Shown here: positions 1 to 64,000 of the stretch, one piece after another
How the letters are laid out: each line of letters begins with the position of its first letter
Position numbering within the stretch: the first letter of the stretch is position 1
IMG/VR virus record: IMGVR_UViG_3300025012_000055
Location: 27,381-91,380 of that record
Length of the DNA: 64,000 nucleotides
Direction: 5' to 3' (one strand)
From: a virus
The notes under the pieces: generated by a model
Seen by the model: only the letters and a program-made list of their open reading frames with translations
Database searches by the model: none
Told to the model about the DNA's origin: nothing
Program-made: the position numbers and the translations under genes

Positions 1-161
1 TATTTTTTTTAAGTGATTTGAATAATGAAACAATCAATTTAATTAAAATAATTAATGCGAAAGCAATAAAAACCCCAAATCCAATCATGTGTAATCCTGA
101 TAATGATAGGACTAAAGATAATAGTGCCAGCCATAATTCAGGATAAAGTAGAAATATTTCT

Positions 162-518
162 TTAATTATTTTCATTATTATTAATTTTTTTATTTTCTTC
201 TTCTGTTTTAATAAATCTTCTTACTGCTTCCATTGTGAGTTCTTTTCTATGTTGCCAATATGCATCATCCTTTTTAATTTTTGAAATATCAAATTCTTCA
301 TAACCTTCTATTAAATTTTGTTTTGATTTTTTAACAAATTTCCAAAAATATTTTTTTTTATCATGTGATATTCCCTCCCTTTCTAAAACATATCCATGAT
401 CTAATATTATGGGAATTAAATTTCTATAAGGGTTTAATAATTTTTCATCTATATAATCCTCATAAGTTTCAATAAAAAATATATCTGGTGTTTCCATTGT
501 TATTAATTTTTTAAACAT
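162..518 (-). CDS. Hypothetical protein, 5'-truncated paralog of 30065..30763
   Basis: MFKKLITMETPDIFF..LLNPYRNLIP..EGISHDKKKY.WKFVKK is nearly identical to the C-terminal half of 30065..30763. Confidence 0.7.
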   Translation of the reverse strand: MFKKLITMETPDIFFIETYEDYIDEKLLNPYRNLIPIILDHGYVLEREGISHDKKKYFWKFVKKSKQNLIEGYEEFDISKIKKDDAYWQHRKELTMEAVRRFIKTEEENKKINNNENN

Positions 519-531
519 TTCTTTTCTTTTA

Positions 532-762
532 TTATATTTTTTTAGATTTTATTGATGTATTATTTTTTATATTTTTATAAAAATATTTACCTTTACTGGG
601 ATTTTTTAAAAAATTAAGATATTGTTGTAAGCTCACTGGACTATATTTATAAACCCCCCCATGATGAAATTTTAATACCAATGTTTTTAATTCTTCATCA
701 TATCCAATTTCTTTTATGTTTGAAGACCTGGGAACAGAAACCATTTTTATGTTATTTTCCAT
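532..762 (-). CDS. KTSC domain protein
   Basis: SSNIKEIGYD..L.LKF..G.VY.Y..V....Y..FL...SKGKYF pattern typical of KTSC. Confidence 0.85.
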   Translation of the reverse strand: MENNIKMVSVPRSSNIKEIGYDEELKTLVLKFHHGGVYKYSPVSLQQYLNFLKNPSKGKYFYKNIKNNTSIKSKKI

Positions 763-854
763 GTTATTAATTTTTATTTTATTATATCGTAATGATTATA
801 ATTTTCATATTCTTATATAAATATTTACTTATATTAAAAAAATTTAATAAAATA

Positions 855-886
855 TTTGGTTTTCTCATTTATTTTATTTACCTTTG
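855..886 (+). promoter_or_regulatory. Bacteroidota-type sigma-A promoter (TTTG-N20-TAnnTTTG), early promoter copy
   Basis: tttg 855-858 and tacctttg 879-886. Near-identical + strand copies at 2929, 8964, 12121, 14740, 17824, 24882, 26808, 27083, 27565, 28502, 58881, 61532; - strand copies at ~37141, 38809, 51100, 51399, 54321. Confidence 0.85.
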
Positions 887-929
887 TGATTAATTAACTT
901 AAATTATTAACTAAAACACTAAAAAAATT

Positions 930-1493
930 ATGAAAAAAGGACTATTAATATCCCTAATTATTACAGTAATAGTGGGGGGTGGATTGTTTTTCTCTTATAC
1001 GGGGGCTAACAACAAAGAAATAAAATTACGTAAAAATGTTGAGGCGCAACAAGATGTTTGCAAATCAAATTTTGATAAAATGTTTAAAACAATAGCAAAA
1101 ATGGCACAAGTTCCGACAAAATTTATGGAAGATGCCAAAGAAGCATTTAAAGAAATCTATCCCAGCTTAATTGCTGGAAGATATGATAATTCAAGAGGTG
1201 GGGCATTAATGTCATGGGTACATGAACAAAATCCACAATTTGATATGAAAGCAGCTGGAGTATTATATGAAAATCTACAGATTGCAATTGAATCAAATCA
1301 ACAGGAATTCTTTTATGAACAAAAAAAACTTATTGATTATAAAAGAGAACATTCAACATTTATTAATATGTGGTGGAATAGTCATGTTTGGAAATTATCT
1401 TCAAGAGGTGATGTTGAGATAACAACCATTACTTCTGATAAAACTGAAGATGTATATAAAACAGGTAAAGATAATGATTTAAATGTATTTTAA
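930..1493 (+). CDS. Membrane-anchored coiled-coil (LemA-like) protein
   Basis: N-terminal TM helix followed by a helical domain; lies just after a promoter. Confidence 0.55.
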   Translation: MKKGLLISLIITVIVGGGLFFSYTGANNKEIKLRKNVEAQQDVCKSNFDKMFKTIAKMAQVPTKFMEDAKEAFKEIYPSLIAGRYDNSRGGALMSWVHEQNPQFDMKAAGVLYENLQIAIESNQQEFFYEQKKLIDYKREHSTFINMWWNSHVWKLSSRGDVEITTITSDKTEDVYKTGKDNDLNVF

Positions 1494-1552
1494 TTAATTT
1501 ATTTTAATATTTAAAATTATGAAAAAAAATTGCAGATAACTCTCACAGGAAG

Positions 1553-1768
1553 ATGGCAAAACATTTAAAAATAAAGACAGAAAGTGATAATGATGTCCAT
1601 TTTAATGGAGTATTTGATGACCATACATTATGCGGATTAGACACGAATGGTGATAGCCATTTAAGAATAGGGATACCAATTGAGGTTAAAACAAAAGTAA
1701 ATTGCAAGCAGTGTATATCGTTAATATCATACTGTTATTCTATAAAAAAGAGCGAATGGATAAACTAA
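1553..1768 (+). CDS. Small Cys/His-rich hypothetical protein
   Basis: H..TLCG...VNCKQC putative Zn site. Confidence 0.6.
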   Translation: MAKHLKIKTESDNDVHFNGVFDDHTLCGLDTNGDSHLRIGIPIEVKTKVNCKQCISLISYCYSIKKSEWIN

Positions 1769-1799
1769 TAACACCCCCTGTTGATTTACCATAAATAAA

Positions 1800-2921
1800 A
1801 TGGATTTTCAATTTATATTTCTTGCATTACTTATTCCATTATTTACTGCCATAATTTTATGGTTTTGGTTTAAACATCAAACTGTATGGTGGGAGTTTTT
1901 TATTCCATTTGCTGCATCAATTATAATAATTCTTATATTCAAATTTACAGCAGAATGGTCAAGAACAAGAGATATTGAATATTGGGGAAGTTCAGTAGTA
2001 ATTGCAGAATATTATGAAGATTGGAATGAATACATTCATCGAACTTGTACATGTTGTTGTGATGATGAGGGCAATAATTGTTCAACTTATGATTGTTCTT
2101 ATGTTGATTATCATTCTGAATATTGGATAATAACAGATTCTAATGGAGAATCAATAAGAATAACTGAAAAACAATATAAAGAACTTGTTAATAAATTTAA
2201 AAATGAAATATTTGTTAATCTTAATAGACATTATTATACCAATGATGGAGATAGATATGTTTCTACATGGGATAAAACAGATGAAAAATTAGAACCTGTC
2301 ATTACAGTACATAATTATGAAAATAGGGTCCAAGTATCAAATAGTGTTTTTAATTACCCGGAAGTGTCTAAAAACGATATTAAAGAGTATAAATTATATG
2401 AGTATCCAGAAATATATGAAAATTATAAACAAAAATGTATTTTGGGTAAAAGTGATGATAGTATTCAAAATTTAGCTGAAAGAAAATTACAAATATTAAA
2501 TTCAAAACTTAGTTTAAAAAAACAAGTTAAAGTTTTTATTCTTTTATATAATAATTTACCTGTTATATCAGCAAATTTACAAGAATCATATTGGAAAGGT
2601 GGTAATAAAAATGAATTTATTATTACCATTGGAATTGATGATAAAATGAATGTTAAATGGTGTAAACCATTTTCATGGACAGAAGTTGCTGAAATTAAAA
2701 TAAGAGTTAGAAATTTTGTTGAAAAACAAGATAAATTAAATTTAAATGAATTAAGTGATTTTTTATATAAAGAAATAGATGATAAATTTATCAGAAAACA
2801 ATTTAAAGAATTTTCTTATTTATCTGTTGAACCAACAGATGGTCAAACTATTGCTGCATTTATAGTAACATTGATTATAAATATATTATGTTCGTTATTC
2901 GTTATTAAAAATGAAATTTGA
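1800..2921 (+). CDS. Membrane protein with Cys cluster
   Basis: Two N-terminal and one C-terminal TM segment; CTCCCDD...C..YDC motif. Confidence 0.7.
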   Translation: MDFQFIFLALLIPLFTAIILWFWFKHQTVWWEFFIPFAASIIIILIFKFTAEWSRTRDIEYWGSSVVIAEYYEDWNEYIHRTCTCCCDDEGNNCSTYDCSYVDYHSEYWIITDSNGESIRITEKQYKELVNKFKNEIFVNLNRHYYTNDGDRYVSTWDKTDEKLEPVITVHNYENRVQVSNSVFNYPEVSKNDIKEYKLYEYPEIYENYKQKCILGKSDDSIQNLAERKLQILNSKLSLKKQVKVFILLYNNLPVISANLQESYWKGGNKNEFIITIGIDDKMNVKWCKPFSWTEVAEIKIRVRNFVEKQDKLNLNELSDFLYKEIDDKFIRKQFKEFSYLSVEPTDGQTIAAFIVTLIINILCSLFVIKNEI

Positions 2922-3003
2922 TAAAATATTTGTTTATTTCAATTATTTTACTTACCTTTGTATTCTAATTAACTTAAATTACTTAACTTAAAACTTAAAA
3001 ATT

Positions 3004-3357
3004 ATGACAACATTATTAATCGTTTTGTTAATATTAACAATAAGTAATATTATTTGGCTTATTTTAGATTTAACATTAAATGATGGCAAATTGTGCCAAA
3101 TTCCAAGTGTTATTTTAATGTTCATAGTGATTATTGGTTGGGGGTTAGGCGCCCTTTTACCCATAAAAACAGAGGAAGTTAAAATAACTACTCCCATTGA
3201 AATAATAAAATCTTCAACAAAAGTATATGTTGAAGTTGATAATAAATCGTGGGAATATAATACTATAAATGATAGTACAGTATTTTATTATTTAATAGAT
3301 TATAATATGTATGGTGGAGAACTGTATAGAGAATTAAAATATAGAATTAAAAGATGA
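3004..3357 (+). CDS. Hypothetical membrane protein
   Basis: Two hydrophobic segments; follows the promoter at 2929. Confidence 0.6.
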   Translation: MTTLLIVLLILTISNIIWLILDLTLNDGKLCQIPSVILMFIVIIGWGLGALLPIKTEEVKITTPIEIIKSSTKVYVEVDNKSWEYNTINDSTVFYYLIDYNMYGGELYRELKYRIKR

Positions 3358-3658
3358 GATATTAAGAGAAGGTTGGGGTAAATTTACAAGATTTCATTGT
3401 AAAGTGGGGTATGTTGATAGATGGATAGGAGATTGCATTAATCATCCAAATAATGAAACAAAACATCAATGGCAATTAAATTCTTTTGATACATATTATC
3501 GGTTAAATGGTGGTGAGTGGGTTAATGATAGGGAAATTGGAAGAGATATTTATATTAATTTACAACAATTTAGGGAAGAATTTTCAGCTGATGAAATTTG
3601 GGATATAACATTAAAAGAAACATTAAAAAATGATAAATAATTTAAACCTTATAAAATT

Positions 3659-4252
3659 ATGGAAAAATCACATGAAATAATATATATTGATGATTATGCA
3701 ATAATTGTCAGTGATGACGATATTGAAATTGGAGATAGGAGATTGGATTTATTTAACATGACAATAGGTTTTTGCATTAATGAAAAAGACAAAACTTTTC
3801 TAAATAAACGCCTTAAAGGTGTTGTTGTATTTAAGAAAATTATTGCATCAACTAAATTAACTTGGATACCTGAAACTCCATTGTTTAGTTTACCTAATGA
3901 AATTAATAAATTAATCAGAGAATATTTTAATGGAAGCAATTCAATCAATTTAGATATTTATGAAAATAAAGATTTTGCTGAATTTATTTACAAAGCAGTA
4001 CAAAAAAAGTATTCAGAAGAAGATTTGAGAGATGCCATTATGTATGGTTATCAAACTTGCATGAGAGGAGGAAATATTGATAAAGATAAATATGTTGAAT
4101 CTCTCAATAAATCTAAAAAACCTATAAGTTGTATAGTTGAATATGAAACTATTTGGGCAAGAAATACAGATAGGAATGTACCCACAGAAGCAGATTTTGA
4201 TTATAAACCAAAAATAGAAAATGGTAAACTTGTAATAACGAAATTTAATTGA
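3659..4252 (+). CDS. Hypothetical protein
   Basis: 197-aa ORF within a co-directional early cluster. Confidence 0.6.
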   Translation: MEKSHEIIYIDDYAIIVSDDDIEIGDRRLDLFNMTIGFCINEKDKTFLNKRLKGVVVFKKIIASTKLTWIPETPLFSLPNEINKLIREYFNGSNSINLDIYENKDFAEFIYKAVQKKYSEEDLRDAIMYGYQTCMRGGNIDKDKYVESLNKSKKPISCIVEYETIWARNTDRNVPTEADFDYKPKIENGKLVITKFN

Positions 4253-4497
4253 AAAAAATGATAAACTTTAAACAAAAATTTTCAACAGGAGATAATATAA
4301 AAGTATTATCTGGTATTGAACCTCTTTTCACTAAAATAACTAGAGTTAAATGGAATGATAAAAATAAAACATATTTCTATTATTTTTTAGATGAAGAAGG
4401 TAAAGAATGGCATGAAGATGAAAGTACAATAGAACTTGTTTAATTAAATATAAAAATGTTTATTAACCTGGCAAAACTGTAATTAAAACTTAAAAAA

Positions 4498-4779
4498 TGA
4501 AAAATGATTTAATAGTGTCATCACATAAATTGTGTTTAAAGTTGAGAACTAAATTTAACGAAAATACTACTTTTTGGCATAGGAATGAAAACTCTATAGA
4601 AATTTATGTAGATACTTTTTTTTATGGAATAAATTATTAGATTCTGGAAAATATACAGAAAATGAATTGATTAGTTATTTTATTGAAATGTTAAAGAAAA
4701 AATATTTTGAATATATAAAAGGTAAATCAATTACATTTAAAAGAAACAATACAACCTTTTCTAAGCATTCTTTTTTTTA
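4498..4779 (+). pseudogene. ORF frameshifted at a T8 run
   Basis: The ATG 4498 frame stops at TAG ~4640; one extra T in the run at 4616-4623 gives a continuous ~93-aa ORF ending just before 4786. Confidence 0.45.
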
Positions 4780-4785
4780 AAAAAA

Positions 4786-5487
4786 ATGAAGCCAGGCGAA
4801 TACGAAAAATTAATTATTAATTGTGGTGAAACAGCATTTTCAATTATTTCATTTATTAAAAATACAAGAAATAAATATAATATCCCTTTCAAAGATAAAC
4901 TCATATTACATATTGATATGTTGTCAAAGGAGTTAGAAATGAGGGACATACAAGTATGCAGATGGGAAGGAAATATATCAAAATCTAATATGGGTAATCT
5001 ATCAAAAATTGAATATGATTTATATGAATTATTTAAAAATGATATTTTTTTTGATTATATAAATATAGATGGTTATAATGTTTATTTAGAACTCCCCACA
5101 ATAGAAAAAAAATTACAATTAAATCTATACATTAATGAAATAAAAAGATTGGAAGGTCAAAAAATAAAATATCAAAATAAATTATCCAATAAGAATTTTG
5201 TATTAAAAGCACAAACCCACATAGTGGAAGCAGAACAAAAAAAATTAACTGATACTGAGAATAAAATACAAAGTTTAAAATCCATTATTTTAATGTTTAA
5301 TTGTGGAAAAGAACATTATGACTTGTTAGTAGAATTAGGTAATCATGAACAAATTAGTTGGGAGATACAATATGGGCGAGAATTACAATCAAAAATTGAA
5401 AAATATGAACCAGAATGGTTTGATGAAATTTATAATGAGCAAATAAATGAAGATGAAATTAAATTACTGCATCGTAAATTTTTTTAA
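4786..5487 (+). CDS. Stand-alone ValRS C-terminal-like (anticodon/coiled-coil arm) protein
   Basis: EIKRLE....YQNKLSNKNFVLKA..HIVEAEQKKL resembles the ValRS C-terminal coiled coil; no HIGH or KMSKS motif. Confidence 0.6.
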   Translation: MKPGEYEKLIINCGETAFSIISFIKNTRNKYNIPFKDKLILHIDMLSKELEMRDIQVCRWEGNISKSNMGNLSKIEYDLYELFKNDIFFDYINIDGYNVYLELPTIEKKLQLNLYINEIKRLEGQKIKYQNKLSNKNFVLKAQTHIVEAEQKKLTDTENKIQSLKSIILMFNCGKEHYDLLVELGNHEQISWEIQYGRELQSKIEKYEPEWFDEIYNEQINEDEIKLLHRKFF

Positions 5488-5500
5488 ATAATAACATATT

Positions 5501-5824
5501 ATGAAATTAATTATACTTTTCTTTATTATATTATTAATTAGTTTTAATAATATAAAAACTGATGTTGATGACATTTATGAAATTAACGGAACGGTTATTG
5601 AAACATCATATAATCTCCCCGCCATAAACAGGGAAAGTAGATATATTTTATTAATATTATATAATGATATGAAAATTATAATAGATGTAAAAGATGGGAA
5701 TAACATTAAAAAAGAACATATGATGATACTAATAGATAAAAAAACAAAAATTAAAGTTTTGGCCAAAATGATCAATTTTAGGACTTATACGTGTTATGCT
5801 GATAAAATTAAAATAATTGAATAA
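5501..5824 (+). CDS. Hypothetical secreted/membrane protein
   Basis: Signal-peptide-like N-terminus. Confidence 0.5.
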   Translation: MKLIILFFIILLISFNNIKTDVDDIYEINGTVIETSYNLPAINRESRYILLILYNDMKIIIDVKDGNNIKKEHMMILIDKKTKIKVLAKMINFRTYTCYADKIKIIE

Positions 5825-5852
5825 AATTATTAAAAATATTTTTTTAAGCATA

Positions 5853-5882
5853 AAAAAAAGGAAGACAAAATCTTCCTTTTTA
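5853..5882. terminator. Bidirectional intrinsic terminator
   Basis: aaaaaaggaaga-caaaa-tcttccttttt between convergent genes. Confidence 0.8.
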
Positions 5883-5901
5883 GTATAAAATTTAATAATT
5901 A

Positions 5902-8814
5902 TTAGATATTTTCAAAAGCAGCACCGCTAGCCATAACGTTAAAGTCTAAAATTATAAATTCCGCAGATTTTACTGGTTTTAACCATATAGAACCCCTCAG
6001 TTCATTTCTATCAATACTTTCTGAAGTATTATTTGTATCGTCCATTACAACCTTAAATTCTACAAGTCCTCTTTGTTGTTTAATTCCATCAAGTATCGGA
6101 TTAACTAAACTTAAAAATTGATCTCTTAATTCCTGGTCATTTTGTTCAAATACCAATCTAATTGCTATTGCAGATATTAATTTACGAGTTTGTAACAACA
6201 ATCTTCTAACATTGACTCTATCAAGAGCACTTTCTTTAACTTGTAAAGTTTTCTGTCCCCAGATTGTTACACCAACATCACTAAAAGTTGCAATTGGGTT
6301 AATTCTTCCTTTATATAAAGTATCTCTATCTTCTTGAGTTAATTTTCTTTTTGCTCTTTTTGCTTTAGTTAAACCTCTTGTCATACCTGCTGGTGCGAAC
6401 CAAGGAAATGCAATATTGTCGGTTAAAGCAATATTTCTAACAACCTCACCTGTTGGTGGCAAATAAATATTAACACCATTTTCATTATCTCTCATTTGAA
6501 TCCAAGGATAATAAGTTGCCGAATATGAACTATCAATATCAGCAGCATCTAATAAATCAACAGTATCGTCTGCTAATGTTGAACTATCATCAGCATCAGG
6601 TGTAGTTACAATATATAAACTATCTGCTCTATCATCTTCAATCATATCAATCGCTTCATTGACAAGAGCCAAATGATCACTGAAATTAATTCCAGGAGTG
6701 GCAAATAAGTTAATATTAACACTTTCAGGATTTTTAAAGGTATTAATACCTGTTAAATAAGCATAATAATCACTTTCTGCTATTTCTTCATTTGTAGTAT
6801 TAGTAAATAATCCATTAGTTATTTCATTATTATATCCAGTTTGTCCTATTCTATAGGTATCTTTATTTGTTCTGGAAGTACGGAAAACATCCCAACCATC
6901 AAATCCACCAGCAGGAACTAATGTAAATTTCCTACTTTGACGTTTTTCATAATAAGTGTCAGCACCAACATCTGAAGTGGTTCTTATTTTGGCTGCTCCC
7001 TGATCAAATGTATGAGTATTTGCAGTTATACCACTTGCACCTTCATCTAAGTGAAATCCTTTTGTTAATCCAGTCCAAGTTCCTTCACCCTGATAAATAA
7101 AATGTGATTTATCAATTCCCTTACCTTTTTTACTTGATTTTATAGTTTTATTATATGCAGTTTCAGAAATTCCAAGATAAGTTTTACTTAATTTTCTTGT
7201 AGAACTTTTTTCATCAGATGTATATGTTTGTTTATAAAGAATCGGGGGTTTTGTTTGACCGGAATAATTATGTTGTACATATCCCTCAAATCCTGCAGGA
7301 AACGCATCGTTAGGATGTTTTTCATCAAGTTCCAGCATAATATAATTAGATCTTAAAGTATAATCTAAATCATCAGTTCCTATTCTTTTAGCAACATAAT
7401 TATTAAGAGTTGGTTCCATTATACATCTTGTAAATCTTTCAAGAATAACAGGGTTATCGTCAGTATCAGTAAAGTCCCTGACAATTACATCAAATTCTTT
7501 TGTTTCAAGATTAATATTTTGGATTGAAATTTTAATTTCTTCATTAGCAAAATCACCATCTGAAATAGATATAATCTTAAATAATCTATTTACAGTATTT
7601 CCCCTCACTTCTGAAACAACCCAAGGAGTTTCAGGCGTGTTCCATTTTCTCTTATAATCTGTAAGATCAAAAGATTGCAATAAAGTAGATCTAAGACCAT
7701 ATAATCTATTATCATCATCTAATTTCTTAATCAATTCAGGATAATGCTCTTCAACATATATTTTTGTTGATTTATCTGTAGGTTCTTTACCTAATACTTT
7801 TGTAATATAATTTTCATTTGTATCAAGCAATGAAACTTTATAAGTTTCACTTGTTCTTGTATCTGTACCTGCAGATATCGTAAATTCACCAAAAGGATCA
7901 GCGTTATCTGAATCGGTACTGTAAATATTTGAAGAATCAGAAAATGTTACGCCAGTTACGTTTTTTGTGAGAGTGTCGCCATTATAAGAACCTCTTGATC
8001 TTATTGTTGCAACAACAATATCTTCATATGCTGATTGTGAAGAACCAGAATAAGTTATTACAGTTCCGCTTGCAGTTCCGCTTAACACACTATTATTACT
8101 TGTTACAGTAGAAGAAGTAACAGTTATAGTAAATGCAATACCACTAAAACTATTTGTACCATTTCCCTCTGATTTATCCCATGTATTATAATAATTAGTA
8201 GTTGTATTGGCACTAAAAGATTGTGTCGTACCAGAATTGGATGCGGTTATTTGTGTTAAAAATTGATTTGCTTTTGTTTCAATATCTTTTGATATATTTA
8301 TAGTATCAAGTGTAAGACCTTCTGCTGTAATTCCTGAAAATCTCCAAGTTGCGCCAGAAAAATATGCCATATCAACAGTAGTATTAGATGGGAACGCAAT
8401 ATCTTTTCCTGTTGTCCCTCCACTATGTGCAAACACTGTACTATTTGAAGTTTGTCCAGTTTTAGTTTTATCAACATTTGCTTCTGTACTTATAATCCAA
8501 GATCTACCAGCATCATATCCTGATAAACCAAGAATCCTTGTTACAAACAATTGATTTGATTCTGTTAAATATTGTCTTGCAATATATGACAATTCATATT
8601 TTGGAGCTCCGCCAAATTGTTTTTGATCTAAATTTCCAAATTTCTTTTTGAAATCATCCCAATTGCTTACTGCAACTGCTTCCATTGCTGGTCCTTTTTT
8701 TGTTTCACCCGCAAGCCCAAGTGTAGTGACTGCCACAGTTGACGTTACAAATGATAAATCATTTTCTCTTACAAAAATTCCCGGACTCACGAAGGTTGTT
8801 TTTTCTTTTGCCAT
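5902..8814 (-). CDS. Tail sheath protein (T4 gp18-like)
   Basis: FVSPGIFVRE.D N-terminus; PWFAPAG..RG, RINPI, WGQKTLQ, RVNVRRLL, FEQND motifs. Confidence 0.95.
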   Translation of the reverse strand: MAKEKTTFVSPGIFVRENDLSFVTSTVAVTTLGLAGETKKGPAMEAVAVSNWDDFKKKFGNLDQKQFGGAPKYELSYIARQYLTESNQLFVTRILGLSGYDAGRSWIISTEANVDKTKTGQTSNSTVFAHSGGTTGKDIAFPSNTTVDMAYFSGATWRFSGITAEGLTLDTINISKDIETKANQFLTQITASNSGTTQSFSANTTTNYYNTWDKSEGNGTNSFSGIAFTITVTSSTVTSNNSVLSGTASGTVITYSGSSQSAYEDIVVATIRSRGSYNGDTLTKNVTGVTFSDSSNIYSTDSDNADPFGEFTISAGTDTRTSETYKVSLLDTNENYITKVLGKEPTDKSTKIYVEEHYPELIKKLDDDNRLYGLRSTLLQSFDLTDYKRKWNTPETPWVVSEVRGNTVNRLFKIISISDGDFANEEIKISIQNINLETKEFDVIVRDFTDTDDNPVILERFTRCIMEPTLNNYVAKRIGTDDLDYTLRSNYIMLELDEKHPNDAFPAGFEGYVQHNYSGQTKPPILYKQTYTSDEKSSTRKLSKTYLGISETAYNKTIKSSKKGKGIDKSHFIYQGEGTWTGLTKGFHLDEGASGITANTHTFDQGAAKIRTTSDVGADTYYEKRQSRKFTLVPAGGFDGWDVFRTSRTNKDTYRIGQTGYNNEITNGLFTNTTNEEIAESDYYAYLTGINTFKNPESVNINLFATPGINFSDHLALVNEAIDMIEDDRADSLYIVTTPDADDSSTLADDTVDLLDAADIDSSYSATYYPWIQMRDNENGVNIYLPPTGEVVRNIALTDNIAFPWFAPAGMTRGLTKAKRAKRKLTQEDRDTLYKGRINPIATFSDVGVTIWGQKTLQVKESALDRVNVRRLLLQTRKLISAIAIRLVFEQNDQELRDQFLSLVNPILDGIKQQRGLVEFKVVMDDTNNTSESIDRNELRGSIWLKPVKSAEFIILDFNVMASGAAFENI

Positions 8815-9016
8815 AATTTAAATAATTTTATTTTTTATTTTATATTAATAAATATATGAAACATTACTAAAAGTCATAATTTCTAATATTTTATTAAAAT
8901 TATCTTTTTCTGGTATTTTTGGATAATTTTTTAATTTCTTGTTCAAATAATAATTCTTTTTTATTTGGATATGTCAATTATTTTACTTACCTTTGTATTA
9001 ATTAAATTAAAATACT

Positions 9017-10195
9017 ATGAAAATAGATATAAATAAAATAAAAACAACACCACCCAATTTTGGATTTAATTTTTCTATTTTTGGAAAACCATCTGATGAA
9101 ATTAAAGAATGGTGTAAATATTGGAAGTTGGGTATGGCAGATTCTGGTCCTTATACAAATATTATTATCAATGATAATTTTGATATATCACAAGCCTTTA
9201 ATAGTCATAAAATATATGATTATATTGATGGATTTAGTCCAAATTTAAATAAACACTTACATGTTGGTCACTTATCCAATTTAGTTATTGCTAATGCTTT
9301 TCAGAAATTGGGAATTGGTAATAAATTTATTGCTATTCTTGGTGATACATTAGATGGTCAAATTAAAAAAAAGGATGCCTTAAATTCGTTTTTAAATAAT
9401 TGTAAGGATTTTGGATACAAAGTGGATGATATTTATTATGCTTCAAAAATGGAATTAGAGGATAACTCACTATTAATAGACGGTGATAATGATTATATTG
9501 GATCTAAGGTTTTCGATTTAGGTGATGAGAAGCTAGTTGGAATTAAAAATTCTGGATTCACTACATATTTCTATCAAGATGTTGCCTTGGCTAGTAAATT
9601 AAATTCATCAACTTTATATCTAACTGGATTTGAACAGGATAACCATTTTAAGAGTTTAAAAAAACTATATCCAAAAACAAGTCATATGGGTTTAGGGTTA
9701 GTTCTATTAGATGGTAAAAAAATGTCCAATAGCAAGGGTAATATCATCTACCTTAAAGATTTTATTGACAATTTAATGAATCTATTCAATAATGATATTA
9801 AGCTCGTATATAACATAATTGCTGGTCAAATTTTAAAATCGGCCCCCCCCACAAATAAATCAATAGATACAAAACTAATTGATAATCCTAAATTATCTCT
9901 TGGACTTTATTTAAGCTACACGCTGGCACATATAAAGAGTTGTGGGGTATCTACTCAAAATAATGACTCATTCTACTCAAAAGAGTTAGAATTTTATGAG
10001 TTAAAATCCAAATGTAACCTATCTCCAAATTTATTATTTAAGTCATTATCCAATCATTGTAAGTATATTAATAAATTATATGAAAGTAATTATATAAGGG
10101 GTAATGATAAAAATATTAAAATATTTTCTGACCTAATATCAGATTTAGAATTGGGAATGAGTAAACTTGGATTATTTTCAATAGATAAAGTTTAA
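9017..10195 (+). CDS. Minimal class I aminoacyl-tRNA synthetase, ArgRS-like
   Basis: DGFSPNLNKHLHVGH (HIGH), TYFYQDVA, YLTGFEQDNHF, H.G.GLV..KKMSNSKGN (KMSKS), GLYLSYTLAH (start of DALR domain); only 392 aa. Confidence 0.8.
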   Translation: MKIDINKIKTTPPNFGFNFSIFGKPSDEIKEWCKYWKLGMADSGPYTNIIINDNFDISQAFNSHKIYDYIDGFSPNLNKHLHVGHLSNLVIANAFQKLGIGNKFIAILGDTLDGQIKKKDALNSFLNNCKDFGYKVDDIYYASKMELEDNSLLIDGDNDYIGSKVFDLGDEKLVGIKNSGFTTYFYQDVALASKLNSSTLYLTGFEQDNHFKSLKKLYPKTSHMGLGLVLLDGKKMSNSKGNIIYLKDFIDNLMNLFNNDIKLVYNIIAGQILKSAPPTNKSIDTKLIDNPKLSLGLYLSYTLAHIKSCGVSTQNNDSFYSKELEFYELKSKCNLSPNLLFKSLSNHCKYINKLYESNYIRGNDKNIKIFSDLISDLELGMSKLGLFSIDKV

Positions 10196-10219
10196 TATAT
10201 AATCATAATTATAATAATT

Positions 10220-11287
10220 ATGGATATTTTTCCACAAAATAGTAACTTGGAAAATTTAACCAGAGTTAAATTTGGCATTGATCCCACATTCTCCAAACTT
10301 CATTTGGGACATTTTGTTCCATTAAGAACTATTAAAAAATTACAAGAACAAGGCAAAGAAATAACAATAGTGCTTGGAACGTTTACTGCTCAAATGGGTG
10401 ATCCATCAGGTAAAGATAAAACCAGACCAATTCTTTCTGAAAAAGAAGTTAAAAATAATAGTGAACAAATATTAGAACAAATTAAATCTGTTCTTGACCC
10501 AGGATTTAAAATATTTAAAAATGTAGATTTGTTTAATTCCATGACCGTTCCTGAATTATTATTAACATTTTCTAAATTTACTATACAAAATTTATTAAGT
10601 AGGGAATCATTCCAAAAAAGAATAGAAAATAATCAAAGCATTGGACTTCATGAATTAATTGTTCCTATTTTACAAGGAAAGGATTCACTTCATTTAAAAA
10701 GTGAAATAGAGGTTGGTGGTAGTGATCAGTTATTTAATTTTCAAATTACACGTAAATTACAAGAATTAAATAATCAAATTCCTGAAGTATGTATAATGAC
10801 ACCAATTATTAATGGAATCGATGGTAAAAAAATGAGTAAAAGTTTAGGAAATTGTATTTTTTTAGATGAACCAACTAAAGATATTTTTGGTAAATGTATG
10901 AGTATTTCAGATAAAACTATGGAAGAATGGATTCCTTTATTAACAGATCTTGATAATTTACCTAAAAATCCAATGGAACGTAAAAAAACAATGGCTTTTG
11001 ATATTATTAGACAATTAAGAGGCAAAGAAGAAGCCATCTGGGCAATTAAAGATTTTGAAAAAACCATTCAAAATAGAAGTTTACCAGAAAATATAAAAAA
11101 AATCCCCATTTCTGATTTGATTTCTTGTATACAAAAAATAAAAAATTGTAGTAAAAATGAATCGAGAAGATTAATAAAATCTGGTGCTGTTAGTATTATT
11201 GATAGTGGTAAAATTGATGAAACTTTTGAATTGAAAATAGGTCAAATTCTAAAAATTGGGAAAAGAAATTTTGGTAAATTAGCTTAA
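10220..11287 (+). CDS. tyrS: Tyrosyl-tRNA synthetase
   Basis: GIDPT..LHLGH, GDPSGK, GGSDQLFN, KMSKSLGN, C-terminal S4-like SKNESRRLIKSGAV..KIGKR. Confidence 0.93.
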   Translation: MDIFPQNSNLENLTRVKFGIDPTFSKLHLGHFVPLRTIKKLQEQGKEITIVLGTFTAQMGDPSGKDKTRPILSEKEVKNNSEQILEQIKSVLDPGFKIFKNVDLFNSMTVPELLLTFSKFTIQNLLSRESFQKRIENNQSIGLHELIVPILQGKDSLHLKSEIEVGGSDQLFNFQITRKLQELNNQIPEVCIMTPIINGIDGKKMSKSLGNCIFLDEPTKDIFGKCMSISDKTMEEWIPLLTDLDNLPKNPMERKKTMAFDIIRQLRGKEEAIWAIKDFEKTIQNRSLPENIKKIPISDLISCIQKIKNCSKNESRRLIKSGAVSIIDSGKIDETFELKIGQILKIGKRNFGKLA

Positions 11288-11311
11288 TTTGCTTAAAGAT
11301 TTCATTTATTT

Positions 11312-12091
11312 TTATTCTCCAGATAAAACTGTATTTCCTGATAATGTTATAAAATCACTATCTACCTCTTGAAACATTATAATTTTTTGTACTGCAGGTT
11401 TTATTTCAAATTCATCTTCGTTTTGAATATAGCCCATAAGATTAAAATTATAAACCTGTTTATAAAACCTATCACCACTAAAATCTTCAATTGTTGATTC
11501 ATCACTTGGGTCATCTTCTAAAATTATTGGCATATAAAAATTTTTTATTTTTGTATAAGATTGCCTTGAAGAAAAATCAGTTAAAATTAATTCAGCGAAT
11601 TTATTTATGTCCTGAATATATTTTGAAAGAAAAAATAATTGGAAGCGGCAGTCGACCTGAATTGGTTGTGGTATCTTATAAATATCTGCTCCTCGATAAG
11701 ATGAAAAGGTTGGTACTCTCATATAAGTAAACGTTTTACGTCCAGGAATATTATATAGTTTATTTAATGATGTCCCAGGTGCTGGTGGAGATGATCTTCT
11801 TATACTAATAAGTGGCATAATTGGATTTTTATCTTTATCAAGATATTTCCACGATTTAGAAAATTCGGCCCAGCGTTCAGATGGTAAAAAAACAACTGGA
11901 ATTTTCTTACCATCTAATGTAAAATTTAATTCTTCAATAAATTCTTTAAATCCATTTTCCAGATCTTTAATAGAAATACCAGGGGGAAAATAGGATGTTT
12001 TAGGATCTACCGAATTAAGTAATTCGTCTATACGCTCTTGGCCACGTTTAGCTGGCGATATATTAACTTGACGCTTTTTTGGCATACTCAT
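11312..12091 (-). CDS. Putative tail completion/terminator (gp15-like) virion protein
   Basis: IPVVF...ERW...MPLISIRR..P.QVD....L pattern seen in T4-like tail completion proteins. Confidence 0.6.
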   Translation of the reverse strand: MSMPKKRQVNISPAKRGQERIDELLNSVDPKTSYFPPGISIKDLENGFKEFIEELNFTLDGKKIPVVFLPSERWAEFSKSWKYLDKDKNPIMPLISIRRSSPPAPGTSLNKLYNIPGRKTFTYMRVPTFSSYRGADIYKIPQPIQVDCRFQLFFLSKYIQDINKFAELILTDFSSRQSYTKIKNFYMPIILEDDPSDESTIEDFSGDRFYKQVYNFNLMGYIQNEDEFEIKPAVQKIIMFQEVDSDFITLSGNTVLSGE

Positions 12092-12310
12092 AAATAATAT
12101 CTTTTATTTATTAATAAATACTTGTTTATTTCAATTATTTTACTTACCTTTGTATTCTAAAACTTAAAATAAAATGGAAGATCAATTACTAAAGAAAAAT
12201 TAATCAAGGATAGTATTGAAAGAAATTTTTGGGTTATTTATCCTGCATGGAAATTTACTCAAAATAAAGATAAACTATTGAATTTAATTCCTGAATATCC
12301 AGAATAAATT

Positions 12311-12682
12311 ATGAAAAAAAGAAAATATAAAATAGGAGATAAAGTTATTTTAATTGATAATCCTAGAGAGCTTGGTGAATCAAATAAATTTTACAAAGAT
12401 AAAGTATATAAAATAACAGATATTAAAATTGCCTATCAAAATAATACACAAATAATTAATTCTTTAGATAATTTAAACTGTTGTTTAGTAAATACAAGAT
12501 TTGAATATTATTATGAAAAATCATTAGATACCCTATCTACTAAAATATTTATTAGTACATCCTCAGGATATGGGGATTATAATATAATAAAAAAATTTAT
12601 TGAAAAAGAAGAAACTTTGACACATGAAGAGCTCAAACAATGTGCTTTAATTTGGGAAAAATATAATAAAAATGAAAGATAA
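12311..12682 (+). CDS. Hypothetical protein, paralog of 17243..17683
   Basis: Shared YKxGDKVI, EYYYEK and KEETLT.EE.KQCALIWEKYNK. Confidence 0.7.
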   Translation: MKKRKYKIGDKVILIDNPRELGESNKFYKDKVYKITDIKIAYQNNTQIINSLDNLNCCLVNTRFEYYYEKSLDTLSTKIFISTSSGYGDYNIIKKFIEKEETLTHEELKQCALIWEKYNKNER

Positions 12683-13580
12683 TCTAAAAGTAATCATACT
12701 AATTGGCATAAGCGGTGCCGGTAAATCAACATGGGCAAAAGATTTTATTTCCAAAAATCAAAATTATGTCAGAGTTTCCAGAGATGAATTCAGATACATG
12801 TTAAAAAACCAACAAATATGTGAAAACAAAATTGAAAATTTAATAACTGAATTATGTGAAGATGTTATAATAAAAAGTTTAATTAAAAAACAAAATGTTA
12901 TTATTGATAATACCAATCTTAAATTAAAATATATCAATAATTTTATTAAACTTGTTCAGGATTATGCAGATATTGAATATATATTATTTGATACATCAGT
13001 GGAAAAATGTATAGAAAGAGATAAAAATAGAGAAAAACAAGTGGGAGAAAAAATAATTAATAAAATGAACAATGATTTAAAAATTTTAAAAGAAAATTTT
13101 AATTTTCAATATGTTAAGAAAAATAAAACTAGAAAAATTATAAAACCTGATTTTAATTCTGAATTACCTAACGTAATTTGTTTTGATATAGATGGAACCT
13201 TAGCATTAATGGGGGATAGAAGTCCATATGATTGGGATAAAATTAGTATTGATTCTCTTAATGAAATTGTTGCTGAACAAATTGAGTTTCATAGATATAT
13301 GAAAAGAAAAATAATTATTTTATCTGGCAGAGATTCTTCTTGTAAAGAATTAACAGAAAAATGGTTAAAAACAAATGGAATTAAATATGATTATATTTTT
13401 ATGAGAAAAGAAAATGATTTTAGAAAAGACAGTATTATCAAAAAAGAATTATATGAAGAAAATATAAAAGATAAATTTAATTTATTATGTGTTTATGATG
13501 ACAGAATTTCTATAATTAAGATGTGGGCCGAATTGGGAATATTTTGTTTTAGTGTGAATCAAGATTTAAAATTTTATTAG
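12672..13580 (+). CDS. pseT: Polynucleotide 5'-kinase/3'-phosphatase
   Basis: GISGAGKST P-loop, SRD, DNTN; HAD motifs DIDGT, SGR, RKD, YDDR. Confidence 0.93.
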   Translation: MKDNLKVIILIGISGAGKSTWAKDFISKNQNYVRVSRDEFRYMLKNQQICENKIENLITELCEDVIIKSLIKKQNVIIDNTNLKLKYINNFIKLVQDYADIEYILFDTSVEKCIERDKNREKQVGEKIINKMNNDLKILKENFNFQYVKKNKTRKIIKPDFNSELPNVICFDIDGTLALMGDRSPYDWDKISIDSLNEIVAEQIEFHRYMKRKIIILSGRDSSCKELTEKWLKTNGIKYDYIFMRKENDFRKDSIIKKELYEENIKDKFNLLCVYDDRISIIKMWAELGIFCFSVNQDLKFY

Positions 13581-13590
13581 AATTTTAATT

Positions 13591-13929
13591 ATGAATAAAA
13601 AACAAATAAAAAAAATTATAGAAAAAATAAATATTGATAATTGGAATAACTGGGATTTAAAATCTGGTAAAATTTTAACTCGATTTAATCCTTTTTATTT
13701 TGATAATAATAATGTTAAAAATAGAATAGTAATCCTTACAGAATTAATAGGAAATTGGGAAAAATTATTAAATTCTAAAAAATATATAAAGGAACAATTA
13801 GAAAATTATTTAAAAGAGATTATTATAAAAAAATACTTTAAAAATAATGAAAAAATTACAATAAAATATGAACATGATATTCATTTTACGGATATAAGTA
13901 ACAACAAAGAAATAAATGAACAAGAATAA
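13591..13929 (+). CDS. Hypothetical protein
   Basis: ORF tightly packed in the operon. Confidence 0.55.
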   Translation: MNKKQIKKIIEKINIDNWNNWDLKSGKILTRFNPFYFDNNNVKNRIVILTELIGNWEKLLNSKKYIKEQLENYLKEIIIKKYFKNNEKITIKYEHDIHFTDISNNKEINEQE

Positions 13930-14503
13930 AAAATATAATTCATCAGAAATAAATGTTTTTTTCAGCTCTGATTTTCACCACAGTCATGTAAACATAGTTA
14001 AAGGAACAACTGTTTGGCCAGATACCTCTAGTTGCAGAAATTTTAATAGTATTCAAGAAATGAACCAAACAATTATTAATGGAATAAATAATAAAGTTGG
14101 AGAAAATGATATTTTATATAATTTAGGGGATTGGTCATTTGGACATCCATCGAATATTCAATATTTCAGAAATCAAATTATCTGTAAAAATATTCATCTA
14201 ATATTGGGGAATCATGACAAATATATAAGAAAAAATAAAGATGATATTCAAAATATATTTTCTTCTGTTCAGAATTATGCAGAAATACAAATTGATAATC
14301 AAAGAATAATATTATTTCATTATCCCATTGTTAGTTGGGCAGGAATGAAAAGGGAAACAATTCACCTATTCGGACACGTTCATTCAAAATATCAAGGACA
14401 AGGAAAATCCTTGGACGTTGGAATTGATAATTATTATAAATTATTTGGTACTTATGAGCCTTTCTCATATAAAGAAATTTTAAAAATAACTGAAAATAAA
14501 TAA
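13916..14503 (+). CDS. Calcineurin-like metallophosphoesterase
   Basis: SDFH, LGD, GNHD, HYP, HLFGHVH motifs. Confidence 0.9.
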   Translation: MNKNKKYNSSEINVFFSSDFHHSHVNIVKGTTVWPDTSSCRNFNSIQEMNQTIINGINNKVGENDILYNLGDWSFGHPSNIQYFRNQIICKNIHLILGNHDKYIRKNKDDIQNIFSSVQNYAEIQIDNQRIILFHYPIVSWAGMKRETIHLFGHVHSKYQGQGKSLDVGIDNYYKLFGTYEPFSYKEILKITENK

Positions 14504-14802
14504 CAAAAATGGCTTATACAAAACAAGATATTAAAGATTTTCTTGAAGATTACATATATGATAAGGGAGTTATTATTAATCATTTACCTAAAATGGATTA
14601 TAAAGATAAAATTATTGAAGATTGGCTTGAATTTGAAGATATCTGGGAAATATCCAAAATAACAAGAAAAACACCAACCCAAATTGTTAGTATATTAAAA
14701 AATTGTGGGATATATTGAAAAAAAATAATTCACTTTTTATTTGGATATGTCATTTATTTTACTTACCTTTGTATTATTAAAATATATTAAAACTTAAAAA
14801 CA

Positions 14803-15177
14803 ATGAAAAAATTAATAATATTCTTACTTGTTATTTTAACATTAAATGTTAATGCACAAACATTTTATAACAAATATACAAGTTTTAATCCATATAATGG
14901 CCAATCTCAAACATATAATAATAAAGAAAGAAATGATGATAATGATGGAAGGGATAGAAGATTTGAACTTGGAATTATTATTATGGGTGTTGGCCTAGTT
15001 ACAATGTTAGCAGCAACATATTCTTACACTTCCTACAGTTATAATCAAAATTATTATAATTATGGATATAGTTATGCAAGAGAAACTGATAGATATGTGT
15101 TTTTTACTGGTGTTGGATTATCTGTAACAGGCTTAACTATTTCTTTAGCTAATAGTGGGAAAAAATCAAGAAGATAA
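14803..15177 (+). CDS. Hypothetical membrane protein
   Basis: Signal peptide plus two TM segments; follows the promoter at 14740. Confidence 0.6.
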   Translation: MKKLIIFLLVILTLNVNAQTFYNKYTSFNPYNGQSQTYNNKERNDDNDGRDRRFELGIIIMGVGLVTMLAATYSYTSYSYNQNYYNYGYSYARETDRYVFFTGVGLSVTGLTISLANSGKKSRR

Positions 15178-15225
15178 CAACTGACCTGTTGGAAGAACAT
15201 TTAAAATTGAAGGGAGTAACAACTA
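15163..15225 (+). repeat. 63-nt exact duplicate of 22598..22660, containing the 36-nt GTTGGAAG...GTAACAAC repeat (15188-15223)
   Basis: Direct sequence identity. Confidence 0.9.
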
Positions 15226-15241
15226 AATAAATTAAAATATC

Positions 15242-17230
15242 ATGTCTTGGTTTAATAAACAATTTGGAAATATGGAAACATCATTTGGTGAAAGAACCAA
15301 ATCAACAAAAGGAAACAAAGGAACAAGTTTTTGGGGAAAAAGATTATTTGATTTTAATAATAATGATAAAGAACCCACAATTCTTGAAAGAACTAAACTT
15401 CTTAAATCTGTAAGAAATTTTGTTAAAATATTAACTGGAAAGGATATTCCTGTTAGATATTCTTCTGAAGGGGAGGATAAAAGTTTTACTGATAGTAAAA
15501 CAATTACTATTTCTGGAAATGTATCAAAAGAATTTGATGCTACCTGTGGACTAGCAATGCATGAAGGAACTCATATTGTTTTAACTGATTTTGAAATTTT
15601 ACATCAAATAATGGATGAAAAACAAAGGAAACAATTATTAGATAAAAAATATTTGAATTATATTGGGTTAATTAAAGATTTGTTAAATATTATAGAGGAC
15701 AGAAGAATTGACGATTGGCAATATAAAGAATCCCCAGGATATAAAATATATTATCAGGAAATGTATAAGAAATATTTTGAATCAGATAAAATTAATGAAT
15801 TAATAAACAACAAATTTGTAGTTTGTGAAGAAACAAAACAAAAAATAGATTTAACTGAAGAAACGGTACAAAACTATATGTTTTATGTTATCAATATAAC
15901 TAACCCAAAAGTTAAAATGAATGAATTAAAAGGACTTCCAGAAATATGGAAATTAGTTGATATTAAAAATATTGATAGACTGGGTGATAATAAAAAAGGA
16001 ACTAAAAAGGCATTGGGTGTTGCACTTAAAATTTTTGATATTATTGAAAAATATGTTACAAAAGAAGATATGAAAAAAAATGAGGGTGATAAAAGTAAAG
16101 ATAATGAACCAATTGAATATGATGGGCCATTAAAAGATTTAAAATCAGGAAATGGTAAAGGAGGAAAACTTGTTAAATTGGGACCAAATGCACTTAAAGA
16201 ACTACAGAATTTATTAAAAAAACAAAAAGATTTTTTAAAAAGTTTGGTTAAAAAACAAAAAGTTGATTCTGAAACAAATAATAAAATTAATGTTTTAATA
16301 GAATCAGATACAGAAGAAATTGAAATAAAAAAACAACAAGATAGAGAATCCAATGATGGGGAACACAAAGTTATTACTGTCAATAACATTACAATGAATA
16401 CAATCCAATCAAACATATATAAAATATTTAATTATTATAATTCTTATCAGGATGAAAATGTTAATCGGGGGATAATGCTTGGAACCATGCTGGGGAAAAA
16501 ACTTCAAACAAGGCAAGAAGAAAGAACTTTAATAACACCCAGATTAAATATCGGGAAAATTGATAAAAGAAGATTATCAAATTGCGGTTATGGTTCAGAT
16601 GATATATTTTTTACCAAAACTACAGATAAATATGGAGATATATCAGTTCATATTTCATTAGATTTAAGTGGTTCAATGACTGGTAATAAATGGACAAATA
16701 CAATGATTTCTGCTATTGCTATTGCAAAAGCAGCATCAATGACAAAAGGAATAAGAGTTCAAATATCATTGAGATATTCTGATGGTATTAATGATAACCA
16801 ACCTGAGCAAGCAATTGTTATTAATTTTTATGACTCAAAAATTGATAGTCCTAATAAATTGAAATGGTTTAAATATGTTTCACCTCATGGTTGTACTCCA
16901 GAAGGATTATGTTATGAGGCACTTATGACTAAAATTATGAAACCACTTTTAAATAAAAATTCTTTATTTATTAATTATTCTGATGGATATCCTGGAATGT
17001 GTACTATGGGAACACAAGAGGGAATAATAATTACAAAACAAGCAGTTAATAAAATAAGAAATTCTGGGGTTGAAATACTGTCTTTCTTTATTAATGAAAA
17101 TGGTTTAGATGATATGAATTCATTTAAAGAAATGTATGGAAAAGGTACAACAAATATTAATGTTACAAGTTTAATACCGTTAGCAAAAGAATTAAATAAG
17201 AAATTTCTTCAAATGGGAAAACTTAATTAA
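15242..17230 (+). CDS. CobT-like VWA/metallopeptidase partner of a MoxR AAA ATPase
   Basis: HEGTH zincin motif, EDRRID, C-terminal DLSGS MIDAS, TP, SDG. Confidence 0.85.
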   Translation: MSWFNKQFGNMETSFGERTKSTKGNKGTSFWGKRLFDFNNNDKEPTILERTKLLKSVRNFVKILTGKDIPVRYSSEGEDKSFTDSKTITISGNVSKEFDATCGLAMHEGTHIVLTDFEILHQIMDEKQRKQLLDKKYLNYIGLIKDLLNIIEDRRIDDWQYKESPGYKIYYQEMYKKYFESDKINELINNKFVVCEETKQKIDLTEETVQNYMFYVINITNPKVKMNELKGLPEIWKLVDIKNIDRLGDNKKGTKKALGVALKIFDIIEKYVTKEDMKKNEGDKSKDNEPIEYDGPLKDLKSGNGKGGKLVKLGPNALKELQNLLKKQKDFLKSLVKKQKVDSETNNKINVLIESDTEEIEIKKQQDRESNDGEHKVITVNNITMNTIQSNIYKIFNYYNSYQDENVNRGIMLGTMLGKKLQTRQEERTLITPRLNIGKIDKRRLSNCGYGSDDIFFTKTTDKYGDISVHISLDLSGSMTGNKWTNTMISAIAIAKAASMTKGIRVQISLRYSDGINDNQPEQAIVINFYDSKIDSPNKLKWFKYVSPHGCTPEGLCYEALMTKIMKPLLNKNSLFINYSDGYPGMCTMGTQEGIIITKQAVNKIRNSGVEILSFFINENGLDDMNSFKEMYGKGTTNINVTSLIPLAKELNKKFLQMGKLN

Positions 17231-17242
17231 TTATTTTTAATA

Positions 17243-17683
17243 ATGAATAAAAAAATAAGAAATTATAAACCTGGAGATAAAGTTATCATTTTAAAAAATA
17301 ATTATTGTAATCATAAGGTGGGAGATGTTGGATTTATCATAATGCAAAATCCAAATCCGGGTTTTAATAATTGTTGGGTTGTTGATGTAAAAAGAAAAAT
17401 AAGTATATCTGGAAACTGGACACCTTATGTTTCCTATTTAGATGAAAATATTGAATATTATTATGAAAAACCATTAAAAGAATTAAGAAATAAAATATAT
17501 AATGATTATTATAACACTTTATTTTTGGCTAAGGGAATTAAAATAAATAAAGATGTTTATGGAACAATAAGTAATTTTATTAATAAAGAAGAAACTTTAA
17601 CAAATGAAGAGATTAAACAATGTGCATTAATTTGGGAAAAATATAATAAAAATTATGAAAAAATCAAAAAAAATAAAAAGTGA
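17243..17683 (+). CDS. Hypothetical protein, paralog of 12311..12682
   Basis: Shared motifs with 12311..12682. Confidence 0.7.
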   Translation: MNKKIRNYKPGDKVIILKNNYCNHKVGDVGFIIMQNPNPGFNNCWVVDVKRKISISGNWTPYVSYLDENIEYYYEKPLKELRNKIYNDYYNTLFLAKGIKINKDVYGTISNFINKEETLTNEEIKQCALIWEKYNKNYEKIKKNKK

Positions 17684-17893
17684 AAAAGAGCCAATGGAAG
17701 AAATTCCAGTCATAAATCTTGATGAAATTGAAATTAATGAAGAAAAAGAAACCAAACAAGAAGATAATAATGATAATAATATTTCAGAAAATAATCCATT
17801 TGTTAGCAATAATTAATTTTTTATTTGGATATGTCAATTATTTTACTTACTTTTGTATTCTAATTAATAACTTAATTTATTAACTTAAAAAAA

Positions 17894-19123
17894 ATGAAAA
17901 AATTAAAAAAAGAAATGGAAAATCCACCCCAATTAACCAAAACTAAAAAACAAGTTCCAGAAACTAAAAATACTTATCAACCAATTGAAGGTGATATTAT
18001 TAAAGTAACAAAACAAGATGATGGTAGAGTTTATTTTGCAAGCATTGTTGGAACAAATAGTGATGTTACTGACCATATTGATTTAGATATTAGAAAACAA
18101 TCATATGAAAAAGGAAAGAATATTATTTTTGAAAACGGAGAATATCAATTAGTTGATAAAGATTATGTACCACAAATACCAGAAAATCAAATATTTGATA
18201 TGAGTTTTGTACATAACAGTTATAAATATAAACCTAAAAAGCTTTTTATTAATGAATTAAAATGGAAATATCTTATAAGAAATATACTTAAGTCAAAGAA
18301 TATTATTATGACTGGCCTCTCCGGTTCAGGAAAAACTATAAGTGCTTTTCATGCTGCCAGTACTTTAAAAAGAAAATTATTTAATATTCCTTTAGGTTCT
18401 ACGCAGGACCCACGGGCAGCACTTATTGGAAATACTTTTTATAACAAAGAAAAAGGAACATTTTTTAATGAAAGCACATTTGTTCAGGCAATTCAAACAG
18501 AAAATGCTGTTATTCTCTTGGAAGAATTATCAAGAGCACATCCTGAAGCATGGAATATTCTTATGCCTGTCTTGGACAAAGAACAAAACTTTTTAAAATT
18601 GGACGAAGCAGAAGGGCAGCCAGTAATTAAAGTTGCAAAGGGGGTTTCTTTTATTGCTACTGCAAATGTTGGAAGTGAATATACTTCAACAAGAGTATTT
18701 GATAGAGCACTATCTGACAGGTTTACAACTATTGAAATGGATGTACTTAACAAGGATGAAGAAGTTGAATTACTTACAATGTTATATCCAGATATTAATA
18801 AAAAAACAATTGAAGCCCTTGCTAAAATAACACATGAAACAAGAAAAGATCAAGAATCAGAATCCCCCAAATTAAACACTGCAATTAGTACACGAATGTC
18901 AGTTGAAATGGGAGAAATTATTAATGATGGATTTTCATTACTGGAAGCAATGGAAGTATGTGTTCTTCCGTTTTATAATTTATCTGGGGGCGCAGAATCA
19001 GAAAGAGAGTACATTATGCAACTCATTCAGAAACATTTGCCTAATGATGAAGATGATAAAGAATTAGTTGGTGATAAAAATGATGAACGAGAGAATGAAA
19101 ATCCATTTACTACTAATAATTAA
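17894..19123 (+). CDS. CobS/MoxR-family AAA+ ATPase
   Basis: GLSGSGKT Walker A, LLEELSRA Walker B, ATAN sensor 1, DRALSDRF. Confidence 0.9.
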   Translation: MKKLKKEMENPPQLTKTKKQVPETKNTYQPIEGDIIKVTKQDDGRVYFASIVGTNSDVTDHIDLDIRKQSYEKGKNIIFENGEYQLVDKDYVPQIPENQIFDMSFVHNSYKYKPKKLFINELKWKYLIRNILKSKNIIMTGLSGSGKTISAFHAASTLKRKLFNIPLGSTQDPRAALIGNTFYNKEKGTFFNESTFVQAIQTENAVILLEELSRAHPEAWNILMPVLDKEQNFLKLDEAEGQPVIKVAKGVSFIATANVGSEYTSTRVFDRALSDRFTTIEMDVLNKDEEVELLTMLYPDINKKTIEALAKITHETRKDQESESPKLNTAISTRMSVEMGEIINDGFSLLEAMEVCVLPFYNLSGGAESEREYIMQLIQKHLPNDEDDKELVGDKNDERENENPFTTNN

Positions 19124-19360
19124 ATTATTAATATTTTAAAAAAAAATAAAATGAAAAAAGCTAAAAGATATTTTCCCTTTGATAATCAAAAATTATCTAA
19201 ATGTCATAATGTTCCTTTTATTGAGGGAACAAATTTATGTATTTTCTGTAAAAAACCTTCTCTTACAGTAATATCAGAAAAAAAGGAAGAAATCGTAGAT
19301 TTAAAAAGGGATAATATTTCAAAAGAAAATCCTTTTGCTAAAAATAACTAAATGTGAAAA

Positions 19361-19663
19361 ATGACAACGGAGATACAAATTATAAAAGAACTTAATGTAA
19401 TTTTTTATAAAAGAGGATGGAAATTATTGCCCCCAGATAATATCTATCAGAATGATAGTGAGCTTACATGGTATAAGGTTATTCTCAGTGATGTTTATTT
19501 AGATAGAAGTTTTATACCTTATAAAAAACATTTAAATAAATTTACAATTGAAGAATTAGATAATTACGTTGTTGAATTTATTAACCCAGTATGTAAAAAA
19601 TATAAAATTGATAATATACATTTTGCTGATGAAGGAAAACCAAATAGTATACAAATTAAATGA
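19361..19663 (+). CDS. Hypothetical protein
   Basis: ORF in the operon. Confidence 0.55.
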   Translation: MTTEIQIIKELNVIFYKRGWKLLPPDNIYQNDSELTWYKVILSDVYLDRSFIPYKKHLNKFTIEELDNYVVEFINPVCKKYKIDNIHFADEGKPNSIQIK

Positions 19664-20220
19664 AAAACATTAAAGTTTCTGATGAAACACATAAAGAATT
19701 AATTGAATGGGTTACTCATAAAGAAATAAAAATAATAGATATTATTGATAGTCTCATTAATACTGGGCTAATGACAGAAAAATATGGGCTATCTTTTTTT
19801 CAAACCATAATAAAGAAAGAAGGATTTGTTTCAAAAAACGAACTCAGTAATTTGGAATCTGATTTAAAAAAAGAATTTTTTGATAATGGGTATGACAAAG
19901 GACTTAAAATAGGAGAAGAAAATGGTTATAAAAAAGGTTATAAAGAATCACAAGAACTAAAAGATAAATTTGTTAGGCCCAAAAGTAAAAATAATAAAGA
20001 AGAAAATATAATAATAAAAGAAATTGTTAAGGAAAAAATTATTGAAAAAGAACCTTCTTTTGAAAACTTGTTATTATATTTTGGAAATAAGGATTTAACA
20101 CATGAAGAACAAAGACAAGTTTCAGATTTTATAAGAATGTTTAGAATGAAATATGAGGATATTTATGGTGAAGAAAAAAATACAAGATTTGTTAGACTGG
20201 AACAAAAAAGGAAAAAATGA
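19660..20220 (+). CDS. Hypothetical protein with RHH-like N-terminus
   Basis: MKNIKVSDETHKEL strand-helix pattern. Confidence 0.5.
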   Translation: MKNIKVSDETHKELIEWVTHKEIKIIDIIDSLINTGLMTEKYGLSFFQTIIKKEGFVSKNELSNLESDLKKEFFDNGYDKGLKIGEENGYKKGYKESQELKDKFVRPKSKNNKEENIIIKEIVKEKIIEKEPSFENLLLYFGNKDLTHEEQRQVSDFIRMFRMKYEDIYGEEKNTRFVRLEQKRKK

Positions 20221-20534
20221 AAGAAATAGGGGAAGAAAAAATAAAGTTTAAAAGATTTGAAAATTGGTTAATAAAAAATTATACAAATTTTTTAGATAAT
20301 AAAGAATATATGCTTAAAGTAAATCATTTTTATTGTACATATTCTGGTGTAGGTACTCATCTTAGGTTACTAACTAATATATTTCCAAAATGGAATGATT
20401 TATTAAAAAAATATAGACATGAACAATTGATTGATTATTTTATGGGAGTGGTTAGAATAAAATTACCACAATTAAAAGGAACAAAATTGATATTCACATC
20501 AAATAAAGAAAAAGAAATAAATGTAATAATTTAA
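20217..20534 (+). CDS. Hypothetical protein
   Basis: Overlapping start/stop in the operon. Confidence 0.55.
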   Translation: MKEIGEEKIKFKRFENWLIKNYTNFLDNKEYMLKVNHFYCTYSGVGTHLRLLTNIFPKWNDLLKKYRHEQLIDYFMGVVRIKLPQLKGTKLIFTSNKEKEINVII

Positions 20535-20540
20535 AAATTA

Positions 20541-21563
20541 ATGAATAAAGACCCATATCAAATATTAGGACTTAATAAAGATGCATCACAAGATGAAATT
20601 AAAAAGGCTTTTAGAAAAAAAGCAATACAACATCACCCAGATAAGGGGGGGGATGAAGAAAAATTCAAAGAAATTAATTGGGCAAACTCAATTCTCTCTG
20701 ATTCACAAAAAAAAGAACAATATGATAACTTAGGTCATGTTGGAAAAGGACAAGAATTTGAGGGGTTTAATATGAATGATATATTTTCTCATTTTGAAAA
20801 TATGTTTGGTTTCAGAAGAAACAGGCAAGGATATAATAATCAAAATAAAGGTACTAATTTAAGAATTAAAATTAAAGTAAATTTAAAAGAAGTATTAGAA
20901 GGAACTCAGAGAAAAATTAAAATAAATAGACATGTTAAGTGTGATAGTTGTTCTGGAAGGGGTGGAACAGGGGAAATAACATGTTTAAATTGTAAAGGTT
21001 CTGGGCAACTAACAAATTCACAAAGAACAGCATTTGGTATGTTCCAACAAACAATAATATGTTATATTTGTAATGGTTCTGGTAAAATAATTCAAAATAA
21101 ATGTCATAATTGTTCTGGAGAAGGAATAATACCGAAACAAGAATATCTTGGAATAGAAATACCAAAAGGTGTGGAAGAAGGAATGCAATTAAATATGCCA
21201 GGATATGGGAATTGTGGGAAAAATAATGGTCCAAATGGAGATTTATTAATATTAATAGAAGAAGAAAAACATCCTCACTTAATAAGAGAAGGTTTAAATG
21301 TTATTTATAATTTAGATTTAAATTATGTTGATGCTTGTTTGGGATCAAATATTGAAATACCTACAATATTAAATAATACTAAAATTGATATTAAATCTGG
21401 AACACAACCTGGAAAAGTATTAAAATTAAAAAGAAAAGGATTACCAAATATAAATAATTCTTATGAGGTTGGAGACCAATTAATAAACATAAACGTAATT
21501 ATTCCAAACAATCTAAAATCTGAAGAAAAACATTTATTAGAACAAATAAAAGAATTAAAATAA
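20541..21563 (+). CDS. dnaJ: DnaJ chaperone
   Basis: J domain HPD, G/F region, four CxxCxGxG repeats, C-terminal domain. Confidence 0.95.
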   Translation: MNKDPYQILGLNKDASQDEIKKAFRKKAIQHHPDKGGDEEKFKEINWANSILSDSQKKEQYDNLGHVGKGQEFEGFNMNDIFSHFENMFGFRRNRQGYNNQNKGTNLRIKIKVNLKEVLEGTQRKIKINRHVKCDSCSGRGGTGEITCLNCKGSGQLTNSQRTAFGMFQQTIICYICNGSGKIIQNKCHNCSGEGIIPKQEYLGIEIPKGVEEGMQLNMPGYGNCGKNNGPNGDLLILIEEEKHPHLIREGLNVIYNLDLNYVDACLGSNIEIPTILNNTKIDIKSGTQPGKVLKLKRKGLPNINNSYEVGDQLININVIIPNNLKSEEKHLLEQIKELK

Positions 21564-21571
21564 ATAATTTA

Positions 21572-22027
21572 ATGAAAACTATTCTAAAAACAAAAAGACA
21601 AGAATTCATTGATATTTTAAATAAAGAAGATATTCCTTATAAAATAACTCCCCCCTTTCGGGGGGTTATGAAAAACAATAAATCCTCCCCCTCGGGAGGT
21701 TATAAGATTATTATTGATGGTTCTTATATAAATTCTAAATTAATAACATATATTCCAGATAATGTTGAATTTAATAATAAAAGTTTTGTAAGTTTATCTT
21801 CTCTTAAAAAAATGGGAAATAATATTAAGTTTAATAATAAGCATAATGTGTGGCTAATTTCAATTTTTTATTTTAATACATTTTCTGTTAATTTCACAAA
21901 TAATATTCATGATGTATTTTTTGGAAAAGAAACATACTGGATGAATTTATTTCCTTATGAATTATATAATATTGGGGGAAATTTTCATATAATAAATAAA
22001 AAAAATGAATATAAAATAATAAAATAA
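21572..22027 (+). CDS. Hypothetical protein, paralog of 44379..44906, with two GC hairpin insertions
   Basis: Shared QEFIDILN.E.IPY, LITYIPDNVEFNN, SVNFTNN. Confidence 0.7.
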   Translation: MKTILKTKRQEFIDILNKEDIPYKITPPFRGVMKNNKSSPSGGYKIIIDGSYINSKLITYIPDNVEFNNKSFVSLSSLKKMGNNIKFNNKHNVWLISIFYFNTFSVNFTNNIHDVFFGKETYWMNLFPYELYNIGGNFHIINKKNEYKIIK

Positions 22028-22398
22028 AAAAAACTATAAAATTAGAAGTCGGTAAAACATATAAAAATTATGGTGTGTATCTTGGAATTACCACAGTTTA
22101 CGAATATAGTGGAAAAGTACATGAAGAACATAGATTTAGGTCTAATGAAACTGAAAATGATTTTGATGGATTTGATAATATTCCAGTGATTAAAGAAATC
22201 AGGACAGATGATGAAAAGATATTGAAGAGAATAGAACATGAAAATCAAATTAATTATAAAAAAAATCATTATAAATAAACGACCAGAAAAATGGGGTAGT
22301 GGATTATGGACAAAAAAACATACAATATATCTTTTATTTGGAATATTTCCAATTTGGCATGATTATTATTATTATATTAAAAAAATAAATAATAAAAA

Positions 22399-22683
22399 AT
22401 GAAATCAAAAGAAGATTATTTTATTGAGTTATTAAAAGTTTTAAAACCAAAAACTCTTAATGAACATCCAGATTATATATTTTATGTTTATAAAGATAAA
22501 CTTTATATTGAATATAATAAAAAAACTAACCATGCCTGGGTAGATTATAATAGAATATGGAAAATTTTTTCATCCAAATATCATTGTAATTCTCAGGAAA
22601 TCAAGAAGATAACAACTGACCTGTTGGAAGAACATTTAAAATTGAAGGGAGTAACAACTATGGGCTTTGTCCATATTTTCTGA
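22399..22683 (+). CDS. Hypothetical protein, paralog of 53245..53541; its 3' end carries the CRISPR-like repeat
   Basis: KSKE.YF.ELLKVLKP...PDYIFY..KDK.YI.YNKK...DYNRIW..KKITTDL.EEHLKL.GVTT. Confidence 0.75.
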   Translation: MKSKEDYFIELLKVLKPKTLNEHPDYIFYVYKDKLYIEYNKKTNHAWVDYNRIWKIFSSKYHCNSQEIKKITTDLLEEHLKLKGVTTMGFVHIF

Positions 22684-22711
22684 CTGCCGTTGGAAGAACA
22701 TTTAAAATTGA
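22623..22711 (+). CRISPR. Possible mini CRISPR-like unit: 36-nt repeat, 30-nt spacer, partial repeat
   Basis: GTTGGAAGAACATTTAAAATTGAAGGGAGTAACAAC (22623-22658), spacer 22659-22688 (13/30 GC), 23-nt repeat copy 22689-22711; no cas gene in the window. Confidence 0.4.
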
Positions 22712-22715
22712 TAAG

Positions 22716-24872
22716 ATGATAAAAACAATAACATATAAAAAATACAAAGATTTATTAAAACAGAATCTTAATGGGTCCCCAGTAAATATAATAGAACATA
22801 GCAATTTTGTAAAAAATTTATTTAAATTAGACAAAAAAGTTAATGACCAATTACAAAATAAAAAATATTCAAATAGTTCATGGTCAATTAGAAAACTTGA
22901 AATTGATAATTTTTTAAGTTATGGAAAAAATAATGTTATTGAGTTTGATAAATTAAATGGATTAGTAGGAATTTTTTCTAAAAATTTTATGGGGAAAACG
23001 GTGCTGTGTATCGATTCTTTATTGTTTTTATTTTTCAATACAACAACCAGAACATCAAAAAGTGAAGAAATTTTTAATTTATATACAAAGGATGATATTG
23101 TAAAAGTAAAAGGTTATATAAAAATTGATAATTCAAATTATATTATTGAAAGAGAAATAATAAGAAAATGGAAAAAAGATGGGACACCAAATTGTAGTAC
23201 TGAATTAAATTTTTATAAGGAATTAGATAATGATATAATAGAAAATTTGGAGGGGGAACAAAGACAAGAAACTGATAAAATAATCAAAAGTAAAATTGGA
23301 GATATGGAAGATTTTATTATGACTATTTTTACCACTGGTGATAATCTTATGAATTTTATTGAAACAAAACCCACAGAAAGAGGATTATTGTTGTGTAAAT
23401 TCCTTGGTTTAAATATATTCAAAGAGAAAGAAGAAATATGTAAAACAATATTTAATGATTGGAAAACAACATTAAAATCAAATTTATATAATATTCCGAC
23501 TTTAAAAAGTGAAATAGAAGAATTACAATCAGAAATAAAACAAAAAGAAACTCAGTTAAAAGAAAATAAAGATAAGTTAGTTATTGTTGAAAAAAACATA
23601 AAAGATACAAAAGAAACAAAGGATTCTTTATTATCTTCATTACATCAGGATATTGATGACAAATTATTAAAATCAGATCCTTTATTAATTGAAAATAAAA
23701 TAAGTGCAATAGAAAAAGATGTAACTAATAAAAAAAATGAATTAAAAGAAATTAAATTTAAAATTGATAATATTAAAGTAACATATAGTAAAATAGAACA
23801 TGAAAAATTAATACAAAAAGAAAGAGAACTATCCTCAAACGTAACAATATTAAAAAATGATATTGAAAGATTAGAAAAAGATATAAAAGAATTAAAAGAA
23901 GGAGAAATTTGTTCCAAATGTGGTCAATCATTAAAAGGTATTGATCATTCAAAAGAAATAAAAGAATTAAAAATTAAATTAGAATCAAATAATTTATCAT
24001 ATAAAAAATATAAAGAAGATTTGAATGGTACAGGACAACAATTAAAAGAATATAATGAAAATAAAGATAAAATAGAACAAAGAGATAAACTCCAACTTAA
24101 ATTTGATAGAACCGAAATTGAAATAGATTTATCAAATATAAATTTACAAAAAGAAAATGATAATTTAAAAAACTATCATAAAAATATTGATAAAATTAAT
24201 CAAAATAATAAAACAAATGAGAAGATAAGAGATATTAATTTTAAGGTTCATCAACAAGAAACAGATGAAAAAGAATTAATATCAATAATTAGAGAATTTG
24301 AAAATATTATTTTAAATAATAATAAGGATATTGAAGATAAAATAAAAATAGGAAAAGAAATAAGAGAAGAAGAAAAAATTTATAAAGTTTTTACTATCTA
24401 TTTAAGTTTGATGGGAAAAAATGGAATTTCCAAATCAATTTTACGTGATATGATTCCAAAATTAAATAATGAACTATCCAAATTATTGGAAGGAGTTGCA
24501 GAATTCACAGTTGAAGTATCAATCAATGAAAACAACCAGGAAATGGTATTGGATATGAAAGACAATAAAACTGGACTGATTAAATCATTAAAAACGGGTT
24601 CTGGATATGAAAGAACCATTGCCTCACTTGCATTAAGAGTAGTTTTAAATAAAATAAATTCTCTACCAAAACCAAATTTTATTATTTTTGATGAGCCGTT
24701 TGAAAAAGTATCAGAAGAGAATTTACAGGAGATGAGTTATTTTCTGGATAGAATAAAAAAGTATTATGATTTAATATTTTTGGTAACATTTAATTCTTTG
24801 GTAAAAGATTGGGTATCAAATGTTATAACAATAGAAAAAATAAATAATATTTCTACAATTAATTTGAATTAA
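22716..24872 (+). CDS. Rad50/SbcC (T4 gp46-like) recombination ATPase
   Basis: NFLSYG, NFMGKT Walker A, coiled coil with CSKCG zinc hook, SGYE signature, IIFDEPF Walker B. Confidence 0.92.
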   Translation: MIKTITYKKYKDLLKQNLNGSPVNIIEHSNFVKNLFKLDKKVNDQLQNKKYSNSSWSIRKLEIDNFLSYGKNNVIEFDKLNGLVGIFSKNFMGKTVLCIDSLLFLFFNTTTRTSKSEEIFNLYTKDDIVKVKGYIKIDNSNYIIEREIIRKWKKDGTPNCSTELNFYKELDNDIIENLEGEQRQETDKIIKSKIGDMEDFIMTIFTTGDNLMNFIETKPTERGLLLCKFLGLNIFKEKEEICKTIFNDWKTTLKSNLYNIPTLKSEIEELQSEIKQKETQLKENKDKLVIVEKNIKDTKETKDSLLSSLHQDIDDKLLKSDPLLIENKISAIEKDVTNKKNELKEIKFKIDNIKVTYSKIEHEKLIQKERELSSNVTILKNDIERLEKDIKELKEGEICSKCGQSLKGIDHSKEIKELKIKLESNNLSYKKYKEDLNGTGQQLKEYNENKDKIEQRDKLQLKFDRTEIEIDLSNINLQKENDNLKNYHKNIDKINQNNKTNEKIRDINFKVHQQETDEKELISIIREFENIILNNNKDIEDKIKIGKEIREEEKIYKVFTIYLSLMGKNGISKSILRDMIPKLNNELSKLLEGVAEFTVEVSINENNQEMVLDMKDNKTGLIKSLKTGSGYERTIASLALRVVLNKINSLPKPNFIIFDEPFEKVSEENLQEMSYFLDRIKKYYDLIFLVTFNSLVKDWVSNVITIEKINNISTINLN

Positions 24873-24936
24873 AAATAAACTATTGACTTTTTAATTTATT
24901 TTATTTATATTTGTAATTTAGATTATATTTATAAAC

Positions 24937-24950
24937 AAGTTCTTTGAAAT
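24937..24950 (+). promoter_or_regulatory. boxA-like antitermination element ahead of the RNA genes
   Basis: aagttctttgaaat shortly after the promoter at 24882-24913. Confidence 0.45.
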
Positions 24951-24955
24951 TAAAA

Positions 24956-25100
24956 GATATTATTTATTTAAGTGTTGGTCTTGGAATAATCCAGAAGTAA
25001 TATAATAGGAGAAACTTAATTGTGTTATCCCTTCCCATCAACCGTAGTACGTAGTATTACAACGAAGGATAAAAACACAGCTAAAATAAATAATTATATC
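24956..25100 (+). ncRNA. Unidentified structured RNA upstream of the tmRNA
   Basis: Closing helix tatttattt/aaataaata; hairpins tcttgga/tccaga, tgtgtt-atcccttc/gaaggat-aacaca, gtagtac/gtattac; no ORF. Confidence 0.5.
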
Positions 25101-25104
25101 ATAT

Positions 25105-25515
25105 GGGGATGACAGGCATTGACGTGATCAAAGTAGTCATAAAATATGTGTTTGGCATTCTGGAAAAGACAGAAGAATCGCTTAAATGGCGAATCAAACA
25201 AAGGACTCTCAAATGAGATTGCAAGGTTCTTGGTGTCAGATGAAAATCTGATTTTCAAAAATCAAGAAATTGAATTTGAAATTGCTTAACAAGGTTAAGT
25301 CAATTATATTGGAAACAGGATAGAGTTAAACTGAATAATCGGGAACAGATTTTAACTGAACATGTTTGTATAATCCAAACAATAAAATAAATCCTGATTA
25401 GTTTAGGGTAAAAGTTTGGGAACGATTCTTTAAAAATTGAACAAAAAATAACACTAAAAAAATATTTTATGTTGAAAGATTAACGGACCCGGTTTTCGAA
25501 TTACCGGCATCTCCA
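25105..25515 (+). ncRNA. ssrA: tmRNA
   Basis: 5' GGGGATGACAGGCATTGAC; 3' GGACCCGGT-TTTCGAATT-ACCGGCATCTCCA; acceptor stem with G3:U; TAAAT then resume codon GGC, tag ORF 25188-25289. Confidence 0.92.
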
Positions 25516-25584
25516 CTTTTTAATCCTTAACGATTAGGCTTGTTAGAGGTTTTTATTTAAAATAATTCACTTTTTATTGATAAT

Positions 25585-26172
25585 ATGAAAGTAGAACCAA
25601 TATTAAATCAAATACTTGCAGAATCATCATTATCAAGAGTATGGAATCATACAAATAATGATGATACTTTTGGTATTATTTCTGCATTCAAATTAGATAA
25701 TTATTGGGTTGAAAATATAATTTTACATAGTAATTTAAAAAAAGAAATTAAAAGTAAAGGATATGGTTTCATAGAGTTAGATAGTGGATATAGTTATCTT
25801 GATAATACTAATGAGGAAATATCGGTTAGAGAAAGATCATATTTTATTCCAAAAATTACATTTAAAGATATTACTGAATTAGGTAAAAAATATGAACAAG
25901 AAACTATTATATTTAAAGATAATGAATTTTTTATTTTAGTTAAACCAGATGGTACTATAGAAAAAACATTTTTAAAAGGAAACGGTTATAATTTTAAACC
26001 AGAGAATTTAAAAAACGCATGGAGTCAATTTATTAGAAGTAAAAACAAAAATGCAATTAAAAAATTTACTTTTAATGTCCAAGAAAGAATTATACCATCA
26101 AGAACCGATTCTTATAAAATGTTAGGAGAAAATAAAGGTTTAGCAAAAGTAAAATATATTAATTTATTTTAA
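25585..26172 (+). CDS. Conserved phage hypothetical protein (ESSLSR type)
   Basis: ESSLSRVW..GIISAF..E.SYFIP..LGKKYEQETII. Confidence 0.7.
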   Translation: MKVEPILNQILAESSLSRVWNHTNNDDTFGIISAFKLDNYWVENIILHSNLKKEIKSKGYGFIELDSGYSYLDNTNEEISVRERSYFIPKITFKDITELGKKYEQETIIFKDNEFFILVKPDGTIEKTFLKGNGYNFKPENLKNAWSQFIRSKNKNAIKKFTFNVQERIIPSRTDSYKMLGENKGLAKVKYINLF

Positions 26173-26178
26173 AATTTT

Positions 26179-26796
26179 ATGAATAATTTTTTAAAAAATT
26201 TTAGAAGATTATCTGGAATTAAAGAACTTTCATTAACTGAAGAATTTACTGGTTTCAAAAGAATTCATGTTTTAGAAACCGTTGGCAGAGGAATATCCTC
26301 TTTACAGCTTAACGGTATTTCTATTAACAGAGATAATTCAAAAGATAATGTAATAAATTATCAAATAAAAGAAGGAATATTAACAGAAGAAAAAGAATTT
26401 GTTTTCCCGGAAAATCAAAAAGGTGGAATTATTGTTTTTTCTATTGATGTTAATAAAAAGTTTGAATATAAAAATTTAATTGATAAAATTAAAGAATGGT
26501 TTAAACAAAAATATCAATCATTATTAAACAGAATATTTAAAGATAAAAAATTATCAAAAATTATAAGTAAACATGAAGAAATAACTGGATTTAGCATCGG
26601 TAAATTTTTTAAAGGAAGATATAAATCTCCTAATGGAAAACATTATGATGAAACAAGTACATCAATTGAAATAATTGGTATTGGTTCTGAATTATTGGAA
26701 ATTGTTGCATCAAAAATTGCTAGTGAATTTAATCAGGAAAGTGTATTAGTAAAAGATTATATAAAAAATGAAATATATTTAGCAAATAAAAAATAA
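26179..26796 (+). CDS. Conserved phage hypothetical protein
   Basis: C-terminal IASEFNQESVLVKD; N-terminal FRRLSGIKE motif. Confidence 0.7.
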   Translation: MNNFLKNFRRLSGIKELSLTEEFTGFKRIHVLETVGRGISSLQLNGISINRDNSKDNVINYQIKEGILTEEKEFVFPENQKGGIIVFSIDVNKKFEYKNLIDKIKEWFKQKYQSLLNRIFKDKKLSKIISKHEEITGFSIGKFFKGRYKSPNGKHYDETSTSIEIIGIGSELLEIVASKIASEFNQESVLVKDYIKNEIYLANKK

Positions 26797-26870
26797 TTGA
26801 TAAATAATTTGGATATGTCATTTATTTTACTTACCTTTGTATTTTAAAATTAAAATTAACTATTATTTTT

Positions 26871-27071
26871 ATGGATACAAATATAAAAGAACAAATTGAT
26901 AATATGGATTATGAATCAATGTTAAGATTATGGAGATTTAGTCCTGCTGGCCATTCATTATTTCAAGGAGAATCTGGTGAATATTTCAGTAAAAATATGA
27001 AAGAAAAACGTGATAAATTACCAAATGAAGAACATCCAATCATATCAAAAAGAATAGGTTGGGAAAAATAA
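26871..27071 (+). CDS. Small conserved hypothetical protein
   Basis: IDNMDYESMLRLWRFSP.G..FQGE.G.YF..SKRIGW; has its own promoter at 26808. Confidence 0.7.
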   Translation: MDTNIKEQIDNMDYESMLRLWRFSPAGHSLFQGESGEYFSKNMKEKRDKLPNEEHPIISKRIGWEK

Positions 27072-27138
27072 TTCATTTTATACTTGTTTATTTTAATTAT
27101 TTTACTTACTTTTGTATCTTGAAAGTATTTATAATAAA

Positions 27139-27210
27139 ATGAAAAACATAAATTTACATAATCTCCCACAGCTACCCAGTAATAAACATTGGGGTGGAAA
27201 ACTTATGTAA
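27139..27210 (+). CDS. Attenuator leader peptide 1 (MKNINLHNLPQLPSNKHWGGKLM)
   Basis: Codon run CTC CCA CAG CTA CCC matches downstream tRNAs Leu(TAG), Pro(TGG), Gln(TTG); lies between promoter and terminator. Confidence 0.8.
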   Translation: MKNINLHNLPQLPSNKHWGGKLM

Positions 27211-27237
27211 AAAAATTAAAAAAATACAATAGATTAT

Positions 27238-27277
27238 AAACCCTGATGTTCAATAAAAAAGTCATCAGGGTTTTTTT
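27238..27277 (+). terminator. Intrinsic terminator/attenuator before tRNA cluster 1
   Basis: aaaccctgatg..catcagggttttttt; the 5' arm can instead pair with 27185-27195. Confidence 0.85.
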
Positions 27278-27296
27278 ATTGATAAAAAATTAAAAT

Positions 27297-27368
27297 ATGG
27301 TGTTAGTTCAGAGGCAGAACGCTACATTTGGGATGTAGAGGTCGAGATATCATAATTCTCACACCATA
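27297..27368 (+). tRNA. tRNA-Pro(TGG)
   Basis: Cloverleaf, ctaca-tttggga-tgtag; atypical T loop. Confidence 0.85.
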
Positions 27369-27385
27369 CAAAAAAATTAAAAAAT

Positions 27386-27459
27386 ATTCCAGTATCCCAA
27401 TTGGTAGAGGATATAGTATTAGAAACTATAAAGTGAGAGTTCGAATCTCTCCTGGAGTA
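27386..27459 (+). tRNA. tRNA-Leu(TAG), short variable loop
   Basis: atagt-attagaa-actat; gagag-ttcgaat-ctctc. Confidence 0.85.
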
Positions 27460-27460
27460 C

Positions 27461-27534
27461 TACCGGATCTTCTAATTTTGGCAGGAAAGCACCCTTTGAA
27501 GGTGATAATATAGGTTAGATCCCTACTCTGGTAA
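27461..27534 (+). tRNA. tRNA-Gln(TTG)
   Basis: taccgga/tctggta acceptor; cacc-ctttgaa-ggtg. Confidence 0.75.
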
Positions 27535-27638
27535 CTACAAAAATTAAAAAAATATTAGATAATACTTGTTTATTTCAATTATTTTACTTACCTTTGTATT
27601 CTAAATATCTGAATTAATAACTTAAAAACCTAAAAAAA

Positions 27639-27845
27639 ATGAAAGATAAACCACAAAAGCCGAAATTGAATACTACTGTTGTTGGCGGTAGTTTTTATTG
27701 GGTTAGACCATTTCAAGGAGATGAATTTGAACCTGCAAAGGCTAGAGATAGATATGAGAATGGAGAGCTATATTTCTGCTTTACAAACGGTAGTGTGTTG
27801 GAAGTAGAGCGCGCTTGGGAGGTTGAGCCATTAAATTTCAGCTAA
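27639..27845 (+). CDS. Small cassette-like hypothetical protein
   Basis: Follows the promoter at 27565; stop codon within GCTAAC. Confidence 0.65.
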   Translation: MKDKPQKPKLNTTVVGGSFYWVRPFQGDEFEPAKARDRYENGELYFCFTNGSVLEVERAWEVEPLNFS

Positions 27846-27900
27846 CGGTTTTGGGATTGCTGTCAGGTTTCTTACGGATTAACAACTAAAATATAATTAT

Positions 27901-28140
27901 ATGAACGAAGAATTAAGAGTGATATCACAAAGCTATTGCGGAATGACACCGAAAGATAAAGGATGCAAAACTTGGGCTGAGATGCAACAGAAAATGGCAG
28001 ATGAATTGGAATGTGTAGTAAAAAATTATATTGTCCAAGCAAATGTTAGCGGACACTTGTGCCAATGTGGAAATCCGATTGCCAGAACGGAGTGCGATGA
28101 TTGTTTAGACAATAGAATTAGATGCAAGTTAGAAAATTAG
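27901..28140 (+). CDS. Small cassette-like Cys-rich protein
   Basis: CQCG..CDDC; flanked by GTTAGCGGA/TCCGCTAAC. Confidence 0.65.
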   Translation: MNEELRVISQSYCGMTPKDKGCKTWAEMQQKMADELECVVKNYIVQANVSGHLCQCGNPIARTECDDCLDNRIRCKLEN

Positions 28141-28222
28141 GTACAATTTCCGCTAACGCATCGGAGATTTATGAAGGATTTTTTACGACTTAAACTACAA
28201 ATTTAAAAATATAAAAAACACA

Positions 28223-28465
28223 ATGACAAAAGAAGAATTGATTACAAAGCAACAACTGGAAATAGAGCAGTATCAAATTGCAATAGAAGAAAACAAAAAA
28301 CTGCTGAAAAAGATAAAACTAAATTTCATTGCGATAGGGATGCCGTTAAATGATAACCTATTGCAATTTGATAAGAAGCAGATAAAATGGTGCTTGGAAA
28401 CATTAGAAATGATTGAACAAATTAACTGTACTGTGCTTGACTATGAGGGTGTGTGGGCGGGTTAA
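28223..28465 (+). CDS. Small hypothetical protein
   Basis: IG.PLNDN.LQF motif; A-rich initiation region. Confidence 0.65.
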   Translation: MTKEELITKQQLEIEQYQIAIEENKKLLKKIKLNFIAIGMPLNDNLLQFDKKQIKWCLETLEMIEQINCTVLDYEGVWAG

Positions 28466-28558
28466 AAAGTTTGCGTATAAGTAGGGGATTGTCGCAATAT
28501 TATTGATTTTTTAAAATATTTTACTTATATTTGTACTTTGAAACTATTTATTAAGAAA

Positions 28559-28639
28559 ATGAAAAACTGGTTAAACATATCAATTCATAGTAATAGTCGT
28601 AATATTATACGACCTGGAAGGGGTATGTTTATACAATAA
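28559..28639 (+). CDS. Attenuator leader peptide 2 (MKNWLNISIHSNSRNIIRPGRGMFIQ)
   Basis: 13 of codons 3-18 are decodable by the seven downstream tRNAs, and all seven are represented. Confidence 0.85.
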   Translation: MKNWLNISIHSNSRNIIRPGRGMFIQ

Positions 28640-28658
28640 TCATTTTTAAAAGATATAT

Positions 28659-28695
28659 AAAAAACCCCTTGGATTAAGTTTTTAAGGGGTTTTTT
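28659..28695 (+). terminator. Intrinsic terminator/attenuator before tRNA cluster 2
   Basis: aaaaaacccctt..aaggggtttttt; the 5' arm is also complementary to aaggggt 28618-28624. Confidence 0.85.
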
Positions 28696-28700
28696 AATTT

Positions 28701-28774
28701 TGGTCTGTAACTCAGAAGTTTAGAGTGCCAAGCCGTTAACTTGGAAGCCGGGATGGCAGAATTCCCCAGACCAG
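28701..28774 (+). tRNA. tRNA-Asn(GTT)
   Basis: ccaag-ccgttaa-cttgg; tggtctg/cagacca acceptor; atypical T loop. Confidence 0.8.
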
Positions 28775-28790
28775 CTGGAAATATAAAAAA

Positions 28791-28874
28791 GGAAAAGGAC
28801 TGGCATGGACGAAGAGATAGTCTTGAAAACTATTGTGTGTAAAAACATCGTGAGTTCGATTCTCACCTTTTCCG
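28791..28874 (+). tRNA. tRNA-Ser(TGA)
   Basis: atagt-cttgaaa-actat, long variable arm, G73. Confidence 0.85.
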
Positions 28875-28888
28875 CTTTTTTAAAAAAC

Positions 28889-28959
28889 AGGTTCTTGGTG
28901 TAATGGCAGCATCTGAAATTCCAAACTTCAGGGTATGGGTTCGAATCCTATAAAACTTG
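28889..28959 (+). tRNA. tRNA-Trp(CCA)
   Basis: tgaaa-ttccaaa-cttca; atggg-ttcgaat-cctat; G73. Confidence 0.8.
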
Positions 28960-28960
28960 C

Positions 28961-29046
28961 GGAAAATAAACCAATCAGGGTATTGGGCCTATTTGCTAAA
29001 TAGTGCGTTCTGTAAAAAGAATGTGTTTCAAATACTCTGTCCTCCG
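28961..29046 (+). tRNA. tRNA-Ser(GCT), degenerate
   Basis: ctat-ttgctaa-atag, long variable arm; mismatches in acceptor and T stems. Confidence 0.6.
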
Positions 29047-29057
29047 CAAAATTATAT

Positions 29058-29130
29058 TGACCAGTAGCTCAATTGGTGGAGCAACATTCTGATGAAATGA
29101 AGGTCGAAGGTTCAAATCCTTCCTGGTCAA
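29058..29130 (+). tRNA. tRNA-Ile(GAT)
   Basis: catt-ctgatga-aatg; tgaccag/ctggtca. Confidence 0.88.
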
Positions 29131-29139
29131 CAAAAAACT

Positions 29140-29212
29140 ATTTTCTTAGTTTAACTGGATAAAATATTTGGCTACGAACCAAAAGATGAGAGTTCGAATC
29201 TTTCAGAAAATA
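29140..29212 (+). tRNA. tRNA-Arg(ACG)
   Basis: tttgg-ctacgaa-ccaaa; attttct/agaaaat. Confidence 0.85.
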
Positions 29213-29227
29213 CATTATAATTAATAT

Positions 29228-29302
29228 GGTGCTATTGTTGTAAATTGGTGAGCATAGAAAACTGTGAATTTTCAGGTAAAGGTTCAATTCCTTTATGGCA
29301 CC
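29228..29302 (+). tRNA. tRNA-His(GTG)
   Basis: gaaaa-ctgtgaa-ttttc; G-1:C73. Confidence 0.88.
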
Positions 29303-29310
29303 CAATAATC

Positions 29311-30003
29311 TTAATTTAATAATTCAAAAACTTCTTTTATTCCTTCACTAGCTTTTTTATTAATATAAGTAATTTCCATTCCAATTTTACTTAAACTTTT
29401 AACTGGGTTTGGATCAATAAAAAATACTTCACAAGATAATTTTATATAAGTTAACATTTGAAAACAATAATGGATAAATAAAGAAGTTCCAATTATTATT
29501 AAATAATCACATTTTTCAATTGTTTTATATGATTCTTCAATATTACAAGGATATTCCCCAAACCAAACAACATGAGGTCTTAATTGTGAGCCATTTTCAC
29601 ATTTATCACCCAACTTTATATCATTATAACCACAATCATATATTAAATCTTCATCTGATGAGCTTTGAGATTTTGTAAGTTCCCCATGAATGTGAATAAC
29701 ATTTGAAGAGCCACCCCTTTCATGTAAATTATCAACATTTTGAGTTATCACGGTAACATCAAAATTATTTTCAAGTTCTGCAATTAATTTATGCGCCAGA
29801 TTTGGTTTTACATTTTCCAGTTGCCTTCTTCTTTCGTTATAAAAATCTAAAACTTTTTGTTTATCTTTGTGCCATGCACTTATTGTTGCAACATCATCTA
29901 TTTTATGGTTTAACCATAAACCATTTTTTCCTGTCCTGAATGTTGGGATGCCAGATTCCTCACTTACGCCCGCACCAGTAAAAACAACTATTTTCTTTTT
30001 CAT
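29311..30003 (-). CDS. cobB: Sir2/CobB NAD-dependent deacylase
   Basis: TGAGVSEESGIPTFR, TQNVDNLHE, HGE, LRPHVVWFGE, IGTS. Confidence 0.93.
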   Translation of the reverse strand: MKKKIVVFTGAGVSEESGIPTFRTGKNGLWLNHKIDDVATISAWHKDKQKVLDFYNERRRQLENVKPNLAHKLIAELENNFDVTVITQNVDNLHERGGSSNVIHIHGELTKSQSSSDEDLIYDCGYNDIKLGDKCENGSQLRPHVVWFGEYPCNIEESYKTIEKCDYLIIIGTSLFIHYCFQMLTYIKLSCEVFFIDPNPVKSLSKIGMEITYINKKASEGIKEVFELLN

Positions 30004-30064
30004 TTATTTGTTTTTTTAATAAATATTTATAAATAAGAATATATTTATATAATGATATAATAAC

Positions 30065-30763
30065 ATGAAAGATCAAATATCCAGAATGAAAGAATTGATT
30101 AATTATAATATTAATTATGGTTATATTAATGAAGAAATGGAAACTTCTGATAATTTTATAAATAATACATTTCAAGAATATAAAGAAAAAAATGCAATTG
30201 CAGTTGAGGTTAGCATTGATTCAGAAAATGATGTTGATTACAGATTAGCACTTATATTAAGATTTACAAATGTTAGTGGATATGATGAATTAGTATTTTA
30301 TTTTTCATTAATAGATAAAAATAATCAGTTTGTAAAAGGAAAAGAAAGTATTTATAATAGAGAAGAAGCAAATAAATATTTACCAAAAAAATTACAAGGT
30401 AGTATTTCTTTTTTTACTAAACTAAAAGAAATGTTTAAAAAATTAATAAATATGGAAACACCAGATATATTTTTTATGGAAACATATGAAGATTTTATAA
30501 GTGAAAGATTATTAAATCCTTATAGAAATTTAATTCCATTAATATTGGAAAATGGATATCTTTTGGAAAAAGAAGGAATATCCCATGATAAAAAGAAATA
30601 TTATTGGAAATTTGTAAAAAAAACAAATCAACAAATAAAAGAAGATAAGGAATTTGAATATTTTATAAATAATTTTAAAAAAGATGATGAATATTGGGAA
30701 AAATTTAATAAAGAATCAAGAATAATTATTGAGAAAATGTATGGAAATAAAAAAATTATTTAA
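30065..30763 (+). CDS. Hypothetical, probably head-internal, protein
   Basis: MKDQISRMKELINY N-terminus; TATTTATA motif upstream. Confidence 0.65.
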   Translation: MKDQISRMKELINYNINYGYINEEMETSDNFINNTFQEYKEKNAIAVEVSIDSENDVDYRLALILRFTNVSGYDELVFYFSLIDKNNQFVKGKESIYNREEANKYLPKKLQGSISFFTKLKEMFKKLINMETPDIFFMETYEDFISERLLNPYRNLIPLILENGYLLEKEGISHDKKKYYWKFVKKTNQQIKEDKEFEYFINNFKKDDEYWEKFNKESRIIIEKMYGNKKII

Positions 30764-30766
30764 AAA

Positions 30767-31744
30767 ATGAAAACTTTAAAATCCGTTGGTGAGTTCCCAA
30801 ATATAAGAAAAGGAGAAATCAAAAAAGGAAATAATAATATCTTGTCTTCCCTCAAAATTAAAAATGATTTAAACAGAGATATTTGGGATGAAAATGATCA
30901 ACTAAAAGAAAATATAAAAAAAAATCTTTTGGAAGTTGGAAAAGATTTCTTTGATTATCTTGAATTAACCACAGAAATTAAAGATATAATAATAACAGGT
31001 TCTCTTTCAAATTATAATTGGTCCAAATATTCGGATATTGATTTACATGTTATTTTTGATTTTAATGATGTCAAAGAATCTGATGATATAGAATTTATAA
31101 AAGAATACAGCAATGCAAAAAAATCAATTTGGAATGATACCCACAATATAAAAATAAAAGGATTCGAGGTAGAAATATATGGGCAAGATAAAAATGAGGT
31201 TCATAAATCTAATGGTATTTATTCTGTTTTAAATAATAAATGGATAATAAAACCAATAAAAAAAGAATTTAAAGTTGACTATGAATTAATTAAAAATAAA
31301 GCAAATCAATTAATGAAAGAAATTGATAATTTATCTTCTGATAATAATTTAATAAAAAAAATTGATAAGATTAAAGATAAAATAAAACGTATGAGAGAAT
31401 GTGGTCTTGAACAGGGTGGGGAATATTCCATTGAAAATTTAACTTTTAAAATGTTAAAAAGAAGTGGTTATTTAAAAAAACTAAATGATATTAAAAATAA
31501 ATCTTATGATAATGAACTCTCAATTAAAGAAAAGTTAAATACAGAAGAATCTGATATGGGTCCAACTATTGGAGAACCAAAGGATAAACATGGATATGAT
31601 GATTCTGGGAATGAAAATGCAATGGGTTGGTGGGGATTGGAAGGTGGTGGAAGTTCCGATTATTCCTCATCTTCCTTTGATTCAAGTTCCGATATTTTTG
31701 ATTTAAAAGAATCATTAAAAAAAGAATTAAGAAAATATTTATAA
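30767..31744 (+). CDS. Pol-beta-superfamily nucleotidyltransferase
   Basis: TGSLSNYNWSKYSDIDLH (GS-x-DxD); VEIY carries the third acidic residue. Confidence 0.8.
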   Translation: MKTLKSVGEFPNIRKGEIKKGNNNILSSLKIKNDLNRDIWDENDQLKENIKKNLLEVGKDFFDYLELTTEIKDIIITGSLSNYNWSKYSDIDLHVIFDFNDVKESDDIEFIKEYSNAKKSIWNDTHNIKIKGFEVEIYGQDKNEVHKSNGIYSVLNNKWIIKPIKKEFKVDYELIKNKANQLMKEIDNLSSDNNLIKKIDKIKDKIKRMRECGLEQGGEYSIENLTFKMLKRSGYLKKLNDIKNKSYDNELSIKEKLNTEESDMGPTIGEPKDKHGYDDSGNENAMGWWGLEGGGSSDYSSSSFDSSSDIFDLKESLKKELRKYL

Positions 31745-31914
31745 CTTTTCTTTTTATGTAATATTTATATAATGAAGTTTGTTTAAATTGGTTAATAAAA
31801 TAATCAATAAAATATTAAAAACCCAATACCATTCATTTTTTTCCAATATTAATCAATTGGCAAACTTCAAAATGGGTGTGAGGGTTTTATATTTTTTTAA
31901 AAAAATAAACTTAT

Positions 31915-32928
31915 ATGATAATAACAAAATTTATAAAAATAAAAATTGGGGGTGGAAATATAAAACATTTTAAAAATTTAGGATATAAAATAAAGCGATT
32001 GGATATTATTACAATACCTATTGAACACCTACAAAAAGGAAGTCATCAAAAGATTAAAGTAAAATGTGATGTTTGTAATATAGAAAAAGAAATAGAACAT
32101 AGATTATATTTAAAAAATACTAAAAATTATACTATTGAATATTCTTGTTCTCAAAAATGTGCTTATAATATAGGTAAAAATCAAAAAACTTGTTTAAAAA
32201 AATATGGAGTGGAATTTACATCTCAAATAAAAGAACATAAGGAATTAGTAATAGAAACATGGAATAACAAATCAGAAAAAGAGTTAGAAGAAATAAATAA
32301 TAAACGTAATAATACTAAAAAAGAACTTTATGGAGATAAGTATTATAATAATATGGATAAAAATAAACAAACAAAATTAAAAAACCATGGAGATGAAAAT
32401 TATAATAACAGAAATAAATTTATAAAAACTTGTTTAAAAAAATATGGAGTAGAAAATGTTTTTCAAGTGGAAGAAATTAAAGAAATATCTAACCAAACTA
32501 TATTAAACACTTATGGTGTTAAACATGTCATGCATTCAGATAAAATTAAAAATAAAGCATTTGAAACTAGATATGGAATAACTCATGAAAAATTTATTGA
32601 AAGATTATCTGATTTCTTAAAATATAGAAAAAAAATTTTAAAAATAACAAATCAGCAATTATTATTTTTATTAAAAAATTATAATAAAAGAGGAAATACT
32701 AAAATAAAAGGATCTTATCATATTGATCATAAATTTTCAATTTTTGAGGGGTTTGTACAAAACATATCTCCACACATTATCGGTAATATAGTTAATCTTG
32801 AAATGTTAACTTGGGAAGATAATTGTAGTAAACATACTAAGTGTTCATTAACAAAAAAAGAATTGTTTAATTTATATGACAATAAAAATAAAATATTGAA
32901 ACAACTAGAAAAAGAATATAAAAAATAA
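31915..32928 (+). CDS. HNH homing endonuclease with Zn fingers and KYG repeats
   Basis: CDVC, repeated TCLKKYGVE, C-terminal HIDH..NL....N..K. Confidence 0.8.
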   Translation: MIITKFIKIKIGGGNIKHFKNLGYKIKRLDIITIPIEHLQKGSHQKIKVKCDVCNIEKEIEHRLYLKNTKNYTIEYSCSQKCAYNIGKNQKTCLKKYGVEFTSQIKEHKELVIETWNNKSEKELEEINNKRNNTKKELYGDKYYNNMDKNKQTKLKNHGDENYNNRNKFIKTCLKKYGVENVFQVEEIKEISNQTILNTYGVKHVMHSDKIKNKAFETRYGITHEKFIERLSDFLKYRKKILKITNQQLLFLLKNYNKRGNTKIKGSYHIDHKFSIFEGFVQNISPHIIGNIVNLEMLTWEDNCSKHTKCSLTKKELFNLYDNKNKILKQLEKEYKK

Positions 32929-32984
32929 TAAAATATAAATTTTTTTCTATTTAACTAATATTTATAATAAAAATATAAAAAATT

Positions 32985-33878
32985 ATGCCAAATTATTCAG
33001 AACAATATTTTAATCAAGATGCAGGGCAACCTGCAGGTTTTTCTGATCAGGACAGAACAATTATAAAAGAAATTGAAGTTAGTGGGGATTCCACCAATAA
33101 AAAGTACATGGCCCAGCTTGTTGTTGTAAGGGGTGCTGGGGTTTCTCTTTCTACAGGAGATATTAATGTGGAATTATCACATTCAACCGATAGTGTTAGA
33201 TTGGGAGATGCAACCACATTAACAAAAGTTGCTACTGGTGGATTTCTACTTGTTTCTGGGCAAACGGAAATAAAAAATGTTTCAACTGCTGCTGGCGGAT
33301 TTTTACTTGTTTCTGGGCAAACATCAATAAAAGATGTTGCAGTTTCTGGCAGTAGTTTACAGGTAATTTTGACTGATAATGAAGGTATGATCGGTTCTGT
33401 TGTGGGAAAATCTAAAAAACCACAAATTTCCATAACTCGCCCATCCAATACTACTACCTATTCGATTTTGGATACAATTAATTCTGGAACTACCGTTATG
33501 GAAAGATTTAATATTGCCAGATCAAATAACAAACTAGTGTGGTGTTTGGGGGGACATATGTCAAGTTCCGTTTCCGCAGCAACTTCTTTAAATTGTGATC
33601 TTCATATATTTTCATCTGGATTAACCGTAACATCAGATAATACTTTATGGCAACCAAATGTTAATGAATTAACACATCATTTAGGTGTTGTATCATTTTC
33701 AAGTTGGAAAGTTTTAGGAAATAGATCTGTTTCTGAAGGTAGTATTGAACAACCTTTTCTTTTAACTCCAGACCCAGATAATCCCTCTTCCGTTTGGAGT
33801 GAACTTATTGCCAGAAATGCTTATGTTCCTTCAAGTGCCGAAATATTAACTGCCAGTTTGGATATTTCACAAGATTAA
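32985..33878 (+). CDS. Putative virion structural protein
   Basis: Ser/Thr/Gly-rich, internal repeat GGFLLVSGQT x2, late motif upstream. Confidence 0.6.
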   Translation: MPNYSEQYFNQDAGQPAGFSDQDRTIIKEIEVSGDSTNKKYMAQLVVVRGAGVSLSTGDINVELSHSTDSVRLGDATTLTKVATGGFLLVSGQTEIKNVSTAAGGFLLVSGQTSIKDVAVSGSSLQVILTDNEGMIGSVVGKSKKPQISITRPSNTTTYSILDTINSGTTVMERFNIARSNNKLVWCLGGHMSSSVSAATSLNCDLHIFSSGLTVTSDNTLWQPNVNELTHHLGVVSFSSWKVLGNRSVSEGSIEQPFLLTPDPDNPSSVWSELIARNAYVPSSAEILTASLDISQD

Positions 33879-33917
33879 TCGGAAAAATTATTTGAATTTA
33901 AATTAAATATTTAAAAT

Positions 33918-34172
33918 GTGAAAAATAAAATAATTAGATTAACAGAATCAGAACTTAAACAAATTATTGAACACCAGGTTTATTCAAATGTTTGGAAAAA
34001 GGATTTTTATGGATATATTAAAAGATTGAAGGGTTTAATTGATGGAATTAATAAATCATTTGATTCAATGGATGATATTTCTTTTGATGATGAGATTAAG
34101 GAAAACTTTATTGAGGATTTAAAAAATGTTGGAAAAATGGTTAAGATTTCTGTGGATAAATTGGAAAAATAA
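33918..34172 (+). CDS. Small protein with LTESEL..IIE motif
   Basis: Motif shared with other late genes. Confidence 0.6.
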   Translation: MKNKIIRLTESELKQIIEHQVYSNVWKKDFYGYIKRLKGLIDGINKSFDSMDDISFDDEIKENFIEDLKNVGKMVKISVDKLEK

Positions 34173-34194
34173 TTTTTAAAAATATAATTAACTA

Positions 34195-34923
34195 ATGAAC
34201 CCCAGACTAAGAAAAACTCTTTTATTCAATACTAAGAAATTTAAGAATCAATATAGCTTTCTCTTTGATGGAATTAATGAATATATTGAAAGAAATAATG
34301 CAATAATCAATGGAACTCCTGCAACTTTTAGTGCGTGGATAAAGTTAAGTAGTTTAAATTTAGTTCAAAGAATAACCACAATAAATCAAAAATCTACTAC
34401 TACTAATGTATTATCAATCTTTATTGATGCAAATAATAAGGCCAATGCACAGCATTTTGATGTGGATGGTGTAGCGGCATTAAGTACAACTGTTTTGACA
34501 ACCAATACTTGGTATCATATAGTCGGGGTTTTTACAAGTGATTCTTCAAGAACTATTTACGTAAATGGGGTTTCGGAAAATACAAATACAACAGTTCAAT
34601 CCGCAATGACTGGATTAGATTACACATCTTTTGGTTATATTGCTTGGACCACTAATATTCAGTTTTTTAATGGAAATATTGATGAAGTAGGTTTTTTTAA
34701 CACCAATTTAACCGCAGCACAAATAACTGAAATATATAATAATGGCAAGCCCAAAGACTTAAAAAAACATAGTATGGTAAATAATCTTGTTAGCTATTTT
34801 AGAATGGGAGATAAATCAACATGGGATGGAACAAATTGGACATTAGTGGATCAAAAAGGAACTAATAATGGAACAAGTGTGAACATGGAATATAATGACA
34901 GGAGTCTTGATGTAAAATTATAA
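34195..34923 (+). CDS. LamG/ConA-like lectin domain virion protein
   Basis: FDG, TFSAWIK, WYHIVGV, IYVNG, FNGNIDEV, LT..QI..IYN. Confidence 0.88.
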   Translation: MNPRLRKTLLFNTKKFKNQYSFLFDGINEYIERNNAIINGTPATFSAWIKLSSLNLVQRITTINQKSTTTNVLSIFIDANNKANAQHFDVDGVAALSTTVLTTNTWYHIVGVFTSDSSRTIYVNGVSENTNTTVQSAMTGLDYTSFGYIAWTTNIQFFNGNIDEVGFFNTNLTAAQITEIYNNGKPKDLKKHSMVNNLVSYFRMGDKSTWDGTNWTLVDQKGTNNGTSVNMEYNDRSLDVKL

Positions 34924-34971
34924 TGATAAAAAATAAATTTTTAACTTAATATTTATAAATAAAATAATAAC

Positions 34972-35238
34972 ATGGTAGAAAATCTATATAAAATATTACC
35001 AATAACATCTGTTAGGCCAGAATGGTTTGGTGTTGCTACTGTTGAAAAATCATTAGAAAATTGTAGAAAAAATAATGATGGAACCAAGGTTATATTGAAA
35101 ATCCCAGTTGGAGTCAAAGATATTAATGATGTTCCTGACAAATGGAAACAAGATTTTATAAACAGTTCACCTTTTATGAATCATTCTCAAATTTTAATTG
35201 AAATGAGTAAACCTGAATGGGTCTCTAATATGATTTAA
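34972..35238 (+). CDS. Hypothetical protein accompanying the LamG gene
   Basis: RKNNDGTKVILK..H.QIL..M..EW. Confidence 0.6.
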   Translation: MVENLYKILPITSVRPEWFGVATVEKSLENCRKNNDGTKVILKIPVGVKDINDVPDKWKQDFINSSPFMNHSQILIEMSKPEWVSNMI

Positions 35239-35355
35239 TTAATTTTTAAAAAAAATAAACATATATTTATAATAAAATATAAACTTTTTTAAACTTACGT
35301 ATATTTATAATAAAAAAATAAGAAATAAAAAATAATAATATTTAAATAAAAAATT

Positions 35356-36564
35356 ATGAACGACAAATCACAAAATTCAGAAAAAATAGTAGGAAAAGAA
35401 TACTATGACAGATTAAGGGTTTTATCTGGAATACCACTGAAAGAAGAAAAAGAAAATAAAGATAATACAAAAACTGTTATAAAAGAAGGTATTATTAGTT
35501 CTCCAGAACTTATAAAAGATTCTATTAAAAAAGCATGGGGTAAAAATTATTCAATACTTCGTGAGAATCATAAATATTTTATCAAGACAGCCACTGGAAC
35601 TAAAAAACCTGAACAATTAGACGAATCAGATTTTACATATATTGGTGGACTTGGAAATAAACTTAAATATAGATATGATTCATTGGCTGAGGCACAAAAA
35701 CAACTTAACTTTATAATGAAATCTCTTAATGAAGCATATAATTGGGTTAGCCCAGACACAATGGTAAAAGAACAAGTAATTGGTGGTGAAGAAGAAAAAC
35801 CAGATGAAGAAGAACCTATTGCTGAACCAGAAACAGAAGTATCGCCAGAAGCATCTGCAGGGGTGGAAGAACCTGTTGGTGATAATATTCCATCAGCAGA
35901 ACCAGAAGGTGGAGTTGCTCCAGATGCTGGTTTGGATGAACCATTAGCAGAACCAGAAGTGTCAGCAGAACCAGAAGTTTCTGATGATTTGGGTGATGAT
36001 TTAGGTGATGATTTAGAAGATGATCCAGTTCAATTAATTCAATCATTAAAAGGAAAATTGGCACAAAAAATAAGGATGACCGAATTAACACCAGAAGCAA
36101 CCAAGGACGTTTTAAATACTATTATATCCGCTCTTGATTTACAACAAGTGGATCCAGATGATAGATTATCAATAGCAAAAAAAGTTAGAAAGGGTGGTTC
36201 TGTAGAAAAAGAAGTAGAACTCCAAGAAGATTTTGGTGATAAATCAAAAGGAACACAAACTGTTGGGAAAGGAAAAGTTACAAGTACGGCTGGTGGTGGA
36301 ACTACAGAAAAGAAAAAAGGTGAATTTGGTAAATCTGCCAAAGGAACTCAGTCAATGGGTAAGGGTAGATTAAAAGCAGAAAGTGTTGAACTTATTGAAA
36401 AATTGGTAAAGGAATCATTGCTCAAATATAGAAAACCTGTTGTTAATCAACAACCTGTTAAAAAAGTAGTTTCTGAAAATAAAAATAGAACTTTTACTTC
36501 AGAAAGGTCAGATTTAAAAAGGATTGAAAATCTTATTGAATCTGTTCTTAAAAAAAAAGCCTAG
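35356..36564 (+). CDS. Acidic late (head-associated) protein
   Basis: E/P/D-rich linker, RLRVLSGI motif, late motifs upstream. Confidence 0.65.
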   Translation: MNDKSQNSEKIVGKEYYDRLRVLSGIPLKEEKENKDNTKTVIKEGIISSPELIKDSIKKAWGKNYSILRENHKYFIKTATGTKKPEQLDESDFTYIGGLGNKLKYRYDSLAEAQKQLNFIMKSLNEAYNWVSPDTMVKEQVIGGEEEKPDEEEPIAEPETEVSPEASAGVEEPVGDNIPSAEPEGGVAPDAGLDEPLAEPEVSAEPEVSDDLGDDLGDDLEDDPVQLIQSLKGKLAQKIRMTELTPEATKDVLNTIISALDLQQVDPDDRLSIAKKVRKGGSVEKEVELQEDFGDKSKGTQTVGKGKVTSTAGGGTTEKKKGEFGKSAKGTQSMGKGRLKAESVELIEKLVKESLLKYRKPVVNQQPVKKVVSENKNRTFTSERSDLKRIENLIESVLKKKA

Positions 36565-36791
36565 CGCTAAGCAACAAATAAAGGAAAGTATTGCCCCAAA
36601 CGAAATTCTTACAATGTTTGAATTTGCAATGGCAATGCTTGGAGTTGGTGGGTTAGCATTTGCTGCATTTTTAACATCTGGAGGTTGGGGGGCCACAAAA
36701 CGAATAGCTGTTAATTTATTTAAAAAATTAGGAAAAATAGATAGTGCTCGTAAACTAGAGACTGCTGATGATTCGGCTATACAACAAGCCA

Positions 36792-37097
36792 TTACCCAAA
36801 TAAAACAAAAAACAAAATAACCCTAAATCCAATATAAGATATAAAACTGAAAAATATAAATTTTATTAAATTTATATTACCTTTCATCTTTATTTTTTTT
36901 GATGTTACCCACTCTTCATTTGGTGTTACCCACAATATTAAATTATACATTAAAAAAAACAATAAACAAAAAATTCCCAAATATATGTGATTTAAATAAA
37001 ATGAAAGGAACATTAAAAAAAACATTATTATTGCCATTCCCTGTACATTAGATTTTACTTTATTTAATGATACAAGAAATAAATGAATATTTTTCAT
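36792..37097 (-). CDS. Membrane protein
   Basis: Three hydrophobic segments; - strand promoter at 37141-37172. Confidence 0.6.
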   Translation of the reverse strand: MKNIHLFLVSLNKVKSNVQGMAIIMFFLMFLSFYLNHIYLGIFCLLFFLMYNLILWVTPNEEWVTSKKIKMKGNINLIKFIFFSFISYIGFRVILFFVLFG

Positions 37098-37215
37098 TGT
37101 CTTTAAGTTTTAATTATTAAATAAATACCATTTCATAATACAAAGGTAAGTAAAATAAATGACATTTTCAAGTAAAAAATGAATTATTTTTAAAATAAAT
37201 AGATATTTATAATAA

Positions 37216-38244
37216 ATGAGTGAAACATTAACAAAAAATTATTTAAAGAAATTTTATAATTTATCAAATTATGACCTTTCAGGTGAAATTATAAAAGAAG
37301 AAAAAGAATTGCTTGAAGAGGGTTGGCTGGGAAGAATTGCTGGTCTTTTGGGTATTACCGTTGCCTCATTTAGTTCAGCACTTTCTCAAAAAGTGGATAT
37401 ACAACAATTATCAAATAAGGTTGATTATGAAACGTTAAATAAAATTGAAATGGCAATGAAAGATCCATCAGTTGAACAAAAACTCAATCAACTTGGAATT
37501 CCTGATAATAATATTCAAAGAACAATAAATAGGTTGGAAAAAACAAAAAAAGTTAGTGGGATTAAGGAAAAACAAGTTTTAAACGATGAACAATTAGTAA
37601 ATTTATTAAAACAAGGATGGAATTTAACAGGAGTACAAACTGACACAATAATTAATACCTTTCAAACAATTACTCCAGAAAGTGATATAATACAATACAC
37701 ACATACCTTAAGCGATAATGCATTTTTTGCTAGCGGGGGGCACGCATTAAATAATCAAGAAATTCAAAAATTAACAAATACCATAGATTCATTACAACAA
37801 CAGGGAAATGTTTTATTAAATATTTCAATAGAATCCTCAACTGATAAACAAGGACTTTCAATTAATCTTCAGAATAAATTAGAAGATTTGAGATATTCAA
37901 AAGATAATAATGGGTTATCCAAAATAAGAAATGATCAAATAAAACAAATATTAATTAGTAAAGGAATTGATGATAGTTTAATAGGTCAAGTAATATTATC
38001 AGAACAAGGAACACAAATAATTGATAAAAATGCAAGGTATGTTAAAATTAGATTTAATATATCTTATCTTCCAGAAACCCCCCCACCAGGACCAAAAATA
38101 GATACTACATATAAACAAACATATAATTTAATATATTTATATTCTAAACAAAAATCACCAAAATCACCAAAAATTAAAATACCTTCTTGTAAAATTAAAA
38201 TAAAATTATTTAATAAAAAATCTATTTGTCCTGCTTACCAATAG
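37216..38244 (+). CDS. Hypothetical late protein, possibly OmpA-like C-terminal fold
   Basis: F.SG..L..I.IESSTD..N.GLS.IR...R.VKI pattern. Confidence 0.5.
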   Translation: MSETLTKNYLKKFYNLSNYDLSGEIIKEEKELLEEGWLGRIAGLLGITVASFSSALSQKVDIQQLSNKVDYETLNKIEMAMKDPSVEQKLNQLGIPDNNIQRTINRLEKTKKVSGIKEKQVLNDEQLVNLLKQGWNLTGVQTDTIINTFQTITPESDIIQYTHTLSDNAFFASGGHALNNQEIQKLTNTIDSLQQQGNVLLNISIESSTDKQGLSINLQNKLEDLRYSKDNNGLSKIRNDQIKQILISKGIDDSLIGQVILSEQGTQIIDKNARYVKIRFNISYLPETPPPGPKIDTTYKQTYNLIYLYSKQKSPKSPKIKIPSCKIKIKLFNKKSICPAYQ

Positions 38245-38804
38245 CCATTGAAAGTAACGTATATATTTATATTATCTATATCTGTTACTAGAGTATTAAA
38301 ACTATTAACATAATAATATTCATATTCAATAATTGAATTTGAACCATATTTAATATTTTCATTCAATAAAAATTCATTGTGAAGTTTTGAACTAATCCAA
38401 TTTTTCAATATTTGATCTACAATAAATTCATTCATTTTTAAGATTGATGCAAAAAAAACATTTTCACCCACAAAAACATCCCCTTTTAAATAATATTTAG
38501 TTCTATCTGTGGGAGATTTTAATTTTTTAATTCCCCTAACATTTTTATTTTCGGCATGACCCAATAGTATCCACATATCATTATTTTCATAAACCGTATC
38601 ATTTGGAATTTTATTCAAATTAACTAAATAATTTGAATGATGTTCAGATGCTTTAAATAAATCATTATCCCAAATAAGTTCATTTAATCCTTTTGATACT
38701 CTGTATTCATTAATTTTTTCAAATAATAAGGAATCATATTTGGTTTGTGAGAATAGATTAAACCAAATAAAAGTTAAAAATAATATCATTATAAGTTTTT
38801 TCAT
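38235..38804 (-). CDS. CAP/SCP-domain secreted protein
   Basis: Signal peptide, INEYR...GL..L, HS, GEN, W..S..H...LL. Confidence 0.85.
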   Translation of the reverse strand: MKKLIMILFLTFIWFNLFSQTKYDSLLFEKINEYRVSKGLNELIWDNDLFKASEHHSNYLVNLNKIPNDTVYENNDMWILLGHAENKNVRGIKKLKSPTDRTKYYLKGDVFVGENVFFASILKMNEFIVDQILKNWISSKLHNEFLLNENIKYGSNSIIEYEYYYVNSFNTLVTDIDNINIYVTFNGYW

Positions 38805-38922
38805 AATACAAAGATAAGTAAAATATTTGACATTTCCAAGTAAAAAGTGAATTATTTTTAAAATAAATAGATATTTATAATAAAATAAATATTATATAAC
38901 ATGGAACTATTGGTTAATAAAA

Positions 38923-40038
38923 ATGTTAAAAGCATATAAATATAGAATTTATCCAACAAAAGAACAAAAAATTCTGATAGAAAAACATTTTGGATGCTGC
39001 CGGCTCGTTTTTAATCTTGCATTGGAAATAAAGCAATATGCTTATAAAACACAGCATAAATATTTATCTTCTTTTGATTTATGTTATCAACTTCCTGATT
39101 TGAAAAAAGAATTCACATGGATTAATGAAATTGATAGTCAGGCATTACAGTCAAGCATTAAAAAACTTGATATCGCCTTTAAGAATTTTTTAAAACACGG
39201 AGCAGGCTTTCCAAAGTATAAATCAAAGGACAATAAACAAAGTTTTCAATGCCCCAATAATACACGCAGGATAAACTGGAAGGAAAATACTTTGGATTTG
39301 CCTAAAATAAAAGGGATTCCTATTGTATTATCAAGAACATTTAAGGGAAAAATAAAAACAATTACTATAAGCCGGACACCAACATATAAGTATTTTGCTT
39401 CCATTTTGGTAGATACAAATATTGTTATTCCAGAGAAACCACAAATAACAGAAAACAAAACATTAGGTATTGATTTAGGTTTGAAAGATTTTGCAATATT
39501 GAGCAATGGGGAGAAATTTGCTAACCCTAAATTTTTGAAAAACAATATTGAACGATTAAAAGTTTTACAAAGAAGAGCAAGCAAGAAAATGAAGGGAAGT
39601 CAAAACAAGAAGAAAGCAAATTTAAGAGTTGCTATTAAACATGAAAATATAAAAAATAAACGGGATGACTTTCTGCACAAATTGTCTTCACGACTAATCT
39701 GCGAGAGCCAAGCAGATACATTTGTGTTTGAAAATTTGTCATCTCAAAATATGATGGCTAATCATAATCTGGCACAAGCAATCAGCGATGTGAGTTGGGC
39801 CAAACTCGTTGAGATGATGAAATATAAAGGGGAATGGTATGGAAAAAATATTTTATTCATTGACCGATTTGCGCCAAGCAGCAAGACTTGTTCTAATTGC
39901 AATTTTGTTAATGATAAATTAACATTATCAGATAGAGATTGGCAATGTATTGTATGTGGCGTAACCCATGACCGGGACATCAATGCAGCAAAAAATATAA
40001 AGTTCATGGGATTAAAGAAAGTAAAGATATGGGATTAA
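38923..40038 (+). mobile_element. tnpB: TnpB (IS200/IS605 family), intact
   Basis: KAYKYRIYP HTH, GIDLG, FENL, SSKTCSNC..CIVC, DRDINAA; structured 3' end ~40044-40140. Confidence 0.93.
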
Positions 40039-40556
40039 AAAAAGCAGGGATGCGGATGCCCGAAGTGCCTGTGGAGTTGCCAACATTGGCTGGAACTATG
40101 AAGCAGGAAATTGGTTTTTCAATTAAACCAATAATTTCGAAAGAACAATTACGTCTTGTTTTTGTAAATAAAATAGGATTGGATGTTTATGGTAAAACAA
40201 TATATGAGTTTGTTTTTTCAAATAATGATATAACTAAAGTAACGGGGGAAGATTGGAATAATTATCCTGCCAATGGAGAACCCCAACCGCCTAATAAAAA
40301 ATATATTGAGGATGTTGGTTCAATTAAAACAGACAAATTTGAATTGGATGTAATTCAAGATTCTGGGTTCTTTGGAATGTGTGATGCACAAGATGGAATA
40401 ATTGCATTGGCATGGGAAATAAATAAAAGTGATAATGAAGATGATATCAATGAAACAGATAAAAGATTAATATTTCATTACGGAGAATTGGAATCATCAG
40501 TAAATGATAAATTATATTCAAAGGACATTCAATTGGAAAGTATTAATAACAAATAA
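40029..40556 (+). CDS. Conserved phage protein; 5' end overlaps the TnpB right end
   Basis: LVFVNKIG.D..G..IYEFVFS..DAQDGIIALAWE..RLIFHYGE. Confidence 0.65.
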   Translation: MGLKKAGMRMPEVPVELPTLAGTMKQEIGFSIKPIISKEQLRLVFVNKIGLDVYGKTIYEFVFSNNDITKVTGEDWNNYPANGEPQPPNKKYIEDVGSIKTDKFELDVIQDSGFFGMCDAQDGIIALAWEINKSDNEDDINETDKRLIFHYGELESSVNDKLYSKDIQLESINNK

Positions 40557-40839
40557 AATTAAAAATATGGAAAAAACAATTAAATTAACAGAAAAAGAAG
40601 TAAAAAATATTCTTGAAAAAGAATTAAATAAAAATAATAATGAAAATATTGATGAGATTGTATCAATTGATTCAGAAACAGCAGAAAAAGACCCAGATTT
40701 AGTTAAAAAATTACAAGATAAAATAGGTAATGAAGATATTATTCAAATAAAAGAAGAACAAATAATAAAATTAATTAAAAATCATCAAAATCCAAAAATA
40801 TCAAAAAATAAATTATTGGAAACTTTAAATTTAAAATAA
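40504..40839 (+). CDS. Hypothetical protein (start probably at 40567)
   Basis: MEKTIKLTEKEVKNILE motif. Confidence 0.55.
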   Translation: MINYIQRTFNWKVLITNKIKNMEKTIKLTEKEVKNILEKELNKNNNENIDEIVSIDSETAEKDPDLVKKLQDKIGNEDIIQIKEEQIIKLIKNHQNPKISKNKLLETLNLK

Positions 40840-41421
40840 ATGAATAATAATAATAATAATAATAATAGTAAGATACAATTGGAGGTGTTGGGACTATCAT
40901 ATAATCAAAACATGGGAAATAGTTACACATTAATATTACAAGAATCAAAAGGTAATAGAAAAATACCAATTGTTATAGGAGAATCAGAGACACAATCAAT
41001 TATAATGGTTCTTGAGGGTGTTATGACTCAAAGACCGATGACTCATGATTTATTTGTTAAATTATGTTTGGAACATAATATTGAAATGGATGAGATTCTA
41101 ATTTATAAATTAGAGGAAGGTGTATTTTATTCCAAATTAATATGTAAAGATATTATGAACAATGTTAAAGAAATTGATTCAAGAACATCTGATGCTATTG
41201 CATTAGCACTACGATTTGAATGTCCAATATATATAAATGAAGATATTATGGATATTTCAAGTATTGATATTGGTGATGATAATAAAAAAATTGAGATATC
41301 TGATTTACCAGAATATAATAAAAAAGAATTAGAAAAAAAATTAGAGGAGGCAATTAGAATAGAGGACTATGAAAGTGCCAGCACTATAAGAGATATTATA
41401 AATAAAAAAAGAAAAAATTAA
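40840..41421 (+). CDS. Bifunctional nuclease (DUF151/BFN) with UVR domain
   Basis: IPIVIG..E, RPMTHDL, GVFYS, IDSRTSDAIALALR, EDYESA..IRD; (AAT)n poly-Asn start. Confidence 0.9.
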   Translation: MNNNNNNNNSKIQLEVLGLSYNQNMGNSYTLILQESKGNRKIPIVIGESETQSIIMVLEGVMTQRPMTHDLFVKLCLEHNIEMDEILIYKLEEGVFYSKLICKDIMNNVKEIDSRTSDAIALALRFECPIYINEDIMDISSIDIGDDNKKIEISDLPEYNKKELEKKLEEAIRIEDYESASTIRDIINKKRKN

Positions 41422-44370
41422 GTGGGTAGGACATCAAAAGAAAATAGAATTGTTGAATTTGCAAAATGTATAAAAGACCCATCATATTATGCTGAAACTT
41501 TTTGTCAGACATTTGATATGACAAAAGATAAAAATGTCCCATTTAAAATGTTTAGAAGACAAAGGGAATTAGTACAAAATTGTATTAATAATAGATATAA
41601 TATTATTAAAAAACCAAGGCAAGCTGGGGTTACAACATCCATTTCTTTATTTGCTGCATGTTATATGATGTTTCAAGAGAAAAGAAAAGTTATGATTGTT
41701 GCCAACAAACAGGACATGGCATTTGAAATGTTAAAAAAAATAAAAGAATTCATACATTTTGCTCCTAGTTGGATGGGAATTAATTTAACAAGAATTGCTC
41801 AGGGTATATTAGAATTAAATAATGGTAGTCTTGTTAAGGCATTTGCAACTTCAGAAGATGCTTTGAGGGGATTTACTCCAACTTTACTAATTATTGATGA
41901 GGCAAGTAATATTAGAGATGGTGCTGAATTTTGGGGTGCTGCACACCCTTCACTTGCAAGCGGGGGGAAATGTATTATATGCAGTACTCCAAGGGGAATG
42001 GACGAATTTTATTGGGCAATATATGATGCAGCTTTAAATAATAAAAGTAATTTTTATATAAATGAATTTAAGTGGTATGAAGATCCAAGATATAATGATA
42101 AATTAAAATGGACAAAGGGTGATTTAATTATTGATACGTGGTTAAAAACAAAAGTAAAAGATGAAGATTACGAAGTATTTGAAAGATTAGAAGAAAAAGG
42201 ATTTGAGCCAACTTCTCCCTGGTTTGAAGATCAATGCAGGGAATTAAATTATGATAAAAGACGAATTTCACAAGAATTGTTGGGAAAATTTATTGGTTCT
42301 GGCGATAATGTTATTGATGAAAAAGATATTAATTTTCAAGAAAAAGAAAATGTAATGCCACCGATAAGAAGTGAGGGATTTGATGGAAATGTATGGATTT
42401 GGAAAGATCCAATTCCAGATCATCAGTATATTTTGGGATGCTTACCACCTGGAGAAAAAGTATTGACAAACGAAGGATTAAAAAATATAGAGGATATAAA
42501 AATTGATAATTTACTTATAGATGAAAATGGAAATTTTACTAAAATAAAAAATATTCAAACAACAAAAAATATAAATGATGAATTATATGAATTTAAATTA
42601 AGTAATGTTTGTAGAAAAACAATTTTTACTAGAAATCATCCAATATTATCAAGTATAAATACCGAACTAAAAAGAAATTGGAAAAGGAAGCATCCAGAAC
42701 ATAAATTTGGAAAACGATATTGGGATTTTAATTTCAATTTTATTAATTCAGAAAATTTAAAAATTAATGATTGGATCAAATATCCTAATTTATATTATAA
42801 TAAGGATTTAACTGATAATGAAATATTATCAAAATGGGATAAATATAAAAATATTGGTAGAACTGATTTTAAAATTAAAAACCCATTATTAGAAAAAGAC
42901 TTTTGGTGGTATGTTGGGATATGGTTGGCCGAGGGGTGGTATTTAAAATCTAAAGCAGTTGAAAAAAGTAAAGGTTTATCAACTTGTCATAATATAAATG
43001 AAAAAATATTTGCATATAAAATAAAATTTTTGTGTGAAAAAATATTTAATAGAAAAGTAAATATAAGAGATAGAGAATCTGTAGTATATACACAATTTAA
43101 CTCATTACAATTATATAGTTTTTTTCTTGATAATTTTAGTGAATACGCCCATAATAAAAAATTACCTGAATGGGTAAAATATTTACCTAAAAAATATAAA
43201 ATAGAAATTTTAAAAGGATATTTTGATGGTGATGGGTGTTGGTCAAAAACATATAAAAACAATAAAGGTTTTTCTTTTATAGCATTTGTCAGTGTTTCTT
43301 TAGAATTATTAGAGGGAATTCAAGATCTATTATTTTCATTAGGAATTATTTCCGCATTAAAAATATTGAGAAAGGGGGGGTTTTGTATTATTGAAAATAG
43401 AAAATTTAAAACTAAAATAACATACGACTTAACTTTAGCACATTATGATAGTTTACAATTAGTTAATATGTTTAATATTAAAAAATATAATCATGTAAAT
43501 ATTAATGATTTTGAAATTAGAAATGAAAGAATTATTTCTGGTACTTTAATCAGTAAAGATAATAAATGGATTTATCACAAAATAAAAGAAATAAATAAAA
43601 TACCTTATAATGGAGATGTTTATAATTTTGAAACAGAATCTCACACTTTTTTATGTAAAAATATAACAACACATAATTGTGATGTATCAAGGGGTGATAG
43701 TAGTGATTTTAGTACAATTTGTATAATAGATTTACATGCTGGAGAACAGGTAGTGGAATATCAGGGAAAAATAACACCTGATTTTTTTGGGGAACTTATA
43801 TATGATTATGCAAATAAGTATCAAGCATATACAATAATTGATGTAACTGGTGGAATGGGGGTTGCCCCAATTCTAAAATTAATAGATATGGGATTTGATA
43901 AAAAATTACTTCATTATGATAATCCCAAATCCAGATTAATACAAGAAAAGTTGGGCAGATTTAAAAAAGGAGATAAATTACCAGGATTTAATATAGGAGC
44001 AAATAGAAATATGACCATAATGGAATTTGAAAGACAAGTTAGAATGGGTGAGATAAAAATTAGATCAAAAAGATTAATAAATGAAATGAAAACTTTTATT
44101 TGGAAAAATGTTGGACCAAATGTCAGCAGACCAGATCATATTTCTGGAAAAAATGATGACCTTATTTGGAGTATATCAATGCCACTTTTTATTTCTCAAA
44201 CAACATTTAAAAATCTTAAAAGATATAATGAACAAACAAAAGCAATGTTGAGTAGCATGACATCTGATTCAAATCAATATAAGGATACAATAACACCACA
44301 AACAGGATATATGGGGAGAAATGATACAAAATGGGCATATCAAGAATATGGGTGGTTATTTAAAAAATAA
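41422..44370 (+). CDS. Terminase large subunit (gp17-like) with intein
   Basis: RQAGVTT, LIIDEA, STPRG, DVSRGD..DFS, NDDL motifs. Confidence 0.93.
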   Translation: MGRTSKENRIVEFAKCIKDPSYYAETFCQTFDMTKDKNVPFKMFRRQRELVQNCINNRYNIIKKPRQAGVTTSISLFAACYMMFQEKRKVMIVANKQDMAFEMLKKIKEFIHFAPSWMGINLTRIAQGILELNNGSLVKAFATSEDALRGFTPTLLIIDEASNIRDGAEFWGAAHPSLASGGKCIICSTPRGMDEFYWAIYDAALNNKSNFYINEFKWYEDPRYNDKLKWTKGDLIIDTWLKTKVKDEDYEVFERLEEKGFEPTSPWFEDQCRELNYDKRRISQELLGKFIGSGDNVIDEKDINFQEKENVMPPIRSEGFDGNVWIWKDPIPDHQYILGCLPPGEKVLTNEGLKNIEDIKIDNLLIDENGNFTKIKNIQTTKNINDELYEFKLSNVCRKTIFTRNHPILSSINTELKRNWKRKHPEHKFGKRYWDFNFNFINSENLKINDWIKYPNLYYNKDLTDNEILSKWDKYKNIGRTDFKIKNPLLEKDFWWYVGIWLAEGWYLKSKAVEKSKGLSTCHNINEKIFAYKIKFLCEKIFNRKVNIRDRESVVYTQFNSLQLYSFFLDNFSEYAHNKKLPEWVKYLPKKYKIEILKGYFDGDGCWSKTYKNNKGFSFIAFVSVSLELLEGIQDLLFSLGIISALKILRKGGFCIIENRKFKTKITYDLTLAHYDSLQLVNMFNIKKYNHVNINDFEIRNERIISGTLISKDNKWIYHKIKEINKIPYNGDVYNFETESHTFLCKNITTHNCDVSRGDSSDFSTICIIDLHAGEQVVEYQGKITPDFFGELIYDYANKYQAYTIIDVTGGMGVAPILKLIDMGFDKKLLHYDNPKSRLIQEKLGRFKKGDKLPGFNIGANRNMTIMEFERQVRMGEIKIRSKRLINEMKTFIWKNVGPNVSRPDHISGKNDDLIWSISMPLFISQTTFKNLKRYNEQTKAMLSSMTSDSNQYKDTITPQTGYMGRNDTKWAYQEYGWLFKK
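42439..43677 (+). mobile_element. Intein with LAGLIDADG endonuclease in the terminase (413 aa)
   Basis: CLPPGEKV..TRNHP..GIWLAEG..GYFDGDG..VYNFET..THN|C, inserted just before the nuclease Asp. Confidence 0.92.
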
Positions 44371-44378
44371 AATAATTT

Positions 44379-44906
44379 ATGAATATATTAATAACAGAAA
44401 GTCAATTTAAAAGATTAATTGAAAACATTATTGATGAAAGTAATAATGATATTAAAACACAAGAATTCATTGATATATTAAATCAGGAAAATATTCCTTA
44501 TGAAATAAAAAATAATAAAATTATTATTGGTGGTGATAATAATATAAATTCTGAATTAATAACATATATTCCAGATAATGTTGAATTTAATAATGGTGAT
44601 GATGTAGATTTAGATTATCTTAAAGAGATGGGAAATAATATTAAATTTAATAATAAAGGTTATGTAAATATAGATTCCCTTGATAGGGTAGGAAATAATA
44701 TTCTATTTAATAATAAAGGTTATGTGGCTTTAGATTCAATTATATGGTTTAGCATTAATTCCGTTAATTTTACAAATAATGTTAAAGATGTATATTTTGG
44801 AAAAGAATTATTCTGGGGAAATGAATTCCCTTATCAGATATATAATATTAAAGGAAATTTTAAAATGTGGGATGATAAAAAAGGTGATTATAAAATAATA
44901 AAATAA
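44379..44906 (+). CDS. Hypothetical repeat protein with ITESQFKRLIE N-terminus
   Basis: Paralog of 21572..22027; FNN.G.V repeats. Confidence 0.7.
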   Translation: MNILITESQFKRLIENIIDESNNDIKTQEFIDILNQENIPYEIKNNKIIIGGDNNINSELITYIPDNVEFNNGDDVDLDYLKEMGNNIKFNNKGYVNIDSLDRVGNNILFNNKGYVALDSIIWFSINSVNFTNNVKDVYFGKELFWGNEFPYQIYNIKGNFKMWDDKKGDYKIIK

Positions 44907-44987
44907 TTTATGAAAAATTGGGCTTTTCTCAAACTAACATATATTTATAATACATAACATATATATAAAAACATAAAATAAATAACC

Positions 44988-45188
44988 ATGGGACAAACAA
45001 TCTTTAATGAAATTAATAATATAGATTTTGATTTAAAAAAAATCAAATTACAAGTTCTTATTACGGATAATCTTGAAAAAAAAATGAATAAAAGAATATC
45101 TGAATTGTCATTGGAAAAGGGAACAAAACCTAAACCAGTATCTACCTATGTGAGAGAATTAATTGAAAATGATTGTGAAAATAAATAA
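44988..45188 (+). CDS. Small RHH-like protein
   Basis: KLQVLIT....VSTYVRELIE. Confidence 0.5.
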   Translation: MGQTIFNEINNIDFDLKKIKLQVLITDNLEKKMNKRISELSLEKGTKPKPVSTYVRELIENDCENK

Positions 45189-45221
45189 GTTTTTTAAATA
45201 ATATAAATATTTATATAAAAT

Positions 45222-48200
45222 ATGGCAGAACAACAAAAAACTACTTTATATCAACGACTTACAAAACTCTTTGGAACAGGTGGCCAACCTGTAATTGATA
45301 AAAAACCTTCAATATCAGCAAAAGAATTATTGACAGCGACTTCTGCCGAAGAACTGATGTTAAAAAAATTAGCAGCCCAGCAATCACAATATTTGGGAAA
45401 TCAATTTGAGAAAATAACATCCAATTTATATCAACAATCAGTTTATTATGAAACAACAAGACTTGCAAGTTATGCGGATTTTACGGCCATGGAACATACC
45501 CCAGAAATTGCGGCCACTTTAGATCTTGTATCTGAAGAAAGCTGTCTAGCTGGGAATAGTACTATAAGATTATTAGATGGAACTAACCCAACAATAAAAA
45601 AATTATATAAAGAAAATAAAAAAAATTTTTGGATATATTCTTATGATACTAATAATAATAAATTTATTCCATCTAAAGCAGAGAAAGTAATTTATAAAGG
45701 CATTCAAGATATATATTTGATTAAATTAGACGATGATACAAAAATAAAATGTACTGGTAATCATAAATGGTTAGGGAAAGATAATAAGTGGATAGAAACA
45801 CATGATTTATATAAAGGATATTTTTTCATTAATCATAAGGTTATTTCTATAAAATATATGGGAAAAGAGAAAGTATATGATGTTGTTAATTCTGGTAAAT
45901 TTAATAATTTTGGGGTTAAGTGTAATAGTGGGATGATTATAAGTCATAATTGTACGCTCTCAGAATTTGGTAAAATGTTACAAGTATTCTCTGATAGTAA
46001 AAGAGTTAAAACAATTCTTGAAAATTTATTTTATAAAACTTTAGATATTAACATTAATTTACCAGCATGGACAAGAAATACATGTTTATATGGCGATAAT
46101 TTTATTTATCTTAAATCAGAAATTGGAAAGGGAATTGTTGGGGTTAAACAACTTCCAAATATTGAAATAAGAAGAGAAGAGAGTTCGATTACTGATCAGA
46201 AAAATATGATTAGATTTATTTGGCAAGGAAAAAGTATGGAATTCACGGCCTGGCAAATTGCTCATTTTAGATTATTGGGGGACGATAGAAAATTACCTTA
46301 CGGAAATTCTTTTTTAGAAAAAGTAAGGAAGATATGGAAAATGTTGATATTAGCAGAAGATGCAATGCTTGTCTATAGAATAACAAGAGCACCTGAAAGG
46401 CGTGTATTTAAAATTGATGTTGGAAACTTAGATGATAAAGATGTTGAGCCGTATATTCAAAGAGTTGCTCAAAAATTTAAAAGACAGCCGCAAGCTGAAA
46501 ATACTGGTAATTTTACAGGACAAGTAGATATGAGATATCGAACACTTCCAGTATGGAAAAATACTCCAATCCCATTATTGGATGGTAGAACAATAACAAT
46601 AGAAGAATTATCAAAGGAATATGAAGAAGGAAAATATAATGAGGTCTATTCTATAAAAGATAATACACATGAAATTGTTCCTGGAAAAGTTATTTGGTGT
46701 GGTAGGAATTATAAAGCAAATAAATTAATTAAAATTTGGTTGGATAACAAAACATGGATAATGTCTGCACCAGAACATCCATTTATTTTAAGAGATGGTT
46801 CACATAGTAGAGCAGATAAATTATGTTCTGGTGATAAATTAATGCCATTTAGACATGTTAAAATTAAAATAAAATATACAGAAGAAATTTATGAACCAGA
46901 TGATGTATATTGTATGACTGTTGTTGGACCAAATGGAGAAAATAATAGACATAATTTTGCTGTTTGCTCTCTTAATAAAGATGAAAACTATACGAGAAAG
47001 GGTGTATTTGTTAAGAATAGCACGGATGAAGATTTTTTCTTACCAACAAGACAAGGTGGAGGAGATACAGAAATTGATACATTACCTGGTGCAAGCAATT
47101 TATGTCTTTCATTAGATACAAAAATTCCTCTATTAGATGGTAGAACATTAAAATTAAAAGAAATTATCGAAGAGTATAAAAATAATAAAGATTTATGGGT
47201 TTATAGTTGTAATCCAAATACTGGTGAAATTATTCCAGGGATCATTTCATGGGCGGGAATTACAAGAAAAAATGCTCATGTTTTAAAAATTACGTTAGAC
47301 AACGGAAAAGAGATTATATCAACACCGGATCATAAATTTTTAACAAGGGATGGACTAAAAAAAGAAGCAAAAGATTTAGAAATAAATGAATCTTTGATGC
47401 CGTTTCATAGAAAAAAAGAAAAAATAAGTAAAAATTCTAGTGACTATGAAATGATTTGGGATAATTCAAAACAAAAATGGATTTTTATTCATAGAATGGT
47501 TGGTAGTTATATGAAAGATAAAAATTTACATAATGAATTAATACATAATAATAAATTTATAAATGAAAATAAAAATATTATTCATCATAACAATATGAAC
47601 CGATTTTGCAATAATCCTAGCAATTTATATTTTATGAGTAGAAATGATCATATAGATCTTCACTGTGATTTTAATAATAATTTATTAGAGTGGAATAAAA
47701 ATCCAATTAATTTAAAACAAAAAGGAAAATTAATAAGTAAAACAAAATCAGATCCAGAACGTAAAAAAATATATTCAAAAAACGCTAAAAAATTATGGGA
47801 AAATAAAGAATATAAAAATAAAGTATTTAGCAAACCACAAAAAATTATATTTACTGATAAGTTATATTCAATATTTTTTGATACTTTTAAATTATATGGC
47901 AGAAGTGATTTAACTCTTGAAAAATTAAATTCTAATAAAATCTTTATGCATGAATTTATATTGTCAAATTCAAATATTCGTAGCTCGATGACCAATTTAT
48001 CAGAATTTACTCATAATCATGTAGATAAAATGGTTAAAGAAAAAGGATATAAAAATTATCGAGAATGGGTTAAAAAAACTTCTGATAATTTGGGATATAA
48101 AAATGTTAATTCTTGGAGATATTATATTGCTAAAGAAAATAAAACAGGAAAATATACTACTCATAGATTTTTAGAACAAGATTACTATAATCATAAAATT

Positions 48201-49169
48201 ACTAAAATTGAATGGTTGGAAGAAAAAATTGATACTGGAACAATTACCGTAGATGGAGAACATAAATATCATAATTTTCATACTTTTGCAGTAGAATCTG
48301 GGGTGTTTATATATAATTCTGAAATTGCAGATATAGAATATATCCAGCGTAAATTATTCACAGCAATGAGAGTTCCAAAGGCATTTCTTGGTTTTGAGGA
48401 AGCAATTGGTGAAGGAAAAAACTTGGCACTTCAAGATATAAGATTTGCTCGTACAATTAATCGTATTCAACAATCAATGATTCAGGAATTAAATAAAATC
48501 GCCATTATCCATTTATATATGTTAGGATTTGAAGAGGAACTTGACAATTTTACTTTAACACTAAATTCCCCATCAACACAGGCAGAGATGTTAAAGATTG
48601 AACAGTGGAAAGAAAAAGTATTATTATATAAGGATTTGGTATCATTAAATGATACAGGATTTGCTGCAACGTCAATGACATGGGCCAAAAAGAATATTCT
48701 TGGTTTCTCTGATGATGAAATTATATTGGATCTTAAACAACAAAGAGTGGAAAAGGCTGCAGGAAAAGAAAATGAAGCGCCAGAACAAATTATTCATACA
48801 GGATTATTTGATGCTTTGGATAAACGTTATCAACAAAAACCAGGGGAAGAAGCACCAGAAGGTGGTGAAGGTGGCGCACCTGGCGAATTACCAGGTGTTG
48901 GTGGAATGGGTGGGGGTGAAGAATTACAACCACCAGGTGGAGGGCCAGGAGGTGGTGGAATGCCAGAACTTCCTGAATTAACTGAAGAAAATAAAATTAA
49001 TATATTGGAAAGTGAAGATAAGGAACAAGATTCAAAATATAAAATATTGAATGATGATTCTAAAGTATTAAATGAAGATTTAAAAACAATGTTTGAATCT
49101 TTGGATGAAACGTTAAGTGAAAATAAAGAGATTATTATAAAAAAAATTGAAGATGATGAAAAAGAGTAA
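45222..49169 (+). CDS. Portal protein (gp20-like) with three inteins
   Basis: AHFRL, PYGNSFLE, EDAMLVYRITRAPERRVFKIDVGN, EDFFLP, IDTLPG, VPKAFL, DIRFARTI. Confidence 0.95.
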   Translation: MAEQQKTTLYQRLTKLFGTGGQPVIDKKPSISAKELLTATSAEELMLKKLAAQQSQYLGNQFEKITSNLYQQSVYYETTRLASYADFTAMEHTPEIAATLDLVSEESCLAGNSTIRLLDGTNPTIKKLYKENKKNFWIYSYDTNNNKFIPSKAEKVIYKGIQDIYLIKLDDDTKIKCTGNHKWLGKDNKWIETHDLYKGYFFINHKVISIKYMGKEKVYDVVNSGKFNNFGVKCNSGMIISHNCTLSEFGKMLQVFSDSKRVKTILENLFYKTLDININLPAWTRNTCLYGDNFIYLKSEIGKGIVGVKQLPNIEIRREESSITDQKNMIRFIWQGKSMEFTAWQIAHFRLLGDDRKLPYGNSFLEKVRKIWKMLILAEDAMLVYRITRAPERRVFKIDVGNLDDKDVEPYIQRVAQKFKRQPQAENTGNFTGQVDMRYRTLPVWKNTPIPLLDGRTITIEELSKEYEEGKYNEVYSIKDNTHEIVPGKVIWCGRNYKANKLIKIWLDNKTWIMSAPEHPFILRDGSHSRADKLCSGDKLMPFRHVKIKIKYTEEIYEPDDVYCMTVVGPNGENNRHNFAVCSLNKDENYTRKGVFVKNSTDEDFFLPTRQGGGDTEIDTLPGASNLCLSLDTKIPLLDGRTLKLKEIIEEYKNNKDLWVYSCNPNTGEIIPGIISWAGITRKNAHVLKITLDNGKEIISTPDHKFLTRDGLKKEAKDLEINESLMPFHRKKEKISKNSSDYEMIWDNSKQKWIFIHRMVGSYMKDKNLHNELIHNNKFINENKNIIHHNNMNRFCNNPSNLYFMSRNDHIDLHCDFNNNLLEWNKNPINLKQKGKLISKTKSDPERKKIYSKNAKKLWENKEYKNKVFSKPQKIIFTDKLYSIFFDTFKLYGRSDLTLEKLNSNKIFMHEFILSNSNIRSSMTNLSEFTHNHVDKMVKEKGYKNYREWVKKTSDNLGYKNVNSWRYYIAKENKTGKYTTHRFLEQDYYNHKITKIEWLEEKIDTGTITVDGEHKYHNFHTFAVESGVFIYNSEIADIEYIQRKLFTAMRVPKAFLGFEEAIGEGKNLALQDIRFARTINRIQQSMIQELNKIAIIHLYMLGFEEELDNFTLTLNSPSTQAEMLKIEQWKEKVLLYKDLVSLNDTGFAATSMTWAKKNILGFSDDEIILDLKQQRVEKAAGKENEAPEQIIHTGLFDALDKRYQQKPGEEAPEGGEGGAPGELPGVGGMGGGEELQPPGGGPGGGGMPELPELTEENKINILESEDKEQDSKYKILNDDSKVLNEDLKTMFESLDETLSENKEIIIKKIEDDEKE
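45543..45950 (+). mobile_element. Mini-intein 1 in portal (136 aa)
   Basis: CLAGNS..TGNHKW..VYDV..SHN|C. Confidence 0.9.
46548..47018 (+). mobile_element. Atypical mini-intein 2 in portal (157 aa, begins with Pro)
   Basis: PVWKNTPIPLLDG..APEHPF..VYCMTV..HNFAV..VFVKN|S; exteins rejoin as RYRTL-STDEDFF. Confidence 0.85.
47103..48317 (+). mobile_element. Intein 3 in portal with HNH-like endonuclease (405 aa)
   Basis: CLSLDT..TPDHKF..HRMV..IHH....NNPSNL..HTFAV..IYN|S. Confidence 0.9.
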
Positions 49170-49174
49170 ATAAT

Positions 49175-49411
49175 TTAAGGTAATTTAGATTTAAGTTTTT
49201 CAGCAAGTTCATAATCTTCATTTTCAACTGCTTTTCTAATTTGCTCTTCAATGGTTGATTTATCAATAATTATTTCACTACCATTAAATAAAGTGCTGGG
49301 TTCAATATAATGTTCCCATCCCTCATCCCACAAATCAACTGGTAATTTAATTAAGTAATTTTCACCAAATATTTTTAACTTTTATTTATAAATATATAAT
49401 TTATTTTCCAT
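49175..49411 (-). pseudogene. Small UVR-domain ORF with an in-frame TAA at codon 10
   Basis: MENKLYIYK*KLKIFG...EEQIRKAVENEDYELAEKLK. Confidence 0.5.
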
Positions 49412-49469
49412 AAAGTCAAACTTTTCAATGTATCAGCATATTTATATATGTCTATGAGACAAAAATATT

Positions 49470-50687
49470 ATGCAACTTGTTGAACAACATTTAATCAAAA
49501 ATACATCAGAATCATTTAAGGAATGTGAAGATGTTTGTTTTAAAACAAAAAACTTATACAATTATTCTTTATATCTAATCAGATAAGCATATATTAAAGA
49601 AAATAAAAATATTATTTTTGATTTATATCATCATATAAAGAAACATGAATCTTATAGCGCCTTACCAAGGAAAGTTTCATCCAATGTTTTGTTAATGGTA
49701 CAGAAGAATTTTAAATCATTTTTCAAAGCATTAACATTATATCAAAAAAACCCAAATAAATTTAAAGGAAGACCTGGTTTACCAAAATATTTGGATAAAC
49801 AAAAGGGAAGATACATTGCTTGGTTTACAAATCAAGCCGTATCAAAAAAAGTATTTAAAAAAACAGGAAAAATTAAACTTTCACAATGTAATATAGAATT
49901 TAAAACAAAATTAAAATCTTTTGAGGAAATTGATTGTGTCAGAATTGTCCCAAAAAATAATCACCATGTAATTGAGGTGGTTTATACAATAGTAACACCA
50001 GAAAAATTAACGGATAATAACAAATATGCAGCAATTGATTTGGGTGTGAATAATTTAGCAACGATTGTATCAAATGTTAAAAAATTTAAACCATTAATTA
50101 TAAATGGAAAACCATTAAAATCCATTAATCAGTTTTACAATAAAAAGAAAGCACATTTGCAATCTGTTAATGAAATAAGACATAAAATAAAAACAAGCAG
50201 ACAAGTACAGAAACTTGATTTAAAAAGACAAAATAAAATCAATCATTATCTTCATGTTTCCAGCAAATTAATTGTTAACATTCTCAAAGAAAATAATATT
50301 AATACTTTGATTATAGGGAAAAATGATAATTGGAAACAAGAGGTGAATATTGGAACAAAAAATAATCAGAATTTTGTCAGCATACCACACAGTAGATTTA
50401 TAAATTTTATCAATTATAAATGCGAAAAAGAAGGTATAAATGTTATAACTAAAAATGAAAATTATACATCTAAATGTTCCTTTTTGGATTTGGAAACGAT
50501 CCGAAAGCATAAAATGTATAAAGGAAAAAGAATCAAAAGGGGTTTATTTATTTCTTCAGAAGGAAGAAAAATAAATGCTGATGTGAATGGTAGTTATAAT
50601 ATGTTAATAAAAGTAATTCCAAACGTCTTTGACAATGGAATAGAGGGTGTCGGAATTCATCCAAGGGTCATAAAAATCCTGAAGTGA
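49470..50687 (+). pseudogene. tnpB: TnpB (MQLVE-type) with a nonsense codon
   Basis: MQLVEQH start at 49470, in-frame TAA 49584-49586 (IR*AY; the paralog has KRQAF); IDLG, NYTSKCS, NADVNG. Confidence 0.85.
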
Positions 50688-51473
50688 AAAATATTTATAT
50701 ATTTTCACCTATTCTTTCAATATTCTTCCAATGCAACTTGTTGTGGATATATTGTTATCAATTTTTCTTGCCAGTTCATTTCTTAAATTTTGAAGGGATT
50801 TCTGTGTGTATCCCATCGAATCATAATAAATTTTTGTTTTCATTGTTTTTAAGTTTTGAATATTAATTAATAAATTTTATTATTCTATCGTAATAAATTC
50901 AGGACTTTGAAATTTAGACCATTGGCACACATCTTTGTAAAATTCAAAATAGTTATCTTCAATAAACCATTTTGCCTGTTGTAAAGTCCTGAATTGACCA
51001 AGCACTTTCAATATAACGTTTCCGCTTCTTAATAAGATTATTTTGTTTTTCATAACATTTTTATTGAAGTTTAATTTCATGGTATTTTAATTTCACAGTA
51101 CAAAAATAAGTAAAATAAATGACATTTCCAAATAAAAAATTAATTATTTTTAATCTACTGGTGAGAAAAAATCTGCATTATCAGATGCTTCACTTCTTAA
51201 TAGATCAACATATTTTCTATCTTCATCAGATAAATTGTTATACCATTTTACTATTTTTAATTGGGTTAGTTCATCTAATTTTGATTTAAAGAAAAATAGA
51301 CCACTACCATTTATTAAAAATTTATCTTTTTTTGTTACTTCCATTTTTGTTTTCATTGTTTTTAAGTTTTAAGTTAATAAATTAAGTTAATTAGAACACA
51401 AAGGTAAGTAAAATAATTGACATATCCAAATAAAAAGTGAATTATTTTTAATTATAAATATTTATATAAGAAT

Positions 51474-51848
51474 ATGAAAATAATAATAACATAAAGTCAA
51501 TTTAAGAGATTAATAGAGAATATAATTAAAGAACGAGGGATAGATATTATTGATTCTGATAATTATGATGTTTTCAATGATGAGAAAGCAATAGCATTAA
51601 TTATGTTTTTAAATAAAAATATGGAGGGGGATTATGGTTTGTGGGAGTTAAAACCCATTAAAACTTATTGGTCTGGCACAAATGTATATACACTTAATAA
51701 TGATAGATATTATGTTGGAACTAAAGAAGAAATGATAAAATATGATGATTGGTACAGAAGAAGAGATGCAGGCAATATACCAGACCCATTAAATCAATTT
51801 TATCTTGGGAGTGAGAATCAATATGATATTTGTAAACCTTTTAATTAA
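51474..51848 (+). pseudogene. Late-type ORF with an in-frame TAA at codon 7
   Basis: MKIIIT*SQFKRLIENII versus MNILITESQFKRLIENII of 44379; in frame with the 51603 ORF. Confidence 0.65.
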
Positions 51849-51894
51849 TAATTTTTTTCCTTTTAACTGATATTTATTAATAAATAAAATTATT

Positions 51895-52989
51895 ATGGAA
51901 AATTTTGGTATAATTAAAGAATATGTAACTAAACAATTAACACAGTCATTATTAAATGAAAATGTGGAAAGTAATATTTTTAACAATTTTATAAAAGAAA
52001 TTAAAAAGTCAGATATTTTAAAAACTCAATATGTGGTATATAGTAATCTTGAGAATAAATATATAAAAGATGAAAATAAAGCAACCAGATATATTAATGA
52101 AAATATAAATTTATTTAAAAAATTTAATTATAAAGATTTATTAAATGAAAATAAAAAATTATCTGATAAGTTTAGTAAATTATTAAAAGAAGCATATATT
52201 GATTCATCTGGTAAACTAAAGGATTTTGAATTTGATGGGTCTGATGACTCATCAAAATATTTTAAAAATCCAAATCCAGATATAATTAAAAAAGCAGAAT
52301 ATTATGGTTTAGTGGATATTGAAAATGAGAATTTAACACCTGAAGGTTTAATACAAAAAATGATTGAATGGGATGAGGGGGAACATGGCGTTGAAGAATA
52401 TATTTATGATATGACAAAAAAAGATTTGGAAAGACAGGGATATAAAATGCCAGATTATATAAGAAGAGGAAACGTATTGGATGAAAATAAAAATAATAAT
52501 CAATGTCCTTGTACTAAAAAATTATATGAAAATCTTGATATTCTAATTAAAGAATCATTAAAAGATGTTCCAGATCCAGAAAAAAAATATAATAGTTATA
52601 ACAACGTTTTAGAATACGTTATGACAGAGGATACTTCAAAACAAGAAGAAGATAAATATAAACTTAAAAATGAAACTTATTTTCCTGATAAAAAAATAAT
52701 TGAAATGGCAATAAATAAATTTAATGATAAATATTCATTTTTAAATGAAAATGAAAGGGAAATTTTTACTGTATTATTTAATAACGATAATAACGGAAAA
52801 CAAAAGGTTTTTGAAAAAATAAAAAAGAATAATATCAATCAGATAAAAAGAAAACTAATTGAATCTTCTGATGAAAAATTATCTGATAAACTTAAACTTG
52901 TGGAAGAAAAATTATCTTCAATGGCTTATAATAAAGATAATTATATTGATGATATGGTCAAACTTAATAAACTGAGTTTGGGGTTTTAA
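51895..52989 (+). CDS. Conserved phage late hypothetical protein
   Basis: NFG.IK start, FNDKYS.LNE.E motif. Confidence 0.65.
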   Translation: MENFGIIKEYVTKQLTQSLLNENVESNIFNNFIKEIKKSDILKTQYVVYSNLENKYIKDENKATRYINENINLFKKFNYKDLLNENKKLSDKFSKLLKEAYIDSSGKLKDFEFDGSDDSSKYFKNPNPDIIKKAEYYGLVDIENENLTPEGLIQKMIEWDEGEHGVEEYIYDMTKKDLERQGYKMPDYIRRGNVLDENKNNNQCPCTKKLYENLDILIKESLKDVPDPEKKYNSYNNVLEYVMTEDTSKQEEDKYKLKNETYFPDKKIIEMAINKFNDKYSFLNENEREIFTVLFNNDNNGKQKVFEKIKKNNINQIKRKLIESSDEKLSDKLKLVEEKLSSMAYNKDNYIDDMVKLNKLSLGF

Positions 52990-53213
52990 TATTTTTTAAT
53001 ATTAAATTTAATAAATTTTAATTTTTCATCAACACATTTTTCGCATATATGTGCTGTCCATTCTTCTAAATCTTTATTTGAACCAAACCCCCAATTTGCA
53101 TGCAATTCCATACATTCAAAACCATAACCAGCTTCGCATGATTTTCCACATAAATCACATTCAATATCTTTAATTTCTTCAATTTCCTTTTTAATTTTTT
53201 TATTTATAATCAT
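52986..53213 (-). CDS. Small Zn-finger protein
   Basis: CDLCG..WGFGS.KD..ICEKC. Confidence 0.65.
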   Translation of the reverse strand: MIINKKIKKEIEEIKDIECDLCGKSCEAGYGFECMELHANWGFGSNKDLEEWTAHICEKCVDEKLKFIKFNIKKY

Positions 53214-53244
53214 TTTTTTTAATTTTAAAATTTCTTTTAATAAT

Positions 53245-53541
53245 TCAATTAAAATACTCTATATCTAATAAGAATGCGGTTGTTACCCCCATTAATTTTA
53301 AATGTTCTTCTACCAGATCAGTTGTTATCTTTTTGATTTCCATATAATCACACTTATATTTGGATAAAAAAATTGACCATATTCTATTATAATCTAACGC
53401 TGCATAGTTATTTTTTTTATTATATTTAATATAAAATTTATCTTTATAAATATAAAATATATAATCTGGATAGTTATTAATAGTTTCTGGTTTTAAAACT
53501 TTTAACAGTTCAACAAAATATTCTTCTTTCGACTTTTCCAT
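53245..53541 (-). CDS. Paralog of 22399..22683 with a different C-terminal tail
   Basis: High identity; degenerate 36-nt repeat at 53279-53314. Confidence 0.75.
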   Translation of the reverse strand: MEKSKEEYFVELLKVLKPETINNYPDYIFYIYKDKFYIKYNKKNNYAALDYNRIWSIFLSKYKCDYMEIKKITTDLVEEHLKLMGVTTAFLLDIEYFN

Positions 53542-53544
53542 AAA

Positions 53545-54027
53545 TTATTTTAAATCCTTTTTTGTTAAACAAAACTCAAACCATTCATTATTTATAAACA
53601 AATCAGATATTGTTAAATCATTTACAAACTTATCAATAAAAAATGACAAATCTTTTTTATTATCTTTTGATACCAGTGGTAAATAATTATTTTCTGAACC
53701 TCTTTGATATAAGTTAAACTCCAGAGACATAAAACTTTTTTTATCTAATTTTATTCCAGAAGACCTTATATCAAGATCCAAAATATAAAAATCATTCCAT
53801 ATTTCTTTGTTAATAAGATTATTCTCTCTTATTATTTTTCTTATGTTTCTTTTAAAAGAAAAAATAACTTTATTATAATCATTATTTATTTTCTTTGGTT
53901 TAACCCATGTTGAAATAATGATATAAACACTATCTGGTGATTTATTATTTTTTACTGTCCCACTTAAACATTTTAAGTTTTCATTTAAGCATGAGATTTC
54001 TATCTCTTTTCCAGTTTTTTGGCCCAT
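53545..54027 (-). CDS. Conserved phage hypothetical protein
   Basis: K.GKEI, GTV....P.SVYI...W, ILDLDIRSSGI..KKSFM. Confidence 0.7.
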   Translation of the reverse strand: MGQKTGKEIEISCLNENLKCLSGTVKNNKSPDSVYIIISTWVKPKKINNDYNKVIFSFKRNIRKIIRENNLINKEIWNDFYILDLDIRSSGIKLDKKSFMSLEFNLYQRGSENNYLPLVSKDNKKDLSFFIDKFVNDLTISDLFINNEWFEFCLTKKDLK

Positions 54028-54033
54028 TTATCA

Positions 54034-54288
54034 TTATTCCTTAGCTTCTTTCTTTTCTTCTTCTTCTTTTTTGATGGCCAATTTCCCAATAACTGCCTCA
54101 ATTTTACTTTCTGAAACGCTTGATACTTCAAAATTGTGAGCACCCTTCAAATGTTCATGAATTTTTAATTCTGCATCAGAAACAGATTCAGCAGCAACCA
54201 AAAATTGAGATGTTGTTATTTTTTCCGTAACTCCTTTTGATTTTGAAAAAACGTCTTCTGTGAATTTAACTTTTACAAGATAATACAT
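54034..54288 (-). CDS. DUF4494-like protein
   Basis: YYLVKVKF..FLV.A.SV.DAE....FEV.SV.ESKI. Confidence 0.6.
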   Translation of the reverse strand: MYYLVKVKFTEDVFSKSKGVTEKITTSQFLVAAESVSDAELKIHEHLKGAHNFEVSSVSESKIEAVIGKLAIKKEEEEKKEAKE

Positions 54289-54640
54289 AATTTTTTAATT
54301 TTAATTGTTTTTTAATAATACAAAAATAGATATAATAATTTTAAAAGTCAATAGCCATCAAATGATTTTTTTTAATTTAACATATATTTATAATAAAATA
54401 TAATATAAAAATAAAAAATTTTTCATTATGCCAACACTAACCAAACAAAAATCCAAAGTAGTTATTTTAAATAACAGTAATGGTACAACTAATATTTATC
54501 ATAAACTGTCAAAAACAGAATTAATAAAAGAAATAATTAGTCTTAAAACAAAAATTACTTATTATGAGAGTACGGAAAAAGAAAGAAAATTAAAACAAAA
54601 TAATTGTTTAAGTGAGTTGGAAAATATTTTAAAAAAATAA

Positions 54641-54958
54641 TTGAGTATGAATTTGGATTGGCAATCGGTTTCACTTATTTTGGGAATTTTAGTAATAATT
54701 ACTGGAGCATTAATAAAAATATTTAAAAAAAATGGTAAAAATATTACACCAGAATTAAAATTACCAAAAGAATTTTATGATGTTAAAACACAGGTTGGAG
54801 AACAACAAATAAGATTTGAAGAGTATGAAAAATTAATAAATGAAAAATTATCTGGATTATCAGATGATATTAAAGAATTAAAAGAAAATATTAAAGAAAG
54901 AAATGAAAAAATAGATAAATTAACTGAGACTATAATCAAATACATTTCAAAAAATTAA
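54641..54958 (+). CDS. Single-TM coiled-coil protein
   Basis: N-terminal TM segment followed by coiled coil. Confidence 0.5.
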   Translation: MSMNLDWQSVSLILGILVIITGALIKIFKKNGKNITPELKLPKEFYDVKTQVGEQQIRFEEYEKLINEKLSGLSDDIKELKENIKERNEKIDKLTETIIKYISKN

Positions 54959-54965
54959 AAATTAA

Positions 54966-55712
54966 ATGATTAACCCCTTTCCAAAATATATTAATGGACA
55001 ACTTCAATTTGATGATGGTAGATTTTTATTAAGAGAATTTTACTCCATCCCCACAAAAGATATTGATAAAATAAAAGAACAATCCAAAATAATAACAGAA
55101 TCATTTGATAAAAATAAATTATCAACTGATAGTTCCATATTTATGAATTGTATTTTACAAAAATGTGAAACAGAAAATAGAAATGGAAGATATTATCCTC
55201 GTCATATATTAGAAAGAGAAAATAATAATTATCAGGAATTAATTAAAGAAAAAAGAGCTCTTTCGCATAGTTCACATCCAGATCATAGTCTAGTTGAATT
55301 TAAAGATTCTTCTCATAGAGTGATTAAAACTTGGTGGGATGATAATACATTAATGGGCACTATTGAAATTCTTGGTTCTCCTGGATATTTTAAATTTGGA
55401 ATAATAAGTTGTCCTGGAGATACAATTATTAATCTTCTTAATAAAGAAGTTAAAATGGGAATATCTTCAAGAGGTGTTGGTTCATTAGAACAACAAAATG
55501 GTAAAAATGTGGTACAAGATGATTTTGAACTTATTGCATTTGATTTGGTTAGTTCTCCTTCAACTCCAGGTGCATTCTTATATGCTGAAAATAGTGAAAT
55601 GCAAGAAAATATTACAGAAGATATAAAATATAAGCCATCATTTTTAAGAATAAATAAAAAAATTAATGTTGATCCATTTTTAGAAAATTTAAATAATTTT
55701 TTAGAAAAATAA
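54966..55712 (+). CDS. Prohead protease (gp21-like)
   Basis: NRNGRYYP, HPD, SH, GISSRGVGS, DLVSSPSTPGA. Confidence 0.93.
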   Translation: MINPFPKYINGQLQFDDGRFLLREFYSIPTKDIDKIKEQSKIITESFDKNKLSTDSSIFMNCILQKCETENRNGRYYPRHILERENNNYQELIKEKRALSHSSHPDHSLVEFKDSSHRVIKTWWDDNTLMGTIEILGSPGYFKFGIISCPGDTIINLLNKEVKMGISSRGVGSLEQQNGKNVVQDDFELIAFDLVSSPSTPGAFLYAENSEMQENITEDIKYKPSFLRINKKINVDPFLENLNNFLEK

Positions 55713-55801
55713 AAAAAATATACAAAAAACTGAACTTTTTTAAACTAACGTATATTTATTAAAAAATAAAGATAATATTTTACATACAATATTTATAATT
55801 T

Positions 55802-57070
55802 ATGGCAGAAAATAAAGAAAAAAAACAGTCCATTCTTGAACAAGCCTTGTTAGAAGCAAGCGAGATTCAAAAAACGGCTGAAAGCAATGCAAAAGAAATA
55901 CTGGCAAAACAAATGAGACCAGAAATTGAACGCATAGTTAAAGAATCAATAGAAAAAGAAGATTCTGTTGATGAAACAAAAATGGAAGAAAGTCATGATC
56001 AACAACCAGTTGATGAAGAAAAAAATAAAGTCAAGGAAAATGAGGACGAAGACAATGATTTAGAAGATATTGATTCTGAAAAGGTGGAAACCGATTTAGA
56101 AGATGATATTGATTCTGAAAAAATAGAGGATAAAGAACCTGAAGAAATTTCTGATGATGAAGAAGGTATAGAACAAGTTGATCTTACCAGTACTCCTGAT
56201 GAAGATGTTGTCAAAGTTTTCAAAAAAATGACAAAAGATGATCAAATTGAAATTGAAAAAGATGGAGATTCGATCAAAATAAAAGATGAGGACAAAGAAT
56301 ATCGTATTGAATTAAGTGAATCTAAAAATAAAGGAAAACTTAATGAAGATGGTGTTTGTGAAGAATGTCCTGATAACGATTTGACAGATGATGATAGTGA
56401 AATGATTTATGAAATTGAAATAGAAGGAAAAGATAATGTTTCTGAAACTGATGGGGTATCAGAAAAAGTGACTAAAGATGAAGAATTGGAAGAAACTTTT
56501 AATGTTACTCATGCAGAAGGAAGAAATGTAACATCAAAACCCCAAAATTTCAATGTTAGAAGTAGACCAGGAGATACCAGATATAAAAAACTTTATCAGG
56601 AAGCTGCTGGAAAAAATAAGCAACTTGTTGAGAAATTTAATTCTCTAAGAGGCAAAGCAGTAAAAATTCTTAATGAAAATAAAGAATTAAAAGAGTTTCA
56701 GACAAAACTCAAAAATGCTGTTGTTGATATGAGAGGAAAACTTAATGAGGTTGCATTATTCAATTCTAATTTGGCTTATGCCAATAGAATAATGGCAGAA
56801 GAAACAACCACTAGGAAAGAAAAAATTGATATGATTCAAAGATTTGATAAAGTCAAATCTATTAAAGAATCAAAACAACTTTATAAAACACTTCTTAGTG
56901 AATTGAAAAAAGAGCCAATTAAAGAATCTGTTGAAAAGAAAATAACAAAAACTTCAGAGTCAAGCTCATCCAAACAAATAAATGAATCAAAAGTTTATTC
57001 TGATCCTCAATTAGAGAATCAAATAAAAAGGATGAAAGACTTAATGAACTATTCCACGAATGGAAAATAA
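55802..57070 (+). CDS. Prohead scaffold/core protein
   Basis: Acidic coiled coil between protease and capsid genes; LNEVALFNSNLAY. Confidence 0.8.
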   Translation: MAENKEKKQSILEQALLEASEIQKTAESNAKEILAKQMRPEIERIVKESIEKEDSVDETKMEESHDQQPVDEEKNKVKENEDEDNDLEDIDSEKVETDLEDDIDSEKIEDKEPEEISDDEEGIEQVDLTSTPDEDVVKVFKKMTKDDQIEIEKDGDSIKIKDEDKEYRIELSESKNKGKLNEDGVCEECPDNDLTDDDSEMIYEIEIEGKDNVSETDGVSEKVTKDEELEETFNVTHAEGRNVTSKPQNFNVRSRPGDTRYKKLYQEAAGKNKQLVEKFNSLRGKAVKILNENKELKEFQTKLKNAVVDMRGKLNEVALFNSNLAYANRIMAEETTTRKEKIDMIQRFDKVKSIKESKQLYKTLLSELKKEPIKESVEKKITKTSESSSSKQINESKVYSDPQLENQIKRMKDLMNYSTNGK

Positions 57071-57099
57071 TTAATAATAAAACTTAAAAAATAATAACT

Positions 57100-58794
57100 A
57101 TGGGACAAATTTTAAATTCAGGAGAAGTTGGAAATATTGGGTTGAGGCAACTCAAAGAACAACGAGAACTGATAACACAAAAATGGACTAAATTAGGTCT
57201 TTTAGAAGATCTAAAAGGTCATATAAAAGATAATATTGCTCAGTTGTTTGAAAATCAAGCATCTTACATGTTGAATGAATCAACAACCGCATCTAATTCA
57301 GGTGCGTTTGAAACTGTTGCGTTTCCTATTATACGTAGGGTCTTTTCAAAATTGCTTGCTAATGAGATTGTATCAGTACAAGCTCTTAATTTACCAATTG
57401 GTAAACTGTTCTATTTGAATCCAAAAGTATCAACGAGAGTAGATACTGGTTCAACAGGACACACATCACCGGATGGTGCTTATTCTAATGCAGCCGATTT
57501 AACAGCTGGTTCAGGAACTCAATTTGAAACTAAATCATTGTACGATAGTTTCTATGCAACCGCAAATAATGATGAGGGTACTTCTTTATTTGATAGAAGT
57601 AAAGGGGCATTCACATCAACAAATGCAGTTCTTACTGGTTCTACACCGCAATCTGGGGTAACTAAATTCAAAACATTTCAATTAACAGGATTTACAACTA
57701 CAAGTGATGGTAAGTTGATTGGTCCTGCTGGTGTTCCTATGGACACTGAAGAATTTTTAGCTAGTCTAAAAGTTACGGCAGACCAAAATTTATCAGGCGG
57801 ATCTGGTTTCCAAGGTTCAAGTATTACCGCAGGAGACCCAATTCCTTTCAGAGTTAAAACTCAACAATACGGAAGAGAAATTGTAAGTTCTAATGGTGTA
57901 ATTGATGTTGAGATTGATTTAACATATCCAGCAGCTAATGGTTATTCGGCATTTACATCATATGTTGATCAGGCTGGTACACCTTCAGCAACTAATAAAA
58001 TTTTATTTACAGCTAACTACAGAACTTATTCTGATTTAGAACAAGATTCTGAAATGGCCGAAGTAACATTTAGTCTTGATGAAGTTACGGTATCTGTAAC
58101 AACTCGTAAAATGAGAGCACAATGGACACCTGAACTTGCACAAGACGTATCAGCATTCCATAATATAGATGCAGAGGCTGAACTTACTGCATTGTTGTCA
58201 GAACAAATGGCAGCTGAAATTGACAGGGAAATCCTTAGAGATCTTAGAAGAGGTGCAGCTTGGACATTACGTTGGGATTATAATGGTTTGAGAAACCAAA
58301 CTACTCAGTATCACGGTACTCAGAAAGATTGGAATCAAACATTGTTAACCAAAATAAATCAAATTTCAGCTCAAATTCATAAAGCAACACTGAGAGGTGG
58401 AGCTTCTTGGATAGTTATATCACCTGAAATTTCAGCAGTATTAGATGATTTGGAATATTTCCACGTATCAAATGCTGATCCTGAACAGGACAAATATAAC
58501 ATGGGTATTGAAAGAGTTGGATCTCTTGGTGGAAGATATCAAGTATATCGTGATCCTTACGCTCCAGCTAACACAATGTTAATTGGACATAAAGGAAATT
58601 CGATATTGGAAGCTGGATATATATATGCTCCATATGTTCCAATGCAATTGACACCTACAATGTATAATCCATTTGACTTTAAACCAATTAAGGGGGTAAT
58701 GACAAGATATGCCAAGAAAATGATAAATAACAGGTTCTATGGCAAGGTCTTCTGTGATGGATTAACAACTTTTGACCCAACTGAACTTAGATAA
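57100..58794 (+). CDS. Major capsid protein (gp23-like)
   Basis: KW..GLL, LFENQ, RKMRAQWTPELAQD, DAEAEL, EIDREIL, YAPYVP, GVMTRY. Confidence 0.97.
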   Translation: MGQILNSGEVGNIGLRQLKEQRELITQKWTKLGLLEDLKGHIKDNIAQLFENQASYMLNESTTASNSGAFETVAFPIIRRVFSKLLANEIVSVQALNLPIGKLFYLNPKVSTRVDTGSTGHTSPDGAYSNAADLTAGSGTQFETKSLYDSFYATANNDEGTSLFDRSKGAFTSTNAVLTGSTPQSGVTKFKTFQLTGFTTTSDGKLIGPAGVPMDTEEFLASLKVTADQNLSGGSGFQGSSITAGDPIPFRVKTQQYGREIVSSNGVIDVEIDLTYPAANGYSAFTSYVDQAGTPSATNKILFTANYRTYSDLEQDSEMAEVTFSLDEVTVSVTTRKMRAQWTPELAQDVSAFHNIDAEAELTALLSEQMAAEIDREILRDLRRGAAWTLRWDYNGLRNQTTQYHGTQKDWNQTLLTKINQISAQIHKATLRGGASWIVISPEISAVLDDLEYFHVSNADPEQDKYNMGIERVGSLGGRYQVYRDPYAPANTMLIGHKGNSILEAGYIYAPYVPMQLTPTMYNPFDFKPIKGVMTRYAKKMINNRFYGKVFCDGLTTFDPTELR

Positions 58795-58822
58795 TAAGTA
58801 AAGTAGTTCAAATTTAAACCAT

Positions 58823-58862
58823 AAAGGGGGGTCTGGATAATAAAAATTCAGATCCTTTTTTA
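58823..58862 (+). terminator. Intrinsic terminator after the capsid gene
   Basis: aaggggggtctgga..ttcagatcctttttt. Confidence 0.8.
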
Positions 58863-58938
58863 TGTTTATTCTAATTTAAGATTGACTTTAAACGGATTAT
58901 ATATTATATTTGTAATATAATTTAAAAATATTATAAAA

Positions 58939-61062
58939 ATGAAAAAAACAACAATAACGAAAGAACAGGAAAAAGAAATTGTTGCCATTTATTCTTTAAC
59001 AAATATTGGAACAGAACCATTATCATTAAGGTTTAGAATTAGTAAAAAAAGAATTAATCAAATATTTAAAAACTATAATATATCAAAAAAGAAAAAAGGT
59101 AATCAAATAACAAATAATATTATAGAAATAAAAGAAAATTATAAAAAAATAAGAAGTATTTCAAGTAATAATTTTATAGTTAAGTGTAAAAAAACAAACA
59201 AAGAATTTAATGATTATAATAATAAGTCGGGAATATTAACAATTCATTTAAAAAAAATATTTCCAAACATAAAAATACCTTCAAATTATAATAAAAAATT
59301 ATTTTTAAAAGAAAATGGATTTCAATGGCATGAACAATATTTTAACATTTTATTAAAAAAAGAAAAACAAACAAGAAAATGTAAATATTGTGATTGGGAG
59401 ACAACAGATATCAAAAATAAAACTGGGTGTTATGAAATTCATTTAAAAAATACTCATAATAAAACCATAAATGAATTTATAAAACAATTTCCAGAAGAAA
59501 TAAAATATCACCCCAACTTCAAAAAAATTAAGAAAAGAAATGAATCATTCAAAGATACAGATAGTTATATTATTTGTAAAATATGTAACAAAAAACTTAA
59601 AAAATTAACAAATACTCATTTTATTCAACATGGAGTAACTGTAAAAGAATATAAAGAAAAATATTCTATATTATCAACAAATTCTTTAAATAGTACAAAA
59701 AATCAATCAAAAATAACAACAGAATATAATTTAAAACATGGGACGACATTTCCCAATAAAAAATCTTCATATGAAATTGATTTTGAAACAAAATTAAAAA
59801 AAATAAATATTAAATATATAACACCATTTATATATAAAGGAAAGAAATTTGATTTTTATTTGCCAAAAATAGATACGGTTATTGAGATTGATGGGGAAGT
59901 ATTTCATAAAAATTATTTAGAGAACTTAACAATAAAAACAATTCAAAACTCAATAAATGACTATAAAAAATCTAATTTAATCGGATATGATTTTAAATTT
60001 TATAGGATAAGATATAATAAAAATGAAATTTTTAATTCAGAAAATGAATTAATCAATTTAATTATAAATAATTCTTATACTCCAAATTATTCAATTTCCT
60101 ATAACCAAAAAATAATATTAAAAGAATATTTCAAAAATTATATTGAAACAAAGGGAAAATCAAAATTGGAAAAATATATTCCTCTTTTATTGAAATTTAT
60201 AAGAACATTTCATTCAGAGTTTCCATATCCAGAAAATAATGATAATTTAAATGATATTATTAACACTATTAAGAATTATGATTTGTCCAGGGTATATGAT
60301 GAAAACACCAACACTTTTAGTAATATTTGTTATTCAATAGGAAATACATACTTAAAATCATTATTTAAATCATACTGGGATTGTAACTATAAAGGAAATG
60401 AATCACCAATTCATGCATGGAACAACGATACCACAATGAAAAGAATTATAAAATATAGAATTGGATGTAATGATTCTAATGAAATATTTGATTTTTCACT
60501 AAAAAACCTAATAAAGGGTTTATCTGCCAACAGAAATACAATATCATTTTTTAAACCTATATTAGCAGCTTCAATATATAATCATTATTTGCCAAAAAAC
60601 ATTGAAAACCCTATAGTTTTTGATCCTTGTTGTGGATTTGGTGGAAGAATATTGGGGTTTAAATCTTTGTTCCCACATGGAAAATATATTGGATTAGAAC
60701 CAAATAAAAAGATATATGGCGAATTATCAATACTATCTTCAAAATTTGAAGATAATAATGAGTTATATAATTGTAAATTAGAAGATTTTAATAAAAATAT
60801 AAAATATGATATTTGTTTTACAAGCATTCCTTATTTTGATTTAGAGAATTATAATAATTATTTTGATTATAATTCATATAGTCAATGGAAAAAAGAATTT
60901 ATTGATAAGTTACTAACCTATAATAAGTTAATTATTAATATGTCAGAAGAATTATGTAATAAATTGAATTTAAATAAATATATTGATTCTTATATAATAA
61001 AATCTCAATCTCATTTTGGAAATAAGGAAAAAGAAGTTATGATAAAATTAAACTTTTCATAA
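58939..61062 (+). CDS. Zn-finger / PD-(D/E)xK nuclease / amino-methyltransferase fusion
   Basis: CKYC..H...H and CKIC..H...H fingers; FDFYLP..IEIDG..H; DPCCGFGGR (motif I) and FTSIPYF (motif IV). Confidence 0.75.
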   Translation: MKKTTITKEQEKEIVAIYSLTNIGTEPLSLRFRISKKRINQIFKNYNISKKKKGNQITNNIIEIKENYKKIRSISSNNFIVKCKKTNKEFNDYNNKSGILTIHLKKIFPNIKIPSNYNKKLFLKENGFQWHEQYFNILLKKEKQTRKCKYCDWETTDIKNKTGCYEIHLKNTHNKTINEFIKQFPEEIKYHPNFKKIKKRNESFKDTDSYIICKICNKKLKKLTNTHFIQHGVTVKEYKEKYSILSTNSLNSTKNQSKITTEYNLKHGTTFPNKKSSYEIDFETKLKKINIKYITPFIYKGKKFDFYLPKIDTVIEIDGEVFHKNYLENLTIKTIQNSINDYKKSNLIGYDFKFYRIRYNKNEIFNSENELINLIINNSYTPNYSISYNQKIILKEYFKNYIETKGKSKLEKYIPLLLKFIRTFHSEFPYPENNDNLNDIINTIKNYDLSRVYDENTNTFSNICYSIGNTYLKSLFKSYWDCNYKGNESPIHAWNNDTTMKRIIKYRIGCNDSNEIFDFSLKNLIKGLSANRNTISFFKPILAASIYNHYLPKNIENPIVFDPCCGFGGRILGFKSLFPHGKYIGLEPNKKIYGELSILSSKFEDNNELYNCKLEDFNKNIKYDICFTSIPYFDLENYNNYFDYNSYSQWKKEFIDKLLTYNKLIINMSEELCNKLNLNKYIDSYIIKSQSHFGNKEKEVMIKLNFS

Positions 61063-61105
61063 CTAACAACTATTTATATAAAAAAATAATTAAACTTAAT
61101 AAATT

Positions 61106-61507
61106 ATGCCACTATTTACAGATATTTGTGGGGCGGTAGATCAATTTGAAAGTACGATTGCTAATGAAATTGCCACAATGACTACTCATGCCCAATTTTT
61201 AACAGCTGCTGACAATATGTCAAGTGGGAAAACTGATATGAATCTTCAATTATCAGGTACACTTGGTACTCATGTGACTAGATTATTAATTGACAGACTA
61301 ACACTGGTTGAAGCAGATATGAGAAGGTTTTCTACAATGAAGGGTCTTGCTCAAAATATTAATCAAGTTCATGAAGTTTTAAGAGAGCATGCCAAAATTA
61401 CGGCAGCAATTATCAGGGGTGGAACAAGATGTGCAAATGGAAGTGGGACTTCTGCTGCTGATCAAAGATTTTATAAAGATACCATATTTAAAGAATTTGG
61501 CAGGTAA
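61106..61507 (+). CDS. Hypothetical late protein
   Basis: TATTTATA upstream; structural-gene-like composition. Confidence 0.6.
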   Translation: MPLFTDICGAVDQFESTIANEIATMTTHAQFLTAADNMSSGKTDMNLQLSGTLGTHVTRLLIDRLTLVEADMRRFSTMKGLAQNINQVHEVLREHAKITAAIIRGGTRCANGSGTSAADQRFYKDTIFKEFGR

Positions 61508-61579
61508 TTAAATAATTTTTTTAATTAATCTATTGACTTTTTAGAATATTTTATTTATCTTTGTATTTATAATAATATA

Positions 61580-61660
61580 ATGAAACAGATAACGACATAT
61601 TTTGGTGGAAATGGTGATGGCACAACTGATGCGATAACCATAATGGCCAGATTATGTTAA
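61580..61660 (+). CDS. Attenuator leader peptide 3 (MKQITTYFGGNGDGTTDAITIMARLC)
   Basis: TTT GGT GGA..GGT GAT GGC..GAT GCG match downstream tRNAs Phe, Gly, Asp, Ala. Confidence 0.8.
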   Translation: MKQITTYFGGNGDGTTDAITIMARLC

Positions 61661-61681
61661 AAATATAAATAACAACTATAT

Positions 61682-61716
61682 AAAAACCCTGGCTAATAAA
61701 AAGTCAGGGTTTTTTT
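61682..61716 (+). terminator. Intrinsic terminator/attenuator before tRNA cluster 3
   Basis: aaaaaccctggct..agtcagggttttttt; the 5' arm is complementary to tggccag 61644-61650. Confidence 0.85.
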
Positions 61717-61731
61717 GTTTATATGATAAAT

Positions 61732-61808
61732 GGTGATACAGCATATTGGTGCATGTTGCTTCCCTGTCACGGAAGAGATTGTCGGTTCAAATCCGTCTAT
61801 CACCGCCA
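61732..61808 (+). tRNA. tRNA-Asp(GTC)
   Basis: cttcc-ctgtcac-ggaag; G73 and encoded CCA. Confidence 0.88.
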
Positions 61809-61809
61809 A

Positions 61810-61882
61810 GGAACTTTGGTGTAGGTGGTCTGCACAACTGTTTGAAGCACAGTGGGTCTTTGTTCGATTCAAAGAGGTTCCA
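61810..61882 (+). tRNA. tRNA-Phe(GAA)
   Basis: actgt-ttgaagc-acagt; ggaactt/aggttcc. Confidence 0.85.
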
Positions 61883-61902
61883 CAAGGTTATTCATTTTTA
61901 CA

Positions 61903-63132
61903 TCAAACATTACATTTGAGTTCAAATGATTTTACAAATTCAACTTTGTATGGGTTAAACCCTAACCCTATATTCCTTATGTTACTTATGAATTTTTCAC
62001 ATTCAGGAATTACTTTTGATTTTAACATTATTCCAATTGCACCATTAACATCAGCATTTATTGTTTTGCCAATACTACTTAAAAATAAACCACGCTTTAT
62101 TCTTTTGCCAAGATAAATTGCTTGTTTTTGTATCGGTTCAAATGCCAAATGGTCGCATTTACTGGTATAACTTTCTTCCTGCTCAACAAGTTTTATGCTG
62201 TTGAGTTCTAACTTATATTTTATTTTATCTATAAGTTTGGCATGAGGGATAGAAACAAAATTCTGGTTATTACGGCTACCAATATTTATTTTCTTCTTCC
62301 AATGTTCATTTTTACCGATAACAACTGTCCCAATATTATACTTTAAACAGTATTTAAGAATGAAATCGCCTACCTGGTGCATTGCATTTTCTATCTTGTT
62401 ATTCCTGTCAAAAGTTAATTTATTTATTCTGTTTGACGTCCCTTTATTACCAACATAACTCATTAACTTGGCTCGCTTTTTATTAAAATACGCATTGATG
62501 GATTTTAATCCTCTACCGTTGATAATGAAAGGATTATTACCGACATTATCTATTGCTGTGATAAGATTGTTTAATCCCAAATCAATGCTTAATACATTTT
62601 CTTCTTTTATTTTTTCATGTTTTACCTCCTTTTTTTCATAGACAACTTCTATTACAAAACAAGTTGCTTGTGGAATTATTCTCACTTGTGATATATTATC
62701 TACTTTTGTTTTTAATGGTTGAATATTTGCTTGTTTTGGAAAATGTATAAGTCCCCCTTTTAAATTAACTTGCTGATTAGTGAAAATGCAAATAGAATAT
62801 CCAGCCTTATCTTTGTATTTTGGTTGCTTAGGGTTTCCTTTAAATTTGCTTGGGCATTTTTTATATTCTTTTAATGCTTTGAAATATGACTTCCAGTTCT
62901 TAAAAAGTAATTTTATTATTTGCTGCGATGTTTGTGCCGGCAATGCCCTATAATCTTCCTGGTTAAATTCAGCAAGCAATTTAGATAATTCATATTCCTC
63001 AAATTTCTGTATATTACCAAAAAATGCTTGCCGTTTGTGATAATTACAAAAATTATACAATCTGGCTGATTTAAAACAAATATCCTCTATTGCTTTATCG
63101 TTTATCCTAATATGTCGCTCTACGAGTTGCAT
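61903..63132 (-). mobile_element. tnpB: TnpB (MQLVE-type) inserted within tRNA cluster 3
   Basis: SIDLG, INGRGLKSIN, EESYTSKC, GKRIKRGLF, NADVNGA. Confidence 0.92.
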
Positions 63133-63251
63133 TATTTATATAAAACTTAAAGTTTTACACTTATAAATATCTTTCTAAAATAAAAAACTCAATAAAATGA
63201 ATACATAAGAAATAAATAATATCAAAAATTACTATTTATATAAGATAATGT

Positions 63252-63327
63252 GCATCAGTAGCTCAATTGGTAGAGCGCCGGTCTTCCAAATCGGAGGTTG
63301 TGGGATCATAGCCCATCTGATGCTCCA
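63252..63327 (+). tRNA. tRNA-Gly(TCC)
   Basis: ccggt-cttccaa-atcgg; U73 and CCA. Confidence 0.88.
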
Positions 63328-63342
63328 GATTAAATAAAATAT

Positions 63343-63415
63343 GGGGGTACATGTACCAAGGCTGGCGAAGAGCATTTGCAATGCTTTTGGGTGGATTGGA
63401 TTTCCACTATCTCCA
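63343..63415 (+). tRNA. tRNA-Ala(TGC)
   Basis: gagca-tttgcaa-tgctt; G3:U70; A73. Confidence 0.8.
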
Positions 63416-63475
63416 CTAAATATATAAATGATTTCTTTTTCAATCATCAAACTATTTATATAAAAATATATTCTT

Positions 63476-64000
63476 ATGGCAGATATCACAACAAGTGAAA
63501 AAGACAAATTATTTACAAGAATAAAACATCAACTTGGTGCCCCATTAAGACAAATTGAAATTGATAATTCTCAACTGGAAACATTTCTTGAAATATCAAT
63601 TGAAGATTATTCATCTTATGTTAATAATTGGCTAATTGATCAGCAGTGGGATAGTTTAATAGGTTTAGATACAAATTCAACAGATTTATCCTTTGCATTT
63701 ACTACACGTTCTTTAGATTTCACAAGGTCATTTAGTTTTGCATATTCAAAACAAGTTGGCCTTGGAACAAATAGTCCCTGGGAACTTAAAAAAGATTTTG
63801 TTGTTATTACTGCCGGAACACAAGTTTATACAATACCAAAAAACAGGGAAGTTAATGAAGTTTTATGGGTAACTCCCCCATTAATAGATAGAGGTTTAAT
63901 AGATCCATTTTCAAGGTCTAATTGGTCAGCAGAACAATTTGGATGGAGTTATATTGGTCGTGCTGCGGAATATGTTCAACCTGTGTTTAATATTTTATTA
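63476..64000 (+). CDS. Neck protein (gp13-like), runs off the window
   Basis: MADITTSEKDKLFTRIKHQLGAPLRQIEIDNSQL; LG.P...E...Q motif of T4 gp13-like proteins. Confidence 0.8.
   Translation, partial: MADITTSEKDKLFTRIKHQLGAPLRQIEIDNSQLETFLEISIEDYSSYVNNWLIDQQWDSLIGLDTNSTDLSFAFTTRSLDFTRSFSFAYSKQVGLGTNSPWELKKDFVVITAGTQVYTIPKNREVNEVLWVTPPLIDRGLIDPFSRSNWSAEQFGWSYIGRAAEYVQPVFNILL

Follow-up and report, generated by a model that had tools for sequence, protein, structure and literature searches.

The window, by which we mean the whole 64,000-nucleotide stretch of viral DNA analysed here, carries three clusters of tRNA genes on its forward strand. ARAGORN found eight tRNAs with default settings, Rfam added three (Pro-TGG at 27297-27368, 49 bits; Gln-TTG at 27461-27534; and Asn-GTT at 28701-28774, 39 bits), and relaxed ARAGORN settings added Ser-TGA (28791-28875), Ser-GCT (28961-29047), and Ala-TGC (63345-63416). 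Two of the resulting 14 tRNAs, Ser-GCT and Ala-TGC, are weak predictions, recovered at the 80% threshold only and with mismatched acceptor stems. From the combined ARAGORN and Rfam calls, cluster 1 (27297-27534) contains Pro-TGG, Leu-TAG, and Gln-TTG, and cluster 2 (28701-29303) contains Asn-GTT, Ser-TGA, Trp-CCA, the weak Ser-GCT, Ile-GAT, Arg-ACG, and His-GTG. Cluster 3 consists of a first half with Asp-GTC and Phe-GAA (61732-61883) and a second half with Gly-TCC and the weak Ala-TGC (63252-63416). Within it, on the minus strand, is a TnpB-type (IS605 OrfB) gene (61903-63132) identified by Pfam matches to OrfB_IS605 and a Cas12f1-like TNB and by a PHROG transposase match. This gene is outside the switch described below, yet it divides the regulated unit of cluster 3. 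Apart from the uncertainty of Ser-GCT and Ala-TGC, the contents agree with those listed in an earlier note on this DNA.

The same order of elements precedes all three clusters on the forward strand: a recurrent phage promoter, an ORF of 23 to 26 codons, a spacer of 21 to 27 nt, an intrinsic terminator, and then the tRNAs. The promoter motif, TTG-N19-TTAnnTTTG with a Bacteroidota-type -7 box, occurs 17 times in the window versus 1.4 expected, and is found at 27084-27114, 28503-28533, and 61533-61563 ahead of leaders 1, 2, and 3, respectively. Many other phage genes are headed by the same promoter class. The string TATTTAT(A/T)A lies 3' of the promoter in all three leaders, and comparable AT-rich strings are also present 3' of other promoters. 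The leader ORFs are located at 27139-27210 (23 codons), 28559-28639 (26 codons), and 61580-61660 (26 codons), and each begins with ATG AAA. Their stop codons are separated from the terminators by 27, 21, and 22 nt, respectively. Terminator 1 lies at 27238-27280 (11-bp stem, 14-nt loop, and T run), terminator 2 at 28658-28699, and terminator 3 at 61683-61720 (12-bp stem); counted up to the T run that follows in each case, they span 27238-27273, 28661-28693, and 61683-61713. From the T run to the first tRNA is about 20, 4, and 14 nt in clusters 1, 2, and 3, so another promoter does not fit between, and each terminator is directly 5' of its tRNAs with no intervening promoter. When both strands of the 91-kb contig were considered, these were the only strong terminators on the forward strand, with one more on the minus strand (21682-21701). 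The uniform layout that the earlier note had described, from promoter and TATTTATWA through to the tRNAs, was thus borne out at every cluster.

Leader codons and alternative helices in the window

The amino acids encoded by each leader correspond to the tRNAs of its own cluster. The expectation was set by the phage's own amino-acid frequencies, and a second comparison used the genome's other arrays. Leader 1 has 7 of 22 residues that are L, P, or Q (3.2 expected, p = 0.03), with regulatory codons CTC CCA CAG CTA CCC (LPQLP) at 27163-27177; the chance of an L/P/Q run at least five residues long is P = 0.001. In leader 2, own-cluster amino acids make up 17 of 25 residues (7.7 expected, p = 1e-4). 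Its regulatory codons, codons 3 to 18 (28565-28612), include those for N, W, S (TCA, AGT), I, H, and R (CGT, CGA), and all six amino acids together with at least 17 matches have a joint probability of P = 3e-5. Leader 3 has its F, G, D, and A codons at 61601-61633, with 9 of 25 residues matching the cluster (4.8 expected, p = 0.04). Pairing the window leaders with the clusters other than their own gave no significant enrichment. The correspondence does not extend to codon boxes: in the split families (Leu, Arg, Ser, and Ile), 39 of 71 codons fell in the matching box against 36.7 expected, which is not above genomic usage. Three of the five Ile codons in leader 2 are ATA, which tRNA-Ile(GAT) does not decode, and leader 3 contains five Thr codons, yet cluster 3 has no Thr tRNA. 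The earlier claim that leader codons match their own cluster therefore stands for amino acids but not for isoacceptors.

Folding placed a segment toward the end of each ORF (region 2) in alternative helices, of which the antiterminator and the terminator are mutually exclusive. Region 2 of attenuator 1 (27186-27196) pairs either with the LPQLP codons (helix 1:2) or with the terminator 5' arm, the latter forming an antiterminator (helix 2:3) of 9 bp and -12.1 kcal/mol (empirical p = 0.003 versus random windows). In attenuator 2, region 2 (GAAGGGGTA, 28617-28625) pairs with the terminator 5' arm, in an antiterminator of 7 bp and -11.4 kcal/mol (empirical p < 0.003), or with upstream leader codons. 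The weakest of the three antiterminators is that of attenuator 3, whose region 2 (TGGCCAGA, 61644-61651) gives 6 bp and -10.1 kcal/mol (empirical p = 0.048). The complementarity of one segment near the leader 3' end both to the terminator 5' arm and to the 5' part of the leader, which had been proposed from inspection of the letters, is thus visible in the folds.

Minimum free energy folds computed without translation adopt the 1:2 helix plus the terminator in the window leaders, and in these folds and in a ribosome-mask scan the 1:2 anti-antiterminator contains the regulatory codons in all three. In the scan, 0, 0, and 3 bases of the terminator 5' arm were sequestered in leaders 1, 2, and 3 with no ribosome, compared to 9, 8, and 7 with a ribosome masking the regulatory codons, and 0 to 4 with a ribosome masking the region near the stop codon. 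The modelled positions reproduce the textbook on/off pattern in all three window leaders.

Cassettes in related phages

Relatives identified by the major capsid protein (67-71% identity) are IMG/VR phages of 320-365 kb with up to about 60 tRNAs each. Nine of these were screened with a composition-blind pipeline, giving with the window 10 genomes and 34 cassettes, in which the short ORF again lies between promoter and intrinsic terminator. The same cassette heads each main tRNA array in all nine. Pro/His/Gln arrays are headed by P/H/Q-rich leaders, Asp/Glu/Val/Leu/Ala/Trp arrays by D/E/V/L/A/W-rich leaders, Tyr/Lys arrays by Y/K-rich leaders, and large mixed arrays by leaders rich in C/I/S/N/F/G/T/R. 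The earlier note had suggested shuffling leaders among arrays in related genomes; in each of the 10 genomes the true pairing scored higher than every other permutation, and the observed score was not reached in any of 200,000 joint shuffles, orthologous cassettes among these genomes being statistically non-independent. Inside orthologous classes, leader composition also tracks array content (stratified permutation p = 0.0025). For example, Val codons fall from 4-6 to 1 where the array has no tRNA-Val, and Trp is present in the one large-array leader whose array starts with tRNA-Trp. The window itself has rearranged arrays with leaders rearranged to match, W and H joining N/S/I/R, and D and A joining F and G.

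The alternative helices are likewise retained. Within their final 16 codons, 30 of the 34 leaders contain a segment whose binding to the terminator 5' arm exceeds that of 95% of random windows, and pairs of region 2 and 5' arm from the same genome scored higher than cross-genome pairs in four of four classes (p = 0.005, 0.015, 0.056, and 0.0005). One lineage shows a compensatory three-way change in region 2, 5' arm, and 3' arm that alters the peptide from EWG to ERG. In class A alone, covariation of the antiterminator by alignment was not significant because the antiterminator varies little there. The terminator helix is 100% paired, with four pairs altered on both sides (equalled in 0 of 500 shuffles). 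The covariation anticipated for both helices is accordingly present for 3:4 and, in own-genome versus cross-genome comparison, for 2:3, but not in the class A alignment. The 1:2 helix is less clear in some long leaders of relatives. For several long leaders of relatives, folding predicts the antiterminator at most ribosome positions and even with no ribosome, so the basal state may vary among cassettes.

A candidate attenuator of tRNA genes and its alternatives

Four features can be read directly from the sequences: the shared layout, the concordance of leaders with arrays, the alternative helices, and the covariation of these helices. From them we infer leader translation, ribosome-polymerase coupling, stalling, and regulated read-through. 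Concordance, tracking of array content, antiterminator, and ribosome-position scan all came out as predicted for ribosome-mediated (leader-peptide) transcription attenuation with tRNAs as the regulated genes, and we assign a probability of roughly 0.78 to each cassette being such an attenuator. The phage would then probably make these tRNAs only when ribosomes decode the leader codons slowly. The host is probably a member of the Bacteroidota, in which initiation is not known to be led by a Shine-Dalgarno sequence, and coupling of ribosome and polymerase in it is assumed. Transcription would begin at the Bacteroidota-type phage promoter, and a ribosome would load on the 23-26-codon leader. With fast decoding of the cluster-cognate codons, the ribosome would reach the stop codon, region 2 would be covered or recaptured by region 1, and the terminator (3:4) would form and halt RNA polymerase 4-20 nt short of the first tRNA. 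Were the cognate charged tRNAs scarce, slow decoding would stall the ribosome on region 1, leaving region 2 to pair with the terminator 5' arm and the polymerase to read into the tRNA genes. Such an output would restore the quantity sensed, so that each cluster would control its tRNA supply through a negative feedback loop of its own.

What the switch responds to is a separate matter. We tentatively suggest, as a possibility, that together the cassettes monitor the usable tRNA pool array by array, as a multiplexed sensor. They would serve as an on-demand counter-measure for when host tRNAs vanish during infection, either because of host shut-off and turnover or because anticodon-nuclease defences such as PrrC, RloC, or PARIS AriB cleave them. 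An anticodon-nuclease defence as the trigger is speculation, and slow decoding of any origin would have the same effect on the switch. Unlikely, in our estimation, is that the same switch reads amino-acid starvation or general translational stress instead of tRNA abundance, either tuning tRNA output to the charging state of the host or acting as a timer that ends tRNA synthesis once translation is vigorous. A stalled ribosome is blind to whether amino acid or tRNA is missing, the leaders match at the amino-acid level and not the isoacceptor level, and the one published stress-controlled tRNA array, the Anabaena trn operon, answers general translational stress. However, extra tRNA gives no relief from amino-acid starvation, which makes the output unsuited to that signal, and a general sensor has no need of four compositionally distinct leaders that each follow their own array.

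Factor-dependent processive antitermination, or a timed switch resembling lambda Q/tR', is quite improbable. A phage or host factor would then carry the polymerase across the terminator at a fixed stage, the short ORFs being incidental. Q-type late-gene control does use a comparable order, in which genes follow a promoter, a short transcript, and a strong terminator, and the promoter class is widely used in this phage. Own-array amino acids in the ORFs of 10 of 10 genomes, a co-varying copy of the terminator 3' arm at the ORF 3' end, and the placement of the regulatory codons in the strand that sequesters region 2 would all be left unexplained. No qut, nut, or put-type element was recognised, the Rfam matches being tRNAs and a weak tmRNA only.

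We give even less credence to the hairpins being plain terminators or processing signals of upstream units. In that view the ORFs would encode small peptides or be open by chance, and shared codon or amino-acid bias would produce the concordance. Some baseline overlap is expected, as phage tRNAs often fit abundant phage codons, and much of the phage proteome consists of amino acids for which the window has a tRNA. Nevertheless, enrichment relative to the phage's own frequencies and to other arrays was found for the own array only, and the rare residues W, H, P, Q, and C occur exactly where the matching tRNAs are. Complete termination just ahead of the tRNAs, with no promoter between, would mean that they are never expressed, and the peptide changes where RNA pairing is preserved. 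Least credible is the reverse polarity, in which active leader translation opens the 1:2 hairpin and read-through rises with translational activity (feed-forward): it would suit the relatives with an antiterminator at most ribosome positions and the 1:2 plus terminator fold of untranslated window leaders, but a ribosome past the regulatory codons or at the stop restores the terminator-permissive fold in all three window leaders, and a feed-forward device has no need of array-specific codons.

Comparison with known systems

Amino-acid operon attenuators of E. coli and Salmonella include trpL, hisL, leuL, and pheL as well as the multivalent thrL (Thr and Ile) and ilvL (Ile/Val/Leu), and in these a stalled ribosome selects the 2:3 helix. 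The phage cassettes appear to share with them a short leader with regulatory codons, helix 1:2, a 2:3 antiterminator, and a 3:4 intrinsic terminator, and with thrL and ilvL the reading of several amino acids by one leader. The E. coli pheST attenuator (pheM leader) controls a synthetase and reads a single amino acid; it is similar in that leader-peptide control acts on a component of the translation apparatus and not on a biosynthetic pathway, and differs from the cassettes, where tRNA genes would be regulated and several amino acids read. Leader-peptide attenuation of amino-acid operons has been modelled (PMC1183508). Unlike the genes of its classical scope (amino-acid biosynthesis, transport, or synthetase genes), those downstream of the phage leaders are tRNAs and not biosynthetic enzymes, so the feedback would reach the charged-tRNA pool from its tRNA side. 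The cassettes differ further in that one leader would sample up to about nine amino acids, in being phage-encoded with several copies in a genome, each leader fitting the array behind it, and in their probable Bacteroidota host.

In T-box riboswitches, too, the state of a particular tRNA decides whether a terminator or an antiterminator forms, but these elements bind uncharged tRNA directly via a specifier codon and do not need translation. To our knowledge they regulate synthetases, transporters, and biosynthesis genes, and not tRNA genes. No T-box was matched by Rfam in the window at the gathering threshold or in 27000-29400 at E <= 1. The trn operon of Anabaena sp. PCC 7120 (PMC8421152; PMC10272220) is similar in that an accessory tRNA array is kept silent and turned on when translation is impaired. 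It is controlled by a protein repressor, TrcR, acting at the promoter, and neither a leader nor an attenuator or terminator is mentioned in the first of the two papers (PMC8421152). That array is chromosomal or plasmid-borne, not phage-borne, with no array-specific sensing.

A similar arrangement seems to be present in the Caulobacter phage phiCbK (JX100813), where annotated terminators are directly 5' of tRNA blocks and are preceded by short ORFs rich in the amino acids of the block. Its gp083 has 23 of 44 residues that are P, K, L, or S ahead of Pro, Pro, Lys, Lys, three Leu, and two Ser tRNAs, and a 32-codon ORF has 10 of 31 residues that are F, V, I, or Q ahead of Phe, Val, Ile, Ile, Val, Gln, and Gln tRNAs. 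The phiCbK genome paper does not discuss attenuation. As phiCbK is a siphovirus unrelated to the phage studied here, with a genome of high GC content and a host among the Alphaproteobacteria, it would provide an independent or convergent instance.

Our literature searches found no description of leader-peptide (trp-operon-style) attenuation controlling tRNA genes, in agreement with the earlier note, which knew of no attenuators of tRNA genes that sense those same tRNAs. Ribosome-mediated attenuation itself is known, and tRNA genes as its target would be a new variation. Since the Caulobacter phage, which is unrelated, seems to carry similar cassettes, phages rich in tRNAs may have evolved this design on more than one occasion. 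If the attenuator reading is correct, each tRNA cluster would adjust its own supply by feedback, and if the cassettes do act as per-array sensors, only the tRNA set that is attacked or scarce would be replaced.

Leader cassettes at the heads of the tRNA clusters

The window contains three tRNA clusters, each headed by a cassette of promoter, short leader ORF and intrinsic terminator. Default ARAGORN settings called eight tRNAs, and Rfam searches with relaxed ARAGORN thresholds brought the total to 14. Cluster 1 consists of Pro-TGG, Leu-TAG and Gln-TTG, and cluster 2 of Asn-GTT, Ser-TGA, Trp-CCA, Ser-GCT, Ile-GAT, Arg-ACG and His-GTG. Cluster 3 contains Asp-GTC and Phe-GAA followed, beyond an opposite-strand TnpB gene, by Gly-TCC and Ala-TGC. 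The calls for Ser-GCT (28961-29047, +) and Ala-TGC (63345-63416, +) are weak, with mismatched acceptor stems and detection at relaxed thresholds only, and these putative tRNAs may be decaying genes; the leaders still carry Ser and Ala despite this. The TnpB-type gene (61903-63132, −), which contains OrfB_IS605 and Cas12f1-like TNB domains, sits between tRNA-Phe and tRNA-Gly and divides the unit that leader 3 would govern. A Sir2-family gene (29311-30003, −) is located directly downstream of cluster 2 on the opposite strand.

The common layout described in the earlier note was recovered at all three clusters: a promoter motif, an ORF beginning ATG AAA, a spacer, a G+C-rich hairpin with a T run, and then the tRNAs. 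Leaders 1, 2 and 3 (27139-27210, 28559-28639 and 61580-61660, all +) are 23, 26 and 26 codons long and are separated from their hairpins by 27, 21 and 22 nt. The T run lies ~20, 4 and 14 nt from the first tRNA of clusters 1, 2 and 3, a gap too small for a further promoter, so that transcription of the tRNAs is possible by read-through alone. When both strands of the entire contig were searched with a simple terminator finder, only the three leader hairpins, their reverse-strand images and one additional site were returned, and strong intrinsic terminators are thus near-exclusive to tRNA leaders in this genome.

The promoter motif TTG-N19-TTAnnTTTG, with a Bacteroidota-type -7 box, occurs at 17 sites in the window (1.4 expected from shuffling). 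It is highly uniform over 31 nt (for example, TTGGATATGTCAwTTATTTTACTTACCTTTG) and recurs ahead of many genes, with slight variants at the three leaders and at a tmRNA-like region. In DNA this AT-rich, a sigma-70 promoter scan (31 sites versus 23 expected) was uninformative. The tmRNA-like region (25105-25518, +) matched Rfam RF00023 at 17.7 bits (E = 6e-5), under the gathering score, inside a 700-nt gap that contains no ORF, and its upstream promoter (24883-24913) shares its subclass with the leader 2 and leader 3 promoters. ARAGORN made no tmRNA call on this region, which may encode a phage tmRNA.

Leader composition follows tRNA content

The source contig (91,380 bp, ~25% G+C), of which the window is the final 64 kb, most likely represents part of a jumbo phage genome, because its major-capsid relatives in IMG/VR (67-71% identity) have genomes of 320-365 kb. 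Structural genes in the window are T4-like (major head protein, portal, large terminase and tail sheath) and inteins are present; the large terminase, which also has a LAGLIDADG domain, and the portal (41422-44370 and 45222-49169, +) both contain intein splicing domains. The host is probably a member of the Bacteroidota. The DNA of the window is also present in groundwater metagenomes, and contigs from four other groundwater and soil runs had identical leader sequence across 27000-29400, therefore offering no variation usable for testing. At the DNA level, 26800-29400 gave only tRNA-sized matches to GenBank phages and no close relative. The nearest cultured capsid relative, Flavobacterium phage vB_FspM_immuto (41% identity), encodes four tRNAs with no leader/terminator cassette and is therefore no model system for the window phage. 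None of 80 IMG/VR loci surrounding the capsid gene contained a tRNA, indicating that the place of cluster 3 beside the capsid module is not a conserved position.

The leaders were tested for enrichment against the phage's own amino-acid frequencies. Residues matching the leader's own cluster made up 7/22 in leader 1 (expected 3.2, p = 0.03), 17/25 in leader 2 (expected 7.7, p = 1e-4) and 9/25 in leader 3 (expected 4.8, p = 0.04), and no leader was enriched for the amino acids of another cluster. The LPQLP run of leader 1 has a probability of ~0.001, and for leader 2 the probability of including every one of H, I, N, R, S and W and reaching 17 or more matches is ~3e-5. Leader 3 contains five Thr codons, and cluster 3 has no Thr tRNA. 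Since Thr tRNAs share an array with Phe and Gly in related phages, cluster 3 may once have had a Thr tRNA and lost it, perhaps when TnpB inserted, or the gene may sit in a portion of the genome that was not sequenced. On the attenuator reading, the remainder of the genome would carry additional cassettes (Tyr/Lys, Glu/Val) as well as a Thr tRNA to match leader 3.

In order to extend the comparison, 34-54 kb was retrieved from each of nine capsid-matched IMG/VR phages (the relatives) and tRNAs were located with the Rfam tRNA model. These genomes carry up to ~60 tRNAs each, grouped by amino acid into a small number of long arrays, and a strong terminator, AAACCCGA...TCGGGTTTTTTT, stands at the head of every main array, 10-50 nt ahead of the first tRNA. 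A composition-blind pipeline, taking terminators within 260 nt of a tRNA and the longest ATG ORF of 14-60 codons ending no more than 75 nt upstream of the terminator, yielded 34 cassettes across 10 genomes, the window phage included. Leaders rich in P/H/Q precede Pro/His/Gln arrays, those rich in D/E/V/L/A/W precede Asp/Glu/Val/Leu/Ala/Trp arrays, YYY..KK.YKK leaders precede Tyr/Lys arrays, and leaders with C/I/S/N/F/G/T/R precede large mixed arrays. Leaders were shuffled among arrays within each genome, as the earlier note had suggested. In 10 of 10 genomes no other permutation scored as high as the true pairing, and 200,000 joint shuffles gave at most 524 matches against the 585 observed. 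The match between leader and array is genuine and lies far outside chance expectation.

Each of the four cassette classes recurs as orthologues in different genomes and the 34 cassettes are therefore not independent, so testing within classes was added. Within classes, leader amino acids tend to follow tRNA gain and loss (stratified permutation p = 0.0025). For example, in one genome whose array has no tRNA-Val, the leader's Val codons are down to 1 from 4-6; among large-array leaders, Trp occurs in just one, and its array begins with tRNA-Trp; and in the window, Leu is increased in leader 1, whose cluster gained tRNA-Leu(TAG). Arrays of the window are reduced and reshuffled relative to those of the big genomes, with Trp and His joining Asn/Ser/Ile/Arg, and Asp and Ala joining Phe and Gly, and its leaders are reshuffled in parallel. 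The window is the strongest case of leaders tracking the content of their arrays.

The earlier note had proposed a match of codons, and this held for amino acids, in both enrichment and permutation, but not for the codon box. Where an array serves a single codon box of Leu, Arg, Ser or Ile, 39/71 of the corresponding leader codons fell in that box (36.7 expected), no excess over genome usage. Window leaders lean the right way for Leu (CTN 3/4 versus 26% genomic) and Arg (CGN 2/3 versus 14%). Three of the five Ile codons are ATA, which tRNA-Ile(GAT) is not expected to read.

Solitary tRNAs of the relatives (a CTA-anticodon suppressor and Leu-TAA) lie directly behind protein genes with no leader; the predicted gates are confined to the heads of main arrays. 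The 320-365 kb relatives each have one such solitary amber suppressor (L112 in G003, stitched position 39544; L116 in G004, 46036; L119 in G005, 44313), which hints at TAG recoding in these phages; the window's contig has no CTA-anticodon tRNA. A search for an attenuator that would respond to the suppressor tRNA by way of an in-frame TAG found none.

Alternative helices in the leader RNA

Four regions of the leader transcripts were considered: the regulatory codons (1), a 3' leader segment (2), and the 5' and 3' arms of the terminator (3 and 4), with 2:3 forming the antiterminator. In minimum-free-energy folds, each leader transcript of the window formed a 1:2 hairpin within the ORF plus the terminator 3:4, and region 1 coincided with the regulatory codons. 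In leader 1, CTC CCA CAG CTA CCC AGT pairs with ATTGGGGTGG, and region 2 (27186-27196) can pair instead with the terminator 5' arm (9 bp, -12.1 kcal/mol), bearing out the earlier claim that one segment is complementary to both. Region 2 lies at 28617-28625 in leader 2 and at 61644-61651 in leader 3. Across all genomes, 30/34 leaders contain within their last 16 codons a segment whose binding to the 5' arm exceeds that of 95% of random windows drawn from their own genome (median empirical p 0.004).

Covariation supported the terminator helix 3:4 and, when own and orthologous leaders were compared, the antiterminator 2:3, with 5' arms preferring their own leader over its orthologues in other genomes (p = 0.005, 0.015, 0.056 and 0.0005 for the four classes). 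In one lineage, region 2 changed T to C, the 5' arm A to G and the 3' arm T to C, turning the peptide EWG to ERG, so that RNA pairing was kept while the peptide varied. In the terminator helix of the same class, 100% of cells were paired, with four pairs altered on both sides, and 0/500 shuffles were as good. The class A antiterminator alignment contained one compensatory pair, and its covariation was not significant, there being too little variation.

The effect of a ribosome was modeled by folding the nascent transcript to the end of the 5' arm with a 30-nt footprint masked at every codon. With no ribosome, 0, 0 and 3 bases of the 5' arm were sequestered upstream in leaders 1, 2 and 3; with the ribosome on the regulatory codons, 9, 8 and 7; and with the ribosome past these codons or at the stop, 0, 0-4 and 3. 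This predicted pattern is that of a classical attenuator. For some long leaders of relatives the antiterminator was predicted even without a ribosome, so details vary between cassettes.

Leaders of different classes, in the window and relatives, share the N-terminal motif MKN(L/V)x(N/D/H)I, and in the leader RNA AACATA pairs with TATGTT near the stop codon, forming the base of the 1:2 hairpin. Both features are common to the leader classes, which suggests that the cassettes arose via duplication.

A candidate feedback switch on tRNA supply

Architecture, leader/array concordance, alternative helices and covariation are established at the level of sequence, and the reading of the cassettes as attenuators is strongly supported by comparison of sequences. 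We infer that the leaders are translated, that ribosome and polymerase are coupled in the host, and that stalling regulates read-through; the leader peptides themselves are not expected to work as folded proteins. A leader decoded fast would bring termination immediately ahead of the tRNAs, and slow decoding of codons served by the downstream tRNAs would cause antitermination, so that exactly those tRNAs are made. Because the tRNA product relieves the signal, the supply of each array's own tRNAs would be regulated by negative feedback. Possible triggers are decay of host tRNAs following shut-off, a mismatch in codon usage and a tRNA-cleaving defence; no sequence evidence singled out the last of these, a trigger put forward in the earlier note.

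A general sensor of translational stress or of amino acids would use a mechanistically identical switch, but would have no need of array-specific leaders, and extra tRNA is no remedy for amino-acid starvation. The layout of promoter and terminator is also what a Q-type processive antitermination unit, or plain terminators accompanied by chance ORFs, would produce; both leave unexplained the array-specific composition, the copy of the terminator arm inside the ORF and the co-evolution of the two. The ribosome scan does not favour the reverse, feed-forward polarity.

The window cassettes share the structural features of leader-peptide attenuators (trp, his, leu and phe, and the multivalent thr and ilv) and differ in scope alone, their regulated genes being tRNAs. 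They are not T-boxes (no Rfam match). The nearest published regulated accessory tRNA array is the trn operon of Anabaena, which translational stress induces through the repressor TrcR (PMC8421152; PMC10272220), with no leader or attenuator mentioned, unlike the window cassettes. Full-text literature searches turned up no report of tRNA genes under the control of a leader peptide, in agreement with the earlier note; tRNA genes would be a new target class for a known mechanism.

Similar arrangements occur in the Caulobacter phage phiCbK (JX100813), whose record annotates terminators immediately ahead of tRNA blocks. The hypothetical protein gp083 (45 aa) has 23/44 residues P/K/L/S and is followed by tRNAs for Pro, Pro, Lys, Lys, Leu (three) and Ser (two), and a 32-codon ORF with 10/31 F/V/I/Q is followed by Phe, Val, Ile, Ile, Val, Gln and Gln. 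The phiCbK genome paper does not mention attenuation. With leader-like ORFs at its tRNA blocks, phiCbK and Caulobacter crescentus offer a ready experimental system.

For annotation, a short ORF and terminator ahead of a phage tRNA array is likely regulatory rather than a hypothetical protein, the annotation given to gp083, and the cassettes could act as compact codon-specific sensors for synthetic biology. Attenuation would be extended to non-coding RNA genes, to leaders sampling up to ~nine amino acids and to Bacteroidota-type hosts. The purpose of phage tRNA genes has long been debated, with codon-usage compensation, host tRNA turnover and escape from tRNA-cleaving defences all proposed, and a self-referential attenuator would make phage tRNA use directly testable. 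If the attenuator reading is true, these phages would gauge decoding speed for defined sets of codons and respond with the matching tRNAs.

Follow-up and report, generated by a model that had tools for sequence, protein, structure and literature searches.

The regulation and the purpose of phage tRNA genes have long been debated, with codon compensation and defence evasion as the main views. The locus described here, a small tRNA cluster that is preceded by a short open reading frame and a terminator, raises the question whether a phage could use the translation of a leader peptide to decide when its tRNA genes are transcribed. It lies in a stretch of 64,000 nucleotides, in the following called the window, which is the final part of a virus record of 91,380 bp with a G+C content of 25.8%. 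The DNA of the window is present in groundwater and soil metagenomes, and the phage is uncultured. The genome contains three tRNA clusters, which are arranged alike, and each is preceded by a different, matching leader. The first of them, unit 1, is probably a functional ribosome-mediated (leader-peptide) attenuator that gates a cluster of tRNA-Pro, tRNA-Leu, and tRNA-Gln, as judged from its sequence and from that of related units in other phages.

A candidate attenuator in front of tRNA-Pro, tRNA-Leu, and tRNA-Gln

The 18-nt promoter motif ATTTTACTTACNTTTGTA is present in 17 near-identical copies in the window, compared to 2.7 expected copies. It carries the Bacteroidota -7 box TAnnTTTG and recurs before phage genes. 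The copies include those of the three tRNA units, at 27099, 28518, and 61548, and further sites at 2945, 8980, 12137, 14756, 17840, 26824, and 27581. A second motif, TATTTAT(A/T)A, is found between the 18-nt motif and many start codons. An ORF of 23-26 codons together with a compact terminator exists only behind the three promoter copies that face tRNA clusters. A terminator scan of the plus strand listed seven sites. Four of them are compact hairpins with a G+C core and a T-run behind it, and the three tRNA-cluster units of the window account for three of the four (Table 1).

Table 1. Positions of the features of the three tRNA units in the window, and of an ORF in three other phages (last line)
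Feature	Position	Strand	Description
Unit 1 promoter, -7 region	27099-27116	+	Recurrent Bacteroidota-type motif with TAnnTTTG box
Leader ORF 1	27139-27210	+	23 codons plus stop; ATG 27139, TAA 27208-27210
Putative sensing run CTC CCA CAG CTA CCC	27163-27177	+	Leu-Pro-Gln-Leu-Pro; overlaps region 1
Region 1	27166-27180	+	Partner of region 2 when the leader is not translated (minimum-energy folds)
Region 2, antiterminator 5' strand	27185-27197	+	Inside codons 16-20; 27185-27195 is AACATTGGGGT
Region 3, terminator 5' arm and antiterminator 3' strand	27238-27250	+	
Region 4	27263-27277	+	Terminator 3' arm 27263-27273 and U-tract 27271-27277
tRNA-Pro(UGG)	27297-27368	+	Rfam tRNA, 49.1 bits; anticodon loop UUUGGGA; atypical T-loop
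tRNA-Leu(UAG)	27386-27460	+	ARAGORN and Rfam
tRNA-Gln(UUG)	27461-27535	+	Rfam, 37.5 bits; relaxed ARAGORN
Unit 2	28518-29303	+	Promoter 28518-28535; leader ORF 28559-28639
Unit 2, continued		+	Region 2 28612-28625; terminator 28658-28696
Unit 2 tRNAs		+	Asn(GUU), Ser(UGA), Trp(CCA), Ser(GCU), Ile(GAU), Arg(ACG), His(GUG)
Unit 3	61548-63416	+	Promoter 61548-61565; leader ORF 61580-61660
Unit 3, continued		+	Region 2 61644-61651; terminator 61682-61714
Unit 3 tRNAs		+	Asp(GUC), Phe(GAA), [reverse-strand TnpB-like gene], Gly(UCC), Ala(UGC)
Conserved 57-61-residue ORF	L117:9468-9641; L123:1435-1608; L126:1163-1348		L123 and L126 as reverse complements

The leader ORF of unit 1 begins at the first ATG past the promoter, 22 nt beyond the -7 box, and its run Leu-Pro-Gln-Leu-Pro stands in front of genes for exactly these three acceptors, i.e., it consists of codons for the amino acids carried by the tRNAs that the unit supplies. 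The first-pass annotation of this DNA, the features of which were all found at the positions given there, had pointed out that the run uses CUN leucine codons in place of the preferred TTA. This is borne out by the codon usage in the long ORFs (48.3 TTA, 4.0 CTA, and 1.9 CTC per 1000 codons). The genome also disfavours CAG (4.8 per 1000, versus 27.9 for CAA) and CCC (2.7 per 1000, versus 17.1 for CCA), and therefore the run is one of rare codons. Rare or wobble-read codons in this unit would raise the sensitivity of the sensor.

How unusual the run is depends on the decoding rule. The four-codon-box rule assumes that a tRNA with U34 reads the whole box and thus counts CTC and CCC as cognate. 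Under this rule, a five-codon run from CTN, CCN, and CAR within 22 codons has a p-value of 6e-5, the best-10 score of the leader is 5, and the leader is the only one among the 554 small ATG-ORFs of the 91-kb genome to contain such a run. Strict wobble leaves CCA, CAG, and CTA as the sole cognate codons of the run (3 of 22 codons, p = 0.13, not significant alone). Over its whole length the leader has no excess of codons for its own set (richness 0.32, versus 0.41 for the set of cluster 2), and its specificity for its own tRNAs is confined to the run.

An A-rich spacer of 27 nt separates the leader ORF from the terminator hairpin, in which 27238-27248 pair with 27263-27273 (11 bp, 14-nt loop, -15.1 kcal/mol) and which is followed by seven T. 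An 11-bp antiterminator had been proposed in the first-pass annotation, and this 2:3 pairing of AACATTGGGGT (27185-27195) with ACCCTGATGTT (27240-27250) was recovered with two G-U pairs and an energy of -13.1 kcal/mol, or -14.9 kcal/mol when extended. Its p-value is 0.0075 versus dinucleotide shuffles and 0.011 versus random genome segments. The pairing would sequester the 5' arm of the terminator, and region 1, its competitor for region 2, overlaps the sensing codons. The alternative partner that had been suggested for region 2, CTACCC (27172-27177), is able to pair with it (6 bp, -8.9 kcal/mol); in its place, the minimum-energy fold pairs CCAC...CCCAGT (27166-27180) with ATTGGGGTGG (27188-27197). 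The inner 1:2 hairpin has an energy of -10.1 kcal/mol, or -15.9 kcal/mol including an outer stem of 27153-27161 with 27203-27211, and folding of the entire stretch of 171 nt yields -34.2 kcal/mol (z = -4.3). The reading of the locus as a classic 1:2 / 2:3 / 3:4 arrangement is therefore supported, and every element that defines a leader-peptide attenuator at the level of the sequence is present in unit 1.

Co-transcriptional folding, which had been named as a check of this layout, was simulated with a ribosome mask. Nascent transcripts were cut before the terminator 3' arm, and a footprint from A-15 to A+13 was masked. An A site anywhere up to CTA freed region 2 for region 3 (P about 0.8). The probability of the 2:3 pairing was 0.82 with the A site at CTA, 0.60 at CCC, and 0.30-0.40 from Ser14 onward. 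The layout is thus upheld, with a fall from about 0.8 to 0.3-0.4 one or two codons past CTA. A ribosome at any codon from 2 to 12, and not at the run alone, permitted the antiterminator, and in the truncated transcript without a ribosome it still formed with P = 0.37. In equilibrium folding the terminator always won (P = 0.95). Therefore, the switch would have to be kinetic, which is also true for classical attenuators.

The first tRNA begins 20 nt past the T-run of the terminator, and no copy of the promoter motif was found between the terminator and the tRNAs, so that the three tRNAs should be made solely by terminator read-through. The tRNAs were called with Rfam and relaxed ARAGORN, and the anticodons UGG, UAG, and UUG were confirmed from the Rfam alignments. 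At default settings, ARAGORN reports Leu alone for this cluster and misses 6 of the 14 tRNAs of the window. The tRNA-Pro(UGG), which is without the usual GTTC in its T-loop, was missed by relaxed ARAGORN too, and the tRNA-Asn at 28701-28774 was likewise missed by ARAGORN.

Taken by itself, unit 1 is moderately significant. It suggests an attenuator and does not prove it, because the strict-wobble match is not significant and the p-value of the 2:3 pairing is about 0.01. The metagenome copies of this stretch are identical across the attenuator and therefore offer no natural variants of it. A search for relatives via neighbouring proteins (encoded at 26179-26796 and 22716-24872) yielded no match in viral contigs. 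The gene after cluster 3 led to 80 loci, none of them with nearby tRNAs, which were used solely as entry points to whole records. The metagenome runs X6 and X7 contain contigs that agree with the window through the promoter and the first 14 nt of leader 1 but diverge at 27152-27153; related phages may have different versions of the leader, or different genes, behind this promoter.

Leaders and tRNA sets in nine phage genomes

It is the comparative evidence that carries the case for an attenuator, as far as sequences can make it. Within the window, the leader of unit 2 contains 13 cognate codons among 25 under strict wobble, with a run of nine, and for the codon set of its cluster it ranks first of the 554 small ORFs. 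The leader of unit 3 ranks second of the 554 for its own codon set. In total, 19 such units were found in nine phage genomes. Some of them can be grouped into homologous families, e.g., a Pro/His/Gln family of unit 1, L114:1410-1555, L163:632-777, and L001:3480-3633. The amino acids of the leader shift with the set of tRNAs behind it, and the 3' part of the leader shifts with the arm of the terminator.

Two cultured phages contain units of this type. Cellulophaga phage phi19:1, which was reached via a weak tRNA match, has a promoter, a 30-codon ORF with the run HIQRLPQP, and a terminator before tRNAs for Pro, Gln, His, Leu, and Arg. In its relative phi10:1, also a cultured Cellulophaga phage, the upstream 83 nt are 95% identical up to the ATG, and behind this ATG follows a different leader with the run WSYSCFSYSF before tRNAs for Tyr, Trp, Phe, Ser, and Cys. 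Judged from the two sequences, this is a natural swap: one promoter, another leader, and correspondingly other tRNAs. A third relative, Nekkels_1, contains neither the leader nor the tRNAs at that site.

Further units were found by whole-record tRNA searches of distant relatives. A 156-kb IMG/VR phage record (G002) has three units, among them HIQPQPQQHPQ before Pro, His, and Gln, and YYYGKKSYKK before Lys and Tyr. The complete genomes of three jumbo phages (G008, G009, and G010; 340-360 kb) contain seven units. Examples are FEFSFEAAEDD before Phe, Glu, Asp, and Ala, and an 18-residue run before Pro, Tyr, Gln, Lys, Leu, Thr, and Gly. Four additional units, with matched runs of 8, 8, 11, and 12 residues, stem from two loci (L146 and L163) in a survey of 80 unrelated phage loci that share the tRNA-Pro anticodon arm; upper-bound p-values are 3e-7 to 6e-7 for the runs of 11 and 12 residues and the L163 run of eight. 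This survey revealed 32 tRNA runs behind a terminator-like hairpin, and only these four units, in two phages, had clearly matched leaders. Many other phage tRNA clusters that were examined were without such a leader. The device is thus common in some lineages and not universal.

The second half of the switch, the complementarity between leader and terminator, was scored in 15 units, and for two terminators with internal loops the arms were set explicitly. In all 15 units the 3' segment of the leader is complementary to the 5' arm of the terminator, with energies from -8.5 to -16.9 kcal/mol and p-values that do not exceed 0.075 in 13 units and 0.08 in any of the 15. The Fisher-combined p-values versus dinucleotide shuffles are 1e-9 for the first eight units and 6e-8 for the next seven. 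When every leader was paired with every arm in a 15 x 15 matrix, the own leader was the best partner in 12 units and the second-best in the remaining three, and the mean energy was -11.6 kcal/mol for own pairings versus -6.3 kcal/mol for the others (permutation p <= 1e-5). The antiterminator thus appears to be conserved as a relation, and not as a sequence.

Ribosome-mask folding of eight units connects the two halves. The probability of the antiterminator was 0.6-0.88 with the ribosome up to about the last matched codon, and then dropped sharply. In seven of the eight units the drop and the last matched codon lay no more than about two codons apart; in unit 2 the drop came a few codons before the run ended. 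At the level of the sequence, the parts of these units, their geometry, and their co-variation across phages are established.

Competing explanations, proposed mechanism, and known attenuators

The folding results of unit 1 alone would also fit a general sensor of translation capacity, in which any slowing of ribosomes, be it by host shut-off, ribosome damage, or amino-acid starvation, opens the terminator and the identities of the codons add little specificity. The leader would still couple read-through to translation. Such a sensor would explain why the antiterminator is permitted wherever the masked ribosome stands between codon 2 and codon 12, and why leader 1 manages with only three cognate codons under strict wobble. 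It gives, however, no reason to expect that the composition of the leader follows the tRNA set in 19 units, including the swap between phi19:1 and phi10:1. The last permissive stall position also falls at about the end of the matched run, and we regard such a sensor as unlikely.

Still less probable is that unit 1 is an ordinary small early gene with a leaky terminator, constitutive read-through, and a codon match and 2:3 complementarity that arose by chance. For unit 1 taken singly this reading has some appeal, as its pairing has a p-value of only about 0.01 and AT-rich genomes hold many small ORFs, 554 in this case. However, chance would need to have produced the same combination in 19 units of nine phages with differing sequences, and it would leave unexplained that the combination of a 23-26-codon ORF and a compact terminator is restricted to the three promoters that face tRNAs. 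The remaining candidate dispenses with the ribosome: in a T-box-type RNA sensor, codon-like triplets would pair with the anticodons of tRNAs and stabilise the antiterminator. The regulated signal would indeed be a tRNA, and T-boxes also switch between terminator and antiterminator. But the triplets are in one frame, between a stop codon and an ATG that is placed like other gene starts, and a leader can contain up to a dozen different codons, versus the single specifier of a T-box. In addition, neither the T-box family (RF00230), with its Stem I, specifier loop, and conserved T-box sequence, nor any other cis-regulatory family of Rfam had a match at E <= 1 between 26000 and 30000. A sensor of this kind is therefore extremely improbable.

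We thus favour ribosome-mediated attenuation. Because the leader is written in the codons of the tRNAs behind it, the phage most likely makes these tRNAs only when the codons are read slowly. From the arrangement we infer that the leader is translated, that ribosomes stall in it, and that read-through is regulated, in the following way. Transcription would start at the promoter of unit 1, and the 23-codon leader would be translated while it is being made. If charged tRNAs for the run are plentiful, the ribosome would reach the stop codon. Region 2 would by then be covered by the ribosome or lie behind it, or it would have re-paired with region 1 in the wake of the ribosome. The 3:4 terminator could then form, and RNA polymerase would come to a halt at the U-tract, 20 nt short of the first tRNA. 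If any one tRNA of the run is scarce, the ribosome would stall within the run and cover region 1, region 2 would pair with the emerging region 3 and thereby block the terminator, and the three tRNA genes would be transcribed. As the product is a tRNA, the logical signal would be the supply of charged tRNAs for the listed codons, and because the new tRNAs would relieve the stall, the circuit would be self-limiting.

Multi-amino-acid leaders have precedents among the amino-acid operons of enterobacteria. The ilvGMEDA leader senses Ile, Leu, and Val, the thr leader senses Thr and Ile, and shortage of any sensed aminoacyl-tRNA leads to read-through. The phage units resemble them in their short leader with codons for several amino acids, their 1:2, 2:3, and 3:4 hairpins, and the terminator before the genes. 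They differ in that the regulated genes are phage tRNA genes and not genes for biosynthetic enzymes, that a leader lists up to about seven amino acids, and that the hosts use Bacteroidota-type promoters. As the regulated product is a tRNA, its synthesis would relieve a shortage of tRNA, and not of an amino acid. With trpL, hisL, leuL, and pheL the units share mechanism and geometry, the sensing codons being located just upstream of region 2; these leaders repeat one codon, whereas those of the phages have a mixed run that mirrors the content of the cluster. A functional parallel in the translation apparatus is pheM of Escherichia coli, an attenuator that controls one of its components, the Phe-tRNA synthetase encoded by pheST, by tRNA charging; it is chromosomal, acts on a synthetase gene, and senses one amino acid, in which the phage units differ. 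T-box riboswitches likewise sense the status of tRNAs and switch between terminator and antiterminator, but they bind uncharged tRNA directly and without a ribosome, by means of the conserved Stem I and T-box sequence that are absent here.

Phage tRNA arrays have been discussed in terms of codon compensation or of resistance to host defences that target tRNAs (eLife 2023, PMC10264068; Nature 2024, PMC11464382). These two studies deal with the same genes and offer a reason for a phage to depend on the supply of particular tRNAs, and the titles and abstract openings of both bear no sign of control by a leader or an attenuator. A full-text literature search, with most subscription journals outside its coverage, found no description of such a control of tRNA genes. 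The novelty lies in the target, i.e., tRNA genes, in the carrier, i.e., phages with promoters of the Bacteroidota type, and in a leader that mirrors the cluster like a checklist.

If the proposed mechanism is correct, such phages follow the supply of tRNAs at the level of single codons and express their own tRNAs when these are needed, and classical attenuation would be extended from amino-acid operons to tRNA genes. It would also provide a sequence rule for which tRNAs share one transcription unit, and compact, programmable, codon-specific sensors for Bacteroidota. The idea can be put to a direct test, as units of this kind are present in two cultured phages of Cellulophaga, phi19:1 and phi10:1. 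A more far-reaching possibility, which we consider doubtful at present, is that the leader-terminator-tRNA cassettes are mobile self-regulating modules. The multi-codon leader would then be an OR-gate on the pool of charged tRNAs, which switches on exactly the matching tRNAs when host tRNAs run short. The phage would thereby sense and repair damage to the pool on demand, and its tRNAs would not be made constitutively. In that case the triggers might be, e.g., host shut-off or the cleavage of tRNAs by anticodon nucleases of anti-phage defence systems.

Additional features of the tRNA regions

Some further features of the tRNA regions are worth recording. Cluster 3 of the window is split between tRNA-Phe and tRNA-Gly by a TnpB-like ORF on the reverse strand (61903-63132, 409 residues), which has OrfB_IS605 and Cas12f1-like TNB domains, and leader 3 lists amino acids of both sides of the split. 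The end of cluster 2 is abutted, on the opposite strand, by a Sir2-like gene (29311-30003, minus strand; phrog_2162, E = 5e-47).

The three jumbo phages contain His-Trp-Ser(-Asn) clusters without a leader and terminator, upstream of which a conserved ORF of 57-61 residues is located (Table 1). In one of these phages (G008, L120), a promoter, a terminator, and the in-frame matched run QYTQGVKPSGTG are found at about 760-930, upstream of a tRNA-Pro at 942, in a unit with tRNAs for Pro, Gln, Tyr, Thr, Gly, and Lys. A TAA occupies the expected place of the start codon, which indicates either a decayed leader or an unusual start. The tRNA region of the 156-kb relative contains a tmRNA gene (L114:7248-7610, Rfam 68.6 bits), and relaxed ARAGORN reported candidate suppressor tRNAs with the anticodons CTA or TTA, which match stop codons, in several large phage records, including L117:6234, L119:5242, L130:470, and L146:7415.

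Follow-up and report, generated by a model that had tools for sequence, protein, structure and literature searches.

The described systems closest to the locus studied here are the leader-peptide attenuators of enterobacteria. In trpL, hisL, pheL, leuL and thrL a short ORF with many regulatory codons comes after the promoter, the leader RNA can form mutually exclusive 1:2, 2:3 and 3:4 helices, and the regulated genes, which encode biosynthetic enzymes, begin right behind an intrinsic terminator; slow decoding of the leader leads to read-through. In the trp leader the terminator is stabler than the antiterminator and read-through is a kinetic outcome. The nearest known attenuators to our case are the multivalent leaders of ilvGMEDA and thr. 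The pheM leader of the E. coli pheST operon (phenylalanyl-tRNA synthetase) is a leader-peptide attenuator with cognate codons that stands before a gene of the translation apparatus. T-box riboswitches of Firmicutes also sense the state of specific tRNAs and choose between terminator and antiterminator 5' of translation-related genes. In them no ribosome takes part: the tRNA itself contacts the RNA by way of Stem I, the specifier loop and the T-box sequence.

Arrays of tRNA genes whose products add to the host's tRNAs or stand in for them are known from T4-like phages, T5-like phages, mycobacteriophages and giant phages, and the reason why phages carry them has been debated for decades. It has been suggested that they compensate for codon usage, make up for host tRNAs that have been degraded, or help to escape tRNA-cleaving defences (PMC10264068, PMC11555353, PMC11464382). 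Control of phage tRNA expression receives little attention in these papers, and a search by term of PMC10264068 and of PMC12482277 found no mention of a leader, attenuation or a terminator. We found no description of a codon-matched leader controlling tRNA genes in the searchable literature, outside of which most subscription journals lie, and an earlier report is possible. Here we describe a phage tRNA operon in which the order of elements, the competing helices and, as we propose, the logic of the enterobacterial leaders recur.

Results

Source of the DNA and the promoter motif

The window, that is the whole 64-kb stretch analysed, is the last part of a 91-kb linear IMG/VR virus record (IMGVR_UViG_3300025012_000055) and has a G+C content of 25.8%. 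Since the 91-kb record is linear and its completeness is estimated at 28%, its source is a giant uncultured phage. Neighbouring genes in the phage include those of a Sir2-family protein and of an SbcC-like ATPase; the Sir2-family gene is convergent and lies directly after tRNA-His, the last gene of the unit. No close relative of the phage was found among viral contigs and GenBank phages. The 80-aa protein encoded just 5' of the unit (28223-28465) had no relatives in viral contigs, an exact 35-nt pattern from tRNA-Arg gave no match, and GenBank phages had only tRNA-sized pieces and the Sir2 gene in common with positions 26800-30000.

A 17-nt promoter-like motif, TTTTAYTTANNTTTGTA, occurs in 16 copies in the 64-kb window against 0.74 expected, and three of these copies stand 5' of the three leaders considered below. 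The copy of the main unit is at 28519-28535 on the plus strand, ends 24 nt 5' of the leader ATG and has a TAnnTTTG box inside. Examples of further sites are 2946, 8981, 12138, 26825 and 27582; nearly all copies are on the same strand as the ORFs downstream. We read the motif as a phage promoter because its copies precede ORFs. The TAnnTTTG box, which we take to be the Bacteroidota -7 promoter element, indicates that the host probably belongs to the Bacteroidota.

Leader ORF and its codon match

Between the end of the promoter motif (28535) and the start of the terminator (28658) there is a short ORF with its own start and stop codons. It occupies 28559-28639 on the plus strand, has 26 codons, begins with ATG AAA and ends with TAA at 28637-28639. 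Its regulatory run, codons 3-18 (28565-28612), reads AAC TGG TTA AAC ATA TCA ATT CAT AGT AAT AGT CGT AAT ATT ATA CGA, and thus holds Asn four times, Ser AGT twice, Ile ATT twice, Arg as CGT and CGA, and Trp, His and Ser TCA once each. A preliminary description, made from the letters of the DNA, had counted 13 of these 16 codons as decodable by the downstream tRNA cluster, with every tRNA represented. Both statements were confirmed under strict wobble for the anticodons GUU, CCA, UGA, GCU, GAU, GUG and ACG. The codons of the leader that the cluster does not read are three ATA, one TTA and one AGG.

The same description had made the claim dependent on a comparison with genome codon usage and with random 16-codon windows, and it survives both. 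In the 87 long ORFs of the 91-kb record the seven tRNAs can read 21.7% of codons, which gives a binomial P(≥13/16) of 6.6e-7. None of 24,605 sliding 16-codon windows of the long ORFs reaches 13 matches (the maximum is 12), and none represents all seven tRNAs. Among 775 short ATG ORFs on both strands a single one reaches 13, the leader itself, with the runner-up at 11. The codons CGT, CGA and CGC together make up 0.37% of all codons, and the leader, which lies ahead of a tRNA-Arg(ACG) gene, has two of them. The codon match of the leader is not explained by chance.

Terminator and competing helices

An intrinsic terminator is found at 28658-28696 on the plus strand, with a 16-bp stem, a 7-nt loop and a T6 run at 28690-28695; it starts 19 nt past the leader stop codon, and its 5' and 3' arms correspond to segments 3 and 4 of the classical nomenclature. 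From the T run to tRNA-Asn there are 5 nt, with no space for a promoter between them, and therefore the tRNAs appear to be transcribable only through the terminator. Among canonical terminators on the plus strand of the 64-kb window, the three at the head of tRNA clusters are also the three cleanest.

Segment 1 (28572-28581), the 5' arm of the anti-antiterminator helix, lies within the codon run, and segment 2 occupies 28618-28631. Both pairings put forward in the preliminary description were recovered: positions 28622-28631 of segment 2 pair with segment 1 over 10 bp including one G-U, and AAGGGGT at 28618-28624 is complementary to ACCCCTT at 28664-28670 in the 5' arm of the terminator. The minimum free energy (MFE) structure given by RNAfold holds the 1:2 helix, with an inner 6-bp hairpin (28596-28613) at the tip of its stem-loop, together with the terminator; it has an energy of -47 kcal/mol and a z-score of -6.4, and none of 200 shuffled sequences folded as well. 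The antiterminator duplex 28618-28624/28664-28670 was calculated at -12.2 kcal/mol.

With a ribosome footprint masked so that codons 4-12 occupied the A site, and with the transcript ending at 28680, the predicted fold contained the antiterminator, made of segment 2 and the 5' arm of the terminator; constrained folding gave the terminator when the ribosome was placed at the stop codon or left out. The masked fold permits RNA pairing across the ribosome and so gives no guidance on stalls at codons 14-18. In the full-length RNA of the masked-ribosome folds the terminator was always thermodynamically favoured: it has 16 bp and about -15 to -20 kcal/mol, against 7 bp and -12 kcal/mol for the antiterminator, and is by far the stabler of the two. 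These energies predict that read-through has to come about by kinetic trapping. A ribosome stalled at codons 16-18 would hide part of segment 2, so the 13 codons are perhaps unequally effective.

A further, outer helix (28555-28562/28640-28647) joins the start-codon region to the stretch past the stop codon, encloses the whole ORF and is followed by a T5 run. As a speculation, it may be a pause hairpin or may limit translation to one round by the first ribosome.

Searches with Rfam at E ≤ 10 over 27200-29400 gave no T-box match. Of the leader families only His_leader appeared, on the terminator hairpin, with 21.5 bits where the cut-off is 49. No known cis-regulatory family was recognized in this region, the sub-threshold matches (rli40, PyrR, the trpB motif and His_leader) all falling on the terminator hairpin.

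We also considered the hairpin as mainly a bidirectional terminator serving convergent Sir2 and TnpB-like genes (minus strand -10.8 and -11.7 kcal/mol). This role was rejected because sister unit 1 (see below) has no convergent gene and because it would leave the ORF and its codon match unexplained.

The tRNA genes

The cluster lies on the plus strand and begins with tRNA-Asn(GUU) at 28701-28774, found by Rfam only (39.1 bits). Its T loop is unusual, 9 nt instead of the canonical 7 nt, and the gene was missed by ARAGORN at default settings. Then follow tRNA-Ser(UGA) at 28791-28875 (33.9 bits in Rfam; ARAGORN at a 90% threshold), tRNA-Trp(CCA) at 28889-28960, a doubtful tRNA-Ser(GCU) at 28961-29047, tRNA-Ile(GAU) at 29058-29131, tRNA-Arg(ACG) at 29140-29213 and tRNA-His(GUG) at 29229-29303; the Trp, Ile, Arg and His genes were found by both ARAGORN and Rfam. 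At standard thresholds the Asn and Ser(UGA) genes were each recognized by one of the two tools. The doubtful gene was reported by ARAGORN at an 80% threshold only and is absent from the Rfam results at E ≤ 10; its acceptor stem shows two A.C mismatches, its T arm is weak, and it looks degenerate. The preliminary description had one leader covering seven tRNAs including both Ser isoacceptors; this holds for six sound tRNA genes, while the second Ser isoacceptor stays in doubt.

Sister units in the window

The same design, a promoter motif followed by an ATG AAA leader, a terminator and tRNAs, is found three times in the window, each time with its own codon set. Sister unit 1 (27100-27534, plus strand) consists of the promoter motif, a leader at 27139-27210, a terminator at 27238-27273 and genes for tRNA-Pro(UGG), Leu(UAG) and Gln(UUG); its leader holds a Leu-Pro-Gln-Leu-Pro run. 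Sister unit 3 (61549-61883, plus strand) consists of the promoter motif, a leader at 61581-61661, a terminator at 61683-61713, tRNA-Asp and tRNA-Phe. Its leader has Phe, Asp, Gly and Ala codons, and the cluster resumes with tRNA-Gly and tRNA-Ala beyond an inserted TnpB-like gene. This gene (61903-63132, minus strand; 409 aa) has Pfam OrfB_IS605 and Cas12f1-like TNB domains and splits the cluster between tRNA-Phe and tRNA-Gly/Ala. The leader of unit 3 also has five Thr codons, and no tRNA-Thr occurs before the contig end.

Units in related giant phages

Giant phages linked to the window through the Sir2 gene were taken as relatives. Of 28 related loci around the gene itself, none has an adjoining tRNA cluster. 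Whole records were therefore searched for tRNAs and 20 tRNA-rich regions were taken. Units were defined by a fixed rule blind to codon content, as a fold-based hairpin with a T run at most 35 nt 5' of a tRNA, and the leader as the longest ATG ORF ending at most 70 nt before the hairpin and T run. The rule gave 19 units in the window and the relatives, of which 15 are independent. In the relatives' loci 18 of 42 non-redundant cluster starts carry such a unit, and most of those without it are single tRNAs.

Over the 15 units the match of each leader to its own tRNA set, as a summed fraction of codons, is 5.39 for operons defined by the rule only and 5.74 when one operon is extended by hand. Shuffling the pairs of leaders and clusters gives 2.84-2.99 ± 0.37, and none of 200,000 permutations reached the observed value. 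At the amino-acid level the own-set match is 6.57 versus 3.85 ± 0.41 for shuffled pairs. The match is specific to the reading frame (39% in frame versus 17% and 16% in the other two) and to position, with 46% of codons matched 5' of the antiterminator segment and 16% from that segment onwards (Fisher p = 2.7e-9). Complementarity between the 3' part of a leader and the 5' arm of a terminator is stronger within a unit (mean -10.9 kcal/mol) than for non-cognate pairs (-7.3 kcal/mol; permutation p ≤ 1e-5). Codon choice also follows the isoacceptor: 57 of 91 informative codons are read by the tRNA of the cluster against 40.9 expected (z = 3.7), and among Arg codons 8 of 9 match the cluster isoacceptor against 3.1 expected. 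Beyond the matched residues the leader peptides show no conservation across units.

Individual units illustrate these numbers. A Gln/Asp/Pro cluster is preceded by a leader with the run Pro-Gln-Pro-Gln-Asp-Gln-Asp-Pro; a Pro/Pro/Arg/Cys cluster has a leader with Cys-Pro-Arg-Pro, and a series of Cys, Val and Leu tRNAs has a Val/Leu/Cys run in its leader.

Two further observations in the relatives are worth recording. On the reverse strand of G015 (L040) a lone tRNA-Gln at 4214 stands behind a leader in which six of seven successive codons are Gln, with the terminator 57 nt 5' of the tRNA; judged by its sequence, this is a monovalent, classical-looking form of the same design. In G013 (L036, 2734-2806, minus strand) ARAGORN places a tRNA with anticodon CUA, amber-reading and labelled Pyl, inside a tRNA cluster, which may point to recoding or suppression of stop codons.

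The sequence comparison for the leader at 28559-28639 itself rests on two distant orthologues, in G012 (L047), which is complete at 360 kb, and in G003 (L030). Both keep the Ile/Ser/His/Asn/Trp/Arg content, segment 2 as GGTATGTT and a complementary segment 1, and all three leaders fold to the same 1:2 hairpin and terminator. The G012 cluster consists of His, His, Trp, Ser, four Asn, Ser, Arg and Ile tRNAs, and the amino-acid set of its leader is that of the leader at 28559-28639. Antiterminator and terminator of G012 have changed together, with GTCAAG/CTTGAC instead of GGGG/CCCC. In G003 codons for Gln, Tyr, Pro, Cys and Phe are added to the leader, and the matching tRNAs to the cluster. On the reverse strand of G012, at about 1244-1616, an ORF of ~57 aa separates the leader terminator from the first tRNA-His; the attenuator of this phage would thus gate a protein gene besides tRNAs.

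Similar units in cultured phages

Two cultured Bacteroidota phages seem to carry similar units, which we read by eye and from single folds. In Cellulophaga phage phi19:1 (KC821607; L049, 3482-3707) a leader with the run His-Ile-Gln-Arg-Leu-Pro-Gln-Pro is followed by a terminator and by tRNA-Pro, Gln, His, Leu and Arg; the tRNA-Pro(UGG) at 3633-3707 is unannotated in the GenBank record. In Tenacibaculum phage Gundel_1 (MT732474; L050, 1032-1640) there is a leader of 20 codons, many of them for Tyr, Ser, Cys, Phe and Trp, and then a terminator. The tRNAs after it are a sub-threshold one (27.8 bits in Rfam; Tyr-like by eye), Phe, Ser(UGA), one without assigned identity and Ser(GCU). Since these units belong to cultured phage-host pairs, the attenuator idea should be testable at the bench.

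Discussion

The anatomy of the unit, the statistical specificity of its leader and the recurrence of the design in other phages are direct observations. They lead us to interpret the unit as a ribosome-mediated, leader-peptide transcription attenuator of a phage tRNA operon that exerts negative feedback on decoding capacity, a reading that we hold to be likely correct. It agrees with the preliminary description, and each sequence-level prediction that was tested was borne out, in the three units of the window and in the 15 independent units of related phages: the own-set codon match, its frame specificity, the position of the matched codons, the complementarity of leader and terminator, and the lack of room for a promoter before the tRNAs. 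From this pattern we infer translation of the leader, stalling of the ribosome, kinetic competition between the helices and the physiological trigger.

In the mechanism that we propose, transcription would start at the phage promoter, ~18 nt 5' of the leader ATG, and a ribosome would load on the nascent leader, the outcome being set by its speed through the codon run. If the Asn, Ser, Trp, Ile, Arg and His codons are decoded fast, the ribosome would reach the stop codon and cover segment 2; the terminator hairpin would then form and RNA polymerase would stop at the T run, just 5 nt short of the tRNA genes. If any such codon is decoded slowly, charged tRNA being scarce, the ribosome would stall over segment 1, leaving segment 2 free to pair with the emerging 5' arm of the terminator. 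With the antiterminator formed there would be no terminator, and the polymerase would continue into the seven tRNA genes. Without translation segments 1 and 2 would pair and the terminator would form. The phage thus probably makes the tRNAs of the cluster only when the matching codons are read slowly, and the net effect would be negative feedback by which it replenishes exactly the tRNA species limiting for decoding. The preliminary description spoke of a multi-input OR gate. Such a gate, with seven inputs, is plausible on the model outlined here, and its inputs would probably be unequal in effect.

The anatomy alone, with its helices, folds and complementarity, fits equally well a unit with the same attenuator hardware whose signal is amino-acid supply or the stage of infection instead of tRNA abundance. 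Stalling would then report uncharged tRNA in host starvation or the late collapse of host translation, and the unit would be mainly a timer. It is established knowledge from trp and his attenuation that a stalled ribosome cannot distinguish a missing tRNA from an uncharged one. The codons, however, track the isoacceptors of the cluster and not just its amino acids (z = 3.7; Arg 8/9 versus 3.1), and feedback on such a signal would be futile, because extra tRNA would not relieve an amino-acid shortage; we consider this version unlikely. A different possibility is that the leader is an ordinary small phage gene followed by a constitutive leaky terminator, with tRNAs made by unregulated read-through and a codon match that means nothing for regulation. 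Small ORFs do abound in phage genomes, the promoter motif drives ordinary genes too, and only 18 of the relatives' 42 cluster starts carry a unit of this kind. Yet an ordinary gene would leave unexplained the own-set match over 15 units (0 of 200,000 permutations) and its frame specificity, the position of the match 5' of segment 2 and the unit-specific complementarity of leader and terminator arm, and the peptides are unconserved apart from the matched residues, which makes this explanation highly improbable.

It could further be imagined that no translation is involved and that codon-like triplets bind the anticodons of uncharged tRNAs, like a T-box specifier, and so stabilise the antiterminator. 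That T-box leaders couple tRNA status to the choice of terminator or antiterminator in a similar way is established knowledge. For the present leader, however, no T-box or other Rfam family was found at E ≤ 10 save sub-threshold matches to the terminator hairpin; the matched triplets share a single frame that opens with ATG AAA and closes with a stop codon, and up to ten different specifiers per 16-codon stretch would be unprecedented in T-box architecture. We give such an RNA-only sensor next to no chance.

If the attenuator reading is true, the phage would measure decoding capacity and supply tRNAs on demand, in a direct homeostatic loop on tRNA supply, and a mechanism known until now from genes of amino-acid biosynthesis would be put to tRNA supply. 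It would also imply, for the presumed Bacteroidota hosts, a coupling of transcription and translation tight enough to permit attenuation. In practical terms, the leader would provide a sequence-only read-out of the tRNAs intended for a cluster, which would help to spot degenerate or missed tRNAs and split clusters. A more tentative idea, which we regard as possible but rather doubtful, is that the attenuators act as inducible counter-defence sensors: a host anticodon nuclease or another tRNA-depleting defence that cuts a particular host tRNA, or depletion of tRNAs through the shut-off of the host by the phage, might stall the leader ribosome on the matching codon and so switch on the tRNA block that makes good the loss. 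Each tRNA block would then be a sense-and-repair circuit for the tRNA pool, and feedback by way of the ribosome on the transcription of tRNA genes would, in general, be a widespread and overlooked regulatory principle.

The mechanism that we propose is a known one, classical leader-peptide attenuation. What sets the unit apart is the target, tRNA genes, together with the phage origin, the number of tRNA species polled and the choice of codons at the isoacceptor level. In comparison with T-box riboswitches, the phage unit is without Stem I, specifier loop and T-box sequence, and its ORF carries the specificity. The pheM leader differs in that it is cellular, regulates a synthetase and senses a single amino acid. 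With the enterobacterial leaders the phage unit has neither sequence nor Rfam membership in common; one phage leader would poll up to seven tRNA species, and more in relatives, with codons that track isoacceptors. Enterobacterial leaders control biosynthetic enzymes, whereas here the regulated products are the tRNA genes, and therefore the proposed loop would close directly on decoding capacity.

Follow-up and report, generated by a model that had tools for sequence, protein, structure and literature searches.

Leader-peptide attenuation is a textbook form of control in amino-acid operons. The enterobacterial leaders include trpL, hisL and pheL as well as the multivalent leaders of thr (Thr and Ile) and ilvGMEDA (Ile, Leu and Val). 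In the literature that we searched, no description of leader-peptide attenuation before tRNA genes was found. Here we analyze a stretch of 64,000 nt (the window) from an uncultured giant groundwater phage, which is part of a 91-kb contig comprising about 28% of the genome. INPHARED yielded no close relative of this phage. At 61580-63416 lies a block of tRNA genes with a leader module and a TnpB gene, the third such module in the window (module 3). We consider it probable, at roughly 0.7, that module 3 gates a phage tRNA operon by ribosome-mediated (leader-peptide) attenuation of transcription.

The module shares several features with the enterobacterial attenuators: a short ORF in the 5′ leader, predicted 1:2, 2:3 and 3:4 structures that are mutually exclusive, an intrinsic terminator before the genes to be regulated, several kinds of putative regulatory codons in one leader, and a stop codon sited such that a finishing ribosome would cover segment 2. 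It differs in the genes that would be regulated, which are phage tRNA genes and not biosynthetic or synthetase genes, and the output would restore tRNA rather than the amino acid. The regulatory codons, of four or five kinds, are scattered and form no run, and the promoter is of the Bacteroidota type. The nearest Rfam model is RF01692, the Bacteroidete tryptophan peptide leader, which aligns end to end over 61560-61693 (an A-rich start, an ORF and a large hairpin). The phage leader scores 27.9 bits (E = 2), short of the gathering score of 49, has no Trp codons and stands before tRNA genes; it is not a member of that family. Rfam matches up to E = 10 over 61500-63500 included no T-box or riboswitch families, only weak terminator-like matches.

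The features of the module are collected in Table 1. All of those that an initial annotation had located from the sequence alone were confirmed in place. The layout of promoter, ORF, hairpin and terminator is common to all three tRNA clusters of the contig.

Table 1. Features of module 3 and of the tRNA block behind it (window coordinates)
Feature	Position	Strand	Remarks
Bacteroidota-type promoter (predicted)	61533-61563	+	TTG at 61533-61535 and TAnnTTTG box at 61556-61563, 20 nt apart; read directly from the sequence
Late-type motif, TATTTATA core	61564-61575	+	directly adjoins the promoter box; its end is 4 nt 5′ of the leader start codon; putative function
Leader ORF	61580-61660	+	26 residues; stop codon 61658-61660
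1:2 hairpin (anti-antiterminator)	61594-61658	+	arms 61595-61606 and 61646-61657, ending 1 nt before the stop codon
Antiterminator	61644-61695	+	61644-61650 with 61689-61695, plus A-U helix of 61652-61657 with 61678-61683
Intrinsic terminator	61682-61718	+	13-pair stem (to 61714), 7-nt loop, then T run; 14 nt before tRNA-Asp
tRNA-Asp (GUC)	61732-61808	+	ARAGORN; Rfam 46.6 bits; firm
tRNA-Phe (GAA)	61810-61883	+	ARAGORN; Rfam 52.6 bits; intact, ends 1-2 nt before the TnpB cassette
TnpB cassette	61885-63140	−	ORF 61903-63132 (409 aa); 18 nt past the stop, about 8 nt before the start
AT-rich spacer	63141-63251	.	outside the conserved TnpB cassette
Late-motif core in spacer, reverse complement	63162-63169		facing TnpB
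Late-type motif in spacer	63232-63242	+	9 nt 5′ of tRNA-Gly
tRNA-Gly (UCC)	63252-63327	+	ARAGORN; Rfam 61.7 bits; firm, intact
Probable tRNA-Ala (UGC)	63345-63416	+	odd D arm and T loop, G3-U70 pair; weak call

The TAnnTTTG box, with a matching upstream context, precedes many early genes of the contig and both of its other leaders. A degenerate pattern for this early promoter returned, among the matches listed, scattered single ones in unrelated AT-rich viruses. The 12-mer that abuts the box has eight copies in the window, of which one precedes leader 1 (27126) and several precede late genes. The pattern TATTTATA[AT]AA occurs 15 times in the contig, as against 4.9 ± 2.0 times in shuffled sequences, and for eight of the copies an ORF begins no more than 60 nt downstream. 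The TATAAATA at 61664 was considered as a plus-strand late promoter and rejected, since the motif of this phage is TATTTATA on the coding strand.

The leader would encode a peptide with five Thr, four Gly, three Ile, two Asp, two Ala and one Phe. The Thr codons are ACG, ACA, ACA, ACT and ACC, and the Gly codons are GGT, GGA, GGT and GGC. About the first 17 codons contain four of the Thr, all four Gly, both Asp and the Phe. The 1:2 hairpin spans the ORF and is stable far beyond chance (−23.3 kcal/mol, z = −4.77, with none of 200 shuffles as stable). Its segment 2 ends at 61657, directly adjoining the stop codon. The competing antiterminator duplex, the weakest of the three in the window, has −10.1 kcal/mol and z = −1.6, and 6.7% of shuffled leaders reach a pairing at least as good; 7 nt of the terminator arm are bound up in it. 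Both of the competing pairings that the initial annotation had read here exist.

In plain thermodynamic folds the strong terminator wins every time. When the truncated transcript was folded with the footprint of a ribosome masked, the antiterminator formed with the ribosome at codons up to about 17, and neither later nor at the stop codon. In these folds all three modules of the window behave alike: a ribosome in the early codons is required for the antiterminator, and the terminator forms without a ribosome or with one at the stop.

We envisage the following course of events. Transcripts from the module's own promoter, or from the upstream late gene, would enter the 26-codon leader. If the leader is untranslated, or the ribosome has come to the stop codon, segment 2 (61644-61657) would be either held in the ORF hairpin or hidden beneath the ribosome, whereupon the terminator stem would form and the tRNA genes would not be transcribed. 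A ribosome held within the first 17 or so codons would leave segment 2 free. Segment 2 would then pair with the upper part of the terminator's 5′ arm, and the polymerase would read into tRNA-Asp and tRNA-Phe, and probably as far as tRNA-Gly and tRNA-Ala. The result would be a feedback loop in which slow decoding brings more phage tRNA.

The comparative evidence comes from four related jumbo T4-like phages (L002, L003, L006 and L009), whose major capsid proteins are 68-70% identical to that of the window and which have the same design before every tRNA block. Their 16 modules, together with the three in the window, make up the 19 that were compared. Each of the 19 has an open frame of 23-45 codons that starts at a comparable distance downstream of the promoter; as estimated from base composition, a single frame of this kind would arise by chance with a probability of about 0.1 at 26% G+C. 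In all 16 modules of the relatives the leader residues mirror the tRNAs downstream. Four leader families precede, respectively, blocks of Pro/His/Gln, Asp/Glu/Val/Leu/Ala/Trp, Tyr/Lys, and Cys/Asn/Ile/Ser/Phe/Gly/Thr/Arg tRNAs, and the enrichment for own-block residues in the 12 leaders tested from three of the phages has p values from 0.06 down to 6e-8. In leader 2 of the window, 17 of 25 residues correspond to the seven tRNAs that lie behind it (p = 0.00017). Across the 19 modules, 46 of the 57 abundant leader residues (at least four codons) have a cognate tRNA in the block, and about one-fifth are without. Between genomes, the leader segment complementary to the 5′ arm of the terminator covaries with that arm, and in 13 of 15 modules examined the leader-terminator pairing is better than in at least 98% of shuffles (99% in 12). 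Segment 2 ends at the stop codon in module 3 and at it, or within about eight codons of it, in the others.

We prefer the attenuator reading because four related phages repeat the design and their leaders reflect the tRNAs that follow. A simpler proposal is that the short ORF is untranslated, the hairpin and terminator stopping transcription from the preceding late gene (61106-61507) or releasing a small RNA, and that the tRNAs are made via leak-through or from another start. The plain folds, in which the terminator always prevails, agree with this, and late transcripts from the motif at 61070 need an end somewhere; a ribosome-binding signal, moreover, is not scorable in this lineage. The proposal does not sit well with an open frame recurring at a like distance from the promoter in every module, with a leader composition that follows the downstream tRNAs across rearranged blocks, or with the siting of segment 2 relative to the stop codon. 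We regard it as very improbable.

Module 3 is unusual among the modules in that it sits among late structural genes, where the relatives have no tRNA block, in having a TnpB gene inside its block, and in that its commonest leader residue has no cognate tRNA. Of 80 relatives found via the major capsid protein none has a tRNA within 10 kb of the capsid gene, and of 80 found via the gene downstream of the block none has a credible tRNA cluster upstream of that gene. On this account the block at this site is, to judge from the genomes compared, peculiar to the lineage of the window. The 133-aa protein encoded upstream has matches in two metagenome contigs and none in IMG/VR. In one of these two nearest relatives (L124) the promoter is followed directly by tRNA-Met and the leader is absent; the other contig (L123) ends 7 nt past the promoter box, and a leader is not visible. 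A search of IMG/VR with a degenerate DNA pattern built on the core of the leader peptide gave no match.

In leader 3, 9 of the 25 residues match tRNAs of the block behind it, against a background of 0.19 (p = 0.036). The enrichment does not extend to Asp and Phe, whose tRNAs lie directly behind the terminator (3/25, p = 0.54); it is found for Gly and Ala, whose tRNAs lie beyond TnpB (6/25, p = 0.012). Thr, the commonest residue (5/25, p = 0.012), has no cognate tRNA on the contig.

The initial annotation had taken the match of leader codons to tRNAs on both sides of TnpB to mean that one operon was split. A common origin of tRNA-Gly and tRNA-Ala with tRNA-Asp and tRNA-Phe in one operon is moderately supported by the sharp ends of the cassette, the intact tRNAs on either side of it and the Gly and Ala enrichment. 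The cassette would have inserted, on the opposite strand, between tRNA-Phe and the native spacer, and TnpB is therefore now inside the block. Two relatives have selfish HNH genes within their tRNA blocks. Polymerases reading on from tRNA-Phe to tRNA-Gly now have 1.25 kb of antisense TnpB to traverse, where Rho or a polymerase collision, for example, may stop them.

The late-type motif in the spacer was earlier suggested to drive Gly and Ala separately now. The motif is present, and its 11-mer has three exact copies in all, the other two being 12-24 nt before late genes. Since a spacer with such a motif stands just 5′ of tRNA-Gly, it is probable that tRNA-Gly and tRNA-Ala also have late expression of their own. 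The motif lies outside the conserved cassette and matches the phage's own late-gene motif, and for these reasons it probably predates TnpB rather than compensating for it. This leads to another account of the block, namely that the attenuator is real and gates tRNA-Asp and tRNA-Phe only, Gly and Ala having always formed a separate unit driven by the late motif, and that tRNA-Thr was never here. The Gly, Ala and Thr codons would come from the ancestral leader of a larger block and would be uninformative about present or recent genes. Leaders can indeed hold on to such codons: the Tyr/Lys leader of one relative keeps four Thr and five Gly codons without a cognate tRNA in its block, and leaders of a 334-kb relative (G002) have Ala, Trp, Thr and Gly codons before blocks that lack those tRNAs. 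The position of the spacer and its motif also suits a separate unit, and since nearest relatives have tRNA-Met alone at this site, the block on this account arrived recently and may have arrived incomplete. A leader enriched in Gly and Ala, and not in the residues of the adjacent tRNAs, argues the other way. Gaps of 100-300 nt and selfish genes are, besides, usual within single tRNA blocks of the relatives, and a strong plus-strand terminator is absent between tRNA-Phe and tRNA-Gly. We think this account possible but on the doubtful side. That tRNA-Thr, and perhaps tRNA-Gly (GCC), once stood in the block and was lost, possibly on the arrival of TnpB, so that the leader records a former content, we hold to be rather unlikely. 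The initial annotation was right that five Thr codons and GGT and GGC face no matching tRNA; neither tRNA-Thr nor tRNA-Gly (GCC) was found in a search of the 91-kb contig. In favour of a loss, Thr is the commonest leader residue and four of its five codons fall in the stall window, and 81% of the abundant residues across the modules have their tRNA downstream; feedback on Thr codons is sensible only with tRNA-Thr among the products. Behind all three leaders of the Cys/Asn/Ile type that have four or five Thr codons, the block includes tRNA-Thr along with Phe, Gly (UCC) and Gly (GCC) tRNAs. However, no tRNA remnant is present in the spacer or at either end of the cassette, where the flanks are AT-only or intact tRNAs, and the syntenic site in relatives has neither tRNA-Thr nor a leader. 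A TnpB-free form was not seen in the contigs of four runs, and 72% of the genome is missing from the contig.

The initial annotation had predicted tRNA-Thr, and perhaps tRNA-Gly (GCC), at this cluster in relatives. Among the modules compared, tRNA-Thr follows three of the five leaders with at least four Thr codons and is lacking behind the other two, so that Thr-rich leaders are not always without tRNA-Thr, but the rule leaks. For Gly, the U34 of tRNA-Gly (UCC) may decode the entire four-codon family, as an unmodified U34 is known to do in mycoplasmas and plastids, and tRNA-Gly (GCC) therefore need not be missing. The five Thr codons may have been carried over from an ancestral leader; alternatively they may respond to a tRNA-Thr since lost or encoded in the 72% of the genome outside the contig. 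The fullest version of the idea, in which tRNA supply is kept homeostatic by multivalent leaders that record past operon content, module 3 is a working sensor of tRNA shortage, and its four Thr codons in the stall window mark a tRNA-Thr removed or relocated when TnpB entered, seems to us unlikely.

The public sequencing runs listed as containing the phage number 16, all DNA; four of them, from groundwater, include 0.94-0.96 of its sequence words. Among the contigs of four groundwater/soil runs (short and 2-6x deep), none skips TnpB over 61100-63900. The sole joint in these contigs that resembled a TnpB-free allele was rejected as an artefact of the repeated late motif.

If the attenuator mechanism is true, giant phages sense how fast each codon is decoded and replenish only those tRNAs in short supply. 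This would bear on why phages carry tRNAs at all, on how they cope with hosts of differing codon usage, and on their answer to host nucleases that cut tRNAs. Selfish genes, TnpB here and HNH in the relatives, settle inside regulated tRNA blocks. The leader and the tRNA content can drift apart, which limits the prediction of gene content from a leader. Should leaders indeed serve as records, the gain and loss of tRNA genes in giant phages could be dated from discrepancies between a leader and its tRNA set.

The last gene of the block deserves a comment. ARAGORN calls the tRNA-Ala candidate only at the 80% threshold; it stays below the 29-bit score of RF00005, and Rfam gives nothing for it even at E ≤ 10. 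It is 77% identical to the tRNA-Ala (UGC) of LR745206.1, a 634-kb phage record, and compensatory changes between the two fall in the acceptor and anticodon stems. This homologue supports the view that 63345-63416 is a real but unusual tRNA. A tRNA remnant was also sought in the spacer and 3′ of tRNA-Ala and was ruled out, the sequence being almost pure A+T and a covariance match being absent.

The TnpB ORF has the domains OrfB_IS605 (PF01385, 58.7 bits, E = 8.6e-16) and TNB (PF07282, 34.4 bits, E = 2.5e-8), both with scores above the cut-offs. In this it resembles the TnpB of IS200/IS605 elements, as it does in having Asp, Glu and a second Asp in contexts like those of the three RuvC motifs; zinc-finger cysteines, in contrast, are not evident. 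A search of solved structures with its sequence gave no match. Over 1256 nt the cassette shares 84.3% identity with a copy in another phage (IMG/VR locus L125). The two copies have sharp common ends, at 61885 and about 63140, beyond which the flanks are unrelated, and no target motif common to the flanks was found. Unlike IS200/IS605 elements, the cassette has neither a tnpA gene nor subterminal end hairpins that we could find, and it extends just beyond its ORF on either side. IS200/IS605 TnpB elements have been described as using a guide RNA. If the TnpB of the window uses one, its guide would derive from the antisense of the 3′ end of tRNA-Phe.

Module 3, which precedes the third tRNA cluster of the window, is a real element and very probably an attenuator of the leader-peptide type that controls a phage tRNA operon. 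All the features that the initial annotation had listed for it are present; the module comprises promoter, ORF, both pairings, terminator, tRNAs and TnpB, and the same layout is repeated before both other tRNA clusters of the window. Of the two pairings proposed to compete, both exist, and the hairpin spanning the ORF is very improbable by chance (z -4.8), but the antiterminator on its own is not very unlikely by chance (z -1.6). Module 3 is among the weaker examples of the modules tested, and has a TnpB gene inside its block.

Coordinates and composition of the leader modules and associated genes
Feature	Position	Strand	Remarks
Promoter, module 3	61533-61563
Leader ORF, module 3	61580-61660		26 codons; Thr x5, Gly x4, Ile x3, Asp x2, Ala x2, Phe x1
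Large hairpin, outer arms	61595-61606 and 61646-61657
Alternative pairing (antiterminator)	61644-61650 with 61689-61695
Terminator, module 3	61682-61718
tRNAs upstream of TnpB			Asp(GUC), Phe(GAA)
TnpB gene		opposite to tRNAs	409 aa
tRNAs beyond TnpB			Gly(UCC), candidate Ala(UGC)
Leader 1	27139-27210		precedes Pro(UGG), Leu(UAG), Gln(UUG)
Leader 2	28559-28639		precedes Asn, Ser(UGA), Trp, Ser(GCU), Ile, Arg, His
Leader rich in Pro/His/Gln	relatives		before Pro, His, Gln tRNAs
Leader rich in Asp/Glu/Val/Leu/Ala/Trp	relatives		before exactly Asp, Glu, Val, Leu, Ala, Trp tRNAs
Leader rich in Tyr/Lys	relatives		before Tyr, Lys tRNAs
Leader rich in Ser/Thr/Ile/Asn/Gly/Arg/Phe/Cys	relatives		before Ser, Thr, Ile, Asn, Gly, Arg, Phe, Cys tRNAs
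HNH gene, G004	L114, ~1316-2111 of fetched stretch		between attenuator/terminator and first tRNA, tRNA-Pro
HNH gene, G002	L120-L121	minus	between tRNA-Phe and tRNA-Asn

When the transcript of modules 1-3 up to the terminator loop was folded with the ribosome footprint masked, one common logic emerged in all three. When no ribosome is present, the large hairpin folds and leaves the terminator arm free. When one occupies the early codons (to about codon 11, 15 and 17 in modules 1, 2 and 3, respectively), segment 2, the part of the leader that can pair either within the hairpin or with the terminator, pairs with the terminator 5' arm. The arm is free again once the ribosome is beyond these codons or at the stop codon. 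As predicted by the folds, this logic is that of a classical attenuator, and the mechanism would match that of enterobacterial multivalent leaders. In Rfam, the model closest to module 3 is the Bacteroidota trp leader, with a score well below threshold, and a full-text literature search found no paper with a leader peptide before tRNA genes. In the second cluster, ARAGORN calls the class II tRNA-Ser(GCU) (28961-29047) only once its threshold is relaxed; this tRNA would decode both AGT codons of leader 2.

Four relatives were compared, three of them complete genomes that each have some 50 tRNAs, the other having some 17. They carry four leader families, each between a promoter and a terminator and heading a tRNA block, and the residue make-up of the leaders mirrors the tRNAs of the block behind. 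Enrichment for the residues of the own block ranged from p = 0.06 to 6e-8 (12 leaders, three relatives tested). The segment that pairs with the terminator 5' arm varies from genome to genome together with that arm; in 12 of the 15 modules tested, the pairing outdoes 99% of shuffles. By this comparative pattern, the attenuator reading of tRNA-block leaders in general is well supported. At the far array end of three large relatives (G003, G004 and G005; L112, L116 and L119) lies a tRNA with a CUA anticodon, labeled Pyl by ARAGORN, which is possibly an amber suppressor.

Did the tRNAs on both sides of TnpB once form one operon, as had been proposed from the match of the leader codons to them? We lean towards this view. 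Gly and Ala together are enriched in leader 3 (6/25, p = 0.012), whereas Asp and Phe are not (3/25, p = 0.54); the cassette ends are sharp, and tRNA-Phe is intact with its 3' end 1-2 nt from the cassette. The ends are defined by a TnpB copy in another phage contig from IMG/VR (L125), 84.3% identical over 1256 nt (window 61885-63140), with flanks unrelated past both ends. An AT-rich spacer of 111 nt separates the cassette from tRNA-Gly. HNH endonuclease genes are likewise found inside attenuator-gated tRNA blocks of two relatives. On each side of the copy in L125 (1460-2790) stands an imperfect direct repeat, about 27 nt long and with a palindrome in it. The same sample also yielded a contig (L126) that matches the window exactly from 63506 onward. 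In IS200/IS605 elements, the TnpB guide RNA is read from the flank past the right end. If used likewise here, the guide would be antisense to the acceptor and T arm of tRNA-Phe (flank 61865-61884; cassette end 61885-61902).

The initial annotation had also predicted that the block once held a tRNA-Thr, since lost. Thr is the commonest residue of leader 3 (p = 0.012), four of its five Thr codons lie within the stall window, and a tRNA-Thr accompanies each of the three leaders of the Cys/Asn/Ile type that contain four or five such codons. Over 19 modules, a cognate tRNA lies downstream for 46 of 57 abundant leader residues, but 11 of the 57 go without, among them the four Thr and the five Gly of one Tyr/Lys leader. 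A 334-kb relative (G002) retains leader codons for Ala, Trp, Thr and Gly in front of blocks that carry no such tRNAs. No tRNA remnant was found at the module 3 locus and no TnpB-free contig was seen; at this site in the two nearest relatives, either the contig ends or a host-type promoter is followed directly by tRNA-Met(CAU), neither a leader ORF nor a terminator being present (L124:1700-1845; upstream protein 66% identical). The record, moreover, is estimated to be 28% complete, with 72% of the genome outside it. A lost tRNA-Thr is neither supported nor refuted by the available data; we consider it a reasonable hypothesis, though a rather unlikely one. In mycoplasmas and plastids, all four Gly codons can be read by a UCC anticodon whose U34 is unmodified, so by analogy the absence of tRNA-Gly(GCC) from the block need not be a loss.

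The tRNA-Ala(UGC) candidate was not detected by Rfam or by ARAGORN at default settings, and ARAGORN called it only once its threshold was relaxed. It shares 77% identity with a tRNA-Ala(UGC) from a phage record of 634 kb, and two stems show compensatory changes. We accept the candidate as a tRNA, though an unusual one.

The window comprises the final 64 kb of a linear virus record of 91 kb (25.8% G+C), and its DNA is found repeatedly in groundwater metagenomes. It encodes a Gp23-type major capsid protein, whose closest IMG/VR relatives, at 67-71% identity, come from T4-like jumbo phages (200-365 kb). Many genes have upstream a TTG ... TAnnTTTG promoter, a type known from Bacteroidota. A promoter of the same subtype as in modules 2 and 3 precedes a G+C-richer stretch without a long ORF (24870-25400), probably a structured RNA, which was matched neither by ARAGORN, which also seeks tmRNA genes, nor by Rfam at gathering score. 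Between the capsid gene and a 133-aa late gene is a 707-aa ORF with a ROS/MucR-type domain (58939-61062).

A late-type motif, TATTTATA[AT]AA, occurs 15 times in the contig vs. 4.9 +/- 2.0 in shuffles, and 8 of the 15 copies, correctly oriented, stand no more than 60 nt ahead of an ORF. A longer 11-mer has three exact copies (61070, 63232 and 63452), the outer two before late genes. The middle copy, before tRNA-Gly, had been suggested to drive Gly and Ala separately now. The motif is present there, but its origin after the TnpB insertion is less likely: as it lies outside the conserved cassette, it is more likely native than repaired after insertion. A late-type motif with this TATTTATA core also abuts the host-type promoter box of leaders 1 and 3 (27126-27137 and 61564-61575), stopping 1-4 nt short of the leader start codon, and the 12-mer of these leaders is found before several late genes as well. 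Since the late motif adjoins the promoter box, two types of promoter may drive leaders 1 and 3, perhaps giving near-leaderless RNAs late in infection.
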